53,940 bases of DNA from a virus (Duplodnaviria > Caudoviricetes), in the IMG/VR virus record IMGVR_UViG_3300001533_002608, positions 1 through 53,940 of that record; one strand, given 5' to 3'. A program made the position numbers and the translations under genes. Of this stretch, positions 1 to 53,940 are shown piece by piece; within the stretch, counting starts at the first letter, position 1; the number at the start of each line of letters is the position of its first letter. The notes beneath the pieces were generated by a model. That model worked only from the letters and a program-made list of their open reading frames with translations. It was not told the origin of the DNA and searched no databases.

Positions 1-90
1 GAGTGGGAAGCATACCGGCAGGCATTAAGGGATATAACGAAACAGGAAGGATTTCCTGATGATGTTACATGGCCAAAGAAACCGGAATAA
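1..90 (+). CDS. 3' end of phage tail fibre assembly chaperone (partial)
   Basis: Frame 1 reads EWEAYRQALRDITKQEGFPDDVTWPKKPE*, the W..YRQALRDIT.Q.GFP..V.WP..P C-terminal motif of tail assembly chaperones. Confidence 0.85.
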   Translation, partial: EWEAYRQALRDITKQEGFPDDVTWPKKPE

Positions 91-305
91 ATAATATTAA
101 ATGAGCAACAAATAACAACTCTTGAAATCCTTATGCCTCGATTTATATGCATAAAATTGCATAGTTATTTTCATAATTTCTTATTTTACAAATGTTTTGT
201 AAAGTCAAATAAGAGTAATGCTAGAGTATTAGAGGAAATTATAAATTAGATAATTCAATTTCATAGTATATTAAACAAAAGCTATAATTAAATCTGAGGT
301 TATAT

Positions 306-692
306 TTGAGCAAATTAAAGATAACTAAATCACTAGGCGACTCCTATGTCTATCAATATATGACATGTCCTCAATGCAACTTCTTTCTAGCTACTGAAGA
401 GTTCGACTCTAATGGCGGCTTTGGCCCAAAAGAGAGTTATCAGTATTTTAGACACTGTCCTTTATGTGGATGGAAAGAATGGCAGCTAGTAGAGAAGAGA
501 GAAACGCCCAGAGTTTACTCTAAAAACCCCGAAAAAGAAGATAAAGAAAATGCAATATTTATAGTAAACTCTATAGATAATTTAGAACAAGAGGATATAA
601 ACTTTATTAAAGATTACTTAAGTAAGATAGAAAATATCAACCATATTGATATCAAAAAATTTTTACTAAGTTTAACCTTTGATAGAGAATAA
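306..692 (+). CDS. hypothetical zinc-ribbon protein
   Basis: 128-aa ORF with CPQC and CPLC pairs; GAGGT upstream of a TTG start. Confidence 0.6.
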   Translation: MSKLKITKSLGDSYVYQYMTCPQCNFFLATEEFDSNGGFGPKESYQYFRHCPLCGWKEWQLVEKRETPRVYSKNPEKEDKENAIFIVNSIDNLEQEDINFIKDYLSKIENINHIDIKKFLLSLTFDRE

Positions 693-717
693 TATCAAAA
701 TATTTAAGAAAAAAGGA

Positions 718-724
718 AAGATAA
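718..724 (+). promoter_or_regulatory. AAGATAA putative phage promoter motif (representative of at least 17 intergenic copies)
   Basis: Also at 1214, 2288, 14060, 14466, 14505, 16783, 19875, 27227, 33095, 37095, 42194, 51511, 51674, 52035 and minus-strand 53740-53746, 53907-53913. Confidence 0.6.
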
Positions 725-765
725 AACTAACAAATTAAGTTAGAAATTTACAGGAGGAATATATA

Positions 766-1167
766 ATGGCTTTATTAGTACCAGACGTAGGAGAAGTTGA
801 ACTTCTTTCTAGAATGCTAAATCTAAATTCACCAGATGATGTAGTACTTCATCTATATACAAATGATAAAACCCCAGCTGAAGGTGACGTACTCGGAGAT
901 TATACCGAGTCAACAGCTACAGGATATGCAGCCGAAACATTGACAGGCTCAAGCTGGTCAGTTTCCACTACTAGTGGAACAACAACTGGTGAATATCCAC
1001 AAGTTACATTTACATACGAGGCGGCAGAGCCGGATATTTATGGTTACTATGTAACTAACAATGCAGAGGACACTCTACTTTGGGCAGAAAGGTTCTCAGA
1101 CGGGCCTTATGCGATACCGTCCGGAGGCGGCAGCGTCAAGATAACTCCCAAGATAGAATTAGAATAA
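766..1167 (+). CDS. putative virion structural (tail-associated) protein
   Basis: Strong AGGAGG RBS, AAGATAA motif at 718-724; LHLYTND..P, GY and YGYYV..LLWAERF pattern typical of small phage tail proteins. Confidence 0.6.
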   Translation: MALLVPDVGEVELLSRMLNLNSPDDVVLHLYTNDKTPAEGDVLGDYTESTATGYAAETLTGSSWSVSTTSGTTTGEYPQVTFTYEAAEPDIYGYYVTNNAEDTLLWAERFSDGPYAIPSGGGSVKITPKIELE

Positions 1168-1253
1168 TCCAAAAGTAAAAGAAAAAACTTAGGGATTTTC
1201 ACGAATAACCCCCAAGATAATTGCATATTTGCTTTTATTAAGGGGGTTTTCTT

Positions 1254-2138
1254 GTGATTGAATATGATTTTAATAATATAAAAGGCTGGACAGAAGAGCA
1301 GATTAAGAATGGTGATTATCACGATTATCATGATACCATTATAAGAAAAGATGGAAGAGGGAATAAAAGACGTTATAAAAAAATACCAGGCGGGCAACAA
1401 ATATATACATACTGGGTGTGGAACAAATGTTATAGTTATAACCCTAAGGTTGGGGTACAATTACACCATAAAGATGGTAATACGTTAAATGATAATATAG
1501 AAAACTTAATAGCTATGTCTAAAAGTGAACATATAAAACACCATGTAAGTTTACTAAAAGGGAAAGATATGGCCGAACGTTATGGTGAAGAAAGAGCTGA
1601 GAAATTGAAAAATTTTATATCAGAAAAAACTAAAGAAGGGATGGCAAAAATAGTACATCCTAATCTTGGTAAAGAACTACCTGAAGAAACTAAAAAGAAA
1701 ATATCTGAGTCTCTAAAAGGAAAATTTTCAGGAGAGAATAATCCCTTCTATGGAGAAGATCATTCAGGGAAGAATAATCCTTTTTATGGGAAACATCATA
1801 GAGAAGAATCTAAGCTAAAAATAAGTCAATCAAATAAAGGGAAAGTTGCTTGGAATAAAGGACAAGCTCTATCTGAGGAAGCAAGAAAAAATATGAGCAA
1901 AAATCATGCTGATTTTTCTGGTGAGAATAATCCTTTTGCTGGAAGAACCCACTCAGAAGAGACTAGAAAAAAACTAGCTGAAATTAATACTAAGCACAAG
2001 ATTGGAGATGTTTGGAAAGATGCAAAAGGCGTAATAAAATATAAGGATAAATCTGGAAAGAATAGAAGGTTGCCTATGAAGAAAATAAAACAACCAGATT
2101 ATATTGATAAAGAGAAGCTAAACAATTTGCTACAGTAA
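1254..2138 (+). CDS. free-standing HNH homing endonuclease with NUMOD3 repeats
   Basis: LHHKDGNTLNDNIENL...EHIKHH HNH motif plus repeated GENNPFYGK(H)..E.K.KIS NUMOD3 motifs. Confidence 0.85.
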   Translation: MIEYDFNNIKGWTEEQIKNGDYHDYHDTIIRKDGRGNKRRYKKIPGGQQIYTYWVWNKCYSYNPKVGVQLHHKDGNTLNDNIENLIAMSKSEHIKHHVSLLKGKDMAERYGEERAEKLKNFISEKTKEGMAKIVHPNLGKELPEETKKKISESLKGKFSGENNPFYGEDHSGKNNPFYGKHHREESKLKISQSNKGKVAWNKGQALSEEARKNMSKNHADFSGENNPFAGRTHSEETRKKLAEINTKHKIGDVWKDAKGVIKYKDKSGKNRRLPMKKIKQPDYIDKEKLNNLLQ

Positions 2139-2150
2139 CCGATTAAATCG

Positions 2151-2180
2151 AGGAGGCTAAGTCGTCTGAGCCTCCTTTTT
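2151..2180 (+). terminator. intrinsic terminator
   Basis: AGGAGGCT/AGCCTCCT stem followed by a T-run. Confidence 0.75.
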
Positions 2181-2331
2181 GTGCGCCGAAAGCGATATAC
2201 TTATTTAAAATAAAAGAGCAGTGTTTAGCACTATTCTCCTCTCTACAACAGTTCATTATAAAGGCTCTTTTTTGTGCGTAAAAAGACAAGATAATAAAAA
2301 GTTGAATACAATAAAAAGAGGGCCGGCCTAG

Positions 2332-5300
2332 ATGCCACTGGAATTAAAAAGCTTATTATGCGAGAATGGCCAAAATGGAACTTTTTGGCAATCATTGACC
2401 TCTGCTGAGCAGATGCGCTATGCTGATACAAGCAATGAGCAGCAGGGTCTTGTTGGACAGTATTATTATGGTCAAAATTTCGATACTTTACAAAATACAG
2501 TTGTTGACTCAGAGATAAGTTTTTACTGGGGCGCTGGTGCTCCCGCTGCCCTTCCTGGAAGAATAGATGACTTTAGCATAAGATGGTCTGGCTATCTTGT
2601 TCCAGAAACCAACGAGACTTACACTTTTTATCTCGGCTCAGATGATGGAAGCAGGTTGTATATTGATGGCCAACTGATAATAGACAACTGGCAAAATCAA
2701 GCCCACAATGTACAGACTGCAACTTATAGACTACGAGCAGACAGATACTATTCTATAGTAGTAGAATACTATGAGTCAACTGGTGACGCATCTGTAGAGC
2801 TGGAGTGGGAAAGCGCTACAATAACTAGGCAGGTAATCTCTGGCTCAAGTTTGAGAACAGGTATAGAGTTTTATGTATATGCTTCAATAAGCGATTGGCA
2901 GACAGCAAGAGAAAGAGATCTTGTAGCCCTAGATGAAAAAGAAATATTAGACATAAGAGGACAATGGTCTAGTTCTACCCCACAAATAGACCTAAGCGGA
3001 TGGACTACAAATATAGAGTCTGGTAATTTTATTAGAATACAGGCGCTTGAAGAATCTAGGCCAGAGGCTATATTTAGTGACCCTGCACTGCCTTCACATT
3101 TTAGAATAAAGTCTACTTCCCCAACGGTCCCGGCAATTACAGTATACAACATGTCTATAGAGCTTGTCAATATACAGGCAGAAGCAGAGACACATGTAAT
3201 ACAGGCCTCCCCGGGTCCTAGCTCTGCAAATGTAGTGAGAATACTGTATTGTAAGATAAAGAACTCCGGCAAGACGGGCTCTGGTATAAACGTACAAACA
3301 TCTACAGGAATAGTCGAAATAGTATCAAGTACAGTAGAAAATTGTACAAATGGTATAGTATCTTCTGCCAACAATTCTGGAACAGTGCATATAGTTGACT
3401 CTACTATAACAAATTGTATAACCGGTATAAAAACAAACGATACAGACGTAAGACCTACGTCTTGTGCAGTATTTAACAACGATGATGACTTTGCTGACTC
3501 GTTTCCAAACTACTGGCCCAGATATTGCGCTGCTGATGACTGGCCATTCCCAAGTACAAGCTCGGAGATGATCGACATAAGTCCTGTAACGGGAAACACA
3601 GAAGTAGAAGATTGGAACTTTGCTTTTGTCGATTTTGCTAATGGTGATTACCGAATAAAAAATGAACTGTCTCTGCTCTATGAAGCAGGAGAGCCAGACC
3701 TCGGATACTCTTTTTATGCTCCAAGAGATATACAATATATAGACGTAGGCAACGCACCCCGTCCTCAATCTGACATAGGTGCATTTTCGTATACAGACTG
3801 GTGGGACTACAGATATGCAGGAAGAATAAGTATAGAAGTACCAGCTTCAGAAGTCCCAACAGACTTAACAGACTTTCCATTGTACATAGATCTATCTAAA
3901 ATAAACAGCTTTTCTAAATTCTGGAGAAGAGTGAGCACAGATGGTAGAGACATAAAAGTTGTTAATGCTGAGAGAGAAAGAGTACCACAAGAGCTTGTAT
4001 TCATTGACACAGATGAGAAAGACGGTGAAATATGGGCTAAAGTAAATCTGTCATCTACAGAGCCAAGCTATTTTTATGTATATTATAATTTCAACTCTTT
4101 CTCTAATGAACCAGATTTAGCAGATATAGTACTAGCCGATAACATACATGGACAGCATCAAGTATGGTCTGACTATGTAGCTGTGTGGCATTTACAAGAC
4201 CTTGAAATAAAAGATTCAACTCAAAACGGTTATGATGGAACAGTAAGAGGCACGCCCTCAGTAGTTACAGACGGCCGCTTCGGACACTCTATTGAGTGGA
4301 ATGAAACTGGAGCGGGGAATGAAGAGTCGGCAGATGTAGGCAACATCCAAACAGACTCTACTTGGACTGAGCTCACCGTTGAGTCTTGGTTTAGAAAAGA
4401 CACAACTGGCGACGAAAGGATGATCTGTAAATCGCCATCAACGAACATATATGAACATATTTTTGCATTACACTCTCAAACAGGCTCACAGCGGCTAGCA
4501 GCAAGAGTTGGAACAAACCAGAATAATGCTTTTACTCTTTATGGATCGTCTACATTTGCAAACGGTGTTTGGCAATTTGGGTCTTTGGTGTGGTCAGGCT
4601 CAGACGATACGCTGCGATTATTTTTAAACGGGCAAGCCGATGGCACAGCTAGCCAGCCTGGCGGATATATAGCGCAATCAAGCCAACAAGTTGAAATAGC
4701 TAATGTAAACAATTCTACTGATAACAGATTCTGGGAAGGTGGACTTGATGAAATACGTATAGCAAAGAAAAGGTTTAATAGCTACCAAGAAAGATTAGAA
4801 ACTCAATATAACAACCAGACTTCAGAAGCCTTTAGCCAACCAGCTCCACAGCCTGACACAAACCCTGTTCTCCCAGAAGAGGAAGACATAGAAGTAGAGG
4901 GAGTTTGGAACGCTGTAAGCGCAAACGGCGCAACAACACTCAATGTAGAGATAACTATCCCCGAGCTATCAGGCAAGATGGCTCTTTTAATAGGAATCAC
5001 AAACGAAGACAACAACACTAGCCAAGCCGCTACAATAACATTAGATGGTGTAAGCCCTACAAAGGCTGGACAGAATAGGCAAGGTACATGGTATTCCAAC
5101 ACCTCAGAAATATGGTACTATCTAAACGATGATTTGCCAACAACGCCTGGTAACTACACAGTTGCAATCACAATGTCAAAGGCTACAATTGGCTTTGGCG
5201 TAACAATTGCTCTTTATGATGTAATATTACAAACTGCACCAGTTTACTCTGGCACTTCCGCCGCTACACAAACCACAATAACTACGAATGCACAAATAGT

Positions 5301-8300
5301 GCTAGATAATGTAGAAGCTAGTGTAGTATTTGAAGTTGCCTCTGCTGGAGATAGTATAACTTCAACTATATCCGAGGGCCAAGAGCAAGTAGCAGAGTTT
5401 GAGGTTGGTAGCTCTGGAGCAAGACACGCCGCGTCACTAGGCGTATATTTTGAAGAAGGCACAGAGGCTATAACTAGAACCTATACTGCAAGTGTAAATA
5501 GGCTAGCTCAGTCTATATTAGTTTTAAAGTCTGGAGAAGAAAAGCATTACTCTTATAAAAGTATAGCCAAGGTTGTAGTATCTGGCACCCCCGTGATCAG
5601 CTCTGTAGATATGGCAACCGAAATAGACCCAACAGCTATATTGATCTCTTCAGATTTTGAGTATTCATCATCTCCTGTCTATTCATATACTACATCTGGC
5701 TCAGCACAAGTTTCGGGGTCTTCTCAATTAGACTCGTTAGAAGTGTATGCAACCACTTCAGCAACAGGGATAGTAGTCAGCTATATTTCAGATCCCCTAG
5801 TAGACAGAACAATAGAATTCACGAGAGAGTACACAACAACAGCCATAACAGGCGGCCAGGTAGACGAAGCCGACTGGGTTGAAGTTATACCACTTGTGTC
5901 AGGTGGAATAACATTAAGCTATGAATCTGATCCTATTAATGATCGCACTATAATATTTGAATACACTTCTACTGGTAAGCTATTTACATTAGGTGGAACA
6001 TCAGTAGATTATGTGGATTTAATATTTGAAGTACAGATTGCTCCAATAGTATTAAGCTACGAGTCTGACCCTCTAAATGACAGAACGATAATATTTGAGT
6101 ATACTTCTATAACTGAGCCTTTAACTTTAAATAAAGTTGTACCGGAATTTAACGAAGTAAATCTAATTTTTGAAGCACAATCCATTCCAATAATATTAAG
6201 CTATGAATCTGATCCGTTAAATGATCGCACTATAATATTTGAATACACTTCTACTGGTAAGCTATTTACATTAAGTGGAACATCAGTAGATTATGTGGAT
6301 TTAATATTTGAAGTTCAGACCGTTCCAATAATATTAAGTTATGAATCTGATCCACTTAATGATAGAACTATAGAATTTGAAAGAACAGCAGTAGTAGAGC
6401 CACTAATTACAAGTGGTTTGATTTCAGAATTTGATGAAGTAAATTTAATATTTGAAGTTGACACTGAAAAGGCATTTACATTTGGTGGTGGAGATTATTA
6501 CATAGTATTTGAAAGAACAATGTCAGGTGGTATTACACTAAGCGGATCAGTCCCTGATTTTGATTTTGTTTTAATAATATTTCCTACTATAACTGAGCCA
6601 TTAGCTTTTAATGGAACAACAGACGAAAATGAAACTCACTTACCAGGAACTGTAGAAAGTGGTCTAATAGTAATAACTAAGATATTTAACGAGTATAATC
6701 CAGAATATAGTTACACACCAATCCGTAGAGACTCTCTTATGGTCATGGGCACTACAACTGCAGAGGTTACACCAAATGCTTTATTTATATATGAGCCATC
6801 TGGAAGAGCTTTCTTTAAGATAGCTAAAGCAGAAGTTTCATATAGTCAAGAATCTTATTATACAGGCTCTGGTGGTCCTTATTTTAGAAGATCTTATAAG
6901 CTAGTTGAATACTCATATTATCCAAAATATGAGTACACCGCTATAACTGGGACTGCTCTTATATTACTAGGTGGGGAGTGGTACGTTGGTATAAAAGCTA
7001 TAGAGCCCAGTGGTGGTATTATACTAAATGATGCTGGAGATATAACCTCTGATGAAATAAAATGGGATTATAAGTATAAAGCATCTGGTAAAATAATATT
7101 AACTAGAAGAGCAAATAAAGCATCTATATCTTATAATTGCTTAACCAAAACTAAAGCTTTAATACTAAGTGGAGATACAAAAGAGCCGATAATAACAAAG
7201 GATTATTATTATACAACCAGTGGAGTTATAATTCTAAGGCAAGCAAGTATTCATAGATATATTGCAAGTGGCAAAATTATAACCAGTGGAGCTTTTGAGT
7301 ATTCTAACACTTATGTATATCAATATACAACCAGTGGCCAGTTAAAATTCACAAGATTAAAAAGTGAGTATACATACTCTATAGTACTTCCGGTAATAAG
7401 CAAAGCAATAGTATTAAGTGGCGAGTCTAAAGAAGAATTTGTTTTAGAGTATACTGCAAGTGGTGGTATAAATTTTTACGACCCAGATTCTACTTTCAAG
7501 TATAGAAGTTTTGACAGATTAAGATTAATTCTGAGTGGCTCAGCCGAAATATCTGTAAATAGAGAATATATAACTAGTGGAAATATAGTACTTAAAAACT
7601 CCGCTCACTACTACTTATTAGAAGAGAATACTCATAAAGCTTCTGGCACAATATATATTGGTGGATCTTTTGAGGTAGAAGCATACGCCGACTTTGATAC
7701 ATATACCGCTCATGGATCAATCCAGACTTCTGGTATTACTCCATTCTCAGTACAGACTTTTGATATCGGCTATACTTACATAAGCACAAGCGGAATTTCT
7801 ATAAATGGAAATGCACTATACACATTTGAGCCAACTTTTGAATATGTAGCAGTATTCTTCCCAGCTGCAATAACGGTAAGTGGTTCTGCTGAAAGTTTAT
7901 CAGAAAAACTATATATAGCATCTGGTAGTATCGTAATAAGTGGAGCAGCAGATCTAACTTATAAATATGATATTACTGGTGGTCTTAATATATCTGGAAC
8001 AGCTACTACGGATATACTACCAGCATTTAGATATAAAACTAGTGGATTTATAAAAATAATTAGAATAAAGACTACTAGTGGTAAAGAAAAATCATATATA
8101 GCTATAGTATATAAGCCAATTAGACTTAAGGGAAAATCAAAATATAAAACACATTATATTTATCCTTTATATAATGCTAGTGGATATATAACGGTAAATG
8201 GAAATAGTACTTTATATGAGTATACAAGAAAATTCTCATATTCCCCAAGTGGAGCATTAAACGTATCAAGTATTTCAGATTATGAGTATGTAATCGAGAA

Positions 8301-8598
8301 ATTTTATACCTCTGCTGGTCAAGTTAATATAGAAGGGGAAACACAATATTCATATAATAAGATATATGATTTCACAACTAGTGGAGAGTTTTTATTCTCT
8401 GGAGATGGAGAATATATTGGTAGAAAAGATGTAGAATATATTGCATCTGGCTCTTTAAATGGTATTGGAAGTTCTGGCGCAAGCCTAAGAACAATAGTAG
8501 TAAGAATAGTTAATGGCACTTATAATCCTAAAGAGCCAAAGAGAATTCCAGATGAGCCTTTAGCATCTAGAGTTTTTAAATATGATTTGATGAGGTAA
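2332..8598 (+). CDS. giant tail fibre/receptor-binding-like protein (PA14, beta-helix, DUF2341-like, LamG/ConA-like, C-terminal repeats)
   Basis: PA14 motifs (DDFSIRWSGYL, SDDGSRLYIDG), beta-helix-like segment, LTDFPLYIDL...GRDIKV...IWAKV, LamG motifs (LRLFLNG, GGLDEIRI), then Y..SG.I.LSG repeats. Confidence 0.75.
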   Translation: MPLELKSLLCENGQNGTFWQSLTSAEQMRYADTSNEQQGLVGQYYYGQNFDTLQNTVVDSEISFYWGAGAPAALPGRIDDFSIRWSGYLVPETNETYTFYLGSDDGSRLYIDGQLIIDNWQNQAHNVQTATYRLRADRYYSIVVEYYESTGDASVELEWESATITRQVISGSSLRTGIEFYVYASISDWQTARERDLVALDEKEILDIRGQWSSSTPQIDLSGWTTNIESGNFIRIQALEESRPEAIFSDPALPSHFRIKSTSPTVPAITVYNMSIELVNIQAEAETHVIQASPGPSSANVVRILYCKIKNSGKTGSGINVQTSTGIVEIVSSTVENCTNGIVSSANNSGTVHIVDSTITNCITGIKTNDTDVRPTSCAVFNNDDDFADSFPNYWPRYCAADDWPFPSTSSEMIDISPVTGNTEVEDWNFAFVDFANGDYRIKNELSLLYEAGEPDLGYSFYAPRDIQYIDVGNAPRPQSDIGAFSYTDWWDYRYAGRISIEVPASEVPTDLTDFPLYIDLSKINSFSKFWRRVSTDGRDIKVVNAERERVPQELVFIDTDEKDGEIWAKVNLSSTEPSYFYVYYNFNSFSNEPDLADIVLADNIHGQHQVWSDYVAVWHLQDLEIKDSTQNGYDGTVRGTPSVVTDGRFGHSIEWNETGAGNEESADVGNIQTDSTWTELTVESWFRKDTTGDERMICKSPSTNIYEHIFALHSQTGSQRLAARVGTNQNNAFTLYGSSTFANGVWQFGSLVWSGSDDTLRLFLNGQADGTASQPGGYIAQSSQQVEIANVNNSTDNRFWEGGLDEIRIAKKRFNSYQERLETQYNNQTSEAFSQPAPQPDTNPVLPEEEDIEVEGVWNAVSANGATTLNVEITIPELSGKMALLIGITNEDNNTSQAATITLDGVSPTKAGQNRQGTWYSNTSEIWYYLNDDLPTTPGNYTVAITMSKATIGFGVTIALYDVILQTAPVYSGTSAATQTTITTNAQIVLDNVEASVVFEVASAGDSITSTISEGQEQVAEFEVGSSGARHAASLGVYFEEGTEAITRTYTASVNRLAQSILVLKSGEEKHYSYKSIAKVVVSGTPVISSVDMATEIDPTAILISSDFEYSSSPVYSYTTSGSAQVSGSSQLDSLEVYATTSATGIVVSYISDPLVDRTIEFTREYTTTAITGGQVDEADWVEVIPLVSGGITLSYESDPINDRTIIFEYTSTGKLFTLGGTSVDYVDLIFEVQIAPIVLSYESDPLNDRTIIFEYTSITEPLTLNKVVPEFNEVNLIFEAQSIPIILSYESDPLNDRTIIFEYTSTGKLFTLSGTSVDYVDLIFEVQTVPIILSYESDPLNDRTIEFERTAVVEPLITSGLISEFDEVNLIFEVDTEKAFTFGGGDYYIVFERTMSGGITLSGSVPDFDFVLIIFPTITEPLAFNGTTDENETHLPGTVESGLIVITKIFNEYNPEYSYTPIRRDSLMVMGTTTAEVTPNALFIYEPSGRAFFKIAKAEVSYSQESYYTGSGGPYFRRSYKLVEYSYYPKYEYTAITGTALILLGGEWYVGIKAIEPSGGIILNDAGDITSDEIKWDYKYKASGKIILTRRANKASISYNCLTKTKALILSGDTKEPIITKDYYYTTSGVIILRQASIHRYIASGKIITSGAFEYSNTYVYQYTTSGQLKFTRLKSEYTYSIVLPVISKAIVLSGESKEEFVLEYTASGGINFYDPDSTFKYRSFDRLRLILSGSAEISVNREYITSGNIVLKNSAHYYLLEENTHKASGTIYIGGSFEVEAYADFDTYTAHGSIQTSGITPFSVQTFDIGYTYISTSGISINGNALYTFEPTFEYVAVFFPAAITVSGSAESLSEKLYIASGSIVISGAADLTYKYDITGGLNISGTATTDILPAFRYKTSGFIKIIRIKTTSGKEKSYIAIVYKPIRLKGKSKYKTHYIYPLYNASGYITVNGNSTLYEYTRKFSYSPSGALNVSSISDYEYVIEKFYTSAGQVNIEGETQYSYNKIYDFTTSGEFLFSGDGEYIGRKDVEYIASGSLNGIGSSGASLRTIVVRIVNGTYNPKEPKRIPDEPLASRVFKYDLMR
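5779..6480 (+). repeat. in-frame tandem repeats of 138/144 nt (46/48 aa)
   Basis: SY(I/E)SDP(L/I)(V/N)DRTI units start at 5779, 5917, 6055, 6199 and 6337; the 5914 and 6196 units are near-identical DNA. Confidence 0.9.
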
Positions 8599-8600
8599 TT

Positions 8601-10022
8601 ATGGCAAACATACATGTTGGTCAAACTGCAGTTAGGTTAGAGTTTAACACAGGTTTAGATTTGACCACAGCAGTTGAATTAGAAATAAGATTTGATAAGC
8701 CAAACACTATAAGAGGAGCTTTTCCAGGTTACATATTAGATAGAGAAAAGGGCACAGTGTATTATGATGTAGAAAGTGAAGGTGATTTGGATGATACAGG
8801 ACAATGGCACTTTTGGGTACACATACTTTTCAACGATGGAACAGAACTGGATAGCGATCCTATAACTATATATATTTATGAGCCCGGTAAAAGATATATA
8901 AGTAATCCCTACGGGCAAACGAGTATAGATGGAGGAATACTAATGGCAATAGAGGCATTTAGAGTAATTTATAACAATAATCTCTCAAACTTAAATTCGG
9001 ATGATGTGCAGGCTGCACTAGATGAGGTTAAAAATTTAATAGATACATTGACAGCATCTGATATTGACTATAGCAACGCACAATCCCAATTAGATGCAAA
9101 TAATGTTAGAGGGGCTCTTGACGAGTTAAAGTCTATAACAGATAATTTAGCTAGCAATCTCGGCTCAGAATTTGAAAACACTATTTATGTGGCAAAAAAT
9201 GGAGCGGATGAAGCTGATGTTCCATTGGGAACTATGGATAACCCATTTTTGACAGTAGAAGCTGCTATAGACTCAATAGGAGATGCTAGCGAGAGCAAAA
9301 AATATATAGTGGTTGTCCAGCCAGGGGTATATGAAGAAGATATAAGTTTTAAACCATGGATAAATATTGTTGGATTGGGTAAGGATGTCACAAAAATTGG
9401 ATCAAGTGGCGGAATTCATACTGCTTGGTTCTCTGAAGGTGGACAAGTAACTATTAAAGATGTAGATTTACACTCTAATAACTTAGTAGCTACACATCCT
9501 GAAAATGCTCCAGGGTCAGCTCATTTAAATTTAAGAAATGTTAATTTAAATGATTTAACAGTCAAATTCTTAGGTGCCGGTGAAGATGGTGTACAGATAA
9601 GAAATAATACAATAGTAAGCGGAACAACTGAAATGAGATCCGCTTGGTTAAGAACTTCAGACTCTGAGTTTGGAAATGTAGTACTAAATTCTGATGGTAG
9701 TCAGCACGCTCATTCCAATGGCCACGATTGCTTCGCTCATATAAGAAGCTCTATTATTAATAATTTAAACGTAAGTGGAAATACTTTAATAGAATATTAT
9801 AATAGTAAAACTAATGGAAGTATATTAGTAGATGGAACAGATGCTATAGCTCAAATAGATGCAACATCATTATCATTATTAGAAAGTGATATAAGCACTT
9901 CAAATGGTGGCTCTCTCGAAAAGACCACTGGAGCTTATGGTATAAAATACGATAACTCAACTTCTGGATTATCCGCTACCGATGTTCAAGAAGCTATTGA
10001 TGAATTAAGAACTTTGATATAA
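8601..10022 (+). CDS. putative baseplate/tail appendage protein (BppU-like N-terminus, beta-helix/pectin-lyase-like body)
   Basis: N-terminal GTVYY...GDLDDTGQW pattern; IYVAKNG...PFLTVEAAI...PGVYEE pectin-lyase-like start; three Y.N..S.L....VQ.ALDEL repeats. Confidence 0.65.
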   Translation: MANIHVGQTAVRLEFNTGLDLTTAVELEIRFDKPNTIRGAFPGYILDREKGTVYYDVESEGDLDDTGQWHFWVHILFNDGTELDSDPITIYIYEPGKRYISNPYGQTSIDGGILMAIEAFRVIYNNNLSNLNSDDVQAALDEVKNLIDTLTASDIDYSNAQSQLDANNVRGALDELKSITDNLASNLGSEFENTIYVAKNGADEADVPLGTMDNPFLTVEAAIDSIGDASESKKYIVVVQPGVYEEDISFKPWINIVGLGKDVTKIGSSGGIHTAWFSEGGQVTIKDVDLHSNNLVATHPENAPGSAHLNLRNVNLNDLTVKFLGAGEDGVQIRNNTIVSGTTEMRSAWLRTSDSEFGNVVLNSDGSQHAHSNGHDCFAHIRSSIINNLNVSGNTLIEYYNSKTNGSILVDGTDAIAQIDATSLSLLESDISTSNGGSLEKTTGAYGIKYDNSTSGLSATDVQEAIDELRTLI

Positions 10023-10033
10023 TTTTTTAGACT

Positions 10034-10267
10034 ATGGATAAAATAACTAGTTGTATAAAAGTAAAAGAATTAAATGATTTTGAGCATAACATATTAAAAG
10101 CTCACTCTGAAGGTTTGAGTGGGGATACTAAGCAAGAAAAGTTATCCGAGTTCATAAATAAATACTCTATTGACTTAAGAATATTTTTCTGTGAAAAAAT
10201 ATGTGGATTAAGTCATAAGTGTGAAGTATACAAAAACTTGAAAGATACAACAAAAAGAAATATTTAA
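10034..10267 (+). CDS. hypothetical protein
   Basis: 77-aa ORF in tight operon context. Confidence 0.5.
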   Translation: MDKITSCIKVKELNDFEHNILKAHSEGLSGDTKQEKLSEFINKYSIDLRIFFCEKICGLSHKCEVYKNLKDTTKRNI

Positions 10268-10288
10268 AGGTATTCACTAAAGAAAAGT

Positions 10289-10720
10289 TTGAATATTCGT
10301 GTGTGTCTTATAATATATATGGAAGAAATACAAAAGATACAAAGAAAGATCAGAGCTAAAATTAGAAAAGATGCCAAAAAAGAAAAAATTTCTACTAAAG
10401 AATATAGAGAAAAATATAGCATAACTTCTAAATGGATAAGGGACAAAGCTGCTGAGAAGATAGGCGAAACCACAGGGAATACAAGTGCTAATAAGCATAA
10501 AAATTATTTCAAACCATTTGATGGAGTAAGCAATAAACCTCAATATTCTTCACTTTATTTTGGAAAACCCATCCTTAGAATAGTATATAATAAAATGCAT
10601 AATTTCGATTTCCTAGTATACTTAGCTCAAAATGGTCATTACTTAACCAAAAGTAAAATATTTAGGAGCGAAAACGGAGAAGCAATTGAACTCAGTTCTT
10701 TAGGAGGAACAAATGGCTAA
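10289..10720 (+). CDS. hypothetical basic protein (ATG start more likely at 10319)
   Basis: ORF overlapping the next gene and carrying its RBS. Confidence 0.5.
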   Translation: MNIRVCLIIYMEEIQKIQRKIRAKIRKDAKKEKISTKEYREKYSITSKWIRDKAAEKIGETTGNTSANKHKNYFKPFDGVSNKPQYSSLYFGKPILRIVYNKMHNFDFLVYLAQNGHYLTKSKIFRSENGEAIELSSLGGTNG

Positions 10721-11309
10721 GAGAATTACAGAATATCAAAAGCAAATATTAGAAGCTGTTAATAAAGATCTAGGCAAAGAAATACTATGGTTATATGAAG
10801 AAACTAAAAAAGCAAGAGCTCTTTATAAAAATGAAGATGAAATAAAAAGTGAATTTAGAATAAAGAATAAAGAAGCTGAAGAAAGAGGGATATGCCACGC
10901 ATCAGATGTAGTGAATATGTTAGGATGGTCTGATAATAAACTTTTTAGGGAAAATAGAAATCGATATATAAAAATAACTAATCTTATAGGTACTTCAAAT
11001 GGTATGGGTGCTGATGAAGTACATGAAATATTCATGGTCACAATTAAGAGATTTTTATTAGAAGATTTTAAGCACCCAATGGATGCAATGATGTCCAAAA
11101 AAGAACAAAGAAATGCTAAAAAAAGAAGAAAAGTTGAAAAGAAATATGGAGAGAAAAAAGGGATAAAAGTTTCTAAAACAGATGAAGAGAAGAAGAAACA
11201 ATCTAGATTAAGAAAACTCAAAAGAAGTGCTAAAGAGGAGAATATATCCCTTGAAGATTATATGAAAAAATATGAATATGGCGAAGACGGTAAAAAAATA
11301 AAAAAATAA
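10713..11309 (+). CDS. hypothetical Lys-rich protein
   Basis: AGGAGG RBS; 198-aa ORF. Confidence 0.65.
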   Translation: MAKRITEYQKQILEAVNKDLGKEILWLYEETKKARALYKNEDEIKSEFRIKNKEAEERGICHASDVVNMLGWSDNKLFRENRNRYIKITNLIGTSNGMGADEVHEIFMVTIKRFLLEDFKHPMDAMMSKKEQRNAKKRRKVEKKYGEKKGIKVSKTDEEKKKQSRLRKLKRSAKEENISLEDYMKKYEYGEDGKKIKK

Positions 11310-11866
11310 TGGGAAAATTAATGACTGACAAGCCCAAGAAAAAGACACAGGTAGATGCTCTAAAGGACTTGCTTAAAAAGTTAAAATCTTTCCCCGATCA
11401 TAATTTAGCAAATGAGTTGGCTATTAAAGAAGAGGCAAGAGCGATATCCCAATTTGAAAAAGACTATGATGAATGGCTAAAAGTGTACACTATAAAAAAC
11501 GAAAAAGCTTATGACAATATAATTAAAGTGAAAGCTAACAAGCATTATAAAATGTATGATACTGAAAATGGTATATCTCTTGTTATTGGGTCTAATCCTA
11601 TTGGTTATGAGGTTAGTAACGCAGCAAAAGCCGCTGGAACTCCAAGATGGTATTTGCATAGATATGTGTTTAGTATAACTCATAATCTACCATTAATAAG
11701 TACTAGCCTAGATATTCATCATATAAATGGAAATCCAAAAGACAATAGGCCGAGAAATTTATTGGCTTTACCAGCACATATTCATAGGCTTTATGAAATA
11801 AATTGTCCTGAAAGATTAAATAAAGTTATAGATAAGCTAATAATAGATAGTGGTAAAAGAGCATAA
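11309..11866 (+). CDS. HNH endonuclease
   Basis: YLHRYV...DIHHINGNPKDNRPRNL...H motif. Confidence 0.8.
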   Translation: MGKLMTDKPKKKTQVDALKDLLKKLKSFPDHNLANELAIKEEARAISQFEKDYDEWLKVYTIKNEKAYDNIIKVKANKHYKMYDTENGISLVIGSNPIGYEVSNAAKAAGTPRWYLHRYVFSITHNLPLISTSLDIHHINGNPKDNRPRNLLALPAHIHRLYEINCPERLNKVIDKLIIDSGKRA

Positions 11867-11907
11867 TTGTTTCGATAATCAGATATAATATATGTAGGAG
11901 GAATCAA

Positions 11908-12537
11908 ATGAAGTCTATTATATCTGATGATATTACTAAAGATCCTAAGCTAACAAAGAAAATGATCTGGTCAACTATTTCCAAAATGGAAAAAGAAGAT
12001 TTTAAGGATATTTTCAAGCCCTCCTTTTTAGAAAAACAATCTTTAAATGAATACATAAATGGGGATGAAAAGGTTCAAACAGTAAGTAAGCAACTGGCTC
12101 CTATGTTTGAATATAGAATCTTAGAGGCATTCTCAAGAATACTAGAAGATGCTAGAGGCTCTGGGTTTGACTTTATCTATAAAGAAACAGGAAAAAAAGT
12201 TGAACTAAAAACAAGCCAAGTCAGACAAGGAAAATCATGCTCATTTACAGGCAATAAAATATCAACTAAAAACTGTGATCATCTTCTAATAAACTATACA
12301 TTAGACTATGACAAAATAATTGAAGAAGACAATACAGGAATAATAAAAGAGCTTTACATAGGGTATATAAAAGATGTAGATGCAAATTGGTGGACGTCAG
12401 GTACTTCAAAGTTTAGCAATTTTTCTAAATTAAATGTACCTAAAGATCATATAAATAATGTTACAAGCATAATTGGAAATGCTAAAGTAGGAAGAAAATA
12501 TATAGTTTTTCACTCCAGTGAAAGAGAAGATTATTAA
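11908..12537 (+). CDS. putative PD-(D/E)XK restriction-endonuclease-like nuclease
   Basis: AGGAGG RBS; E...GFDF...VELKTS catalytic-like motif. Confidence 0.55.
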   Translation: MKSIISDDITKDPKLTKKMIWSTISKMEKEDFKDIFKPSFLEKQSLNEYINGDEKVQTVSKQLAPMFEYRILEAFSRILEDARGSGFDFIYKETGKKVELKTSQVRQGKSCSFTGNKISTKNCDHLLINYTLDYDKIIEEDNTGIIKELYIGYIKDVDANWWTSGTSKFSNFSKLNVPKDHINNVTSIIGNAKVGRKYIVFHSSEREDY

Positions 12538-12552
12538 ATAGGAGATAATATT

Positions 12553-12966
12553 ATGGGGTTTTTAACGCCAATTTTATTTAGGAATGATTCAGCTGATATC
12601 CTTGAGCAAGAACCAGAACAGGTCGTACAAGCCATTATATCCGCAATGAATAATACAAGAGAAAGAAATAAATCATTTTCAATTCGAAGTACAAGTAAAA
12701 GAAAGTGGTATCAACTATGGAAACCTAAAAGATCTTTTGCTGGCACGGTACATGCTAATCCAATTGAGGCGTTAAAAACTAGGCATGCTGAAACTACTTC
12801 CCTTTTTTTATTTAGAGGAAATACTTGGACAGACTTAACTGAATATATTTATAATAGAGATGAAACTGATCTTGAATATATTGAGACTTCGGTTAAAATA
12901 GCACAAAAACATTTAAATGAGCTAAAAAAGATCGTAAAACTTAAAAAAGAGAAGATAGAAGATTAA
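12553..12966 (+). CDS. hypothetical protein
   Basis: AGGAG RBS; 137-aa ORF. Confidence 0.65.
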   Translation: MGFLTPILFRNDSADILEQEPEQVVQAIISAMNNTRERNKSFSIRSTSKRKWYQLWKPKRSFAGTVHANPIEALKTRHAETTSLFLFRGNTWTDLTEYIYNRDETDLEYIETSVKIAQKHLNELKKIVKLKKEKIED

Positions 12967-12991
12967 GCTAAATTACCAATAAGGAAATAAT

Positions 12992-13675
12992 ATGAAAACA
13001 TTAGAAAAGTTAAAAGAGGAATTAGACGACTGGGCTTTAGACTATATGCCTTGTCCGATTTACCGTATTCCTCGCAGGATAAGAGAGTTTATTTATTCAA
13101 TAAAGTATGCTTTCCAAAAAATGACTCGCAATCATCACACTTCGGACATGGAGCTATGGAATCTTCACTCACATTTAGCTAAAATTATATATCCAAAGTT
13201 TAAAGCCTTTAAAGAAATGAAGAAGCATGGTTATCCTGGTGATTTTGTAGAATATTATGAACATGACTGGAAAAGCAAAGAAGAATATGATAAAGCTTTA
13301 CAAGAAGGGAAAATCAAAGGCGGCGGCCCTGAAAAATGGGAAGAAGTACAGAATGAGATACTCTTTGCTTTTGAATATTTTCTTCACGATGAAGATGAAA
13401 AAAGTATAAAGAATTTTTATAAAAGATGGAGACTTAAGAATCCAAGAGAGGAAATAGAAGAAAATCTAAGTATTTCTTACTGGTATGATTTGCCTGATGG
13501 TGGTGGTATGATGACTGGTGAGCCTCTTTCAGAAGAGGAAATGAAAGAGAAGGGTTATATTTTTAGAAAACAAGACAGCATCTATTATAATGTACAATTA
13601 GAACATGAATATTCGAAAAGAGCTCAAAAAGGATTTGAGTTATTTGGTAAATATTTTATGAATCTTTGGGATTAA
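12992..13675 (+). CDS. conserved phage hypothetical protein
   Basis: WNL..HLAKII.P...HGYP...ILFAFE...GFELFGKYF..LWD pattern seen in myovirus proteins. Confidence 0.65.
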   Translation: MKTLEKLKEELDDWALDYMPCPIYRIPRRIREFIYSIKYAFQKMTRNHHTSDMELWNLHSHLAKIIYPKFKAFKEMKKHGYPGDFVEYYEHDWKSKEEYDKALQEGKIKGGGPEKWEEVQNEILFAFEYFLHDEDEKSIKNFYKRWRLKNPREEIEENLSISYWYDLPDGGGMMTGEPLSEEEMKEKGYIFRKQDSIYYNVQLEHEYSKRAQKGFELFGKYFMNLWD

Positions 13676-13678
13676 ACT

Positions 13679-14050
13679 ATGAATAATAAATTAAAAATAT
13701 TTTTTCTGGAAGATAACATAAATAGATACGCACCGTTTTTTGAGTGGCTAGAGCAAAAAGCAATAGATCCACATGTTTTGAGTGCTAAATCATATCGTGA
13801 AGCTATAGAAATATTTAAAGATAATAAAGAATTTGATGTTATATTTTTAGACCACGATCTTGGTGGCAAAGTATTTATTGACTCTAGAAAAGAAAATACT
13901 GGCTACACAGTTGCTAAATATATTTTGAATAATAATATAAAATATGAACAATGTATTATACATTCTCAAAATCCAGCTGGTGCTAACAATATACAAAGCA
14001 TCTTAAAAGATGCCATAAAACTTCCTTTTCCTATTCTTATAAAATCATAG
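13679..14050 (+). CDS. stand-alone receiver-like protein (cyclic-phosphate-processing REC type)
   Basis: FLED...FLDHDLG...TGY.VAK...IHSQNP.G motif. Confidence 0.75.
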   Translation: MNNKLKIFFLEDNINRYAPFFEWLEQKAIDPHVLSAKSYREAIEIFKDNKEFDVIFLDHDLGGKVFIDSRKENTGYTVAKYILNNNIKYEQCIIHSQNPAGANNIQSILKDAIKLPFPILIKS

Positions 14051-14070
14051 CTTACAATCAAGATAAAATT

Positions 14071-14421
14071 ATGGAACTAAACGAGCTAACGTGGTATATA
14101 GTACCTTATAATAGATTTGATGTAAGAATTTTAGGAGCAGACCCAACTGACACTAAAAAAGAATTGGAAATTGAGGATGGGTGTGAGTTTTATTTATATA
14201 TAGCGCGTGTTCATTTTATATTACTTGATCTGAGCGATAAATTAAAAAACTCTGGGCCAGAAGAGATAAAATATGTATATTATGAGCCATATTTAGAACC
14301 ACACAAGTACAAAAAATACTCTTGGGAAGAAATAAAAAAGATATCTATTGATATATTGTTTAATTGGCATGAAAAAAGGAGTTCATATAATGTACGAGAA
14401 AATTATAAAACAAAAAGGTAA
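14071..14421 (+). CDS. hypothetical protein
   Basis: 116-aa ORF 4 nt after an AAGATAA motif, no RBS. Confidence 0.55.
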   Translation: MELNELTWYIVPYNRFDVRILGADPTDTKKELEIEDGCEFYLYIARVHFILLDLSDKLKNSGPEEIKYVYYEPYLEPHKYKKYSWEEIKKISIDILFNWHEKRSSYNVRENYKTKR

Positions 14422-14490
14422 CATACATTTAGTACTTTTTTAATTTTACACTAATAGTCTTTGATAAGATAATTGTGAAATTTATTTTTG

Positions 14491-14649
14491 CACAAAAAAC
14501 ATGTAAGATAATATGGATTAAACATATTAGGGCTGGGAGAGTCCGATGTTAAGCCTGTGGAGTCTAAAACCTCTGGTTCTACTTCGGTAGAAGTAAGTCT
14601 TGTCAATGAAGCAGGAAGATCACCCGTCTTTAGCGGGTGATTAGTTCAC
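14491..14649 (+). mobile_element. orphan TnpB-type reRNA / IS200-IS605 right end, copy 1
   Basis: TnpB-tail-like GLNILGLGESDVKPVE frame, AAGCAGGAA, hairpin CACCCG-TCTTTAG-CGGGTG, end TAGTTCAC; repeated at ~18113 and ~53753. Confidence 0.8.
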
Positions 14650-14720
14650 ATATTTTTCTAATGGACTTATTGTAACAATATATAAATTAATGTAGCATAT
14701 TTACGTAAGAGGAGAACATA

Positions 14721-15374
14721 GTGCCTCATCAAAGAGTTGACATAATAAGTGAAGGTCTAACAAAAATCGGTAGAGCTTATTGTAGACATTGTGATATGGA
14801 CCATTGGGTTGATATAAGAAAATATAATGATTTTATAATTTTAAAGTTTGACGAAATAACTAGAGGAAATTTTCTTTTTGAAAGAATCAAAGATTCTAAA
14901 CGTTTTTTTAAAATAAAAGAGCTAAGAAAAAATGTGAATGCTGTATATTTAGACTTTGCTCAACTTAAGGAGTTATATAACCTATTAGCAGATTTCAACA
15001 GTACAGAAGAGTACGACAAAGAATATTACGACTCGTTGATTTTAAATAACAAGAATGAAAGTATAGTATTGTTTTCTACAAAAGAGATGTTTCTTTCGAT
15101 TGATGTTATCCGCAATGATAAGATCACTTATGTTTTTAGCGTAGATATAGGATGGAAGCTAGAAGATTATAAAGTAAGAAATTTAATTAAAGATTTAAAA
15201 AGATACATAATTAATAATTATAATAATCCATTTTTTAACTATGAAGCTCTATTAGAATTAGAAGAAGAGAAAAAACTCTTATCAGCCATAAAATATTTAA
15301 TAGATTTAAAATGTGTTGATAATACTAATAGCAGGTTCTATAAAGACAAAATGGTATATAGAATATTAGAATAG
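14721..15374 (+). CDS. hypothetical protein
   Basis: GAGGAG RBS, GTG start, 217 aa. Confidence 0.65.
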   Translation: MPHQRVDIISEGLTKIGRAYCRHCDMDHWVDIRKYNDFIILKFDEITRGNFLFERIKDSKRFFKIKELRKNVNAVYLDFAQLKELYNLLADFNSTEEYDKEYYDSLILNNKNESIVLFSTKEMFLSIDVIRNDKITYVFSVDIGWKLEDYKVRNLIKDLKRYIINNYNNPFFNYEALLELEEEKKLLSAIKYLIDLKCVDNTNSRFYKDKMVYRILE

Positions 15375-15384
15375 AGGAGCTGAA

Positions 15385-15918
15385 ATGCTAAAACATTTAT
15401 ATTATCTTAAGTATATGATCCGTCACAAATTTTGGGTCACTTATTATTGTTTTAGAGACGGACTATTTTTGCGTGGAGTTAAGCATGATTGGTCAAAATT
15501 TCTTCCAAGTGAATGGTTCCCTTATGCAAATTATTTCTATGGACCGGAGGGAGAGAAGGTTCGAGCTGCAAGGGAAGAAACAGGTGGCTATTATAAACCA
15601 TATGATACTGGAGATGAAAAGTTTGATTTCGCTTGGCTATTACACCAAAAGAGAAATGATCACCATTGGCAATGGTGGATTATTCCAAAAGACGATGGTG
15701 GATTTAAGACAATGCCGATGAAAGAAAAAGCATGGCGAGAGATGATATGCGATTGGCGTGGAGCTGGTCGAGCACAAGGCTATGGGGATAATACTCCAAT
15801 TTGGTATAAGCAAAATAAAGAAAATATGATTATACACTCTTTCACCAGACATCAAATTGAACAAAAGCTTGTCAATATATTTGGCTATGACGCTATGAAA
15901 GATTCCCTGACAATGTAA
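15385..15918 (+). CDS. HD-fold-like protein (DUF5662-like)
   Basis: RHK...HDWSKF.P.E...AWLLHQKRNDHHWQWW...EMICDWRGAG motif. Confidence 0.75.
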   Translation: MLKHLYYLKYMIRHKFWVTYYCFRDGLFLRGVKHDWSKFLPSEWFPYANYFYGPEGEKVRAAREETGGYYKPYDTGDEKFDFAWLLHQKRNDHHWQWWIIPKDDGGFKTMPMKEKAWREMICDWRGAGRAQGYGDNTPIWYKQNKENMIIHSFTRHQIEQKLVNIFGYDAMKDSLTM

Positions 15919-15920
15919 AA

Positions 15921-16400
15921 ATGAAGCTAATGATGCTAGGAGAAACAACTGGGAATAAGAGGTCTAACAAAGAATATGATTTTTTAGGAACAAATGCAAG
16001 TAGATTCTTATGGATAGAATTAGCAAAATATGATCTTTATAGAGAAGACTTTTACACACATAGTATATTTGGGAACAAGGGCCATAAAAAAAAGTATCTT
16101 ACAGAGGAAGAGTATAGAGATATTCAAATAAATTTAAGTAAAGAAATAATGATGTTAGAGCCTGAATTAACATTATCAGTTGGAAGGTTAACCACTGAAG
16201 AGCTATTACAAAAAAAGCTTGGTGGAGAGTATTATGATATAACTGGAGAAATGTTATATTCCACCAATTATGGTATTTGGTTTGTCCCAACAATTCATCC
16301 ATCTACTATAGCAAGAAACGAAGAAAATTTACCAATATTACAAAACTCAATAGCTAATTTTTATGACTGTTACAGGGAGCTACTTAATGAGAACTCCTAA
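15921..16400 (+). CDS. uracil-DNA glycosylase-like protein
   Basis: LMMLGE..G, FLG..., PELTLSVGR and PTIHPS motifs of the UDG superfamily. Confidence 0.7.
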   Translation: MKLMMLGETTGNKRSNKEYDFLGTNASRFLWIELAKYDLYREDFYTHSIFGNKGHKKKYLTEEEYRDIQINLSKEIMMLEPELTLSVGRLTTEELLQKKLGGEYYDITGEMLYSTNYGIWFVPTIHPSTIARNEENLPILQNSIANFYDCYRELLNENS

Positions 16401-16608
16401 TGATCTACATAATAAAATGTTTGCTGATTATGAATATCGACACAAAAATATGGATCTAAATGTGAAAGCAATTATAAATCCAATAATATCAGATATTTTT
16501 AAATCAGTAGCTACAGTTATGTCGCAAGAGTTAAAAAACGAAAGAGCATATTTAGAGAAGAAAAGTGAAAACATGAGAAGTAATAAAAAGGACAGAGGGA
16601 ACAAGTGA
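16387..16608 (+). CDS. hypothetical protein
   Basis: GGGAG RBS before ATG at 16387. Confidence 0.5.
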   Translation: MRTPNDLHNKMFADYEYRHKNMDLNVKAIINPIISDIFKSVATVMSQELKNERAYLEKKSENMRSNKKDRGNK

Positions 16609-16809
16609 TAGAGAGTGCGAAAGAGTGAAATCAACTCTGTTAGTAAACTATGGTCTTTCCGGTAAAACAATACCTAATATTATCACCGAATATGATACTT
16701 TAGAGCAAATGATAGTACTAGTATGTCAATATTATGAAAATAAAATTAAGTAAATATCCGATGATTATATAACCTATGGATAAAGATAAATACCAAAGAG
16801 GTTATTATA

Positions 16810-17064
16810 ATGAACTTAAGAGAATTATTGCTACAATTTGCCGGTGAGAATGACATCTCATTAAAAGTAGAAAATATAGTCACAACTAGTACGAATAATA
16901 TTTATGTACTGGATGAAATTTCAAATGGAGTTAAGGTGGGCCTATTAGACAACAATAGATTAGAAGAAACTAAAAAAGTAATAACCGAAAAACTAGTTGA
17001 AAATGGATATAAAGTCCACATTTATAATATTGGAGATAATATACTCGACATAGAGGTGAGGTAA
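16810..17064 (+). CDS. hypothetical protein
   Basis: AAGATAA motif at 16783, GAGG RBS; MNLRELL N-terminus. Confidence 0.6.
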   Translation: MNLRELLLQFAGENDISLKVENIVTTSTNNIYVLDEISNGVKVGLLDNNRLEETKKVITEKLVENGYKVHIYNIGDNILDIEVR

Positions 17065-17076
17065 AGGGGTAATAGC

Positions 17077-17484
17077 ATGAAAGTTAATCTAATGGATATA
17101 ACGAAAAAGGTATTATTTGAAGAGATAGATAAGCCTACTAAGGAAGAAGAAAATAAATGGAAAGAAAGTAATAATAATGGCAGTGACAAATTATATTATG
17201 TAATTCGTGGTGAAGACAATGAGATTATAAGATATATTGACACTAAAGTTGTAGAAGATTTTAATAAAGAAAAAGATAAAAATCATCAACCAAAAAAAGT
17301 TGCTGAAATGTTATTTGAAAATATAGGTATAGAAGAATCAGGTGACGAAAATGACGAGGTAACAAATGAGGAGATTGAGGATGAAAGGGGAGAGGCCGAA
17401 GGAGAAACTGGAGAATCTCAATCTACCAGCGATGAAGAAGAAACTCAAAGTGAGAATGAAGTTCCGGAGCAGAGGAAGGCTTAA
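17077..17484 (+). CDS. hypothetical acidic protein
   Basis: 135-aa ORF with Glu-rich tail. Confidence 0.6.
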   Translation: MKVNLMDITKKVLFEEIDKPTKEEENKWKESNNNGSDKLYYVIRGEDNEIIRYIDTKVVEDFNKEKDKNHQPKKVAEMLFENIGIEESGDENDEVTNEEIEDERGEAEGETGESQSTSDEEETQSENEVPEQRKA

Positions 17485-17491
17485 GCCATAA

Positions 17492-18064
17492 ATGAGCAAG
17501 CTGGAGAAACTATCTCTAAAGATAATACATAAAGGTACTAACTATGAGATAGTTAATCCTAATATAATAAAATTATTATGTGAATATATAAGAGGTAAAA
17601 CAGAGTTATCAGTTTTGGAACAAGAAGTAGATAAAGAAATTTTTTATCAAAGAATAATAAAATATGATATAGAATTTCCAGAAGATTTTTATCAACAAAA
17701 TAAAAAAGAAATTGATAAAGATAATTCTAAGAAAGCTATATTTATTAATGCTTTTAATATATTAGATTTTAATAAATTTAAGAGATCTTTAAAAGAAACA
17801 TATCCTGATAAATTTTATGATCCTAACTTTAGATCAAAAATATTTGAGGAGCAAAATGGTAAATGTGCTATATGCAAAACTAATTTAGATGGTAAACTAG
17901 CACATTTACATCATATAAATTATAATAAGCAAGATTGTAATAAATCTAATTTAGTTTTCTTGTGTCCAAGATGCCATGGAAAAACTAATAAAGAAAGGGA
18001 GTTTTGGCAGGGAGTTTTACAGGAGTACAAAGTAAACGATGAAATTTTTACAAGCGATACTTGA
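17492..18064 (+). CDS. HNH endonuclease (zinc-binding type)
   Basis: CAIC...HLHHINY...NLVFLCPRCH. Confidence 0.8.
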   Translation: MSKLEKLSLKIIHKGTNYEIVNPNIIKLLCEYIRGKTELSVLEQEVDKEIFYQRIIKYDIEFPEDFYQQNKKEIDKDNSKKAIFINAFNILDFNKFKRSLKETYPDKFYDPNFRSKIFEEQNGKCAICKTNLDGKLAHLHHINYNKQDCNKSNLVFLCPRCHGKTNKEREFWQGVLQEYKVNDEIFTSDT

Positions 18065-18495
18065 AACAAGAGAAGAAAAAGAAAACGATGTTATCAAGGC
18101 AAAATTTGATAAAGAATTAGGGCTGGGAGAGTCCGAATTTAAGCCTGTGGAGATGAAGACCAATGCTTCTAAGCAATTAGAAGTAAGTCTTGTCAATGAA
18201 GCAGGAAGATCTCCCGTCTTTAGCGGGTGATTAGTTCATAGATAACTATCCATATGGCCAAGAAAGCTATACGGATGTTAATAAATATAAAGAGGCAAAT
18301 AAGATAATTAGTGACTTACAATTATCTTATGCGCGTAATGCAGGTGATCCTCAAAAAGTATTAGATGCAGCAAAAGATCTTTTAGATAAAATGGCTCATG
18401 ATTACGGGGATTACTATAAAGGAAAGACCAACAAAAAATGGAGAGATGCTATGTTGGCGTTAGACAAATTGAAGGAGATTGGAGGAAAATTATAA
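18039..18495 (+). pseudogene. hypothetical gene interrupted by reRNA element copy 2
   Basis: 5' part MKFLQAILE...KFDKEL; 3' part DNYPYGQESY...KEIGGKL* is open 18241-18495 in another frame; removing 121 nt rejoins them. Confidence 0.7.
18113..18239 (+). mobile_element. orphan TnpB-type reRNA / IS200-IS605 right end, copy 2
   Basis: Near-identical to copy 1 from TTAGGGCTGGGAGAGTCCGA to GATTAGTTCA; left boundary uncertain. Confidence 0.8.
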
Positions 18496-18848
18496 TGGGA
18501 AACCTTAATGAGTTTTTAGAAACTTTAAACGAAGAAGCCGGCGAAGAAAATAAAGAAAAGGGTGAAAAGGCAATAAGTGCTGAAAAAGCAGGTGTTGTTC
18601 CATCTTTCTGGAATAAAATACCAGGTAGCGTAAAAGACTTATTTTATTGGTACAGAGAAGCTTTACCTAGTGAAGAGGAAGAGCAACATGGCTTTTATGA
18701 ATTTTTAGACGATGTAGTAAATTACTTGATGTCTTTCTCAATGATGAGTAGTCTTAACAGAGCTGGGAAATTAATTGCCGACTATGACATGAGGGGCTCT
18801 AAAAAAGATGCTAAAGATGCCGAAGAGTCCGAAACCGACGAAGAATAG
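18495..18848 (+). CDS. hypothetical protein
   Basis: GGAGG at 18481 and TAATG overlap with the upstream stop; start at 18495 rather than 18438. Confidence 0.65.
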   Translation: MGNLNEFLETLNEEAGEENKEKGEKAISAEKAGVVPSFWNKIPGSVKDLFYWYREALPSEEEEQHGFYEFLDDVVNYLMSFSMMSSLNRAGKLIADYDMRGSKKDAKDAEESETDEE

Positions 18849-18890
18849 CGACATATTTAGTTAAATAATATATTAATATATGGAGATAAA

Positions 18891-19823
18891 ATGTCGAAAG
18901 GTGTCATAAATGTTAATGAGCAATGTAGCTTTCCTAACGGCTACACTATTACAGATAATAGAATAGAAGATTATTTGCAAAAATTATTGTCGCCGAGTGC
19001 ATACGTCATTTGGCGACAATATTTGCGTTTTTGGGGTGGAGATAAGTCATCTGCTTATCCAAGTCTAGCAACTATATCCAACAGAACTGGGCTATCAGAA
19101 AAAACTATAAGAAGATGTAACAAAGAATTAGTAAAGATCGGGTTTATGACATACATTCCGGGGAATTCTAAAAGAGCAAATCAATATTATTATGTTCCTA
19201 TTGGTGATCTGATGAAGAGATTCTATGGCACGGAATTACCAGAAACTGATAAAACAAACGCTGATAAGCAAAGTTTTATAAAAGAAAAAGATAGTAAAAC
19301 TGAAGACAAAATACGAAAGAAGCTTGAGGAATTAAATGATTATGATAAAGCTTCTTCGCTGGAGTTTATAAGAATCTTTAAGGATGCTTATAAAGACAAA
19401 ATGGGAATAGAATATGGTTTAGAATATTCTGACGTAAACACTCTAACATCTAATATAGATGACGTAAGTAATAATTTTATATTGTATACAGGCTTAGTAC
19501 ATAGAATGTTTAAAACAGATAATAAGTTTATAGTAAATTCCGATTACAGTATGCACTTTTTATTCGTACCAAAAGTAAAGAAAGCCCTAATAGCTGAATA
19601 TTATCAAACAAATTTTGGAAGATGGTTAGCACAAGCAGATAGAAAATTTGAAAAATTAAAAGAAGAGTTTGACAAAGAAATTAAAGACAAAAAAATAACT
19701 GGAGAAGAAGATATAAAAACTTTTGTAGATAAGAATATTGACTTTGGAAGTGGGAATTCGGAAAGAGATAAATTTGTATATGATAATATAATAGAAAAGC
19801 TCAGGGACCATTTTTTGAAGTGA
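18891..19823 (+). CDS. winged-HTH DNA-binding / replication-initiator-like protein
   Basis: AYPSLATIS..TGLSEKTIRRC.KELVK.G HTH pattern. Confidence 0.7.
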   Translation: MSKGVINVNEQCSFPNGYTITDNRIEDYLQKLLSPSAYVIWRQYLRFWGGDKSSAYPSLATISNRTGLSEKTIRRCNKELVKIGFMTYIPGNSKRANQYYYVPIGDLMKRFYGTELPETDKTNADKQSFIKEKDSKTEDKIRKKLEELNDYDKASSLEFIRIFKDAYKDKMGIEYGLEYSDVNTLTSNIDDVSNNFILYTGLVHRMFKTDNKFIVNSDYSMHFLFVPKVKKALIAEYYQTNFGRWLAQADRKFEKLKEEFDKEIKDKKITGEEDIKTFVDKNIDFGSGNSERDKFVYDNIIEKLRDHFLK

Positions 19824-19902
19824 TTATGTTTTTAGTAAAGCTTAAAAGACTGGCTTTTTATAGCCAATATTGCAAAGATAACTGCACAGGAGGTGGTTAT
19901 CT

Positions 19903-20190
19903 TTGTTGCGTTTAAAGCTGGGTAAGGAATACTATTTAGTTCATAAAAATAAAAGAATGCATTCCAATAAATGGGAATTAGGCATCTTTGCAAAAGTAGT
20001 TCTCAAAAAGATAACTCCTCAAGATTATGCAAAAGTAGATATATTAGATTTATACTACGAAAAAGAAGAGATAATACCAGCTGATGTTGTACTAGCATTT
20101 GGATTTCAACAAAAAGAAATTTTTGAGGATATCTCTTCTATACCAGGTAATCTAAAATATCTGATAATAAATGGAGTATTTAGTAAATGA
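19903..20190 (+). CDS. hypothetical protein
   Basis: AGGAGG RBS, AAGATAA at 19875, TTG start. Confidence 0.6.
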   Translation: MLRLKLGKEYYLVHKNKRMHSNKWELGIFAKVVLKKITPQDYAKVDILDLYYEKEEIIPADVVLAFGFQQKEIFEDISSIPGNLKYLIINGVFSK

Positions 20191-20807
20191 AATCAGTAAC
20201 ATTCACATTCGGTAGATTTAATCCTCCAACAAAAGGTCATATGAAAGTAGTCGAAAAACTCGAAGAACAAAATACCGATGATTATATGATTTTTCTTAGT
20301 CATACTTATAAGCCACCTAAAGACCCTTTGCCATATAATAAAAAAGTAGAGTGGTTTAAGAAGTCTCTAGAGCCAAATAAAAGAGATTATTTAGTAGAAG
20401 GTGAATATAGAACTATAATGGATATAGCTATGTATTTGTATAATAAAAAATATGATAAAATTATTATGATTGTTGGGGAAGACAGAGTTAAAGCCTTTGA
20501 AAAAATGTTAAAAGATTATAATGGGAAAGAGGCAAAGCACGGTTATTATGAGTTTGAAGACATAGAAGTTAAAATTGCTGGCAAGAGAATAGAAGGATCT
20601 AATAGTATTGAAGGTATTTCAGCAACTAAAGCTAAAGATGCCGTAAAGGAAAATAATTTTCAAAAATTTAAAGAACTCATTAGTGATCAATTAACTGAAA
20701 AAGAAAAGCTAGAAATGTTTCAAGATGTAAAAAACGAGATGGGGATTAAAGAGTCCTTTACTTTACATGATATAAAAAATGCATTTACCGAATTATTAAG
20801 AGGCTAA
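20187..20807 (+). CDS. cytidylyltransferase-like (HxGH) nucleotidyltransferase
   Basis: TFGRFNPPTKGH, DPL, VGEDR and ISAT motifs of the T4-like phage family. Confidence 0.85.
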   Translation: MKSVTFTFGRFNPPTKGHMKVVEKLEEQNTDDYMIFLSHTYKPPKDPLPYNKKVEWFKKSLEPNKRDYLVEGEYRTIMDIAMYLYNKKYDKIIMIVGEDRVKAFEKMLKDYNGKEAKHGYYEFEDIEVKIAGKRIEGSNSIEGISATKAKDAVKENNFQKFKELISDQLTEKEKLEMFQDVKNEMGIKESFTLHDIKNAFTELLRG

Positions 20808-20809
20808 TA

Positions 20810-21109
20810 ATGAATGAAAAAAGAAAAGATATAATTAAAAAAGGGCACTTTAAAAATTATGATGAGTATTATTACTCAGATGAGGGATATAGCACTGGAA
20901 CCTCTGATAGCGAGGAAGAGGCATCTTCTAGAGCTTCTAATAAAAAAATGGTAGATAGTGTCCAAAAATTTTTATGGAAAAAAGCTAAAGTTGATGATCA
21001 AGGCAATTATTCTATACATTCTAAAGATTGGAAAAAATTCATGGACGAGTTAAGAAAAGATATAGAAAAATACGGAGCTAAAAGTAAGGATTGGCCTGAA
21101 GACAAATGA
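20810..21109 (+). CDS. hypothetical protein
   Basis: 99-aa ORF in operon. Confidence 0.55.
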   Translation: MNEKRKDIIKKGHFKNYDEYYYSDEGYSTGTSDSEEEASSRASNKKMVDSVQKFLWKKAKVDDQGNYSIHSKDWKKFMDELRKDIEKYGAKSKDWPEDK

Positions 21110-21393
21110 TAAAATTTGAAGATGTCAAAAAAGGAGATATATTACTACTTCACTCAGATGAGTCTAGTATCCGTTTTTATAAAATTGATGATATTTTAGA
21201 GTCTGAAAAAGCTATAGTAACTTTGCTATCAATTGATGCAGCTGTGCCAAAAGGAACTGGAATAGTTAAAGATATATCTATTATTAAAGAATTGTGGGGT
21301 GACTCATATACTTTTGACAAAGCAAAATTTGCAACTAAAAAAGATTTAAGAAAAGCTATAATTATTGCATTTAAAGATGATACTGATATATAA
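21106..21393 (+). CDS. hypothetical protein
   Basis: ATGA overlap; 95 aa. Confidence 0.55.
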   Translation: MIKFEDVKKGDILLLHSDESSIRFYKIDDILESEKAIVTLLSIDAAVPKGTGIVKDISIIKELWGDSYTFDKAKFATKKDLRKAIIIAFKDDTDI

Positions 21394-21415
21394 CAACTAA
21401 GAGGATAAGTGGTTT

Positions 21416-21580
21416 ATGGGTAATAAAAAAGAAAACAAGAATAAAAGAGAATCCTACTCACGAGCTGGCGAGGGTGATGACGAAAGAGCTAATGACCAAT
21501 TAAATAAAGAATGGGAGAAAAAATATTGGTCACACTTTTTCAATGAGATAAATGGAAGGACTAAAAATGACAAAAGTTAA
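21416..21580 (+). CDS. small hypothetical protein (54 aa, not in ORF track)
   Basis: MGNKKENK...NDKS* fills the gap between genes. Confidence 0.5.
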   Translation: MGNKKENKNKRESYSRAGEGDDERANDQLNKEWEKKYWSHFFNEINGRTKNDKS

Positions 21581-21956
21581 GTATGCTATTGTAGTATCTA
21601 TGACATCTAGTGCCAAATTCGCATATAAAATATATAAGGTACACTCGCCAGAATATGAAAATAGGTATTCTTTTAAAATAGAAGTTGAGACGATAGAGCC
21701 AGTTGTTGGAAGTTTCTTCGCCTTAAAAAAAGGTGAGACTTTTTTAATTGATCCAGACAATTTATTTGACAATAAAAAACAGGCAATAGAATCTACAATT
21801 GAAATGATTAAAAGTCTGAGTACCAGTTATCAATCACACTTGATAAATAAGCACGGAAAACTATTTGATTATATATTCGAGAATGCTGATTACCCTATAA
21901 AGAATTTTGAAAATGTATATAAAAAATTTATACGAGAGTTAAATAAGAATGAATAA
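21567..21956 (+). CDS. hypothetical protein, paralog of next gene
   Basis: AAGGA RBS before MTKVKYAIV; aligns by eye with 21949..22320. Confidence 0.6.
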   Translation: MTKVKYAIVVSMTSSAKFAYKIYKVHSPEYENRYSFKIEVETIEPVVGSFFALKKGETFLIDPDNLFDNKKQAIESTIEMIKSLSTSYQSHLINKHGKLFDYIFENADYPIKNFENVYKKFIRELNKNE

Positions 21957-22320
21957 GAAATATGCAGTTGTTAGTGGAAACACAATTAGTGGTGGTTTAG
22001 CATACACTATATTTGAAGTTAAAGTAAAAGATGAAGACGAGTGGCTAGTGGGTAAAAAAGTAACTAGCGGATACTTTAGGCTTAAACCTAATTCTATTTT
22101 AACTAGAGTTCCTTTTCTGCTAGATTCGAAAAAAGAGGCCGCTGAGCATCTATTAGGTTTAATTTATTTACATTCTTCTGGCGAGAATAAAAAAATAAAT
22201 TTAAAAGATGTAACTCCAAAAAATTCACTTGATCATATATTTAGAACTGGATTTTCTGGAATAAAAGATTTCCCTGGAATAATAGAAGAAACAATGGAAA
22301 TATTAAATAATGAAGTTTAA
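21949..22320 (+). CDS. hypothetical protein, paralog of previous gene
   Basis: Shared KYA.V...AY.I..V...F.LK...D.KK.A...D.IF...IK.F pattern. Confidence 0.6.
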   Translation: MNKKYAVVSGNTISGGLAYTIFEVKVKDEDEWLVGKKVTSGYFRLKPNSILTRVPFLLDSKKEAAEHLLGLIYLHSSGENKKINLKDVTPKNSLDHIFRTGFSGIKDFPGIIEETMEILNNEV

Positions 22321-22693
22321 GAAAATTAATATAGAAGATGTAGAAGATTTAAAATTTTATTGGACTCCTCCAAAAAAATTTTATGATAAAAATCCAGCAG
22401 ATGATTTTTTTGAAAACGAATATACTTTTGTATTATATACTGGATATATGCCTAAAACATCTTATGTAGAAGACAGGGGGATTACAATACGATCAAACTC
22501 ATTGGAAATTGAGGATAAAATTGGCAATGACTATGAGTCCGATCGTCTGCCTGATGCTTTCGAGACACATTATTTTTTTGAAATTGATCAGAGTAAAGTT
22601 CCCGATGAAGTTAAAAGACCTGTATTGTTATTTATATTTAATAGTGATGATCCTTTTAATAAATATTTACAAGAAATACCCGAAGAGTGGTAA
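22310..22693 (+). CDS. hypothetical protein
   Basis: 127-aa ORF, overlapping start. Confidence 0.55.
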   Translation: MKFKKINIEDVEDLKFYWTPPKKFYDKNPADDFFENEYTFVLYTGYMPKTSYVEDRGITIRSNSLEIEDKIGNDYESDRLPDAFETHYFFEIDQSKVPDEVKRPVLLFIFNSDDPFNKYLQEIPEEW

Positions 22694-22711
22694 AAATATT
22701 GGAAGTAACTA

Positions 22712-23032
22712 ATGAAAGTTGATGGACCAAATATTGGAAGATACTTTATAAAGGCAACATACGAAGGAATTAGGATTAAAGATACTATAGTAAAATATTC
22801 ACCTAAAAGATTAATAGAAATATTAGAAGATCTTGCACGAGATATTTATAAAGAATCTCATATAGTTCTGAATCGTATAAATTTCGTACAGAAAAATAAA
22901 ATGTTTGTTATTATTTCTGGTACTATGGAGCCAAAACTTAATGATGGGGATGAAGGTGTATATATCAATATGCGATTTTATATAGATGATAATGGCAACA
23001 TAAATAGCATAACAATAGAAGAAAAAACTTAA
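22712..23032 (+). CDS. hypothetical protein
   Basis: 106-aa ORF. Confidence 0.55.
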   Translation: MKVDGPNIGRYFIKATYEGIRIKDTIVKYSPKRLIEILEDLARDIYKESHIVLNRINFVQKNKMFVIISGTMEPKLNDGDEGVYINMRFYIDDNGNINSITIEEKT

Positions 23033-23043
23033 AGAGGAAATAG

Positions 23044-24438
23044 ATGAATTTATTAGAGTTAATGAATAAACATGGATTAGTTACCGAGGGCGGTGCCGGA
23101 GGGCATATGAAACATCCGTATGAAAGATACCAAACCCCGGAAGAGCTACTTAAATTTTTTAACGATTTCTTATCTGGCAATCTAGGTGGAACCGAAAAAG
23201 TAGATGGTTATAATTTATTTGTTGGTTATGATAACAATGGAAATGTAGTAGCTGTAAGAAATAAAAACCATGAACCCATAAAAAATATAACTAAGAAATT
23301 TAATTTAACCCATGGAGCTTTTGAAGGATTTAATGCAGGATGGAAAGCAATTAAATCTAAATTTGATCAATTATCTAAAGAAGAAAGAAAAGAGTTTGGA
23401 TTAATAAGTGAAAATGGTAAGCCTCTAAACTTTATAAATTTAGAAATACTATTTGGATATATTCCTAATGTTGTGCCATATTCTAAAACGAAAAATTTTA
23501 TAGTCTTTCATAATCTTGCTGGGTCACCAGAAAATAATTGGAATTCGCCAGATATAGAAAATGAAAAGAATATGCTAAAAAGACTAGCTAATGTATTTAG
23601 CACAGTATCTGTACATGGACCACGTATAAAATTTACTGGAGAGCCTGGTGAAGTTGATATGGAAAAAGAATTCGTTAATTCTTTTTGGCAATTTAAGGGA
23701 CCAATAGAAATAAATAAAGAAGATATAAAAAAAGACCTAAAGAATGTAATAGATGAGTGGCAATCCTTTCCAGAAGTGCAAAAATTACGCAATTTTACCA
23801 AGAAAAAAGTCCCACCAAAAGACTCAGAAGCTTATAAAGAATACGATGATGAAAGATTTAAATTAATGAAATCTGTTACTAAAAGAATTGGCTCAGAAGT
23901 GCTAAAGAATATGGTATCTAAGTTATCCGATACTGGTTATGTAGTAGCAGGCCATCCTGGTATGGAAGGCATAGCATTAGATATCGAAGGGGATCTTATC
24001 AAAATAACTGGAGACTTCTTGGACTTCAATAAGCCAGATGAAATTCCAAACGTAGATGCAACAAAGAAAATAAGAGAGTATATACAGAAAGATGTACTTG
24101 GCCTTACAGTAACGACTTTGAGTAGTCTAAAGGATAAATCAGTAAAAGGGCTTATTGATTTTGTTTTAAATAGAAGAAAGAAAAAATATTCTTATGATAT
24201 AGATGAGCCTATAGGTCCTAGAGTAAAAGCTGATATCAGAACCATGATACAAGAGTCTCAACAAGAATTAAAAGGTGCATTAGAAATAATAAGGGATAAG
24301 GGACGTGAATATGATGAGAAAAGCCTTTTAATCCAATCTTATTTATTATCTTCTTTTAGCAAAGAACTTGAGAAAGTACAAACTCATGAAGATTTAATAG
24401 TAGGATATGGAAAAATATTTTATAACATTAAAAGGTAA
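23044..24438 (+). CDS. conserved large-phage protein (EGGA.GHM.HP...TEKVDG; possible ligase/nucleotidyltransferase fold)
   Basis: EKxDG motif, later EGI and KITGDF motifs reminiscent of RNA-ligase-type folds. Confidence 0.55.
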   Translation: MNLLELMNKHGLVTEGGAGGHMKHPYERYQTPEELLKFFNDFLSGNLGGTEKVDGYNLFVGYDNNGNVVAVRNKNHEPIKNITKKFNLTHGAFEGFNAGWKAIKSKFDQLSKEERKEFGLISENGKPLNFINLEILFGYIPNVVPYSKTKNFIVFHNLAGSPENNWNSPDIENEKNMLKRLANVFSTVSVHGPRIKFTGEPGEVDMEKEFVNSFWQFKGPIEINKEDIKKDLKNVIDEWQSFPEVQKLRNFTKKKVPPKDSEAYKEYDDERFKLMKSVTKRIGSEVLKNMVSKLSDTGYVVAGHPGMEGIALDIEGDLIKITGDFLDFNKPDEIPNVDATKKIREYIQKDVLGLTVTTLSSLKDKSVKGLIDFVLNRRKKKYSYDIDEPIGPRVKADIRTMIQESQQELKGALEIIRDKGREYDEKSLLIQSYLLSSFSKELEKVQTHEDLIVGYGKIFYNIKR

Positions 24439-24442
24439 AACA

Positions 24443-25870
24443 ATGGATGATAGTATTTTTGAATTTTTTAATTATATTAATGAAGAACTTGAATTAAATG
24501 AAATAACAATTATGAAAAGGCCTGATGCTATGTTAGATTTTAGCAGTAATCAGGGAGCAACAAAAAAACTTCTTGTAGCTCTTGAAAGAGAAGGGATGAA
24601 GAAAACAGATTATAAACTAAAACAAATAAAAAAATATGAACCAGGAGACGAGACAAGTTTTAGTGAGGTTATTTTTGTAGATATCTCTAGCTCATCTAGA
24701 GCAGTAATGCAATTACTTGATAACGACGGTCAGCCGATAGAACCTCCAAAATATTTAATATTAAATGGACAACAGGTAAAGTATCTAAGAGGGCAACAAG
24801 TTGGGGCCACGTTACATGAAATAGCATTTGGTATTTTTGCAAAAGATCCATCTATAGAATTAAAAGATATAGATGATATAAGAGTAGCAGCGGTTAATAT
24901 ATTTAGTGATATAAATGCAGAAGATGTAACTATGTTTGATAAAAGTATAATAGATGACTCAAAAATATTAGCGAAAGGTTTTAGAGAAAAATTTGATGAC
25001 AGAAACCCAAAAGAAGTTATATGGACTGCTAAAGATTCAAAATATGAACCTGCCGACGTAGTTTTAAAATATGAAGACAATACATTATCAAGAATATCCC
25101 TAAAACAAAGAAAAGCTCAACTAGCAAGTTTATCCCCAAGTATGGTTACTAGTATTATAAATACATCTCTTAGCGAGGAATTAGAAAACTTTGGCGGTAG
25201 AGGTAGTAAGAATAATTTTGTTGATTGGTTATACTCTATAGATAAATATAAGAAAGATCTTAACGAGATGACAGAAAGATGGGCAAAATTAATCTTAGAA
25301 TTTGAAATTGATAATAAAGAACTAGAAAAAGATTTGAAACAGGTTTCAACGTGGAGTGACTGGAAAGATGTCCTCTCTAATAAGATTTATAAAGATGAAA
25401 TAAGTATACTATCATCTTCAGTAACGAGAGATAACGCGACCAAAAAAGAATGGATAAAAATCAGAAAAGAGACTATAGTAAAGGTTATAAGAGATAAACT
25501 AGAAGAGCATTTAGAAAAAGGCAATGAAGAGTCTGTAAAAAATTTATATATAAAAGTATTTAGAATACAAGATAATCCTTATTTTTATGTTGGAGAAAGT
25601 GGAAAGAAAATAATAAGAGTTCCCACAAAAGAGGAGTTTAACGATATAGCTGATAATTTACATTTTGAAATCCAAATAAAAGAAGATGCAGCTGATTTTC
25701 AATTTATAGTTAATATAGGGAAAGCTTCTGAGATGAAAACTCTTATGGTGTTTACAATACAATTTAGATGGACCCAAAAACAAATGATTGGTAACTTAAG
25801 CGTGGTGGCAAACCAATTAAAGATATTACACCAAGAAGAGGTGGAGAAATTGATTTTTCCCGCTAGTTAA
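24443..25870 (+). CDS. putative PD-(D/E)XK-like nuclease
   Basis: LHE...PADVVL...ISLK motif; start at 24443 after AAGGT. Confidence 0.5.
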   Translation: MDDSIFEFFNYINEELELNEITIMKRPDAMLDFSSNQGATKKLLVALEREGMKKTDYKLKQIKKYEPGDETSFSEVIFVDISSSSRAVMQLLDNDGQPIEPPKYLILNGQQVKYLRGQQVGATLHEIAFGIFAKDPSIELKDIDDIRVAAVNIFSDINAEDVTMFDKSIIDDSKILAKGFREKFDDRNPKEVIWTAKDSKYEPADVVLKYEDNTLSRISLKQRKAQLASLSPSMVTSIINTSLSEELENFGGRGSKNNFVDWLYSIDKYKKDLNEMTERWAKLILEFEIDNKELEKDLKQVSTWSDWKDVLSNKIYKDEISILSSSVTRDNATKKEWIKIRKETIVKVIRDKLEEHLEKGNEESVKNLYIKVFRIQDNPYFYVGESGKKIIRVPTKEEFNDIADNLHFEIQIKEDAADFQFIVNIGKASEMKTLMVFTIQFRWTQKQMIGNLSVVANQLKILHQEEVEKLIFPAS

Positions 25871-25924
25871 AGAATAATAAAATAGTTTAATTAATAATTT
25901 TTAATAAACATCAAGAGGAAGACA

Positions 25925-26461
25925 ATGACCAGTAAAGAATTAGAAGATTCAGGTTTTAAAATGTATGTAGGACTAATTAATCCAGATGAGGGACTTGATG
26001 CATCTGGGGAGTTTACAGATGATAGGTTTCAGAGCACAATAACCAGTAAATATGGAAGGCTATATATCCCAACGATATTTAACAACAATGGCGTAATATC
26101 AGATAGAGATGAAAAGCAGATAATGAAGAATGCTAGAGAAGTTGCAACAAAAGAAGCTAACACTAAAGGATGGGCAACTGATGCTGTTATTAGAGGAATA
26201 GAGAAGAGAAAAAATATGGCCAATGTAAAAGGTGATATTCTAATGGCCCCTATTCCAAAAGAAATGATGTCAAAGATTAAGAGCGGAAATCCAATAGACT
26301 CTGCAATATTATTGACAAGAATGGCTACTCATATAATAGAAGGTAGTGAAATTTCAAGAATAAGCCCAGAGGATAAAGAAGATATTATTGAGGATCTTAA
26401 ATTGTCTAAAGAGAAAATTGAAAGAAGAAAAAAAAGAGCAACTCGTAGGAGTAAAGATTGA
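25925..26461 (+). CDS. hypothetical protein
   Basis: GAGG RBS; 178 aa. Confidence 0.6.
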   Translation: MTSKELEDSGFKMYVGLINPDEGLDASGEFTDDRFQSTITSKYGRLYIPTIFNNNGVISDRDEKQIMKNAREVATKEANTKGWATDAVIRGIEKRKNMANVKGDILMAPIPKEMMSKIKSGNPIDSAILLTRMATHIIEGSEISRISPEDKEDIIEDLKLSKEKIERRKKRATRRSKD

Positions 26462-26578
26462 CTGGAAAAGAGTTAGCCAAAGAGCTCGAAAACGATTTTG
26501 AAGAAGTTAGATCCTCATTAGCTTCACGATAACTTAAGATGCATATTTTATTAAAATAAAGTAAGGAGTGTTAATATA

Positions 26579-27211
26579 GTGGATTTAGAGAGTTTTAGAA
26601 ACAAACTTATTGTGTTCGAGGGTGCCGATCTTACTGGTAAAACTACAGTTGCTAAGATGATGGTCGATAAGCTAAATGATAATGGAATTCCAGCAGAATT
26701 TACTTTCCAGCCAGGAGATCCAAATTATGGAGTGACAGCTCCATTATTTAGATCTTTTTGTAAGGATAAAAGATGGGATTTGCATGCAATAACAAATTTC
26801 TTTATATTCTTTGCAGATAAAGTAGAACAGGCTGATAAAGTAATTAGGCCAGCTTTAGAGGTTGGCAAGACAGTTATCTCGGATAGATGGTGGTATTCTA
26901 CCTATGCATATCAATATCATGGAAAGCAAATACAACGTGATTGGAATATTCCAAAAGAATTAGGTGATTGGCTAAATAATTTATCAGTGTTAAATTATAA
27001 GCCAGATATAACGTATTATTTTTCAAAGAAATTATCTGTAAAAAGAGAAGAGGATAAAAACGATCAATTTGAAATATCCGGTGATGATTTTTTCAAAAGA
27101 GTTAATGATGCATATGAAGAGCTAGCAGAAAACCTAAATTTTGTAAGAGTAAATCCAAAAAGCTCAGCGGAGGAGACTCTCCAACATATACTCGCGCTTT
27201 CTGCTAAATAA
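26579..27211 (+). CDS. tmk: thymidylate kinase
   Basis: LIVFEGADLTGKTT P-loop, VISDRWWYSTYAYQ, KPD, FFKRV..AY. Confidence 0.9.
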   Translation: MDLESFRNKLIVFEGADLTGKTTVAKMMVDKLNDNGIPAEFTFQPGDPNYGVTAPLFRSFCKDKRWDLHAITNFFIFFADKVEQADKVIRPALEVGKTVISDRWWYSTYAYQYHGKQIQRDWNIPKELGDWLNNLSVLNYKPDITYYFSKKLSVKREEDKNDQFEISGDDFFKRVNDAYEELAENLNFVRVNPKSSAEETLQHILALSAK

Positions 27212-27238
27212 GTTTGTATATAAGCAAAGATAATAACA

Positions 27239-27643
27239 ATGAAATTATCTGAAGCTTTAGAAGTTAAAAAAGCAATCTACACTGGCACACGGCCAGATTA
27301 TAATATACACGACCCACAACCAACTATGTTAATCATTGATAAAGATTATAACGTAGATGGGAATGGTAAGAGTGTGTTAGCATTCAATCTAAATTATTTA
27401 GACAATATGCCAGATGGTGAAAAGCAATCACTTATAAGCAAAGTTAATAAAGTAGATAATAAAATACTTGGAATAGGTCCAATAAAAGCTTGGCTAAAAT
27501 CTATATTTAGTACTGGCGATTATAAAAACTTATCTAAGAAAGAAAAGATAAAAAGGTACAAAGAAATAACAAGAAAATTTCCAGAGTTAAAAAAGATTAT
27601 TAGAAGATATAAATATACTGGAATACAAGGAGATATAAAATGA
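27239..27643 (+). CDS. hypothetical protein
   Basis: 134 aa; ATG 5 nt after AAGATAA. Confidence 0.6.
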   Translation: MKLSEALEVKKAIYTGTRPDYNIHDPQPTMLIIDKDYNVDGNGKSVLAFNLNYLDNMPDGEKQSLISKVNKVDNKILGIGPIKAWLKSIFSTGDYKNLSKKEKIKRYKEITRKFPELKKIIRRYKYTGIQGDIK

Positions 27644-28392
27644 ATATAATTTATGCTATTCAAGCTTTAATTGAGTTTTTAGGTAACAAGGTAAAGGAGC
27701 AACCACCAAAAAGGATATTTGATCCAGAATGTGATCTATATAATGATTTAGAAAAATGCGATATTATGGCAGTAAGAACTTCGGGAACATTCTATTCTGG
27801 TATAATTAGCGAATTTACGAAATCACCATATAGCCATACACAACTACACACGGAGAGCGGATATGCTATTTCGGCAGAACCTAATGGAGTTGGATTTGTA
27901 GATCCAATAGAAGAGAATAAAAAAGGAAACGAGGTTATAGATATATTTAGACTTAAAGGTGGCTTAACTAGAGATCAAAGAATGAAGATAGAATCTAAAG
28001 CGTATAAAAGCATATTAGTCCCATATAATTATATCAACCTATTTAAGTTTCCCTTTTTAACCAGCTCTTCAGCAGTTAAATATTCTGGCAATAAGGCCTT
28101 TATATGCTCAGAGCATGTAGCATGGTGTTACCATAATGCAGGATTAGATTTAGTTTCCGATAGGCCAGAAAACATAGAAGCACCAGTGGATATAGCTAAA
28201 TCGGATGCTCTAGAGTACATAGGAACTTACGTAAAAGGTGTAAAATTAAAAGAAAATTTTTCTAATAAGTTTATGGGAGAAGAAGTCACTTTCTTACAAA
28301 AATTAACTAGCAGATTAATAGGATTATTTACTAAGAAAGATGAGTTCTATAGCGGGCTACAAGTAAATAAATCAAAAATGCTAAATGAATAG
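27640..28392 (+). CDS. permuted papain-like NlpC/P60 (YiiX/YebB-type) amidase/peptidase
   Basis: DI...SPYSH (His first) ... PYNY ... FICSEHVAWCY..AGL (Cys later). Confidence 0.8.
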   Translation: MNIIYAIQALIEFLGNKVKEQPPKRIFDPECDLYNDLEKCDIMAVRTSGTFYSGIISEFTKSPYSHTQLHTESGYAISAEPNGVGFVDPIEENKKGNEVIDIFRLKGGLTRDQRMKIESKAYKSILVPYNYINLFKFPFLTSSSAVKYSGNKAFICSEHVAWCYHNAGLDLVSDRPENIEAPVDIAKSDALEYIGTYVKGVKLKENFSNKFMGEEVTFLQKLTSRLIGLFTKKDEFYSGLQVNKSKMLNE

Positions 28393-28675
28393 GTAATATT
28401 ATAGTCAACTACCCTTCCCTAAAGGGAAGGGCTTGTAAAAGCCTAAGTTGACCAGAAGACTAACAGGAGGTTAGGTTGTTAGTAAACGATATTTTAGATG
28501 TAGAAACCCTTGAATGCCGTCCCAGTTCGAGGCTCTTTCGTGGCTCTGTAAGAAGTTCTGAGGTAAAGAACGGTCAACCACAATGTGAAGCTAAAATATC
28601 TTTTCGAGGGAAGGTCGGATTCAATTATAACTCCAATATAATTGATACGCATAACTCTAATAAGGAGGACATAAC
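28384..28675 (+). ncRNA. IscB omegaRNA (HEARO-like), predicted 5' guide ~28384-28403
   Basis: GTCAACTACCC...GTTGACCAG first stem, TGCCGTCCCAGTTCGAGGCTCT and CGAGGGAAG conserved-looking blocks directly upstream of iscB. Confidence 0.85.
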
Positions 28676-29926
28676 TTGAGAGTATATGTCAAAAATCTAA
28701 GGGGTGAGGCTTTAATGCCAACAACCCCACAAAAAGCAAGAACGTTGCTTAAAGCAAAAAAAGCAAAAGTTGTTTCAAGAATACCTTTTGTTATTAAACT
28801 TCTTGTGCCTACGGGAGAAACAAAACAAGAAGTAATTGCCGGAATGGATACAGGAAGTAAAGTAATAGGAACAGCTTGTATTTCAAATAATAAAGTTTTG
28901 TATCAATCGGAAACTATTATTAGAAATGATATTACAAAAAAGATGGAACGAAGAAAAATGTATCGTAGAAATAGAAGATCAAGAAAATGTAGATATAGAA
29001 AGCCAAGATTTCTTAATCGTAAAAATTCTACTAAATTAAATAGACTTGCTCCATCTATTAAAAGTAAAATCGAATCTCATTTAAGAGAAAAGAAGTTTAT
29101 TGAATCTATCTTACCTATATCTTATTGGAAGGTAGAAACAGCAAGTTTTGATATCCATAAAATATCTAATCCTGATGTTAAAAGATGGGAATACCAAAAA
29201 GGGCAACAAAAAGATTTTTATAATGTTAAGGCGTTTGTTTTAAGTCGAGATAGTTATACCTGTCAAAAATGTAAAAGTAAGAAAGGTAAACTTCATGTGC
29301 ATCATATTATTTTTAGAAGTAAAGGTGGAACAGATACCCCAGATAATCTTATTACCTTGTGTGAGGACTGCCACACTAAATTACATAAAGGTGAGTTTGA
29401 AATCAAAGGTATTAAAAGTAAAACAAAACATGCTACAGAAATGGGAATTATTAAATCACAATTAAAAAAGGTGTTTGGGGATTTTGAAGAAACATTTGGG
29501 TATGAGACAAAATATAAAAGAGAGCAAATACTACAATTGCCAAAAACACATTATAATGACGCAATTGCTATATGTTATAGTGATGGAGAATTAGCTGAAC
29601 CAATTAAAACCATATTATACAGAAAGCAAGTTAGTAAAGGCGACTACCAACAGTATAAGGGTAAAAGACCTGAAGTAAAGATACCAACTGGTAAATTATT
29701 TGGTTTTAGAAAATTTGATAAAGTAAAAACACCAGAAGGAATTGGTTTTATTAAGGGTAAGCGGAGTAGTGGATGTTTTGTAATTTCAGATATATTTGGG
29801 AATGTATTCAAAAAAAGTTATAATGCGAAAAAAGATTTAGAAAGAGTTTCAGCAAGAAAAACTATAATTATGGAGGTAGGCGTTTCCTCCCCCGCCTAAA
29901 GGCAGGGGTATCCACGCCGAAAAAGG
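28404..29926 (+). mobile_element. IS200/IS605-superfamily IscB element (no tnpA)
   Basis: Begins GTCAACTACCC with hairpin CCTTCC-CTAAAG-GGAAGG and ends with hairpin CCCCGC-CTAAAG-GCAGGGG before ATGA. Confidence 0.85.
28676..29899 (+). CDS. iscB: RNA-guided endonuclease IscB
   Basis: ALMP (PLMP) N-terminus, RuvC-I GMDTGSK, Arg-rich bridge helix, HNH CQKC...HVHH...NLITLCEDCH, RuvC-III HYNDAIAI. Confidence 0.95.
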   Translation: MRVYVKNLRGEALMPTTPQKARTLLKAKKAKVVSRIPFVIKLLVPTGETKQEVIAGMDTGSKVIGTACISNNKVLYQSETIIRNDITKKMERRKMYRRNRRSRKCRYRKPRFLNRKNSTKLNRLAPSIKSKIESHLREKKFIESILPISYWKVETASFDIHKISNPDVKRWEYQKGQQKDFYNVKAFVLSRDSYTCQKCKSKKGKLHVHHIIFRSKGGTDTPDNLITLCEDCHTKLHKGEFEIKGIKSKTKHATEMGIIKSQLKKVFGDFEETFGYETKYKREQILQLPKTHYNDAIAICYSDGELAEPIKTILYRKQVSKGDYQQYKGKRPEVKIPTGKLFGFRKFDKVKTPEGIGFIKGKRSSGCFVISDIFGNVFKKSYNAKKDLERVSARKTIIMEVGVSSPA

Positions 29927-30847
29927 ATGAATGAAGCAGAAGATTTTTTGACATCATTAGGAGTCACATTTAAAGAAGATGATGATAGCAAAAAACTAGA
30001 AGAGTATGATATATGGATAGGCCGCAACAAAATTGAAGAGTCGGTTTTAGATCCTATCCATAAAACTCTCGCTAAAGATGTTTGGACTGAAGATCAAAAA
30101 TTAAAGAAAAAACATAGAGATTATATGCTAAATACCCTTAACACTTGGCTAGAAAAAATGGATATTGATGAAGAGCCAAAAAATGTTGTGATAATAGGAT
30201 CTATAACTACTTATCAATATTCAAAATATAGTGATATAGATGTGAATGTTGTAATTGATATTTCTGAAGAAAAAAGAAAAGAATTAATTAAATTCTTGCC
30301 TAATGAAACTCCATTGCCAGATACTAATCATCCAGTTAATTATTATTTAGCTGCTGATGCTGGCGAAAATGTTAGTAAAAAAACATCTGCTTATGACGTT
30401 CTAGAGGACAAGTGGATTAGAAAACCTAAAAGTGAAAAAGTTAGTTATCCTTATAGTTATGTAGTAGAAATAGCTAAATTTTTTATGGATGGAATAGATG
30501 ATAGAATATCCGAGTATGAAAGAGATAAAAAAGAATTAGACATGTATAAAGAATATAGAGATAACGAGAATATATCCATATCAGATGAAGAGGCTCAAAA
30601 GGCAATAGAACAAAAAAGCATAGAAATAAAAGCTGATTTGGATGCACTTCATGTAGCAAAGAAGCTAGTTAAGTCTTTTAGAAAAGAAGCATTTGAAAAT
30701 GATTTTGAGCCAGACTTTTTAATAGATATAAAAACTAAGAACAGAGACTTCTCAATAAATAATTTAGTTTACAAAGCAATAGAAAGATTTGGTTATTTAG
30801 ACAAATTAGATAAGTATGATAAAGAAAGAGAGAAGTTTACTCAGTAA
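29927..30847 (+). CDS. Pol-beta superfamily nucleotidyltransferase
   Basis: IIGSITTYQYSKYSDIDV (GS...DxD) and YDVLEDKW motifs. Confidence 0.75.
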   Translation: MNEAEDFLTSLGVTFKEDDDSKKLEEYDIWIGRNKIEESVLDPIHKTLAKDVWTEDQKLKKKHRDYMLNTLNTWLEKMDIDEEPKNVVIIGSITTYQYSKYSDIDVNVVIDISEEKRKELIKFLPNETPLPDTNHPVNYYLAADAGENVSKKTSAYDVLEDKWIRKPKSEKVSYPYSYVVEIAKFFMDGIDDRISEYERDKKELDMYKEYRDNENISISDEEAQKAIEQKSIEIKADLDALHVAKKLVKSFRKEAFENDFEPDFLIDIKTKNRDFSINNLVYKAIERFGYLDKLDKYDKEREKFTQ

Positions 30848-30861
30848 GAAGAGGCAATTAA

Positions 30862-31251
30862 ATGACTTTAAATGAAGTATTTAGACAAATATATGAGCAG
30901 GGATTAGAAAATAAAGATTTAATGAAGTATAATGAAGAAGACATTCAAGACGCTATAACTTCAGATAATCCTTATAGCCAGTTAAAAAAGGTTTTTCCCA
31001 GAGATTTTTTACCAAAAGTATATAGATGGCTTAAAGAAAAATTAAAAAACGTGAAATTAAATAAAGAAGAAATTAATATAGAAGGAGGCGAATTTCGAGC
31101 TAAACTTGATAAGTATTTGCAGAAAGACAAAGGTGAAGATGCACATGAAGATATGGCAGAAATGTTAGTTAGAGAACTAATGAGATCCATAGAAAAGTGG
31201 AATGATTACGAAACTAAACCAAAAGATTTACCAAACGTTGGTTTAAAATAA
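30862..31251 (+). CDS. hypothetical protein
   Basis: GAGG RBS; MTLNEVF...IYEQ. Confidence 0.6.
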   Translation: MTLNEVFRQIYEQGLENKDLMKYNEEDIQDAITSDNPYSQLKKVFPRDFLPKVYRWLKEKLKNVKLNKEEINIEGGEFRAKLDKYLQKDKGEDAHEDMAEMLVRELMRSIEKWNDYETKPKDLPNVGLK

Positions 31252-31263
31252 AAGGGGGAATAT

Positions 31264-31419
31264 ATGCCTAAGAAAAATAATGAAAATAGTGGAAATAAAG
31301 AGTTGGAAAATATGAATAAGGATTATCAAAAATCAACTGGTATGAAAGTTATTCAACAAGGCCAACCACCACAAGGCCAAACTAATTTTGCTATAAATGA
31401 CAAAAACAACAAAAAATAG
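31264..31419 (+). CDS. small hypothetical protein (51 aa)
   Basis: GGGGG RBS; MPKKNNENS...NNKK*. Confidence 0.5.
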   Translation: MPKKNNENSGNKELENMNKDYQKSTGMKVIQQGQPPQGQTNFAINDKNNKK

Positions 31420-31428
31420 AGGAGCTTA

Positions 31429-32298
31429 ATGGACCCAATAACTACAACTAGTAATAGCACTGCTATTTCGCAACTAATAATACAGTTAGTATCAACTGTT
31501 GGAGTTGGGAATTTTGTCGTTATAATGTTTGTAATGATGCTAGTTGCTAATGCGCCGACGATAATAGATAATATTGCCTCTTTTTTTAAAGGTAAAAAAT
31601 ATAATAAAAATATCACTGATTTGTTAGAAAAATCTACTAGAGTAGAGCAATACCTAGAAAGCCTAAAATCAGAGCAAGAGGGTAGTAAAAAAAACATAAA
31701 TATTATTATAAATGAGGTTAAAGCTTTAGTTTCTATTATAGATGTAATGCACTCTTCTTTAGAAAAAGAAAACAACGAAAGAAGAGAAGAGAATATACTA
31801 ATAACAAATAGCTTAGAAAGATTATCTAGTGCACTAGAGGCTATAGAGAGAACTATGAGAAATGTAATTAGTGAAAATGATTCAGCTGAGTTAATATCAC
31901 TAATATTGGGAATTAAAATAAACTTAAGAGAGTCTATATTAAAAAATGTTATAGAGCCTATGATAGATATAATAGAAGAAAATGGAATAGAAAAAAAAGA
32001 TTTAGAGAAAGATTTAAAAAATGACTTATACAGTGAATGGTCCGATTTTATAACTGAGATCAATTTGTTTAATATGCCTGTTAATATGAGTTCATTTTTA
32101 AACGCAAAAGAAAAAGTACTATGGACTGATGGAGGCTTATTTGATGATGTTGTCAAATTAGCCCTGACAGATAGAAATAAATTATCAAAAGCCAGAAAGA
32201 AAACCACTATTGTGAAAAGACTTAATATTGGATTAAGACAATTACACACAGAGATGAACAATATTTTACATCAAGAAAGAAATAACAGCCAATATTAA
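31429..32298 (+). CDS. membrane-anchored coiled-coil protein (holin-like candidate)
   Basis: N-terminal hydrophobic helix followed by coiled coil; GAGGAG RBS. Confidence 0.55.
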   Translation: MDPITTTSNSTAISQLIIQLVSTVGVGNFVVIMFVMMLVANAPTIIDNIASFFKGKKYNKNITDLLEKSTRVEQYLESLKSEQEGSKKNINIIINEVKALVSIIDVMHSSLEKENNERREENILITNSLERLSSALEAIERTMRNVISENDSAELISLILGIKINLRESILKNVIEPMIDIIEENGIEKKDLEKDLKNDLYSEWSDFITEINLFNMPVNMSSFLNAKEKVLWTDGGLFDDVVKLALTDRNKLSKARKKTTIVKRLNIGLRQLHTEMNNILHQERNNSQY

Positions 32299-32319
32299 TA
32301 TAATTTTCGGGAGCGAAAA

Positions 32320-32496
32320 ATGGATAGAGAAAATATGAAAGTTACTGATTATGGCATAAAGGATGAGCTAGCCGAAGAGGCTGAGAGAATACATAATCAC
32401 ATTATGTTTAGATTAAATAAATTATCTAAGTCTATAGACAAAATAGACGCAAATATCAAAGAATATGAAGTTAAAAAAATAAAAGTAGTTCATTAA
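32320..32496 (+). CDS. small hypothetical protein (58 aa)
   Basis: GGGAG RBS; MDRENMKV...KVVH*. Confidence 0.5.
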   Translation: MDRENMKVTDYGIKDELAEEAERIHNHIMFRLNKLSKSIDKIDANIKEYEVKKIKVVH

Positions 32497-32534
32497 TAGC
32501 ATAATTAAAATAAATAATTACATAGGAGAATAAT

Positions 32535-32972
32535 ATGAATTTAACTAAACCAGAAAGAATGTTAGTGTCCCAAATAGTAAATGTAAAACTTGACAACGCA
32601 ACATTGAAAGATCATATAATGTTAGAAGGTGTATATAAAGTAGTTAGGCCCGAGGATATTCGACTTCCAGTGCCTCCTGATTTTGTATCAGAGGAAGATA
32701 AGGAAATATTTGACAAATATGATGGAATGAAGATAGACTCAATAGGAAATGAAGATCATAAGATTAAAATACAAGAGGCTTTTAAAAAGTCAAGAGAAGA
32801 GCAAAATAAATTTTGGGCTAACTCTGGAGAAGATGGGGTAGAGATAAATTTTTCTGATGAACAGAAAAAAGTTATTTTAGATTTCTTTGAGCAGGACAAG
32901 AGGGTGTGGCCCAGAGAGTATCATAAGGCCATTTTGGACTTACATAATAAACTTTCTGGAAAGAGCGAATAA
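32535..32972 (+). CDS. hypothetical protein
   Basis: AGGAG RBS; 145 aa. Confidence 0.65.
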   Translation: MNLTKPERMLVSQIVNVKLDNATLKDHIMLEGVYKVVRPEDIRLPVPPDFVSEEDKEIFDKYDGMKIDSIGNEDHKIKIQEAFKKSREEQNKFWANSGEDGVEINFSDEQKKVILDFFEQDKRVWPREYHKAILDLHNKLSGKSE

Positions 32973-33056
32973 TTAAAGGTAAATCATAGCTATGTAAAGT
33001 AAATGTAAATAATTTTGAGGTCGGTGTCGCTTGCTATGCTCGCTTTATTAAAACTT

Positions 33057-33082
33057 TGCCGGAGTATTACTCCGGCATTTCT
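33057..33082 (+). terminator. hairpin / probable terminator
   Basis: TGCCGGAGTA-T-TACTCCGGCA inverted repeat then TTTCT. Confidence 0.65.
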
Positions 33083-33127
33083 GTGTAAATCTTAAAGATA
33101 ACTATATAAATTACTAGGAGGTAGACT

Positions 33128-33451
33128 ATGTCTAGTAAAAAGAGAGATGTCCCAGGAATTGATACCGATGACATAGAGAAAATAATAAACAGCAATAAAA
33201 GTCAATTATATAATTTTACTAAAATGGCTATAGTTGCTATAGCTATAATAGTGCTTATAATAGGGATACTTGGCTCCATGCATTGGGGAATATTTAGTGA
33301 ATTTGTAATGTCTGATTTTGTCTCGTTCATTGATGCATATAAGGGTATGTTTATAACCCTTACTGGATCAATAGGTATAGGTGGAGCTGTTAAAAACTTT
33401 ACCAAGAAGAAAGAGGATGATGGCAAGAACGTAGCTACAGGAGGCGAATAA
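33128..33451 (+). CDS. two-TM membrane protein (holin candidate)
   Basis: Two hydrophobic segments, charged C-terminus; AGGAGG RBS; AAGATAA at 33095. Confidence 0.55.
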   Translation: MSSKKRDVPGIDTDDIEKIINSNKSQLYNFTKMAIVAIAIIVLIIGILGSMHWGIFSEFVMSDFVSFIDAYKGMFITLTGSIGIGGAVKNFTKKKEDDGKNVATGGE

Positions 33452-33792
33452 TGCCTACTTGGAGAGATTTATATGATAAAGATTATGATATAGAAGCTGA
33501 CTACCAAGACGAAGTGTTCTTTGAAGGTATTGCATACCCAGACAAAGAGAGAAAAAATAGCAAGGGAATAATCGATGGAAATTTTATTGCCCCAGATAAA
33601 AAAGATAAAAGTGAATTAACGTTATCTGAAAATATTAGAGCTGAGTATAAGAATTCGCAATATGTAGCTAGTGGCGTAGAAAAAGCAAATAAGGACATAA
33701 AAGAACTTAATTTTAAAAGTTCTACAGGCAAAAATAATGATAATATGTTATTTGAGTCTAAAAAGTTTAATAAAAGGAATAATGAAATATGA
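33451..33792 (+). CDS. hypothetical protein
   Basis: TAATG overlap, AGGAGG RBS. Confidence 0.6.
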   Translation: MPTWRDLYDKDYDIEADYQDEVFFEGIAYPDKERKNSKGIIDGNFIAPDKKDKSELTLSENIRAEYKNSQYVASGVEKANKDIKELNFKSSTGKNNDNMLFESKKFNKRNNEI

Positions 33793-34025
33793 ACACAATA
33801 TTAGTAGTAGTTGGTGCAATTTTAACATCACTAGCGTTAGGGGGATTTGCTTCTTGGTTTTATTTTATAAAATATAAGAAAAACAAAAAAGAAGAGGAAG
33901 CTAAAGATTCTGTAAAGGACAGCGAAGATGAGGACAAAGACAGAGAAGATGTCAAAAATAATATCAAAGATCAAATAAAAAAGAATAAAGACATAAGAGA
34001 TAAAATCAAGGATTTAATAGGTTAG
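33789..34025 (+). CDS. single-TM protein with charged tail
   Basis: N-terminal hydrophobic helix followed by K/E/D-rich segment. Confidence 0.6.
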   Translation: MNTILVVVGAILTSLALGGFASWFYFIKYKKNKKEEEAKDSVKDSEDEDKDREDVKNNIKDQIKKNKDIRDKIKDLIG

Positions 34026-34029
34026 TATC

Positions 34030-34602
34030 ATGAAAAAAATATTTATAATTTTTATAATGTTACTCATTTCAACATATATATCTTTTTCAGATGAAACTCT
34101 AGATGAGTGTATCAAATCTCTAGATGAGTCTACTGAATTATTAGAGTCTGCTTTTAACAGAATAGAAGAATTAGAAAAAGAAAATAAATCATTAAAAGAA
34201 AAGTTAGATCAAGACTCTGAAAAAGAAATTAAAGAATTAAAGAATAAAATAGAAAAGTTAAAAAGGGAGAAAGAGGATATTGAAGTTTCTTTGACACAAG
34301 CAAGTAAAGCGCTTGAAGAAAGCAATTTAGTCTTAGACAGAGCTTATGGTAGAATTTCAAAAGACCAGAAAGAAATAGAAAGACTAAGGGATAATATACA
34401 TGAATTAATTAACGCCGGAGTAGAAGTTAAAACTCATAATTGGAGTATGTCTATATTAGCGGGGTACCCATATGAAGTTGGCTTTAACATAAATTATAAT
34501 TTACATTGGATGCCCAATTTAGGAATTATAGTTGGCGGTGGTTATGATATAGAACATAACATGCCCAAAGTTAATGCGGGCTTAAGGATAAATTTTGATT
34601 AA
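34030..34602 (+). CDS. exported coiled-coil protein with C-terminal amphipathic beta-strands
   Basis: MKK-hydrophobic signal peptide, ~100-aa coiled coil, four alternating beta-strands ending GLRINFD. Confidence 0.6.
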   Translation: MKKIFIIFIMLLISTYISFSDETLDECIKSLDESTELLESAFNRIEELEKENKSLKEKLDQDSEKEIKELKNKIEKLKREKEDIEVSLTQASKALEESNLVLDRAYGRISKDQKEIERLRDNIHELINAGVEVKTHNWSMSILAGYPYEVGFNINYNLHWMPNLGIIVGGGYDIEHNMPKVNAGLRINFD

Positions 34603-34610
34603 TAAAGAGG

Positions 34611-35099
34611 TTGATAATGTTAGATAAAAAATTAAATAAAGCTCTAGAAGAAGTTCTAGAAGAACCATTAGATGAAATGGCAGCAACGACGATTACTTTT
34701 GATGCTGGCCCTACAGATAGAGCACATCAAAAACACGATAGGAAAAGCCCTGCATATAGTGATATGCCGACATCAGATGAACAACTCGAGCCAGCAGATA
34801 AAGTGATGGTTGCATTAAAGCATCATCTAATAAATGGTGATTATGAAAAAGCAAGAGAGCTTGCTAAAAATAAAGATTTATTTTCCCAACATCATATGAA
34901 CCAATTAATAAATTGGGTAAGAAATTTCGAAAAATATACTAACATGACTGACTTAAGTAAAAACTACTATAACTATGATGACAAGGGTAAAATGGATAAT
35001 GTAGAACAGCTAAAGAGTAAAAAGGTTAAAGAAGAAAGACTAGATAGATTTATGAAAGATGTTGAAAAAGTTTTAGCTAAAAAGCTAGCACCAAAATAA
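34611..35099 (+). CDS. hypothetical protein (ATG at 34617)
   Basis: GAGG RBS; ~160 aa. Confidence 0.6.
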   Translation: MIMLDKKLNKALEEVLEEPLDEMAATTITFDAGPTDRAHQKHDRKSPAYSDMPTSDEQLEPADKVMVALKHHLINGDYEKARELAKNKDLFSQHHMNQLINWVRNFEKYTNMTDLSKNYYNYDDKGKMDNVEQLKSKKVKEERLDRFMKDVEKVLAKKLAPK

Positions 35100-35117
35100 T
35101 AAGTAATAGGAGTTAAT

Positions 35118-35579
35118 ATGTCAAAAGAAGAGAATATCCCCGATCCTTTTAATGTAATTTTTTCGCCTGCATTATATTATCAGATAAAATATAATCATGT
35201 GACTAAAATAAGGGATGAAGACATCCCAACCGAAGAATTAAAAGAATTTGAAAGATTCAAGAGTCTGTTTAAAGATTTTCTTAATAAAGTCAATAAACAG
35301 GAAAAAACAGCAGCTTCTACTCTTTCTATGTTAATGACAATGTGGGGTTATAGTAGAAAATATTGTGGTATGTGTGGAATTCCAATAATAGGAAAGCCAG
35401 ATTATGTAGGGAATAGAATAGTATGCAAAGGTTGTTATGAATCATATAAAATAACAGAAGAGCTATATAAAAGAGAAGAAACTAGAGAAAATAAATTTCC
35501 CAACCAGAATAAGAAAAACAATAAAACTAAAAATAACAACAAAAATGAAGAAGGTTATTGTGAAGAAACCGAGGAATAG
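35118..35579 (+). CDS. hypothetical zinc-finger protein
   Basis: CGMC...CKGC; AGGAG RBS. Confidence 0.6.
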   Translation: MSKEENIPDPFNVIFSPALYYQIKYNHVTKIRDEDIPTEELKEFERFKSLFKDFLNKVNKQEKTAASTLSMLMTMWGYSRKYCGMCGIPIIGKPDYVGNRIVCKGCYESYKITEELYKREETRENKFPNQNKKNNKTKNNNKNEEGYCEETEE

Positions 35580-35676
35580 GCCTCATAGATTTATATATCT
35601 AGGCCATAATCTCACATAGTTGTAGCAAATTCGCATATTTAATATTATTAAAATTTACAGGAGGTATAATGCGTAT

Positions 35677-36327
35677 ATGAAAAATAAAGCAGTACCTTTA
35701 TCTGACGCTATAAATAAATATTTATATGAGCAAGAAGATGCTCCAGCTGAAGATGAAGAATCAGATGAGAACATTCCCAAAGAAAGCAATAAAACAAGTA
35801 AAGAAAAAGAAATAAAAGACCAGGAAATTAGCAGTATAGAAAAATCAGACTTAGAGGATGATGAAGAATTTGAAGAAGGTGATGTAGCGGTATCAGTAAA
35901 ACTAAATAATAATACAAAAACAGCCGGTGAAATTAAATTAATACCCTTTAGCCGATTGAGCACAATGACTAAAATAGAAGATCTAATATCTTTATTTAAT
36001 ATAGAACCTGAAAAAATTAGTGGAGCATTTGAAGACCAATTAGCTATTTCTCTGCAATCGCCAGCCTCTGGTTTTGAGAGTGAAAAGTATATTATAAGAT
36101 TGATGGATGGACTTGGGGAAATAGTGATTGATAGAGATAATTTTCATAAGACTATAAGTAAACAAGGCTCTGGAGTTTCTAATTTAGGACAAGCTACACA
36201 GAAGGAACTAGGTGGCGATGAAGAAGAGGAGCAACAAGTAGATCTTTCCTATCTAGAGATATTAAATTATGAATTTAAGAGATTTATAAAAGATGAGTTC
36301 TTCGCAAGACTCCTCCAAAGAGCCTAA
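35677..36327 (+). CDS. hypothetical acidic protein
   Basis: AGGAGG upstream; 216 aa. Confidence 0.6.
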   Translation: MKNKAVPLSDAINKYLYEQEDAPAEDEESDENIPKESNKTSKEKEIKDQEISSIEKSDLEDDEEFEEGDVAVSVKLNNNTKTAGEIKLIPFSRLSTMTKIEDLISLFNIEPEKISGAFEDQLAISLQSPASGFESEKYIIRLMDGLGEIVIDRDNFHKTISKQGSGVSNLGQATQKELGGDEEEEQQVDLSYLEILNYEFKRFIKDEFFARLLQRA

Positions 36328-37093
36328 GCCAAAAGTTCCGTCTAATTATTATTTTATAGAAGATGAAGTTGCTCCTCAAATTCTTAAGTGGCAAAAATAT
36401 TATGAAAGACAAGTTGAACTTGAAAGATACATAAGTGGGAAAGATGAGTTTGGAGAACAGGTTCATTTAAACGAAAATCAACTAGAATCATTAAAAGATG
36501 AGTTAGAAAAAAATATAAAAGAAGCTTCTCCCACCCTACAAGAAATAATGGTGCAAACAAATAAAGTTATAAAAGGTGTCATATTTAAGGCCGGTTTTCA
36601 TAAACGGGAAAAGTATGATACGTGTATGCAAATAGCAACAGAAGCTTGTTTAAAAGCTCTTAGAAGATTTAATCCTGAACAGGGAACGGCTTTTAATTAT
36701 TTAAGCTTAACTGCAAAAAACTCTGTTAGATATCATTTAATAAAGAAAAGAAAAAAACAATTCTTATCATTAGACTATGAATATATGGATGATGATAACC
36801 TAAAGTTAAAAAACCTAGTTAGAGAAGAAGAAAAGACTTTAAATAATTTAGAAATTGATAATTTATTTGATACTATAATGACTATAATAGAAGAGGAAAA
36901 TGAACAGAAGGGGATGGTCTCAGTTGCTAGGGAATTAAAAGAATACTTATTCTACAGTCAAGGAAAATACGATAAAAAAGATTTTTTTAAATGGGCAAAG
37001 TCTGATGGAATTAGCTCTAACCTACTTAGAAAATTTATTAAATTTTTAAAAGAACACAAGGATAGATTATACACAGAAGTGAGTGTTTTTTAA
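36293..37093 (+). CDS. phage RNA polymerase sigma factor (gp55-like, region 2)
   Basis: D.CMQ.A...CLKALRRFNPEQGTAFNYLS..AKN sigma region-2 signature. Confidence 0.75.
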   Translation: MSSSQDSSKEPKPKVPSNYYFIEDEVAPQILKWQKYYERQVELERYISGKDEFGEQVHLNENQLESLKDELEKNIKEASPTLQEIMVQTNKVIKGVIFKAGFHKREKYDTCMQIATEACLKALRRFNPEQGTAFNYLSLTAKNSVRYHLIKKRKKQFLSLDYEYMDDDNLKLKNLVREEEKTLNNLEIDNLFDTIMTIIEEENEQKGMVSVARELKEYLFYSQGKYDKKDFFKWAKSDGISSNLLRKFIKFLKEHKDRLYTEVSVF

Positions 37094-37129
37094 CAAGATA
37101 ATTAAAACGTTCACATAAGAGGGAAACTA

Positions 37130-37888
37130 ATGAGATTAGATGAGATATTTGAATTAACTGAAGTAAAAGGATCTGGCTCTTTTGACTATAAATATTGGTT
37201 TTGGGCAAAAAAGGGTCCAACATATGGGCTTGGTTATGCAAGACAAGATATAAAAGTGGATATTCAAGATAAGGGTAAACAAGCAGCAGATGCGATTGAC
37301 AATATATCTAATGTGCTAGATACCTTGGATAAAAATGATTTAGATAATTTAGAAGTCGTTGAGACTAAAGTTAAAGCTAATACTAAAAGGATAAAAGGTA
37401 TAGTTGATTTATTTAGATCTCCTATAGTAATTCATTGGCTTAATAATGATCCACCAAAAGTTGTTGAAATTCCAAAAACAAAAGATGGTGATGTAACTGT
37501 TAGCGGAAAACAACTAGATGTAGTTGAGCTATTTGATGATGCTAAAACTAGTGAATTTTTGAAGACTGTTATGGATTGGTCTAAAGTAAAAATAAATGAC
37601 GAAGTGGATACTCTCAACACAGTTACTGCTAAATTTATTAGAGATCTATTTACCAAAGAAGCCAAACAGTCAGAGTTGAGAAAAATAGCAAGAACTGCTG
37701 GTTTAGAAGAAGTTATGACTGATTTACATTTTACTAATTATAATATAGAAGTAAAATCCTTTAACGACTCAGATTATGACCTACTTCCACAAGAACTTTT
37801 AGGCTCTAAGAAAATAGTTAGTAAACTAAAAGAAATTATTGATAATAAATTTGCCGAGGTACTTAAAATAGCAAGAAAAAGAATATAA
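37130..37888 (+). CDS. hypothetical protein
   Basis: AAGATAA at 37095, GAGGG RBS; MRLDEIFELTE. Confidence 0.65.
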   Translation: MRLDEIFELTEVKGSGSFDYKYWFWAKKGPTYGLGYARQDIKVDIQDKGKQAADAIDNISNVLDTLDKNDLDNLEVVETKVKANTKRIKGIVDLFRSPIVIHWLNNDPPKVVEIPKTKDGDVTVSGKQLDVVELFDDAKTSEFLKTVMDWSKVKINDEVDTLNTVTAKFIRDLFTKEAKQSELRKIARTAGLEEVMTDLHFTNYNIEVKSFNDSDYDLLPQELLGSKKIVSKLKEIIDNKFAEVLKIARKRI

Positions 37889-37896
37889 TATTTACT

Positions 37897-38211
37897 TTGG
37901 AGAATAATATGGAAGAAAAGAAAGAGTTTGGTTATACAGCTAAATTACCAAGAGAAGAGGGTAAGAGAAAAAAAATAATAAGTTCTTCTAAACCAAAAAG
38001 AGAGAGTCGTAAAACTAACTTAAAGCCAGTAGATTCTCATGAAAAGAAGTTGCTAGAGAGAACACTAAAGAATGTAAAGTTACCGAGTTCTGCATGGATG
38101 GAAATTAAAAGAGATTTTAGACTGGGAGAAGGAAAAGATACTATATGCAGAAAATATGGTATTAAAAGAAGCTATTATAAACATTTGAAAAAAATAGTTA
38201 TGAATTTATAA
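37897..38211 (+). CDS. hypothetical basic protein with possible C-terminal HTH
   Basis: KDTICRKYGIKRSYY. Confidence 0.5.
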   Translation: MENNMEEKKEFGYTAKLPREEGKRKKIISSSKPKRESRKTNLKPVDSHEKKLLERTLKNVKLPSSAWMEIKRDFRLGEGKDTICRKYGIKRSYYKHLKKIVMNL

Positions 38212-38227
38212 CAATAGAGGCCCGTTA

Positions 38228-38461
38228 ATGAAAATTGAAGGTAGATGTGAAGACATTACACAAGAAGCTTTTATAAAAACTAAATATCAAATAATAAATA
38301 CTAAAATGGGTGATGATTTAGATAGTACTTTATGTTTAGTTAAAGTAGAAGAACCAGGGTTTTTAACAGAAAATGGCTATAATTCAAATAGACCAGAGAA
38401 TTATATTAAAAGTCTAGGAACTATAGAAATTATAACTGCTTCCAAATTAAAATTTATATAA
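38228..38461 (+). CDS. hypothetical protein
   Basis: GAGG RBS; 77 aa. Confidence 0.55.
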   Translation: MKIEGRCEDITQEAFIKTKYQIINTKMGDDLDSTLCLVKVEEPGFLTENGYNSNRPENYIKSLGTIEIITASKLKFI

Positions 38462-38470
38462 GAGGTTATT

Positions 38471-38743
38471 ATGAATACTAAATTATCAGTAAAATTAAAA
38501 TCTGATACAAATTTTGTACCAATAAAATATGATGTTGTAGAAATGTCAGTAGGCACAGCCACTAGTGATACTTACTGTGTACTTATCGTAAATAGCGTGG
38601 GATGGGACACAGAAGAAAATTATGAGCTATGGACAGATAGAAGAGATGCTACAGGAATGGTTGGCAAACTAGGCGATCTATCTATAGAGTCGTTATCAGA
38701 TATAGAAGTATACAACGTTAGGACTCCTAGTAGGGATATGTAA
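38471..38743 (+). CDS. hypothetical protein
   Basis: GAGG RBS; resembles the previous ORF (S..C.L.V...G...E...LG...I). Confidence 0.55.
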   Translation: MNTKLSVKLKSDTNFVPIKYDVVEMSVGTATSDTYCVLIVNSVGWDTEENYELWTDRRDATGMVGKLGDLSIESLSDIEVYNVRTPSRDM

Positions 38744-38745
38744 AT

Positions 38746-39147
38746 ATGAGTGAAGACAACGAGCTACTAGCACCAAAAGATGCTAAAAGAAATCCAATGG
38801 TTACACAGAACGAACTAACAGAGTTAGATACTATAGCTCAAGATGTTGTCAGATATTCCGAAGATGATAGAAGAAAATCAGATGAGTTATTTAAATACTA
38901 TCAAACACTAATTGATAAAGGTGATGGCAAAGGAGAAACAAGAGAGTCTCTGGCTAAAGCTTTAGAACTGAGAGAAAACTCGGTAAATAACTTAGTAGAA
39001 ATTCTAAAACTGAAGACTAGAATAGTAGAGAAAAAGATACAAGCTGAAATGAGAAATACAGACGATAGAGACAACAGGGGTATCAACGGCACCGATACTA
39101 GCGATATAATTAGTAGTATCGATGAGGAGGAACGTTACGGTGAGTAA
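38746..39147 (+). CDS. helical hypothetical protein (terminase small subunit candidate)
   Basis: All-helical/coiled-coil protein upstream of terL; position-based inference only. Confidence 0.35.
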   Translation: MSEDNELLAPKDAKRNPMVTQNELTELDTIAQDVVRYSEDDRRKSDELFKYYQTLIDKGDGKGETRESLAKALELRENSVNNLVEILKLKTRIVEKKIQAEMRNTDDRDNRGINGTDTSDIISSIDEEERYGE

Positions 39148-39577
39148 ATTAAATGAAGTATTAGAGATACTAGATAATGAACTATATGAGCAAGACGAAA
39201 AGACCTTAGAAGCTCCAAATATAGATAGGGGTATTGCTGTAGAAATTGAACAAGATCAACAAACTGCTCAAAAGATTTTACATTATTTTATCATACAAAA
39301 TGGAAAAGCTAAATTTATAAAATCTCAATCTGCTGATAAAAATGCTCCAGAAGTATTTACTAACTTTGCAGGTAAGTATGAAAGTCTATTTTATACTGCT
39401 CTAGAAGCAATATCTAGAAGTGGACAAAATAAAAGGTTTAGTCCCTATAATGTAAATGAATTAGATATAGTTGGCTATTGGAGTAATGGAGATTATAAAA
39501 TAATAGCTACTGGAGATGCTGGCCAATTGCAATTAGAGTTTGACAGCAGGCAAAAGAAGTGGAAAAGCAGGAGTTAA
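39140..39577 (+). CDS. hypothetical protein
   Basis: GAGGAGG RBS before GTG at 39140. Confidence 0.6.
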   Translation: MSKLNEVLEILDNELYEQDEKTLEAPNIDRGIAVEIEQDQQTAQKILHYFIIQNGKAKFIKSQSADKNAPEVFTNFAGKYESLFYTALEAISRSGQNKRFSPYNVNELDIVGYWSNGDYKIIATGDAGQLQLEFDSRQKKWKSRS

Positions 39578-39580
39578 ATT

Positions 39581-39949
39581 ATGGATAACAGAGAATTAGA
39601 AGAACTCAAATGGAGTCAATATAAAAATAGACCATCAGTTAAATTTGAAGAAGAAGATGATATTTTAAAAGAATCTCTGGATATATTAGAGAAAATGGAA
39701 AATAGATTTTCTAGAGGCACTGATGTCATCAACTGGGAAGAGAAAGCTGAGTTAGATAAAGCTACTCAAAGAAACCCTGGGATTTCAGTTACTGATGGCG
39801 GTGAAGAGTTAACAGAAAATAAGCCTGAGTATGGTGAAGAGACCAATGAGAATATAAAAAGTAAAACAAATAATTCTGCTGAGCAGGAATTAATGAATGA
39901 TCTAGCTGGAATCATGGGGCAACTGGAGGGCTATGATGATAAGCAATAA
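39581..39949 (+). CDS. hypothetical acidic protein
   Basis: AGGAG RBS; 122 aa. Confidence 0.6.
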   Translation: MDNRELEELKWSQYKNRPSVKFEEEDDILKESLDILEKMENRFSRGTDVINWEEKAELDKATQRNPGISVTDGGEELTENKPEYGEETNENIKSKTNNSAEQELMNDLAGIMGQLEGYDDKQ

Positions 39950-40238
39950 AGAAGATTTAATTAGAATATATGAAGTCTATGGAATTGCTAGACATGAATA
40001 TGATGATTATGATAGAGCTTTAAATATGGCTCGTAAACATGATAGTAAAGTTTTAGATCTACAGAGAAAAATAGAAAGGGAAGAGCAAATGGCACAGAGA
40101 GATCAACAAGCAGGTAATGAAGACTCTGCGGCCAGAAGACAACAAAATATAGCACGTCTTAAAACTCAGCAAGAAAGAGCTAGGAGACAAAAGGATAGTG
40201 CTCAAAATAAGGCTGAAAAAATAGATAATCCAAAATAA
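39933..40238 (+). CDS. hypothetical coiled-coil protein
   Basis: GGAGG RBS; Q/R-rich. Confidence 0.55.
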   Translation: MMISNKEDLIRIYEVYGIARHEYDDYDRALNMARKHDSKVLDLQRKIEREEQMAQRDQQAGNEDSAARRQQNIARLKTQQERARRQKDSAQNKAEKIDNPK

Positions 40239-40239
40239 T

Positions 40240-42171
40240 ATGTCTAATGAAAAAGAAGATAAAAACTATGAATACACACAAAGAAAGCTCAAAGAAAAGT
40301 TAGAATTATATAACATTAAAGAAAAGCTTGAAAAAGTTCCAACTTCAAATAGTTATACAAAAGTAATTTACAATGACGGCAAAAAAGACGTTGTAGACCC
40401 TCTGAGTGAATTTTTTCTGTGTAAAAAGAGCTTTGAATACTTTGTAAATAATTATAGTTATTATCTAGATGCAAAAAATAAAAAAGTATCTGCTTTCAAA
40501 CTATTCCCATTTCAAAAAGATTTAATTGTCCCAAATTTCCTTAAAGAACAATTTGTAATATTTAGAAAATCAAGGCAGGTTGGTGCATCAGTGTTATCTG
40601 GCCAATATGCTCTTTGGCTAGCAAATTTTAATATTGCACAGGATGTTCTTATAGTTTCAAAGACCAGAGTTGATGCTCAAGATTTTAAATCAAAAGCTAT
40701 GGTTACTTATGAAAGACTTCCTAATTTCTTAAAGACAAAGCCTACAAGAGACGGTCAAAATATGACTACTCTTAAACTAATGAATAAATCAAGGATAATA
40801 ACTAGAGCACAAGCTCCTGACGCTGGTAGAGGTGGAAGTTGGGCATTAGTAATATTAGACGAAGCTGCATTTATGCCATATGCAGATGAGATATGGAGCT
40901 CTGTATATCCTGCTCTATCTAATACAGAAGGACAATGTTTTGTAATATCTACATCAAACGGTGTTGGGAATTTTTATCATAGAACTTGGATTGGCGCTGA
41001 AAATGGCGAGAATGATTTTTATCCAATATATATTCCATGGTGGAAATTTCCAGGTAGAGATAATCCATGGCTTCCTAAGCTGGAAGAAGGTGATACTAAT
41101 TGGATAGAAAGCCAATTAGAAAAAGAATATATAGATAGCGTAAAAGGAAAAGTAGAAACAAGAGTAAATAAAATAAATAACTCGCAGGTTAGGGAAGATG
41201 TCTATTTAGATGAACTAGTAAAGAAGTTTATAGAAGTAGAGCAGGAAAGGCAATTATCCTTTGAGGGAAATAAAGAGGATAAGCCATGGTTGAAGCGCCA
41301 AAAGGATAATGCCGATTCACAAAGGAAATTCTCACAAGAAATACTGGCTGAATTCTTAGGCTCTGGTAATACCGTAGTATCAAGTAAGATATTGAAGGCT
41401 CTTGAAGAGAAAGAAGAAGATCCTATACGAAAAGATTTTCTATATGAGGATGATGACGCTATAAAGGGCTTATGGATATTTGAAGAGCCAAAAGAGTCTA
41501 TAAATTATACTATAACTATAGACGTTGCTTCTGGAGCTGGAAACGATCATAGTACTATGCAAGTATTTAGAGATGATAATTTAAAACAGGTAGCAGAATA
41601 TAAAAGACAACTAGATACCAAAACTTTTGCTTATTATATTAAGAAAGTTGCTAGATTTTATAATACTGCTTTTGTTGTTATAGAGACAAATCAGGGACAA
41701 TCGGTATTTAACGATGTGTTTTTACACGAAACGGATCCCTATATGAATACATACTATGAGCTAAAGAAAAAAACATATAGAGGCCTTCATACTGGTCCTG
41801 TAAATAAAAAACTTATGATTGATGAGTTTTTATATTCCATGGAGAACAATGTTATAAAAATAGTTGGTAAAAGAACTATAGATGAATTAAAAGTCTACAT
41901 TTGGCACAACGGAAAGCCTGAAGCTAGTAGAGGATATAACGATGACTTAGTGTTGCCCATAATGTTTCTAGCGTACTTAATTAAATATGGTGGCAGAAAT
42001 ATTAAGCCATTAGGTTTTGCTACTAGTGATCAAATATTAGGCGACTCGGAAGGTATAGAAGACATAAAAACTGAATTTGAATATATTAGAGAAGAGTCAA
42101 TGGTTAAAGAAAGAATTGAAAATGATTTTGGTGTTGATTTCGAAACATATCAATGGCTGACTCAAGATTGA
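40240..42171 (+). CDS. terL: terminase large subunit (T4 gp17-like)
   Basis: LFPFQ Q-motif, KSRQVGAS Walker A, LVILDEAAF Walker B, ISTSNG, nuclease IDVASG..D.S and NDDLV. Confidence 0.95.
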   Translation: MSNEKEDKNYEYTQRKLKEKLELYNIKEKLEKVPTSNSYTKVIYNDGKKDVVDPLSEFFLCKKSFEYFVNNYSYYLDAKNKKVSAFKLFPFQKDLIVPNFLKEQFVIFRKSRQVGASVLSGQYALWLANFNIAQDVLIVSKTRVDAQDFKSKAMVTYERLPNFLKTKPTRDGQNMTTLKLMNKSRIITRAQAPDAGRGGSWALVILDEAAFMPYADEIWSSVYPALSNTEGQCFVISTSNGVGNFYHRTWIGAENGENDFYPIYIPWWKFPGRDNPWLPKLEEGDTNWIESQLEKEYIDSVKGKVETRVNKINNSQVREDVYLDELVKKFIEVEQERQLSFEGNKEDKPWLKRQKDNADSQRKFSQEILAEFLGSGNTVVSSKILKALEEKEEDPIRKDFLYEDDDAIKGLWIFEEPKESINYTITIDVASGAGNDHSTMQVFRDDNLKQVAEYKRQLDTKTFAYYIKKVARFYNTAFVVIETNQGQSVFNDVFLHETDPYMNTYYELKKKTYRGLHTGPVNKKLMIDEFLYSMENNVIKIVGKRTIDELKVYIWHNGKPEASRGYNDDLVLPIMFLAYLIKYGGRNIKPLGFATSDQILGDSEGIEDIKTEFEYIREESMVKERIENDFGVDFETYQWLTQD

Positions 42172-42231
42172 CAATTATTTTAACTTTGGTCTCAAGATAA
42201 TTAAAACATTTTAATTGAAAGGGAGAAAGAC

Positions 42232-42534
42232 ATGAACTTACATGAATTTTTTGAAGAATTAGATTACTCTCTCAATGAAGAGACTGCAGAATATATAGAC
42301 AATTTAAAAGAAGTTGACTTAAAACTTCTAATTAAAAGAGTATATGAAAACAATGATCTTGTTAGAAATGAGCTAAACAGACAGGTCAAAGCAACAAAAT
42401 ACAGAGATCTTCAAGAGGTTATATCTAATCTAAACAGAGACGAAACAGCAAAATTTATTTACTGGTTAAGCGAAAACGTATTTGGCAGCAACCAAACAAT
42501 AGAAGAAGAAATAGAAAAAATACTAGTTAAATAA
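42232..42534 (+). CDS. hypothetical protein
   Basis: AAGATAA at 42194, GGGAG RBS. Confidence 0.6.
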   Translation: MNLHEFFEELDYSLNEETAEYIDNLKEVDLKLLIKRVYENNDLVRNELNRQVKATKYRDLQEVISNLNRDETAKFIYWLSENVFGSNQTIEEEIEKILVK

Positions 42535-42546
42535 GGTAGCAAAATT

Positions 42547-42876
42547 GTGGAGGATGTTGTTAGGTTAAAAGATATTGATATACCCTTTGTTGTGTCTACT
42601 AAAGTACCATTATCAGGTATACTTAAATCAGTAAAGTCATATTTGCAAACAGAAATATCAAAGAAAATAAAAAAGAATGAATATCTAGGTAGAGCATTGA
42701 CTATAAAATTTACTGATGAGGATATTGAGCTAGAAGATATAGAATTTACAACAAAGTCCCATTTTGTAAAGAAAGTATACGAAAGGCCACTTAGGGCGCC
42801 AACAACTAGTTTTCAGTATGGAGAATTTAATAGTGATACTAAGAAAGAGATAATAGATAATATATTTAGGAGATAA
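42547..42876 (+). CDS. hypothetical protein
   Basis: 109-aa ORF, GTG start. Confidence 0.5.
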   Translation: MEDVVRLKDIDIPFVVSTKVPLSGILKSVKSYLQTEISKKIKKNEYLGRALTIKFTDEDIELEDIEFTTKSHFVKKVYERPLRAPTTSFQYGEFNSDTKKEIIDNIFRR

Positions 42877-42877
42877 T

Positions 42878-43411
42878 ATGAGAAAAAATTCCAAGAAGAA
42901 AGGGAATAGGGGTGAAAATCAATTAGTAAAAATATTATGTGAGAAATTTGGAGATGGAGAATTTAAACGGACTCCATCATCTGGTGCTTATACAGGTGGA
43001 CTGAATAGAGCGAAATCTGAGAATCTTCCATGGGAAGCAAAAATAACTTTAGCATCAGATGTTATAACACCAGCTAATTTTAACTTTACAATAGAGCATA
43101 AATTCTATGAGTCCATTGATTTTTGGCACTTATTTTCTGATAAGTCAAAATGGAATGAGTGGATTAACCAAGCAGAGGATGATGCTACTTTTATAAATAA
43201 AGAACCATTAGTGGTTATAAAATATAATAGACATGAGCGAATAGTTTTAATTAGATCGCCATATCTTCTTTCAGAATTGAAAAGATTAGAGGTTGATATT
43301 AATATACCTTTATTCTGGAAACCTGCTAATAGAGGATATGGTTATGCTGTTGTTTGGCTATCAGATTTATTAGAGTTGCCACGAGAATTTTGGTTTTCAG
43401 GAGTTAATTAA
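42878..43411 (+). CDS. Holliday junction resolvase-like PD-(D/E)XK nuclease
   Basis: SKKKGNRGE, RTPSSGA, SDV...IEHK, W..QA..DA. Confidence 0.8.
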   Translation: MRKNSKKKGNRGENQLVKILCEKFGDGEFKRTPSSGAYTGGLNRAKSENLPWEAKITLASDVITPANFNFTIEHKFYESIDFWHLFSDKSKWNEWINQAEDDATFINKEPLVVIKYNRHERIVLIRSPYLLSELKRLEVDINIPLFWKPANRGYGYAVVWLSDLLELPREFWFSGVN

Positions 43412-43413
43412 TA

Positions 43414-46230
43414 ATGGATTATAATGACAACAGAGAAAGAGATATATTAAAAAAAGCCGAAACTATACAAAAATATTTTAATAAGATTAATATTAGCAGA
43501 ACTGATGACTTACATAGTTATGAGACTAATAGAAAAGAAGATATGTATACGGCTTTTGGTAGCCAGAAAACCTCATTAGAGGGCTTTACATCTGTAGATC
43601 AAAGTCGTATTCAACGCTATAGAGAATATGAGCAAATGGCCTATGTACCAGAACTAAATGCTGGACTAGAGCTATACGCGGATGATGCATCGCTTTACAA
43701 TGATGAAAATAGAGTACTAGAAGTTACCTCTGAAAATCAAGATGTAGTTGATACACTAGAAGATTTATGGTTTAGCTCTTTAGATTTAAATGCCAATCTA
43801 TGGCACATAGTATACAATACATGTAAATATGGCGAAGCATTTTATGAAATTATCCCAGACAGTTTTAAAAACCCAAAGAAAGTAAAATTCATTAGATACA
43901 TTCCTCCTCGTTATATAGCCAGACAGGAGGAAGATGGAAATCTACTTGGTTTCTTGATTAAAACACCTGATAATACTTCTGGTGGTGGAGCAACAGCATA
44001 TTCTATGGCTGGTGGTGGAGAAGAGATCTTTCTTAAGCCATGGCAGATAGTGCACTTTAAGCTAGACGATAAAGAATTTGAGCCATATGGCAAATCAGTA
44101 GTAGAAAATGGCAGATTATCATTTAAACAAATGAAACTAATTGAAGATGCTATGTTAATATATAGAATATCAAGAGCGCCAGAGAGAAGAGTCTTTAATA
44201 TTCCAGTTGGCCAGCTTCCATACAGAGAAGCTATGCAAAAGGTAGAAGACTTTAAGCAGAAATATCGTAAAACTCCATGGATAGATCCGACGTGTACATC
44301 ACTTGACACAGAAATACCATTATTAAATGGTGAAGTTAAAAGCTTAAGAGAACTTATAGAAGATTATGATTCTGGTAAAAAGAATTGGGTATATTCAATT
44401 GACAGAGACAACGGGAATCAAGTCGTTCCAGGTGAGATATTATGGGCAGGAGTTACCAGGAAAAATACAAAAGTACTAAAAATAACATTAGACGACGGAC
44501 AGACATTTAAATTTACACCAGATCATAAATTTCTTATGAGAGATGGTAGTTACAAAGAAGCTCAATACCTTGAAGAAGGTGATTCAATAATGCCCTTGTA
44601 TTCTAAAAAGACTAAGAAAGGATATAAATCGGTTTACAATCCAAAAAGTGGTAAATATTATCCTAGATACATGATGTCAGCTAGATATACAAATGATAAT
44701 CTTTGGAATTCTGACTGGAAGAAAAGTTTAAATGAAGAAGAGTATAATAGAATTGTCGAAGGAATACAGATCGATGATGTAATAGATGGAGCTATTCAGT
44801 TTAACACTAGAAAACAAGTAGCAGAATATTTAAACTGCAATCCCGGAGTTATATTGAACAGACTTTATGAAAACGGATATTCTAATTGGCAAGAATTTTA
44901 TAGAGATGTTAATGGTTTAGAAAATAAAGAAGATTATATTAGAAGTGCAGTGGAATCTTCTAATAATCCTAAGGAATTAAAAACGATTATTGGTTGTAGT
45001 TTACCCACTGCTTATAAGTATTTTGATCAATATAAAAGTGAACCAGTAAATCATAAAATAGTTTCTATTGGAGAAGATGAAGAAGCTATAGACACTGGAA
45101 CATTAACTATAAATCATTATCATAATTTTGCTATAGGTAGACAAGACTCTGGAGTATTCGTTAAAAATTCTGGAGAAATAAACTATAAAGCTAATCCATT
45201 ATCAATAAATGATGATTTTTTCTTGCCACAGAGACCTGATGGTACTGGAGTAAAAATAGATTATATGCAGGGTGGTCAGCAATTAGGCGAAATAGACGAT
45301 GCTAGATATTTTAAAGAAAAAATACTTAGAACAATGAGAATTCCTCTTTCCTATCTAACTGGAGAAATGCAAGGAGATGTTGCAAGAACTTCTTTAGCGA
45401 CAATGGATGTTAGATTTGCAAAGACAATAGAAAGAATCCAAAAGATGATAATTAAAGGATTAGAAAAGGTATCAATAATAGAATTAGCATTTAAGAGATT
45501 TAGAATAGATGATATGTATGATTTTCAATTAAAATTAACTACTCCATCTAAGATCTATGAGATGCAAGAATTAGAAACTTTAACCCAAAAATTAAATGTA
45601 ATACAAACAGCAATGGGATTAGCTGATGATAACGGAAAACCATATTTGCCAAGAGAATGGCTATATAAGTATATTAACAATTTTTCAGAAAAAGAAATAT
45701 CAGATATTAAATTAATGCAACAAACAGAAATGATAGAAAAACAAGAAGATGCAAGAAGGTTAGAATTAATGCAGCAACAAGGCGCTGAGCCAGGGGAAGC
45801 CGGTGGTGGTGAAATGCCTGGCGGTGGCCCTGGTCTTGCCGAGGTGCCAATAGGTGAGCCTGGTGGAGCCGAAGGACTTGGTGGCGAAGAAGCCGGTGGC
45901 GAAGAAGCCGGTGGTGAAGCTGAAGGTGGAGGCGAAGAAGGTACTCCTGTAGCAGCAGCTAGCGGTGGAGGAGCAGCAGTGGATGTTGCAAGTAAGATAC
46001 TAAATATCGCAGGGAACGATTTTCTCCTAGAAAATGAAGATAGTATCCGAGAAGTCATCAATTTTGTAAAACAACAGGGAGAAACTCACAAGATAACTAA
46101 AGATAATAACAAATATAATAGGCGTAAGAAAAGAATTTATGAGAATGGTTTTAATCAGCTATTCGTAAGAGGTGAATTCAGAGGATTAATAAGGCGCCGA
46201 AAAAAAGAAAATAATGTTCTTAAAGACTAA
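43414..46230 (+). CDS. portal protein (T4 gp20-like) containing an intein
   Basis: RYREYEQM, PYGKS, EDAMLIYRISRAPERRVF, DDFFLP.R, D.RF..TI.RIQ; intein at 44293-45168. Confidence 0.92.
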   Translation: MDYNDNRERDILKKAETIQKYFNKINISRTDDLHSYETNRKEDMYTAFGSQKTSLEGFTSVDQSRIQRYREYEQMAYVPELNAGLELYADDASLYNDENRVLEVTSENQDVVDTLEDLWFSSLDLNANLWHIVYNTCKYGEAFYEIIPDSFKNPKKVKFIRYIPPRYIARQEEDGNLLGFLIKTPDNTSGGGATAYSMAGGGEEIFLKPWQIVHFKLDDKEFEPYGKSVVENGRLSFKQMKLIEDAMLIYRISRAPERRVFNIPVGQLPYREAMQKVEDFKQKYRKTPWIDPTCTSLDTEIPLLNGEVKSLRELIEDYDSGKKNWVYSIDRDNGNQVVPGEILWAGVTRKNTKVLKITLDDGQTFKFTPDHKFLMRDGSYKEAQYLEEGDSIMPLYSKKTKKGYKSVYNPKSGKYYPRYMMSARYTNDNLWNSDWKKSLNEEEYNRIVEGIQIDDVIDGAIQFNTRKQVAEYLNCNPGVILNRLYENGYSNWQEFYRDVNGLENKEDYIRSAVESSNNPKELKTIIGCSLPTAYKYFDQYKSEPVNHKIVSIGEDEEAIDTGTLTINHYHNFAIGRQDSGVFVKNSGEINYKANPLSINDDFFLPQRPDGTGVKIDYMQGGQQLGEIDDARYFKEKILRTMRIPLSYLTGEMQGDVARTSLATMDVRFAKTIERIQKMIIKGLEKVSIIELAFKRFRIDDMYDFQLKLTTPSKIYEMQELETLTQKLNVIQTAMGLADDNGKPYLPREWLYKYINNFSEKEISDIKLMQQTEMIEKQEDARRLELMQQQGAEPGEAGGGEMPGGGPGLAEVPIGEPGGAEGLGGEEAGGEEAGGEAEGGGEEGTPVAAASGGGAAVDVASKILNIAGNDFLLENEDSIREVINFVKQQGETHKITKDNNKYNRRKKRIYENGFNQLFVRGEFRGLIRRRKKENNVLKD
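44293..45168 (+). mobile_element. intein (292 aa) in portal
   Basis: Starts CTSLDTEIPLLNG, block B TPDHKFL, ends HNFAI...VFVKN before Ser; exteins rejoin as PWIDPT|SGEINYKANP. Confidence 0.9.
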
Positions 46231-46244
46231 TAGGAGGACAACTC

Positions 46245-47543
46245 ATGGATTTTAAATATAGTCAGATAGCCCAATTGACTGAATTCAGTAATGAAAAGTT
46301 AGTTGATATTATTAAAACTAAATTAGCTGAATCGGAAAATGTAGCAGGCGCTCTCGTATTTGACGACAAATTAATTGTCCTTGATGAAGAGACTGAGAAG
46401 CTTTATTCTGTTTCTTATAATATAGAAAATAGAGCTCTTAATCTAGAAAACTGGGAAGAAATAAACGTTATCCCAGATGACAAATCAAGGTTAGAAGAAT
46501 TAGCAGAAATTTATTTCGATCCAACTAGTGATGTAGAAATTAGAAATAAAGATCTAGTTGAATCATTCAAATTAAGGTATTCTGATGAGCCGTTTAGAAG
46601 ACTCATTAACAAAGCTTCTATGGGAAAAAGATCTATAGAAGAATCAAATTCTAAAATCAAAGCTTTAAAAGAGTTAAGAAAGGTAAGGGAAGAATTTAAC
46701 GACGAAATTACTGAGTTAATGGAAGACGATAAAATAAAAGCATTAGCAAATTCAGTAAATGAAAACTCACCTACACAACATACTATTACAAAAATCAATT
46801 TCAAACATCCTATCTCGGTTTCTCTTTTCGAGGAAAACTCTGATAGAATAATTAATCTTAGCGAAAAGAAAAAGAAAAAGATTAATGCTGGTAATGTAAG
46901 AAAGAAGGTTAGAAACCTTTGGACTTCCGAATCTTTTAAAGAAGACTTGAAAGCAACAGCTAAAAAGCTAGATGAAAGTGATGAAGAGGTAAAGGTACTA
47001 GAATCTTTCTTCAATAATCACAGTGAAATTTTAGTACTAGAGGAAAATGAAATAGAAGATTTGATACTAAAAACATCACTGATGATTGGTGAATCTAAAA
47101 ATTCTGAGCAACTAACTCAACTAGTAAGAGATTACTATAATCTTGAAGAGATTCAAGAAGCAAGACAGAGCTACATCTCTAGAAATATGTTAACTGAAGG
47201 CGAAGGCGAAGGCGAAGGAGATGCTGGTGAAGAAGATTTTGACTTTGATGAATTAGGTGATGAAGAAGAAAAAGAAGGTGAAGAGAAACCAAAGAAAGCC
47301 TCCAAGAAAGACAAAGAAACTTCTATTGATGAAGATTCTATAAATAAAATTATTAAAGTATTAAATGAAATAAGAGAAAAATTAGAAGAAGATTCAACCC
47401 AAAGAAAGTTTGTTGATGGTTTTATACAATCATTAGAAGATGCTAAAGTTGGCTCTATTTCAGAAGGTAAATTAAAGGGAATTATAGACTTTTTATCTTC
47501 TGTTTATCAAGATGCCAAGACTTCTAAAGAAGAGGAAAAATAA
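46245..47543 (+). CDS. head-module protein of unknown function
   Basis: AGGAGG RBS; lies between portal and protease; acidic linker. Confidence 0.65.
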   Translation: MDFKYSQIAQLTEFSNEKLVDIIKTKLAESENVAGALVFDDKLIVLDEETEKLYSVSYNIENRALNLENWEEINVIPDDKSRLEELAEIYFDPTSDVEIRNKDLVESFKLRYSDEPFRRLINKASMGKRSIEESNSKIKALKELRKVREEFNDEITELMEDDKIKALANSVNENSPTQHTITKINFKHPISVSLFEENSDRIINLSEKKKKKINAGNVRKKVRNLWTSESFKEDLKATAKKLDESDEEVKVLESFFNNHSEILVLEENEIEDLILKTSLMIGESKNSEQLTQLVRDYYNLEEIQEARQSYISRNMLTEGEGEGEGDAGEEDFDFDELGDEEEKEGEEKPKKASKKDKETSIDEDSINKIIKVLNEIREKLEEDSTQRKFVDGFIQSLEDAKVGSISEGKLKGIIDFLSSVYQDAKTSKEEEK

Positions 47544-47544
47544 T

Positions 47545-47910
47545 ATGGATCCTAACTTCAAAAGCACACTAAATGAATTACTTGAATTGGCTGGACTGCC
47601 CATTAATGAGCAAGAAGGTGAAGAGAAAGAAGAAGAGGGTGAAGTAGATACAGAAGTAGAACTAGACAAGAAAGAAACGGACAAACTTTCAAAAGAAGAA
47701 GAAACAGATGAAGAATTAATAGACAGTTGGGATGTATCGATAGACTCGGTTGGAACAATAAAAGTTGAATTTCATGAGTCTGAAGTTACTGTTACATTTA
47801 AGAATAAAGAAAGTGAAACAGTAGATATTCCTAATAATCTAAAAAAAGATGTAGATAAAATAAGTAAACTTTTTAATAAGATTTTATCTTATGTAGAGAG
47901 GGTTAGCTAA
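47545..47910 (+). CDS. putative prohead core/internal protein
   Basis: GAGG RBS before MDPNF; LNELLELAGL..NE and acidic tract; upstream of protease. Confidence 0.5.
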   Translation: MDPNFKSTLNELLELAGLPINEQEGEEKEEEGEVDTEVELDKKETDKLSKEEETDEELIDSWDVSIDSVGTIKVEFHESEVTVTFKNKESETVDIPNNLKKDVDKISKLFNKILSYVERVS

Positions 47911-48527
47911 TGTCTAATCAAATAATACAGGAATTTCAAGATTTCCAATATCAAGTACTAAATGAAGATAATGGAAATGGGAAGAAAACAACTAAATTAA
48001 AAGGTCTTTTACAACATGCTGGAATTCCTAATGGAAATAAAAGAGTATATCCCAGACCTATCTTAGAAAGAGAAATTTCTAAGAATAATGAAAAAATAAG
48101 AAATCGCCAAATGCTAGGTGAGTTAGATCATCCAGCCGAAGGCAAGATACACTTAGATAAGGTATCACACTGTGTCACTGAATTGAATATGGAATCGGAT
48201 GGAAAAGTCAACGGAGTAGTTGAAGTTTTCGATGGTACCGATGATGATGGTGGCACTCCTCAAGGTAGAATACTTGGCTCCTTAATAAGGAGGGGGGTTA
48301 GATTGGGAATATCATCTAGAGGTTTTGGTTCTGTTAAAAAGAATGGTGAAATTAGCGAAGTACAAGATGACTTTAAATTGATCACATTCGACATAGTATC
48401 AGATCCCTCAACTCCTGATGCTTATCCTTCTGCTGTCTATGAACATAATGAAGCAGATGGTTGGATTAAGGAAGAGGATGACAAAAAAAATATCGCAGAA
48501 GTTTTAAGCGAAACTTTAGAAAATTAG
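47910..48527 (+). CDS. prohead protease (T4 gp21-like)
   Basis: NGNKRVYP, LGELDHP, GISSRGFGS, FDIVSDPSTPDA. Confidence 0.93.
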   Translation: MSNQIIQEFQDFQYQVLNEDNGNGKKTTKLKGLLQHAGIPNGNKRVYPRPILEREISKNNEKIRNRQMLGELDHPAEGKIHLDKVSHCVTELNMESDGKVNGVVEVFDGTDDDGGTPQGRILGSLIRRGVRLGISSRGFGSVKKNGEISEVQDDFKLITFDIVSDPSTPDAYPSAVYEHNEADGWIKEEDDKKNIAEVLSETLEN

Positions 48528-48539
48528 GAGGTTGCTTCA

Positions 48540-49475
48540 ATGCCTAATATATTAGCTAATATCGAGCTAGATGAAAAACAGGTAAAAGAATTCAATAAAG
48601 AATTGAATAACTGGAAAGCTAAACAGCGCAAACAACTTGAAGAAGAAGTTAAGTCCGAGATCAAGACTAGATATGATGTAAAACTCAGAGAGATCAAGGA
48701 AGAAAAAGAAAACTTCAAGAGACAGCAAGAAAATCTCGTTGAAGAGATTAAAGAAAAAATGCAGAAAGTAATGGTAAAGAGATTTACCGGTGCTATCAAA
48801 GAAATGTATGACGAACTCAAGGTAGAAGCTAGGAAAGACGTTATGAACGATCCTAGAATCACAGCTCTTGAGGAAGTTAAAAATGTAGTTTACCCTCTAA
48901 TGGATGAAACTGTTACTAAGGGCTACGTAGATGAACTATCTAATGCTCTTAAGATGGTAGAATCTAAAGAAGAGGAAAATGATAAGCTTAAGGCACAAAT
49001 TAAGCTTAAAGAAATTACTGCTAACTTATCACCTAGTGTGGCGGAAGCAGTAGAAACTTTTATTGGAGAAGCTGAAACCGAAGAAGAGGTTGTAGAAAAA
49101 TACGCTAGATTAAAGAATTTAGTTGGCGAAGGTAAAAATAAAAAGAAAAAACCCGAACCAGAAGAAAAAGATGATGACGAAGAAGATGTAGACCTTGATT
49201 TCGATGACGATGAAATCGAAGACGATGAAGAAGATGAAGACGATGAAGAAGTCAACGAAGAAGGCGACGGTGATGCATCTTATGATGATGAAGACAAATA
49301 TGACAAGAAGAAAAAGAAAAGAAAAAAAGAAGAAGAAGAAGAATCAATGGATGAAGAGCTAGAAATTAACCCTAGCTTCCATTATAACAAAAACGAAAAG
49401 AAGTCCAATGAAGATGAATATGCCAAAGAGCTTAACGAGATGTTAAAGCTAGCCGGTGTAAACATTGAGGATTAA
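48540..49475 (+). CDS. prohead scaffolding protein (gp22-like)
   Basis: Coiled-coil acidic protein between protease and capsid; ends ELNEMLKLAGV. Confidence 0.75.
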   Translation: MPNILANIELDEKQVKEFNKELNNWKAKQRKQLEEEVKSEIKTRYDVKLREIKEEKENFKRQQENLVEEIKEKMQKVMVKRFTGAIKEMYDELKVEARKDVMNDPRITALEEVKNVVYPLMDETVTKGYVDELSNALKMVESKEEENDKLKAQIKLKEITANLSPSVAEAVETFIGEAETEEEVVEKYARLKNLVGEGKNKKKKPEPEEKDDDEEDVDLDFDDDEIEDDEEDEDDEEVNEEGDGDASYDDEDKYDKKKKKRKKEEEEESMDEELEINPSFHYNKNEKKSNEDEYAKELNEMLKLAGVNIED

Positions 49476-49496
49476 TTACTCATAGGAGGAAACTAA

Positions 49497-51408
49497 ATGC
49501 TTTTTGATTATAATAAATTGCAAAAAGAACAAAAAGGCCAGATTCTTGGTAAGTGGAAACCATTCCTTAAAGGAATCAATGATGACCACTTGAAAGAAAG
49601 TACGGCTATGTTGCTTGAGAACCAAGCACAATATCTCTTAGAAGAACCACAGACCCAAGGTGGGGATGTAGTTGGTATACAGAAAATTTTGCTACCGATC
49701 GTAAGAAGGGTTTTCCCGAACCTCAATGGGGTCCTCTTAACGTAAGTTAGGAGTAAACTTTCGGTGAATTGCTGGGAAGCTTTCAAAAAGAAATGTTAAA
49801 TACATTTCAGAGCTAATCAGCAGCCAAGATTGCCAAAGTTATATAAATGTAGGCAATAAGGTTCAGAGACTAGATGGTGAGGATATAACGACCAATAATC
49901 CATCCACGAGTGCCGAACATCCTATCTATTAGGATGAAGATATAGTCCGACCTTACGGGATGATAAACCGTAAGAACTAAGAGATAAAGAGCTCTTAGGA
50001 TAACATAAGCGTTGCGAACAACCTAGTTTCAGTTCAGCCGCTTGCTGGACCGACTGGAGTTATTTTCTATCTAAAATACCAATTTGCTTCTTCGAAATCT
50101 GAAACCGCTGCTGGTACCGAGTACAGTATGTATTCAGAAAATCCAAGTGATGAACTTGCGAACCAGGGTTACAACCCTTACTACTCTAGCGATGATGTTA
50201 GAGAAACTGATATTACCGTTAACAACGGTGGTGGTAGCTCCGCATCTAGCTTTACTTATAATATTGATACAGACTGGGCAGATGGAATTAACGGCTCCAA
50301 CTGGACAGATTCAACTAACCCATTACTTAAGAGAGTAAGATTGAGATTTAAGGCTTACGATGGATCTGGAAATAGCTCATCTTTCTTAATTCAATATGAT
50401 GGCAGATCTGGTAAGAATGCATGGCAGATCAAAGAAACTGACAGAAGCGGTTCTGGTGTTCCATTATTTGGCGATGCAGCAGGAGCTGTATTTGGCGATT
50501 TAAGTGCAGGCGATGCTGGCTATACATCTAAAGATGGAGTTCTATCAACTGCTAGCGTAAGTTTTGATGATAGTTCAAAAGAAATCACATTTACTCCTAC
50601 CGATGCGGACAGTGCTCTTGGTACTGGGCCAACAGTAGAAGGAATGGAAGCATTCTATACTTACAAACAAGAAGGAACTGAAAACATTCCTGATATGTCA
50701 ATCTCTATCAGCCAGTATCCAATAACAGTTAAGAGCAGAAAGCTCAAAGCTACCTGGACAAACGAGGCTGAACAAGACCTCAAAGCTTATCACGGCTTAA
50801 ATGCTGACGCTGAGCTAACAGCACTTGTTTCTAATGAAATGATTGCTGAAATCGACAGGGAAATCGTAAGGACAGTTATGGACATAGTTCCGATGACTTC
50901 TTTTAGATATGTTGATTGGGGAGCTGATACTACTAACAATACTTCAGGAAACTACTTAGATAGACATAGACACCTAACACAAACCTTTGCTGAGCTAAGC
51001 AATGAAATCTATAGAAAATCTAAGATCGGTCCAGCTAACTGGATCATTACTTCACCTAAGCTCGCATCCTATCTAGAAACTCTAGAGGGATTCGTTGCTG
51101 CACCGGCAGCTACTCAAGGTGGATTAGGAATCGTTAAAGCTGGTGATTTCCGTGGAAATTACACAGTTTATAAAGATCCTCTTTTCCCACCAAATAAGGC
51201 TGTTATGGGTCACAAATCACCTGCATCTCCTTTCGGAGCTGGAGTGGTTTACGCACCTTTCGTAACTCAGGTAACACCTACCTTGTACGGTCCTAACGAC
51301 TTTACACCTAGAAAGGGATTCCTCGCTAGATATGGTCTTGTGCAGGTCCCACTCGGGGATTTACTCTATGGTATGGTAAGCGTATCTGATTTACCAGGTT
51401 CTGAATAA
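49497..51408 (+). CDS. major capsid protein (T4 gp23-like), spliced: 49497-49723 + 50010-51408 = 541 aa
   Basis: Exons join as PIVRRVFPNL|VANNLVSVQPLAGPTGVIFYL; SRKLKATWT.EAEQDL, EIDREI, YAPF, F.PRKG...RYG. Confidence 0.93.
49724..50009 (+). ncRNA. group I intron (286 nt, IA-like, no homing endonuclease)
   Basis: 5' exon ends in U, intron ends in G; P AATTGCTGGGAA, Q AATCAGCAGCC, R TCAGAGACTA, S AAGATATAGTCC; P1 ACCU/GGGU; P10 CAAUG/CGUUG. Confidence 0.93.
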
Positions 51409-51433
51409 ATCGATATAATATAATAAGTTATAC

Positions 51434-51463
51434 AGGGCAGTCATTAATGGCTGCCCTTTTTTT
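51434..51463 (+). terminator. intrinsic terminator after capsid gene
   Basis: AGGGCAGTCA/TGGCTGCCCT stem plus T-run. Confidence 0.85.
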
Positions 51464-51544
51464 GTGTAAAGTTATTTTTATAAAGTCACTTGTTTCGCTC
51501 CGTAAATGATAAGATAATAGCATATTTGATATAAAGGAAGAAAA

Positions 51545-51625
51545 ATGAGCAAGATTATTAGGATATGGGCTTCTGAATTAGAGGAAAGAGCAGAGCAGGT
51601 ATTAGAGCAATTAGATATAGTATAA
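51545..51625 (+). CDS. 26-aa peptide
   Basis: AAGATAA at 51511, AAGGAAG RBS, MSKIIRIWASELEERAEQVLEQLDIV*, then terminator. Confidence 0.5.
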   Translation: MSKIIRIWASELEERAEQVLEQLDIV

Positions 51626-51632
51626 TTTTATT

Positions 51633-51659
51633 AGCCGGTGACTTATCACCGGCTTTTTT
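51633..51659 (+). terminator. intrinsic terminator
   Basis: AGCCGGTGA/TCACCGGCT plus T-run. Confidence 0.85.
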
Positions 51660-51708
51660 GTGCGCTAAATATCAAGATAATAGCATAAATTATAACTAGG
51701 AGAATCCA

Positions 51709-51981
51709 ATGAAGTTAGAAGAGGTTCTTATGTCCAGTGGTATGTATAAAAAAATGAAAGACGTATTTCTGGGAATGGTATTAAATAAAAATAAAATTCC
51801 AAATTTTAAAGAAGTATTAAACAAATTGAAAGAAGAATATCCATCTATAAAAACCAACTTAGAAACAGACTTAAAAGGATATCGAGATTTTAAAAGAGAA
51901 AACAGAAAAAGTAAGTTAAAACAATACGAAGATCTTTATAAAAAGTTGGTTAAAGACTACAAGGAAAGAACTTTATATTAA
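51709..51981 (+). CDS. hypothetical protein
   Basis: AAGATAA at 51674, AGGAG RBS. Confidence 0.6.
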   Translation: MKLEEVLMSSGMYKKMKDVFLGMVLNKNKIPNFKEVLNKLKEEYPSIKTNLETDLKGYRDFKRENRKSKLKQYEDLYKKLVKDYKERTLY

Positions 51982-52045
51982 TGAAGATAAAAAAAGATCT
52001 TCACAAAAGACACAAAAGTATTGACAGCTTCACAAAGATAAATCT

Positions 52046-52212
52046 GTAAGGAACACTTACAAGAAGATGACAGGTAGCTTATTAGGTAAAGTGATGACGC
52101 TTATGTTTCCCTTTGAGGGCGCCTTATTTTGGAAACTAGTCATAGAAAGCTGGATCATTCCCAGTTCCTGTAAAGTTCTCTTGTAAGATAGTTTCTTTCA
52201 ACTAATCCTTAC
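52046..52212 (+). ncRNA. rod-shaped structured RNA, 6S-RNA-like architecture
   Basis: Nested stems AAGGAAC/GTTTCTT, CTTACAAGA/TCTTGTAAG, ACAGG/CCTGT, ATGAC/GTCAT, GTTTCC/GGAAAC around a central bubble; AAGATAA at 52035. Confidence 0.55.
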
Positions 52213-52311
52213 GAATTATGGAGGCGCGATGAAGTTCGTAATTTAAACCTTTTACCGTCGTTGACGGAAATATTCTTCTCGACGGGAGGTGAAATTGGAA
52301 AGTTATTCTTT

Positions 52312-52339
52312 AAGAGGGCAGCGTATGCTGCCCTTTCTT
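52312..52339 (+). terminator. intrinsic terminator
   Basis: AGGGCAGC-GTAT-GCTGCCCT followed by TTCTT. Confidence 0.75.
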
Positions 52340-52364
52340 GCGCATAATTATTTTTATAAAAACA

Positions 52365-52598
52365 ATGAAAAAAATTGAATATTGCACACATACAGATTGT
52401 ATAGCTCATCCTCAAAATCCAAATAGTTCACCCGCTCAAAGAATAATACTTAGAGTTGAGGATACCGATATAGAAGTAGAGATATCTTTTCCATGCTTAA
52501 TATGTGATAAAGCTAAAAAAGTAGATATGAAAGAAGCATTAAAAAAAGCTTTTGTAAAAAATAACCTAAAAGATTCTAAAGCTTCGACTAGTATTTAA
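52365..52598 (+). CDS. small Cys/His-rich hypothetical protein
   Basis: CTHTDCIAH...CLIC; ATG at 52365. Confidence 0.5.
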   Translation: MKKIEYCTHTDCIAHPQNPNSSPAQRIILRVEDTDIEVEISFPCLICDKAKKVDMKEALKKAFVKNNLKDSKASTSI

Positions 52599-52607
52599 TA
52601 TGTATAT

Positions 52608-53027
52608 ATGGAACATATCTTAACCGATAAAGAAAAAATTGATTCATGGATTGATTTAGTAGAATATAACGAGTTATATCACCCTCCATTTAATTTTAGA
52701 CAAACAGTACAAAATATATTAAACTCAATGAATATTAAATTCACTAATACTGGTAGCGTAATAATGGGCGCCCCTCCATTAGTAGTTATTAACGAGGTTG
52801 AGGGAGTCAAAAAACTATTTGGCAAGATGACTGACCAAGAATTAGCACCAACTGTAGTTAGTATGTTAGTTGGAATAATACATTTTACTGATATAAGAAC
52901 GTGTTATTGCGGTTGGTTAAAAATAATTGAAATTTTTAATAGCAGATTTAACTATTCTATACCTAAAAAAATTATTCCGCGTTATATTAGCGAAGATACA
53001 TTTAATATCACAAAAGAATTTTCGTGA
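52608..53027 (+). CDS. hypothetical protein
   Basis: 139-aa ORF. Confidence 0.55.
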   Translation: MEHILTDKEKIDSWIDLVEYNELYHPPFNFRQTVQNILNSMNIKFTNTGSVIMGAPPLVVINEVEGVKKLFGKMTDQELAPTVVSMLVGIIHFTDIRTCYCGWLKIIEIFNSRFNYSIPKKIIPRYISEDTFNITKEFS

Positions 53028-53039
53028 TAGTGGTATAAT

Positions 53040-53546
53040 ATGAATATGGAGGACATAATGGACAAAGAAAACTATGTTAGCAATTCCTTTCAAGGCAAGA
53101 TTCAAGTATCATTAGCTAATATTTCAAGAAGCTCAGAGGATAAATTTTCTATAGTAAGTATGGAGTATATTCCTCAAACTTTCAAATGTGAACTTTGTGG
53201 ACACAGCCCATGTCTTTATGCTTTTAATGTTAAAAATCAAGAAACTGATAAGACAATTAAAGTCGGAAGTGAATGTGTTAATCATTTTAGGGGTGAATGT
53301 GATATAGATATTGCAGAAGGATTGAAGAAAAGAATTAAATCCGTCACTAGAAAAATGAAAAGATACTTGAAAAAGTATATGGATAAAGAAGATTATAAAT
53401 CTATGAGCAAAGAAAGAAAAAGAGAGATTACTGTAGAATTATTTATGAGATTTCAAAATAAAGAAATTCTTCGCAATGAAAACCAGAAAAAATCAAGACT
53501 TACAAAAGAAGATGTAGAAGCGGTACTAAGAAATAATTTACATTAA
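53040..53546 (+). CDS. hypothetical zinc-binding protein
   Basis: CELCGH..C...VGSECV..F; GGAGG before the ATG at 53058 suggests a later start. Confidence 0.6.
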   Translation: MNMEDIMDKENYVSNSFQGKIQVSLANISRSSEDKFSIVSMEYIPQTFKCELCGHSPCLYAFNVKNQETDKTIKVGSECVNHFRGECDIDIAEGLKKRIKSVTRKMKRYLKKYMDKEDYKSMSKERKREITVELFMRFQNKEILRNENQKKSRLTKEDVEAVLRNNLH

Positions 53547-53708
53547 GTCGTTTGGCTTTCTAGCAGTATTCCCTGTTTTCATACACTCTGCATAATGTTT
53601 CAATTTTCCGTCTTGAAAACGTGATTTCATTTTTATAGTACCGCCCCAACGGGAGATAATTTCCTGAGCTCCATCTCTTCTAGCATTTTTGCTTATGCTA
53701 CGTGCCAT
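53538..53708 (-). CDS. small basic hypothetical protein (56 aa)
   Basis: GGAGG RBS and AAGATAA motif on the minus strand; MARSISKNARRD... Confidence 0.65.
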   Translation of the reverse strand: MARSISKNARRDGAQEIISRWGGTIKMKSRFQDGKLKHYAECMKTGNTARKPNDLM

Positions 53709-53752
53709 TAAAAATCCTCCAAAAATAAGATTTAGATTCTTATCTTTGCTAA

Positions 53753-53927
53753 GTGAACTAATCACCCGCTAAAGACGGGCCGCTAAAGACGGGCGATCTT
53801 CCTGCTTCATTGTCCAAACTTGCTTCTAATGAATTAGAACCAGAGGTTTTAGACTCCACAGGCTTAACATCGGACTCTCCCAGCCCTAATTCTCTTAATC
53901 CATATATTATCTTACATGTTTTTTGTG
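53753..53927 (-). mobile_element. orphan TnpB-type reRNA / IS200-IS605 right end, copy 3
   Basis: Reverse complement matches copy 1 including the 24-nt leader CACAAAAAACATGTAAGATAATAT; may extend past the window edge. Confidence 0.8.
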
Positions 53928-53940
53928 AAAAAATTAAAAA

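What the first reader, a model, noticed from the sequence alone, without database searches (positions are those of the whole stretch)
14491..53927. Three dispersed orphan TnpB-type guide RNAs with different guides, two behind the phage promoter-like motif
Seen: three ~130-170-nt copies (14491-14649 +, 18113-18239 +, 53753-53927 -) of a tnpB 3' tail plus IS605-type right end, with no tnpB or tnpA in the window. The 3' flanks differ: ATATTTTTCTAATGGACTTA, AGATAACTATCCATATGGCC and TTAGCAAAGATAAGAATCTA. Copies 1 and 3 share a 24-nt leader containing AAGATAA fused directly to the tail, as if the whole tnpB CDS had been deleted. Known: TnpB reRNA is this scaffold plus the flanking DNA as guide. Inference: either a phage-driven, dispersed guide repertoire for a trans-acting TnpB/TldR-like protein, or minimal RNA-only parasites that borrow TnpB and TnpA.
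Basis: partly seen in the sequence, partly recalled or inferred. Interest (0 to 1): 0.8.

Follow-up and report, generated by a model that had tools for sequence, protein, structure and literature searches.

The report
Guide-RNA-only transposon relics in a phage
A fragment of a large T4-like phage carries three protein-less leftovers of a TnpB transposon that keep only its guide-RNA scaffold and right end; this kind of element is already known, and here one copy splits a phage gene.

Summary
The window is an incomplete T4-like phage contig (CheckV 27%). It holds exactly three copies of a ~125-nt structured module: the last ~40 codons of an IS605-family tnpB plus the transposon right end. A covariance model built without them scores them at 132-141 bits; the next hit scores 15.

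Full TnpBs of 416-424 aa with 82-89% identical tails occur in other viral and metagenome contigs, some beside a Y1 TnpA.

- **Copies 1 and 3** share one internal-deletion junction. It fuses the tnpB start region, which carries AAGATAAT (the most intergenic-enriched octamer here), to the tail. A sister contig shows copy 3 keeps the left end; copy 1 does not.
- **Copy 2** is a 5'-truncated relic that splits a conserved ~115-aa phage gene.
- **Relatives:** eight independent junctions all keep 127-198 nt, which is the whole scaffold and little more.

I found no tnpB or tnpA in the 54 kb, no RNA data and no empty-site DNA. Copy 1 is a chimera with three broken pairs. Copy 3 carries a 14-nt duplication.

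Best reading: these are standalone omega-RNA modules or relics, usable only with a TnpB supplied in trans. This is a known kind (standalone omega-RNAs, PATEs), here in a phage. The guide-repertoire reading is unproven.

The parts
14445..14473 (+). Sigma-70-like site (TTTACA, 17 nt, GATAAT) just upstream of copy 1. It contains a second AAGATAAT at 14466-14473. Context only.
   Evidence: 10 of 12 matches. Site counts in the region are not above shuffles (29 against 22.7 +/- 4.8), so this is no evidence of function.
14491..14526 (+). Leader of copy 1, shared with copy 3. It is a remnant of the tnpB 5' region, with AAGATAAT (14505-14512) and the vestigial tnpB start ATGG (14513-16). No left-end hairpin lies upstream.
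   Evidence: The full elements show the same octamer 3-6 nt before the tnpB ATG. No left-end likeness upstream: local alignment score 24 against 21.3 +/- 3.2 in shuffles. Left-end pattern: 0 matches.
14515..14649 (+). Copy 1: omega-RNA scaffold plus right end (tail ORF 14527-14640, right end finishes in GTTCAC). It is a chimera of the 5' half of one subtype and the 3' half of the other, with 31 of 34 pairs kept.
   Evidence: R1 141.4 bits. Pairs per copy. The MFE fold departs from the consensus. Homology to full elements reaches 138 nt before the right end.
14650..14669 (+). Would-be guide of copy 1 (the 3' flank). Intergenic, 72 nt before ORF 14721-15374.
   Evidence: The only match with at most 1 mismatch in 1.15 Mb held is itself.
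17492..18064 (+). HNH endonuclease gene (190 aa) directly upstream. It overlaps the start of the gene that copy 2 interrupts. Context.
   Evidence: PHROG HNH families, best 3.4e-10. ORF.
18039..18116 (+). First 26 codons of a conserved ~115-aa phage gene, now fused in frame to the tnpB tail (64-aa open frame 18036-18230).
   Evidence: Aligns with residues 1-26 of P0009-P0012. ORF.
18105..18239 (+). Copy 2: scaffold plus right end only (homology from about 18111; right end finishes in GTTCAT). It has no leader and no left end, and keeps 33 of 34 pairs.
   Evidence: R1 132.1 bits. (consensus fold, z -3.4). 129 nt retained. No tnpB or left-end likeness upstream.
18240..18259 (+). Would-be guide of copy 2. 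It lies on the codons for the conserved ..DNYPYGQ.. motif of the interrupted gene.
   Evidence: No second match.
18235..18495 (+). 3' part (86 codons, no start codon) of the interrupted ~115-aa gene. Six residues (FGKVK+1) are missing between the two parts.
   Evidence: 67-84% identity over 99-100% of its length to four proteins of 113-115 aa. Alignment.
53753..53901 (-). Copy 3: scaffold plus right end, with 34 of 34 pairs kept. A 14-nt tandem duplication (53767-53794) enlarges the loop of the terminal hairpin.
   Evidence: R1 136.6 bits.. The duplication is absent from the same locus in the sister record L002.
53902..53940 (-). Leader of copy 3 (AAGATAAT at 53906-53913), cut by the contig end. 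In the sister record the left-end hairpin follows about 95 nt further on.
   Evidence: The L002 left end matches the L003 left end at 86% over 58 nt, E 1e-12.
53733..53752 (-). Would-be guide of copy 3. It leads into a 56-codon ORF (53708-53541, minus strand).

Best explanation
The three copies are protein-less derivatives of an IS605-family (tnpA/tnpB) insertion sequence that lives in large aquatic phages. Each keeps the ~125-nt structured omega-RNA (reRNA) scaffold, which overlaps the last ~40 codons of tnpB, plus the transposon right end.

**Shown here**
- Copies 1 and 3 descend from one internal deletion. It joined the tnpB start region to codon ~376, and the product was then copied to a second site.
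- Copy 2 is a separate 5' truncation of an element that had landed inside a ~115-aa phage gene. The truncation lies at a short repeat, AAAGAA.

**Inferred**
- All three lie in the direction of the flanking genes, so they would be transcribed. Copies 1 and 3 also sit directly behind the AAGATAAT motif.
- The resulting RNA would carry 16-20 nt of adjacent phage DNA as its guide.
- With a TnpB supplied in trans, the complex would cut alleles that lack the insertion (TTTAT followed by the flank). The TnpB could come from an intact copy in the unassembled 73% of this phage, from a co-infecting relative or from the host.
- Repair from the carrier genome would then copy the module, and its neighbouring markers, into the cut genome. 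This is homing without a nuclease gene of its own.
- Without a TnpB the modules are inert scars. Copy 1 is probably already impaired.
For: **Identity**
- The tail matches residues 372/375-416 of P0001, just past its last Pfam domain, which ends at residue 372.
- 7 of the 8 hits to the tail are 331-424-aa proteins carrying TnpB Pfam domains.
- P0001 matches ISDra2 TnpB at E 3e-74 and shows the GLDMS, VENLN and DRDQNAG motifs.
- A full element in L003 has a left-end hairpin, tnpB and the same right end. A Y1 TnpA sits beside tnpB in L020 (PF01797, 2e-32).

**RNA structure**
- The 34-pair structure has 94.6% of cells paired, against 79.4% in shuffles.
- 24 of 34 pairs show changes on both sides, and 0 of 500 shuffles reach any of the measures. 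Slid controls give 33-47%.
- Copies 2 and 3 fold like the full element.

**Deletion junction and left end**.

**Retention**
- 10 standalone copies with a readable 5' limit keep 127-198 nt, none more. They represent 8 independent junctions.
- Of the 8 metagenome pattern hits, 5 are tail-only, 2 are full and 1 is cut.

**TAM and right-end motif**
- TTTTAT precedes the left end in 7 of 7 cases.
- TTTAT and TTCAC are the TAM and TEM reported for G. stearothermophilus elements (passages in PMC10055086).

**Copy 2 in a gene**.

**Further copies in the sample**: the summed depth of pieces fitting the element is about 5x (copy 1) and about 3x (copy 2) that of the flanks. The tool warns that this is not a copy number.

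**Precedent**: standalone omega-RNAs are reported to work in trans (PMC10691335, passage read).
Against: - There is no tnpB or tnpA in the 53.9-kb record, and no tnpB in the 25.7-kb sister record.
- No RNA run holds the stretch, so transcription is untested.
- No contig joins across an element, and no DNA of an uninterrupted allele could be fetched.
- Copy 1 has 3 broken pairs in one helix and its MFE fold is not the consensus.
- Copy 2 has a U-U mismatch. Copy 3 has a 14-nt duplication.
- Copies 1 and 2 lack a left end, so TnpA cannot move them.
- Relics that have lost the scaffold altogether also exist: single-hairpin remnants in L032 and L033.
- Copy 2's left junction can be explained by a chance repeat.
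- The more complete relative G002 has 2 tnpB genes and no standalone copy.
Confidence: 0.55

Rival explanations
1. The copies are inert scars. They are decay products of once-complete tnpB elements, with no present activity. The scaffold survives only because deletions happened to end there and the relics are young.
For: - Every window copy has a defect: copy 1 keeps 31 of 34 pairs and misfolds, copy 2 has a U-U mismatch, and copy 3 has a 14-nt duplication.
- No TnpB or TnpA lies in about 80 kb.
- Copies 1 and 2 have no left end.
- Copy 2's junction lies at a short repeat shared by the native gene and tnpB.
- Scaffold-less single-hairpin relics exist.
- The interrupted gene's 3' part is still open and 84% identical to a homologue, which fits a recent event.
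Against: - Eight independent 5' junctions all fall 127-198 nt from the right end of a ~1270-nt gene-plus-end, and none retains more. By my own rough estimate, uniformly placed breakpoints would give this by chance less than once in 10^5.
- Most standalone relatives keep 33-34 of 34 pairs.
- The deletion derivative behind copies 1 and 3 multiplied after losing tnpB.
Confidence: 0.3
2. The copies are a domesticated guide repertoire. The phage keeps one TnpB (or a dead TldR-like derivative) elsewhere and uses several dispersed, late-promoter-driven guide genes. These would exclude related phages at several loci or regulate neighbouring genes.
For: - AAGATAAT, directly before copies 1 and 3, is the most intergenic-enriched octamer of the window. 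9 of 16 plus-strand sites are intergenic with the elements masked (P 8e-7). 6 of 16 lie 5-60 nt before ORF starts (P 2e-6).
- At least 4 guide-only loci occur in about 80 kb.
- All are co-oriented with the flanking genes.
- Copy 2's guide lies on a conserved coding motif.
Against: - The motif belongs to the transposon's own tnpB 5' region in 5 of 5 full elements from other contigs.
- No TnpB-like gene is seen.
- Related TnpBs have intact catalytic motifs, so nothing points to a TldR.
- No guide matches anything but its own flank.
- Copy 2 destroys a gene rather than serving one.
- Copy 1 is damaged.
Confidence: 0.12
3. The copies are an assembly artefact: repeat-induced chimeras of a metagenome assembly rather than real insertions in one genome.
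For: - The window ends inside copy 3.
- The sister contig begins and ends in copies.
- Logan contigs break inside the elements.
- Copy 3 and its counterpart in L002 differ by 11 mismatches and a gap inside the element, while the 69-nt flank is identical.
Against: - Copies 1 and 2 are internal to the contig.
- Both of their flank-element junctions are covered by independent Logan contigs of 2.6-10.9 kb in two runs, which may be the source sample.
- Copy 2's two flanks are the two halves of one known gene.
Confidence: 0.03

Closest known systems
Standalone omega-RNAs of OMEGA (TnpB/IscB) systems. Source: Altae-Tran et al. 2021, as summarised in PMC10691335; I read the passage only.
   Same: The loci hold a guide-RNA scaffold plus a transposon end, with no effector or transposase gene. 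They occur at several sites, each with its own flank as guide. They are reported to work in trans with a compatible effector.
   Different: - Those were described in cellular genomes that also hold effector loci. Here the setting is a T4-like phage fragment with no effector seen.
- Two of the three copies lack the left end.
- One copy interrupts a gene.
PATE-like elements of IS200/IS605 in Geobacillus stearothermophilus (Meers et al., PMC10055086; passages read).
   Same: They are minimal non-autonomous derivatives without genes that 'often encode omega-RNAs' needing TnpB in trans. The TAM (TTTAT) and right-end motif (TTCAC) are the same as inferred here.
   Different: PATEs keep both ends and are moved by TnpA. 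Only copy 3 (through its sister record) shows a left end. Copies 1 and 2 are right-end-only.
ISDra2 TnpB and its reRNA (PDB 8bf8, 8exa, 8h1j).
   Same: The related full-length TnpB P0001 matches it at E 3e-74 over residues 6-382. In both, the guide RNA overlaps the 3' end of tnpB and the right end.
   Different: The window has only the RNA part. The TAM is TTTAT-like, whereas the ISDra2 TAM is TTGAT (recalled, not checked here).
Free-standing homing endonuclease genes of T-even phages (Seg, Mob), as reviewed in PMC13565253 (passages read).
   Same: They are selfish insertions between or within phage genes that spread by cutting the insertion-free allele in mixed infection and drag flanking markers along. 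An HNH gene sits beside copy 2.
   Different: Here the locus would supply only the RNA specificity, and the nuclease would have to come from elsewhere. No cleavage has been shown.
TldR, the nuclease-dead TnpB repressors with adjacent guide RNAs (PMC10705468; abstract only).
   Same: A TnpB-type scaffold is used with a guide outside a mobile context.
   Different: TldR guides lie next to their protein gene and the protein lacks RuvC residues. No such gene is present here, and the relatives keep D/E/D.

Membership tests
IS200/IS605-family TnpB omega-RNA (reRNA) scaffold with right end | Overlaps the 3' end of the tnpB reading frame | tested here: met
   The three tails match residues 374-416, 372-416 and 375-416 of TnpB P0001. 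They show 82-89% identity to TnpBs of 416-424 aa.
IS200/IS605-family TnpB omega-RNA (reRNA) scaffold with right end | Conserved secondary structure supported by covariation | tested here: met
   34 pairs, 94.6% paired, 24 pairs with changes on both sides, 0 of 500 shuffles. R1 scores of 132-141 bits. No Rfam family matches at the gathering threshold.
IS200/IS605-family TnpB omega-RNA (reRNA) scaffold with right end | Subterminal hairpin and a fixed end motif about 9 nt after it | tested here: met
   The terminal 10-pair hairpin is followed by TTAGTTCAC (TTCAT in copy 2). TTCAC is the TEM reported in PMC10055086.
IS200/IS605-family TnpB omega-RNA (reRNA) scaffold with right end | Transcribed, processed and bound by TnpB | not testable with these tools
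   No RNA holder is listed. No protein partner is in the record.
PATE / mobilisable standalone omega-RNA | No protein-coding gene between the ends | tested here: met
   Only 127-198 nt of tnpB remain. There are no TnpB domains in the window.
PATE / mobilisable standalone omega-RNA | Both a left-end and a right-end hairpin | tested here: not met
   Copies 1 and 2 have no left end. For copy 3 the left end is seen only in the sister record L002, because the window is cut.
PATE / mobilisable standalone omega-RNA | The same derivative present at more than one site | tested here: met
   Copies 1 and 3 share the deletion junction and leader at different loci. A further leader-bearing copy with another upstream sequence appears as a loose end at 14494.
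PATE / mobilisable standalone omega-RNA | Cognate TnpB/TnpA in the same genome | tested here: inconclusive
   None in 53.9 kb, and no tnpB in the 25.7-kb sister record. The record is 27% complete.
TldR-type RNA-guided repressor locus | Nuclease-dead TnpB-like gene next to the guide RNA | tested here: not met
   There is no TnpB-like gene. The related proteins keep the RuvC motifs.
IStron (group I intron fused to an IS605/IS607 element) | Group I intron fold around the element, so that the interrupted gene is restored by splicing | tested here: not met
   Rfam finds a group I intron only at 49703-49974 and none at copy 2. The two halves of the interrupted gene are in different frames and 6 residues are missing.

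The most novel reading that the evidence does not exclude
A T4-like phage may run a one-nuclease, many-guides homing and exclusion system. A single TnpB, in the unassembled part of the genome, would be served by at least four dispersed guide-only genes. Two of these are driven directly by the phage's own AAGATAAT (possibly late) promoter. The phage, or the elements, would then cut several loci of related phages in mixed infections and convert them. This would be a natural intermediate between a transposon with one guide and an array-based system. The precise trimming of 8 independent relics down to the scaffold would be the footprint of selection for guide-only spread.
Probability: 0.15. Interest if true: 0.75.

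Novelty: new member of a known kind. Interest (0 to 1): 0.4.

Why it matters
Standalone omega-RNAs are known, but their biological role is called unknown in the literature I read (PMC10691335). Phages that recombine freely in mixed infections are the setting where a guide-only element could spread by homing without carrying a nuclease.

This window offers concrete, testable loci:
- three guides with defined flanks;
- an inferred TAM;
- one target inside a conserved gene whose intact form exists elsewhere.

The regular trimming of relatives to just the scaffold hints at selection on the RNA module. If there is no activity, the window is simply a well-documented case of IS605 decay in a phage crowded with selfish elements: an intron, an intein, IscB and an HNH gene.

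Tried and rejected
**Searches for relatives and empty sites**
- Phage collection: no match for the 4.1-kb region (near mode), for the element (distant mode) or for the 86-aa fragment.
- IMG/VR: no relative of the 217-aa neighbour gene or of the interrupted gene. No DNA of an empty site was therefore obtained. All 8 viral scans are used.
- Genome collection: the right-end pattern found nothing.

**Sequencing runs**
- No RNA holder is listed.
- No contig joins across an element. The two joints listed have 21-nt sides and are not at the elements.

**Local tests**
- A left-end remnant upstream of copy 1, and more tnpB upstream of copy 2: not above shuffles.
- Second targets for the four guides: none with at most 1 mismatch except a chance 1-mismatch hit in an archaeal locus without a TAM.
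- Sigma-70-type promoter and terminator scans: not above shuffles.
- Homologues of the HNH gene or of the neighbours in held loci: none.

**Readings rejected**
- IStron, TldR and assembly artefact (see Membership tests and Rival explanations).
- Using copy 3 against L002 as orthologues to test for selection. Their flanks are identical but the interior differs by 8%, which points to conversion between copies or to assembly mixing.

- Supplements of papers were not opened. The extended data of PMC10055086 on PATEs and TAM/TEM may bear on the comparison.

Full report
**Setting**

The window is a whole IMG/VR virus record of 53,940 nt, estimated 27% complete. It is about 30% G+C, with nearly all genes on the plus strand. 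It belongs to a distant T4-like phage:
- a gp23-type major head protein, about 31% identical to those of T4-like cyanophages;
- a T4-type portal, E 9e-74.

No near relative is in the phage collection.

**Observation**

They align over about 125 nt. Model R1, built from 11 related sequences from other records, finds exactly three hits in the window on both strands with filters off. They score 141.4, 136.6 and 132.1 bits, and the next hit scores 14.9. The three 3' flanks differ as quoted. None has a second match with at most 1 mismatch in the window.

**What the module is**

The reading frame through each copy ends in ..NEAGRSPVFSG-stop. A search with the copy 2 tail against longer proteins returned 8 hits among 22 candidates. 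Seven are proteins of 331-424 aa carrying the three TnpB Pfam domains, 69-89% identical to the tail. One is a 116-aa fragment.

P0001 is the closest:
- It matches ISDra2 TnpB structures at E 3e-74 and shows the RuvC motifs.
- Its last Pfam domain ends at residue 372.
- The window tails match residues 372/375-416.

What is kept is therefore the C-terminal extension that lies outside the protein domains, plus the transposon end.

A complete element in a 160-kb viral contig (L003) shows the layout. In order it has TTTTAT, the left-end hairpin, about 70 nt, tnpB (419 aa), and the same tail and hairpin ending in GTTCAC. In L020 (and, by eye, in L013 and L004/L033) a Y1 transposase lies divergently beside tnpB (PF01797, E 2e-32). 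The family is therefore IS605-type.

**RNA structure**

I aligned 16 sequences: the 3 window copies, 7 standalone copies, 5 full elements and 1 cut copy.
- A 34-pair, six-helix structure has 94.6% of cells paired, against 79.4% in shuffles.
- 24 pairs show changes on both sides.
- No shuffle in 500 reaches any measure.
- Slid controls give 33-47%.

Two rows (L004 and L018 copy B) are a divergent subtype that aligns poorly, with 25 and 20 of 34 pairs. They were counted and left out of the model.

Per copy:
- **Copy 1** keeps 31 of 34 pairs. It joins the 5' half of one subtype to the 3' half of the other, which breaks three pairs of one helix. Its MFE fold is not the consensus.
- **Copy 2** keeps 33 of 34 pairs and folds like the full element.
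- **Copy 3** keeps 34 of 34 pairs but carries a 14-nt tandem duplication that enlarges the terminal loop. The duplication is absent at the same locus in L002.

**Origin of copies 1 and 3**

Both have the same 31-33-nt leader. It holds AAGATAAT and then ATGG, running straight into ..GATTAA.. and the tail. In 5 of 5 full elements the same octamer lies 3-6 nt before the tnpB ATG(G). The sequence ..TTATGG.. recurs at codon ~376.

A 25.7-kb viral contig (L001/L002) overlaps the window's end. Its 69-nt unique flank is identical to the window's. It shows that the copy 3 element still has the left-end hairpin and 5' region, at 86% over 58 nt to L003.

Copy 1 has no left end. The alignment score is within shuffles and the left-end pattern is absent. 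Because copies 1 and 3 share the junction at different loci, the derivative multiplied after it lost tnpB. A loose end at 14494 in the runs shows a further leader-bearing copy with a third upstream sequence. I cannot explain why the three contexts diverge at nearly the same base, beside a TTCAC in copy 3.

**Origin of copy 2**

The 86-codon open frame that begins at the right end has no start codon. It is 67-84% identical, over its whole length, to four proteins of 113-115 aa. Their first 26 residues align with the 26 codons directly upstream of copy 2. Six residues (FGKVK+1) are missing between the two parts.

Copy 2 therefore interrupts a conserved phage gene of unknown function. The 5' part is now fused in frame to the tail, giving a 64-aa frame.

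Two points about the junctions:
- The left junction lies at AAAGAA, which is shared by the native gene (..KE|FGK..) and by tnpB (..KE|LGLG..).
- If the right junction is original, rejoining TTTAT to the flank would restore ..D-F-I-D-N-Y-P-Y-G.. in frame. This is an inference.

The would-be guide lies on the most conserved motif of that protein. An HNH endonuclease gene overlaps the start of the same gene.

**TAM**

TTTTAT, followed by A, precedes the left end in 7 of 7 left ends examined: L003, L015 full, L015 standalone, L002, L032 and L033 twice. It often forms the T-run of a terminator. TTTAT as TAM and TTCAC as right-end motif are reported for G. stearothermophilus elements (PMC10055086, passages).

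**Are standalone copies more than scars?**

Evidence for:
- Among RE-pattern hits in metagenomes, 5 of 8 are tail-only, 2 are full and 1 is cut.
- 10 standalone copies with a readable 5' limit keep 127, 127, 129, 138, 138, 138, 146, 156, 181 and 184-198 nt. They represent 8 independent junctions, and none keeps more of the ~1270 nt.
- Three further copies were cut by record ends, and one weaker copy (L017b) gave no alignment and is not counted.
- Helix 1 starts about 120 nt from the end, so every one keeps the whole structure.

Evidence against:
- Two single-hairpin relics without the scaffold exist.
- G002 (69% complete) has 2 tnpB genes, each with its own scaffold, and no standalone copy.
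- Each window copy has a blemish.

**The motif**

AAGATAAT occurs 16 times on the plus strand and 4 on the minus strand. The total of 20 compares with 11.0 +/- 3.5 expected, and 1 of 100 shuffles reaches it. With the elements masked it is the most intergenic-enriched octamer: 9 of 16 sites, P 8e-7. Six of 16 sites lie 5-60 nt before ORF starts (P 2e-6), several of them before structural genes. The T4 late motif TATAAATA (recalled) has 0 intergenic sites of 8.

It may be a promoter core of this phage, but this is untested. It is also part of the transposon's own 5' region, so it was not captured by the relics.

**Copy number and assembly**

In two runs that may be the source, pieces fitting the element sum to about 131-153 (copy 1 bin) and 70-73 (copy 2 bin), against 22-28 in the flanks. 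The tool warns that this is not a copy number. Contigs break inside the elements but cover all four flank junctions of copies 1 and 2. No contig skips an element.

**Comparison with what is known**

Standalone omega-RNAs that lack effector and transposase, and that work in trans, are described, and their role is called unknown (PMC10691335, passage). PATE-like elements that 'often encode omega-RNAs' needing TnpB in trans are noted in PMC10055086. Homing between co-infecting phages is listed as a possible mode in a 2026 review (PMC13565253, passages). My searches found no paper on right-end-only omega-RNA relics in T4-like phages. This covers only the held open-access library.

**Verdict**

The elements are guide-RNA-only derivatives of an IS605-family element: one PATE-like lineage (copies 1 and 3) and one truncated insertion in a gene (copy 2). 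Function in trans is plausible but unshown. The find is a new member of a known kind and of moderate interest.

Noticed in passing
window 28404-28619 (+) and 28676-29899 (+): A HEARO RNA (Rfam RF02033, 101 bits, E 1e-19) lies directly before a 407-aa IscB-type gene (RRXRR 2e-56, HNH 1e-13). The phage therefore carries a complete IscB guide-RNA nuclease locus of the other OMEGA branch.
   Followed up: partly
window 49703-49974 (+), between 49497-49745 and 49999-51408: A group I intron (Rfam, 84 bits, E 4e-20) appears to split the gp23-like major head gene. The first frame ends ..LPIVRRVFPNL.. and the second resumes ..ANNLVSVQPL...
   Followed up: partly
window 43414-46230 (+): The T4-type portal gene (Portal_T4, 9e-74) holds an intein splicing domain at residues 301-574 (1e-14).
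   Followed up: no
window 17492-18064 (+): A free-standing HNH endonuclease gene overlaps by 26 nt the start of the gene that copy 2 interrupts. Two selfish elements share one locus.
   Followed up: partly
window, e.g. 1214, 2288, 27227, 37095, 42194, 51511, 51674 (+): AAGATAAT is the most intergenic-enriched octamer. It lies 12-44 nt before several gene starts, often preceded by TTKYRC about 11 nt upstream. It is a candidate phage promoter core. TATAAATA has no intergenic site.
   Followed up: partly
L032:6480-6560 (+); L033:6990-7070 (+): These are single-hairpin relics of about 45 nt. They join the 5' flank of the left end, one hairpin and the last bases of the right end, right after TTTTAT. 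They look like products of recombination between the two near-identical end hairpins.
   Followed up: no
L018:4467-4901 (-): Two standalone scaffolds of different subtypes stand in tandem, about 115 nt apart. L015 holds a full element, a standalone copy and a third copy in 13.5 kb.
   Followed up: no
window 14494 (loose end in runs X1, X2): A further leader-bearing copy in the sample has yet another upstream sequence. The three contexts diverge at almost the same base, next to a TTCAC in copy 3. This is unexplained.
   Followed up: no
L001:14100-14212 (+ strand ORF meeting the right end): In the sister contig, a convergent ORF ends in a TGA supplied by the reverse complement of the right end (GTGAAC). 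That copy therefore also touches a coding region.
   Followed up: no
They come from cyanobacteria, actinomycetes, Asgard and DPANN archaea and others, so the core of this omega-RNA is very widespread. Rfam has no family for it at the gathering threshold.
   Followed up: no
window 2332-8598 (+): A 2088-aa protein has PA14, GLEYA and laminin-G-like lectin domains. It is probably a host-binding fibre.
   Followed up: no
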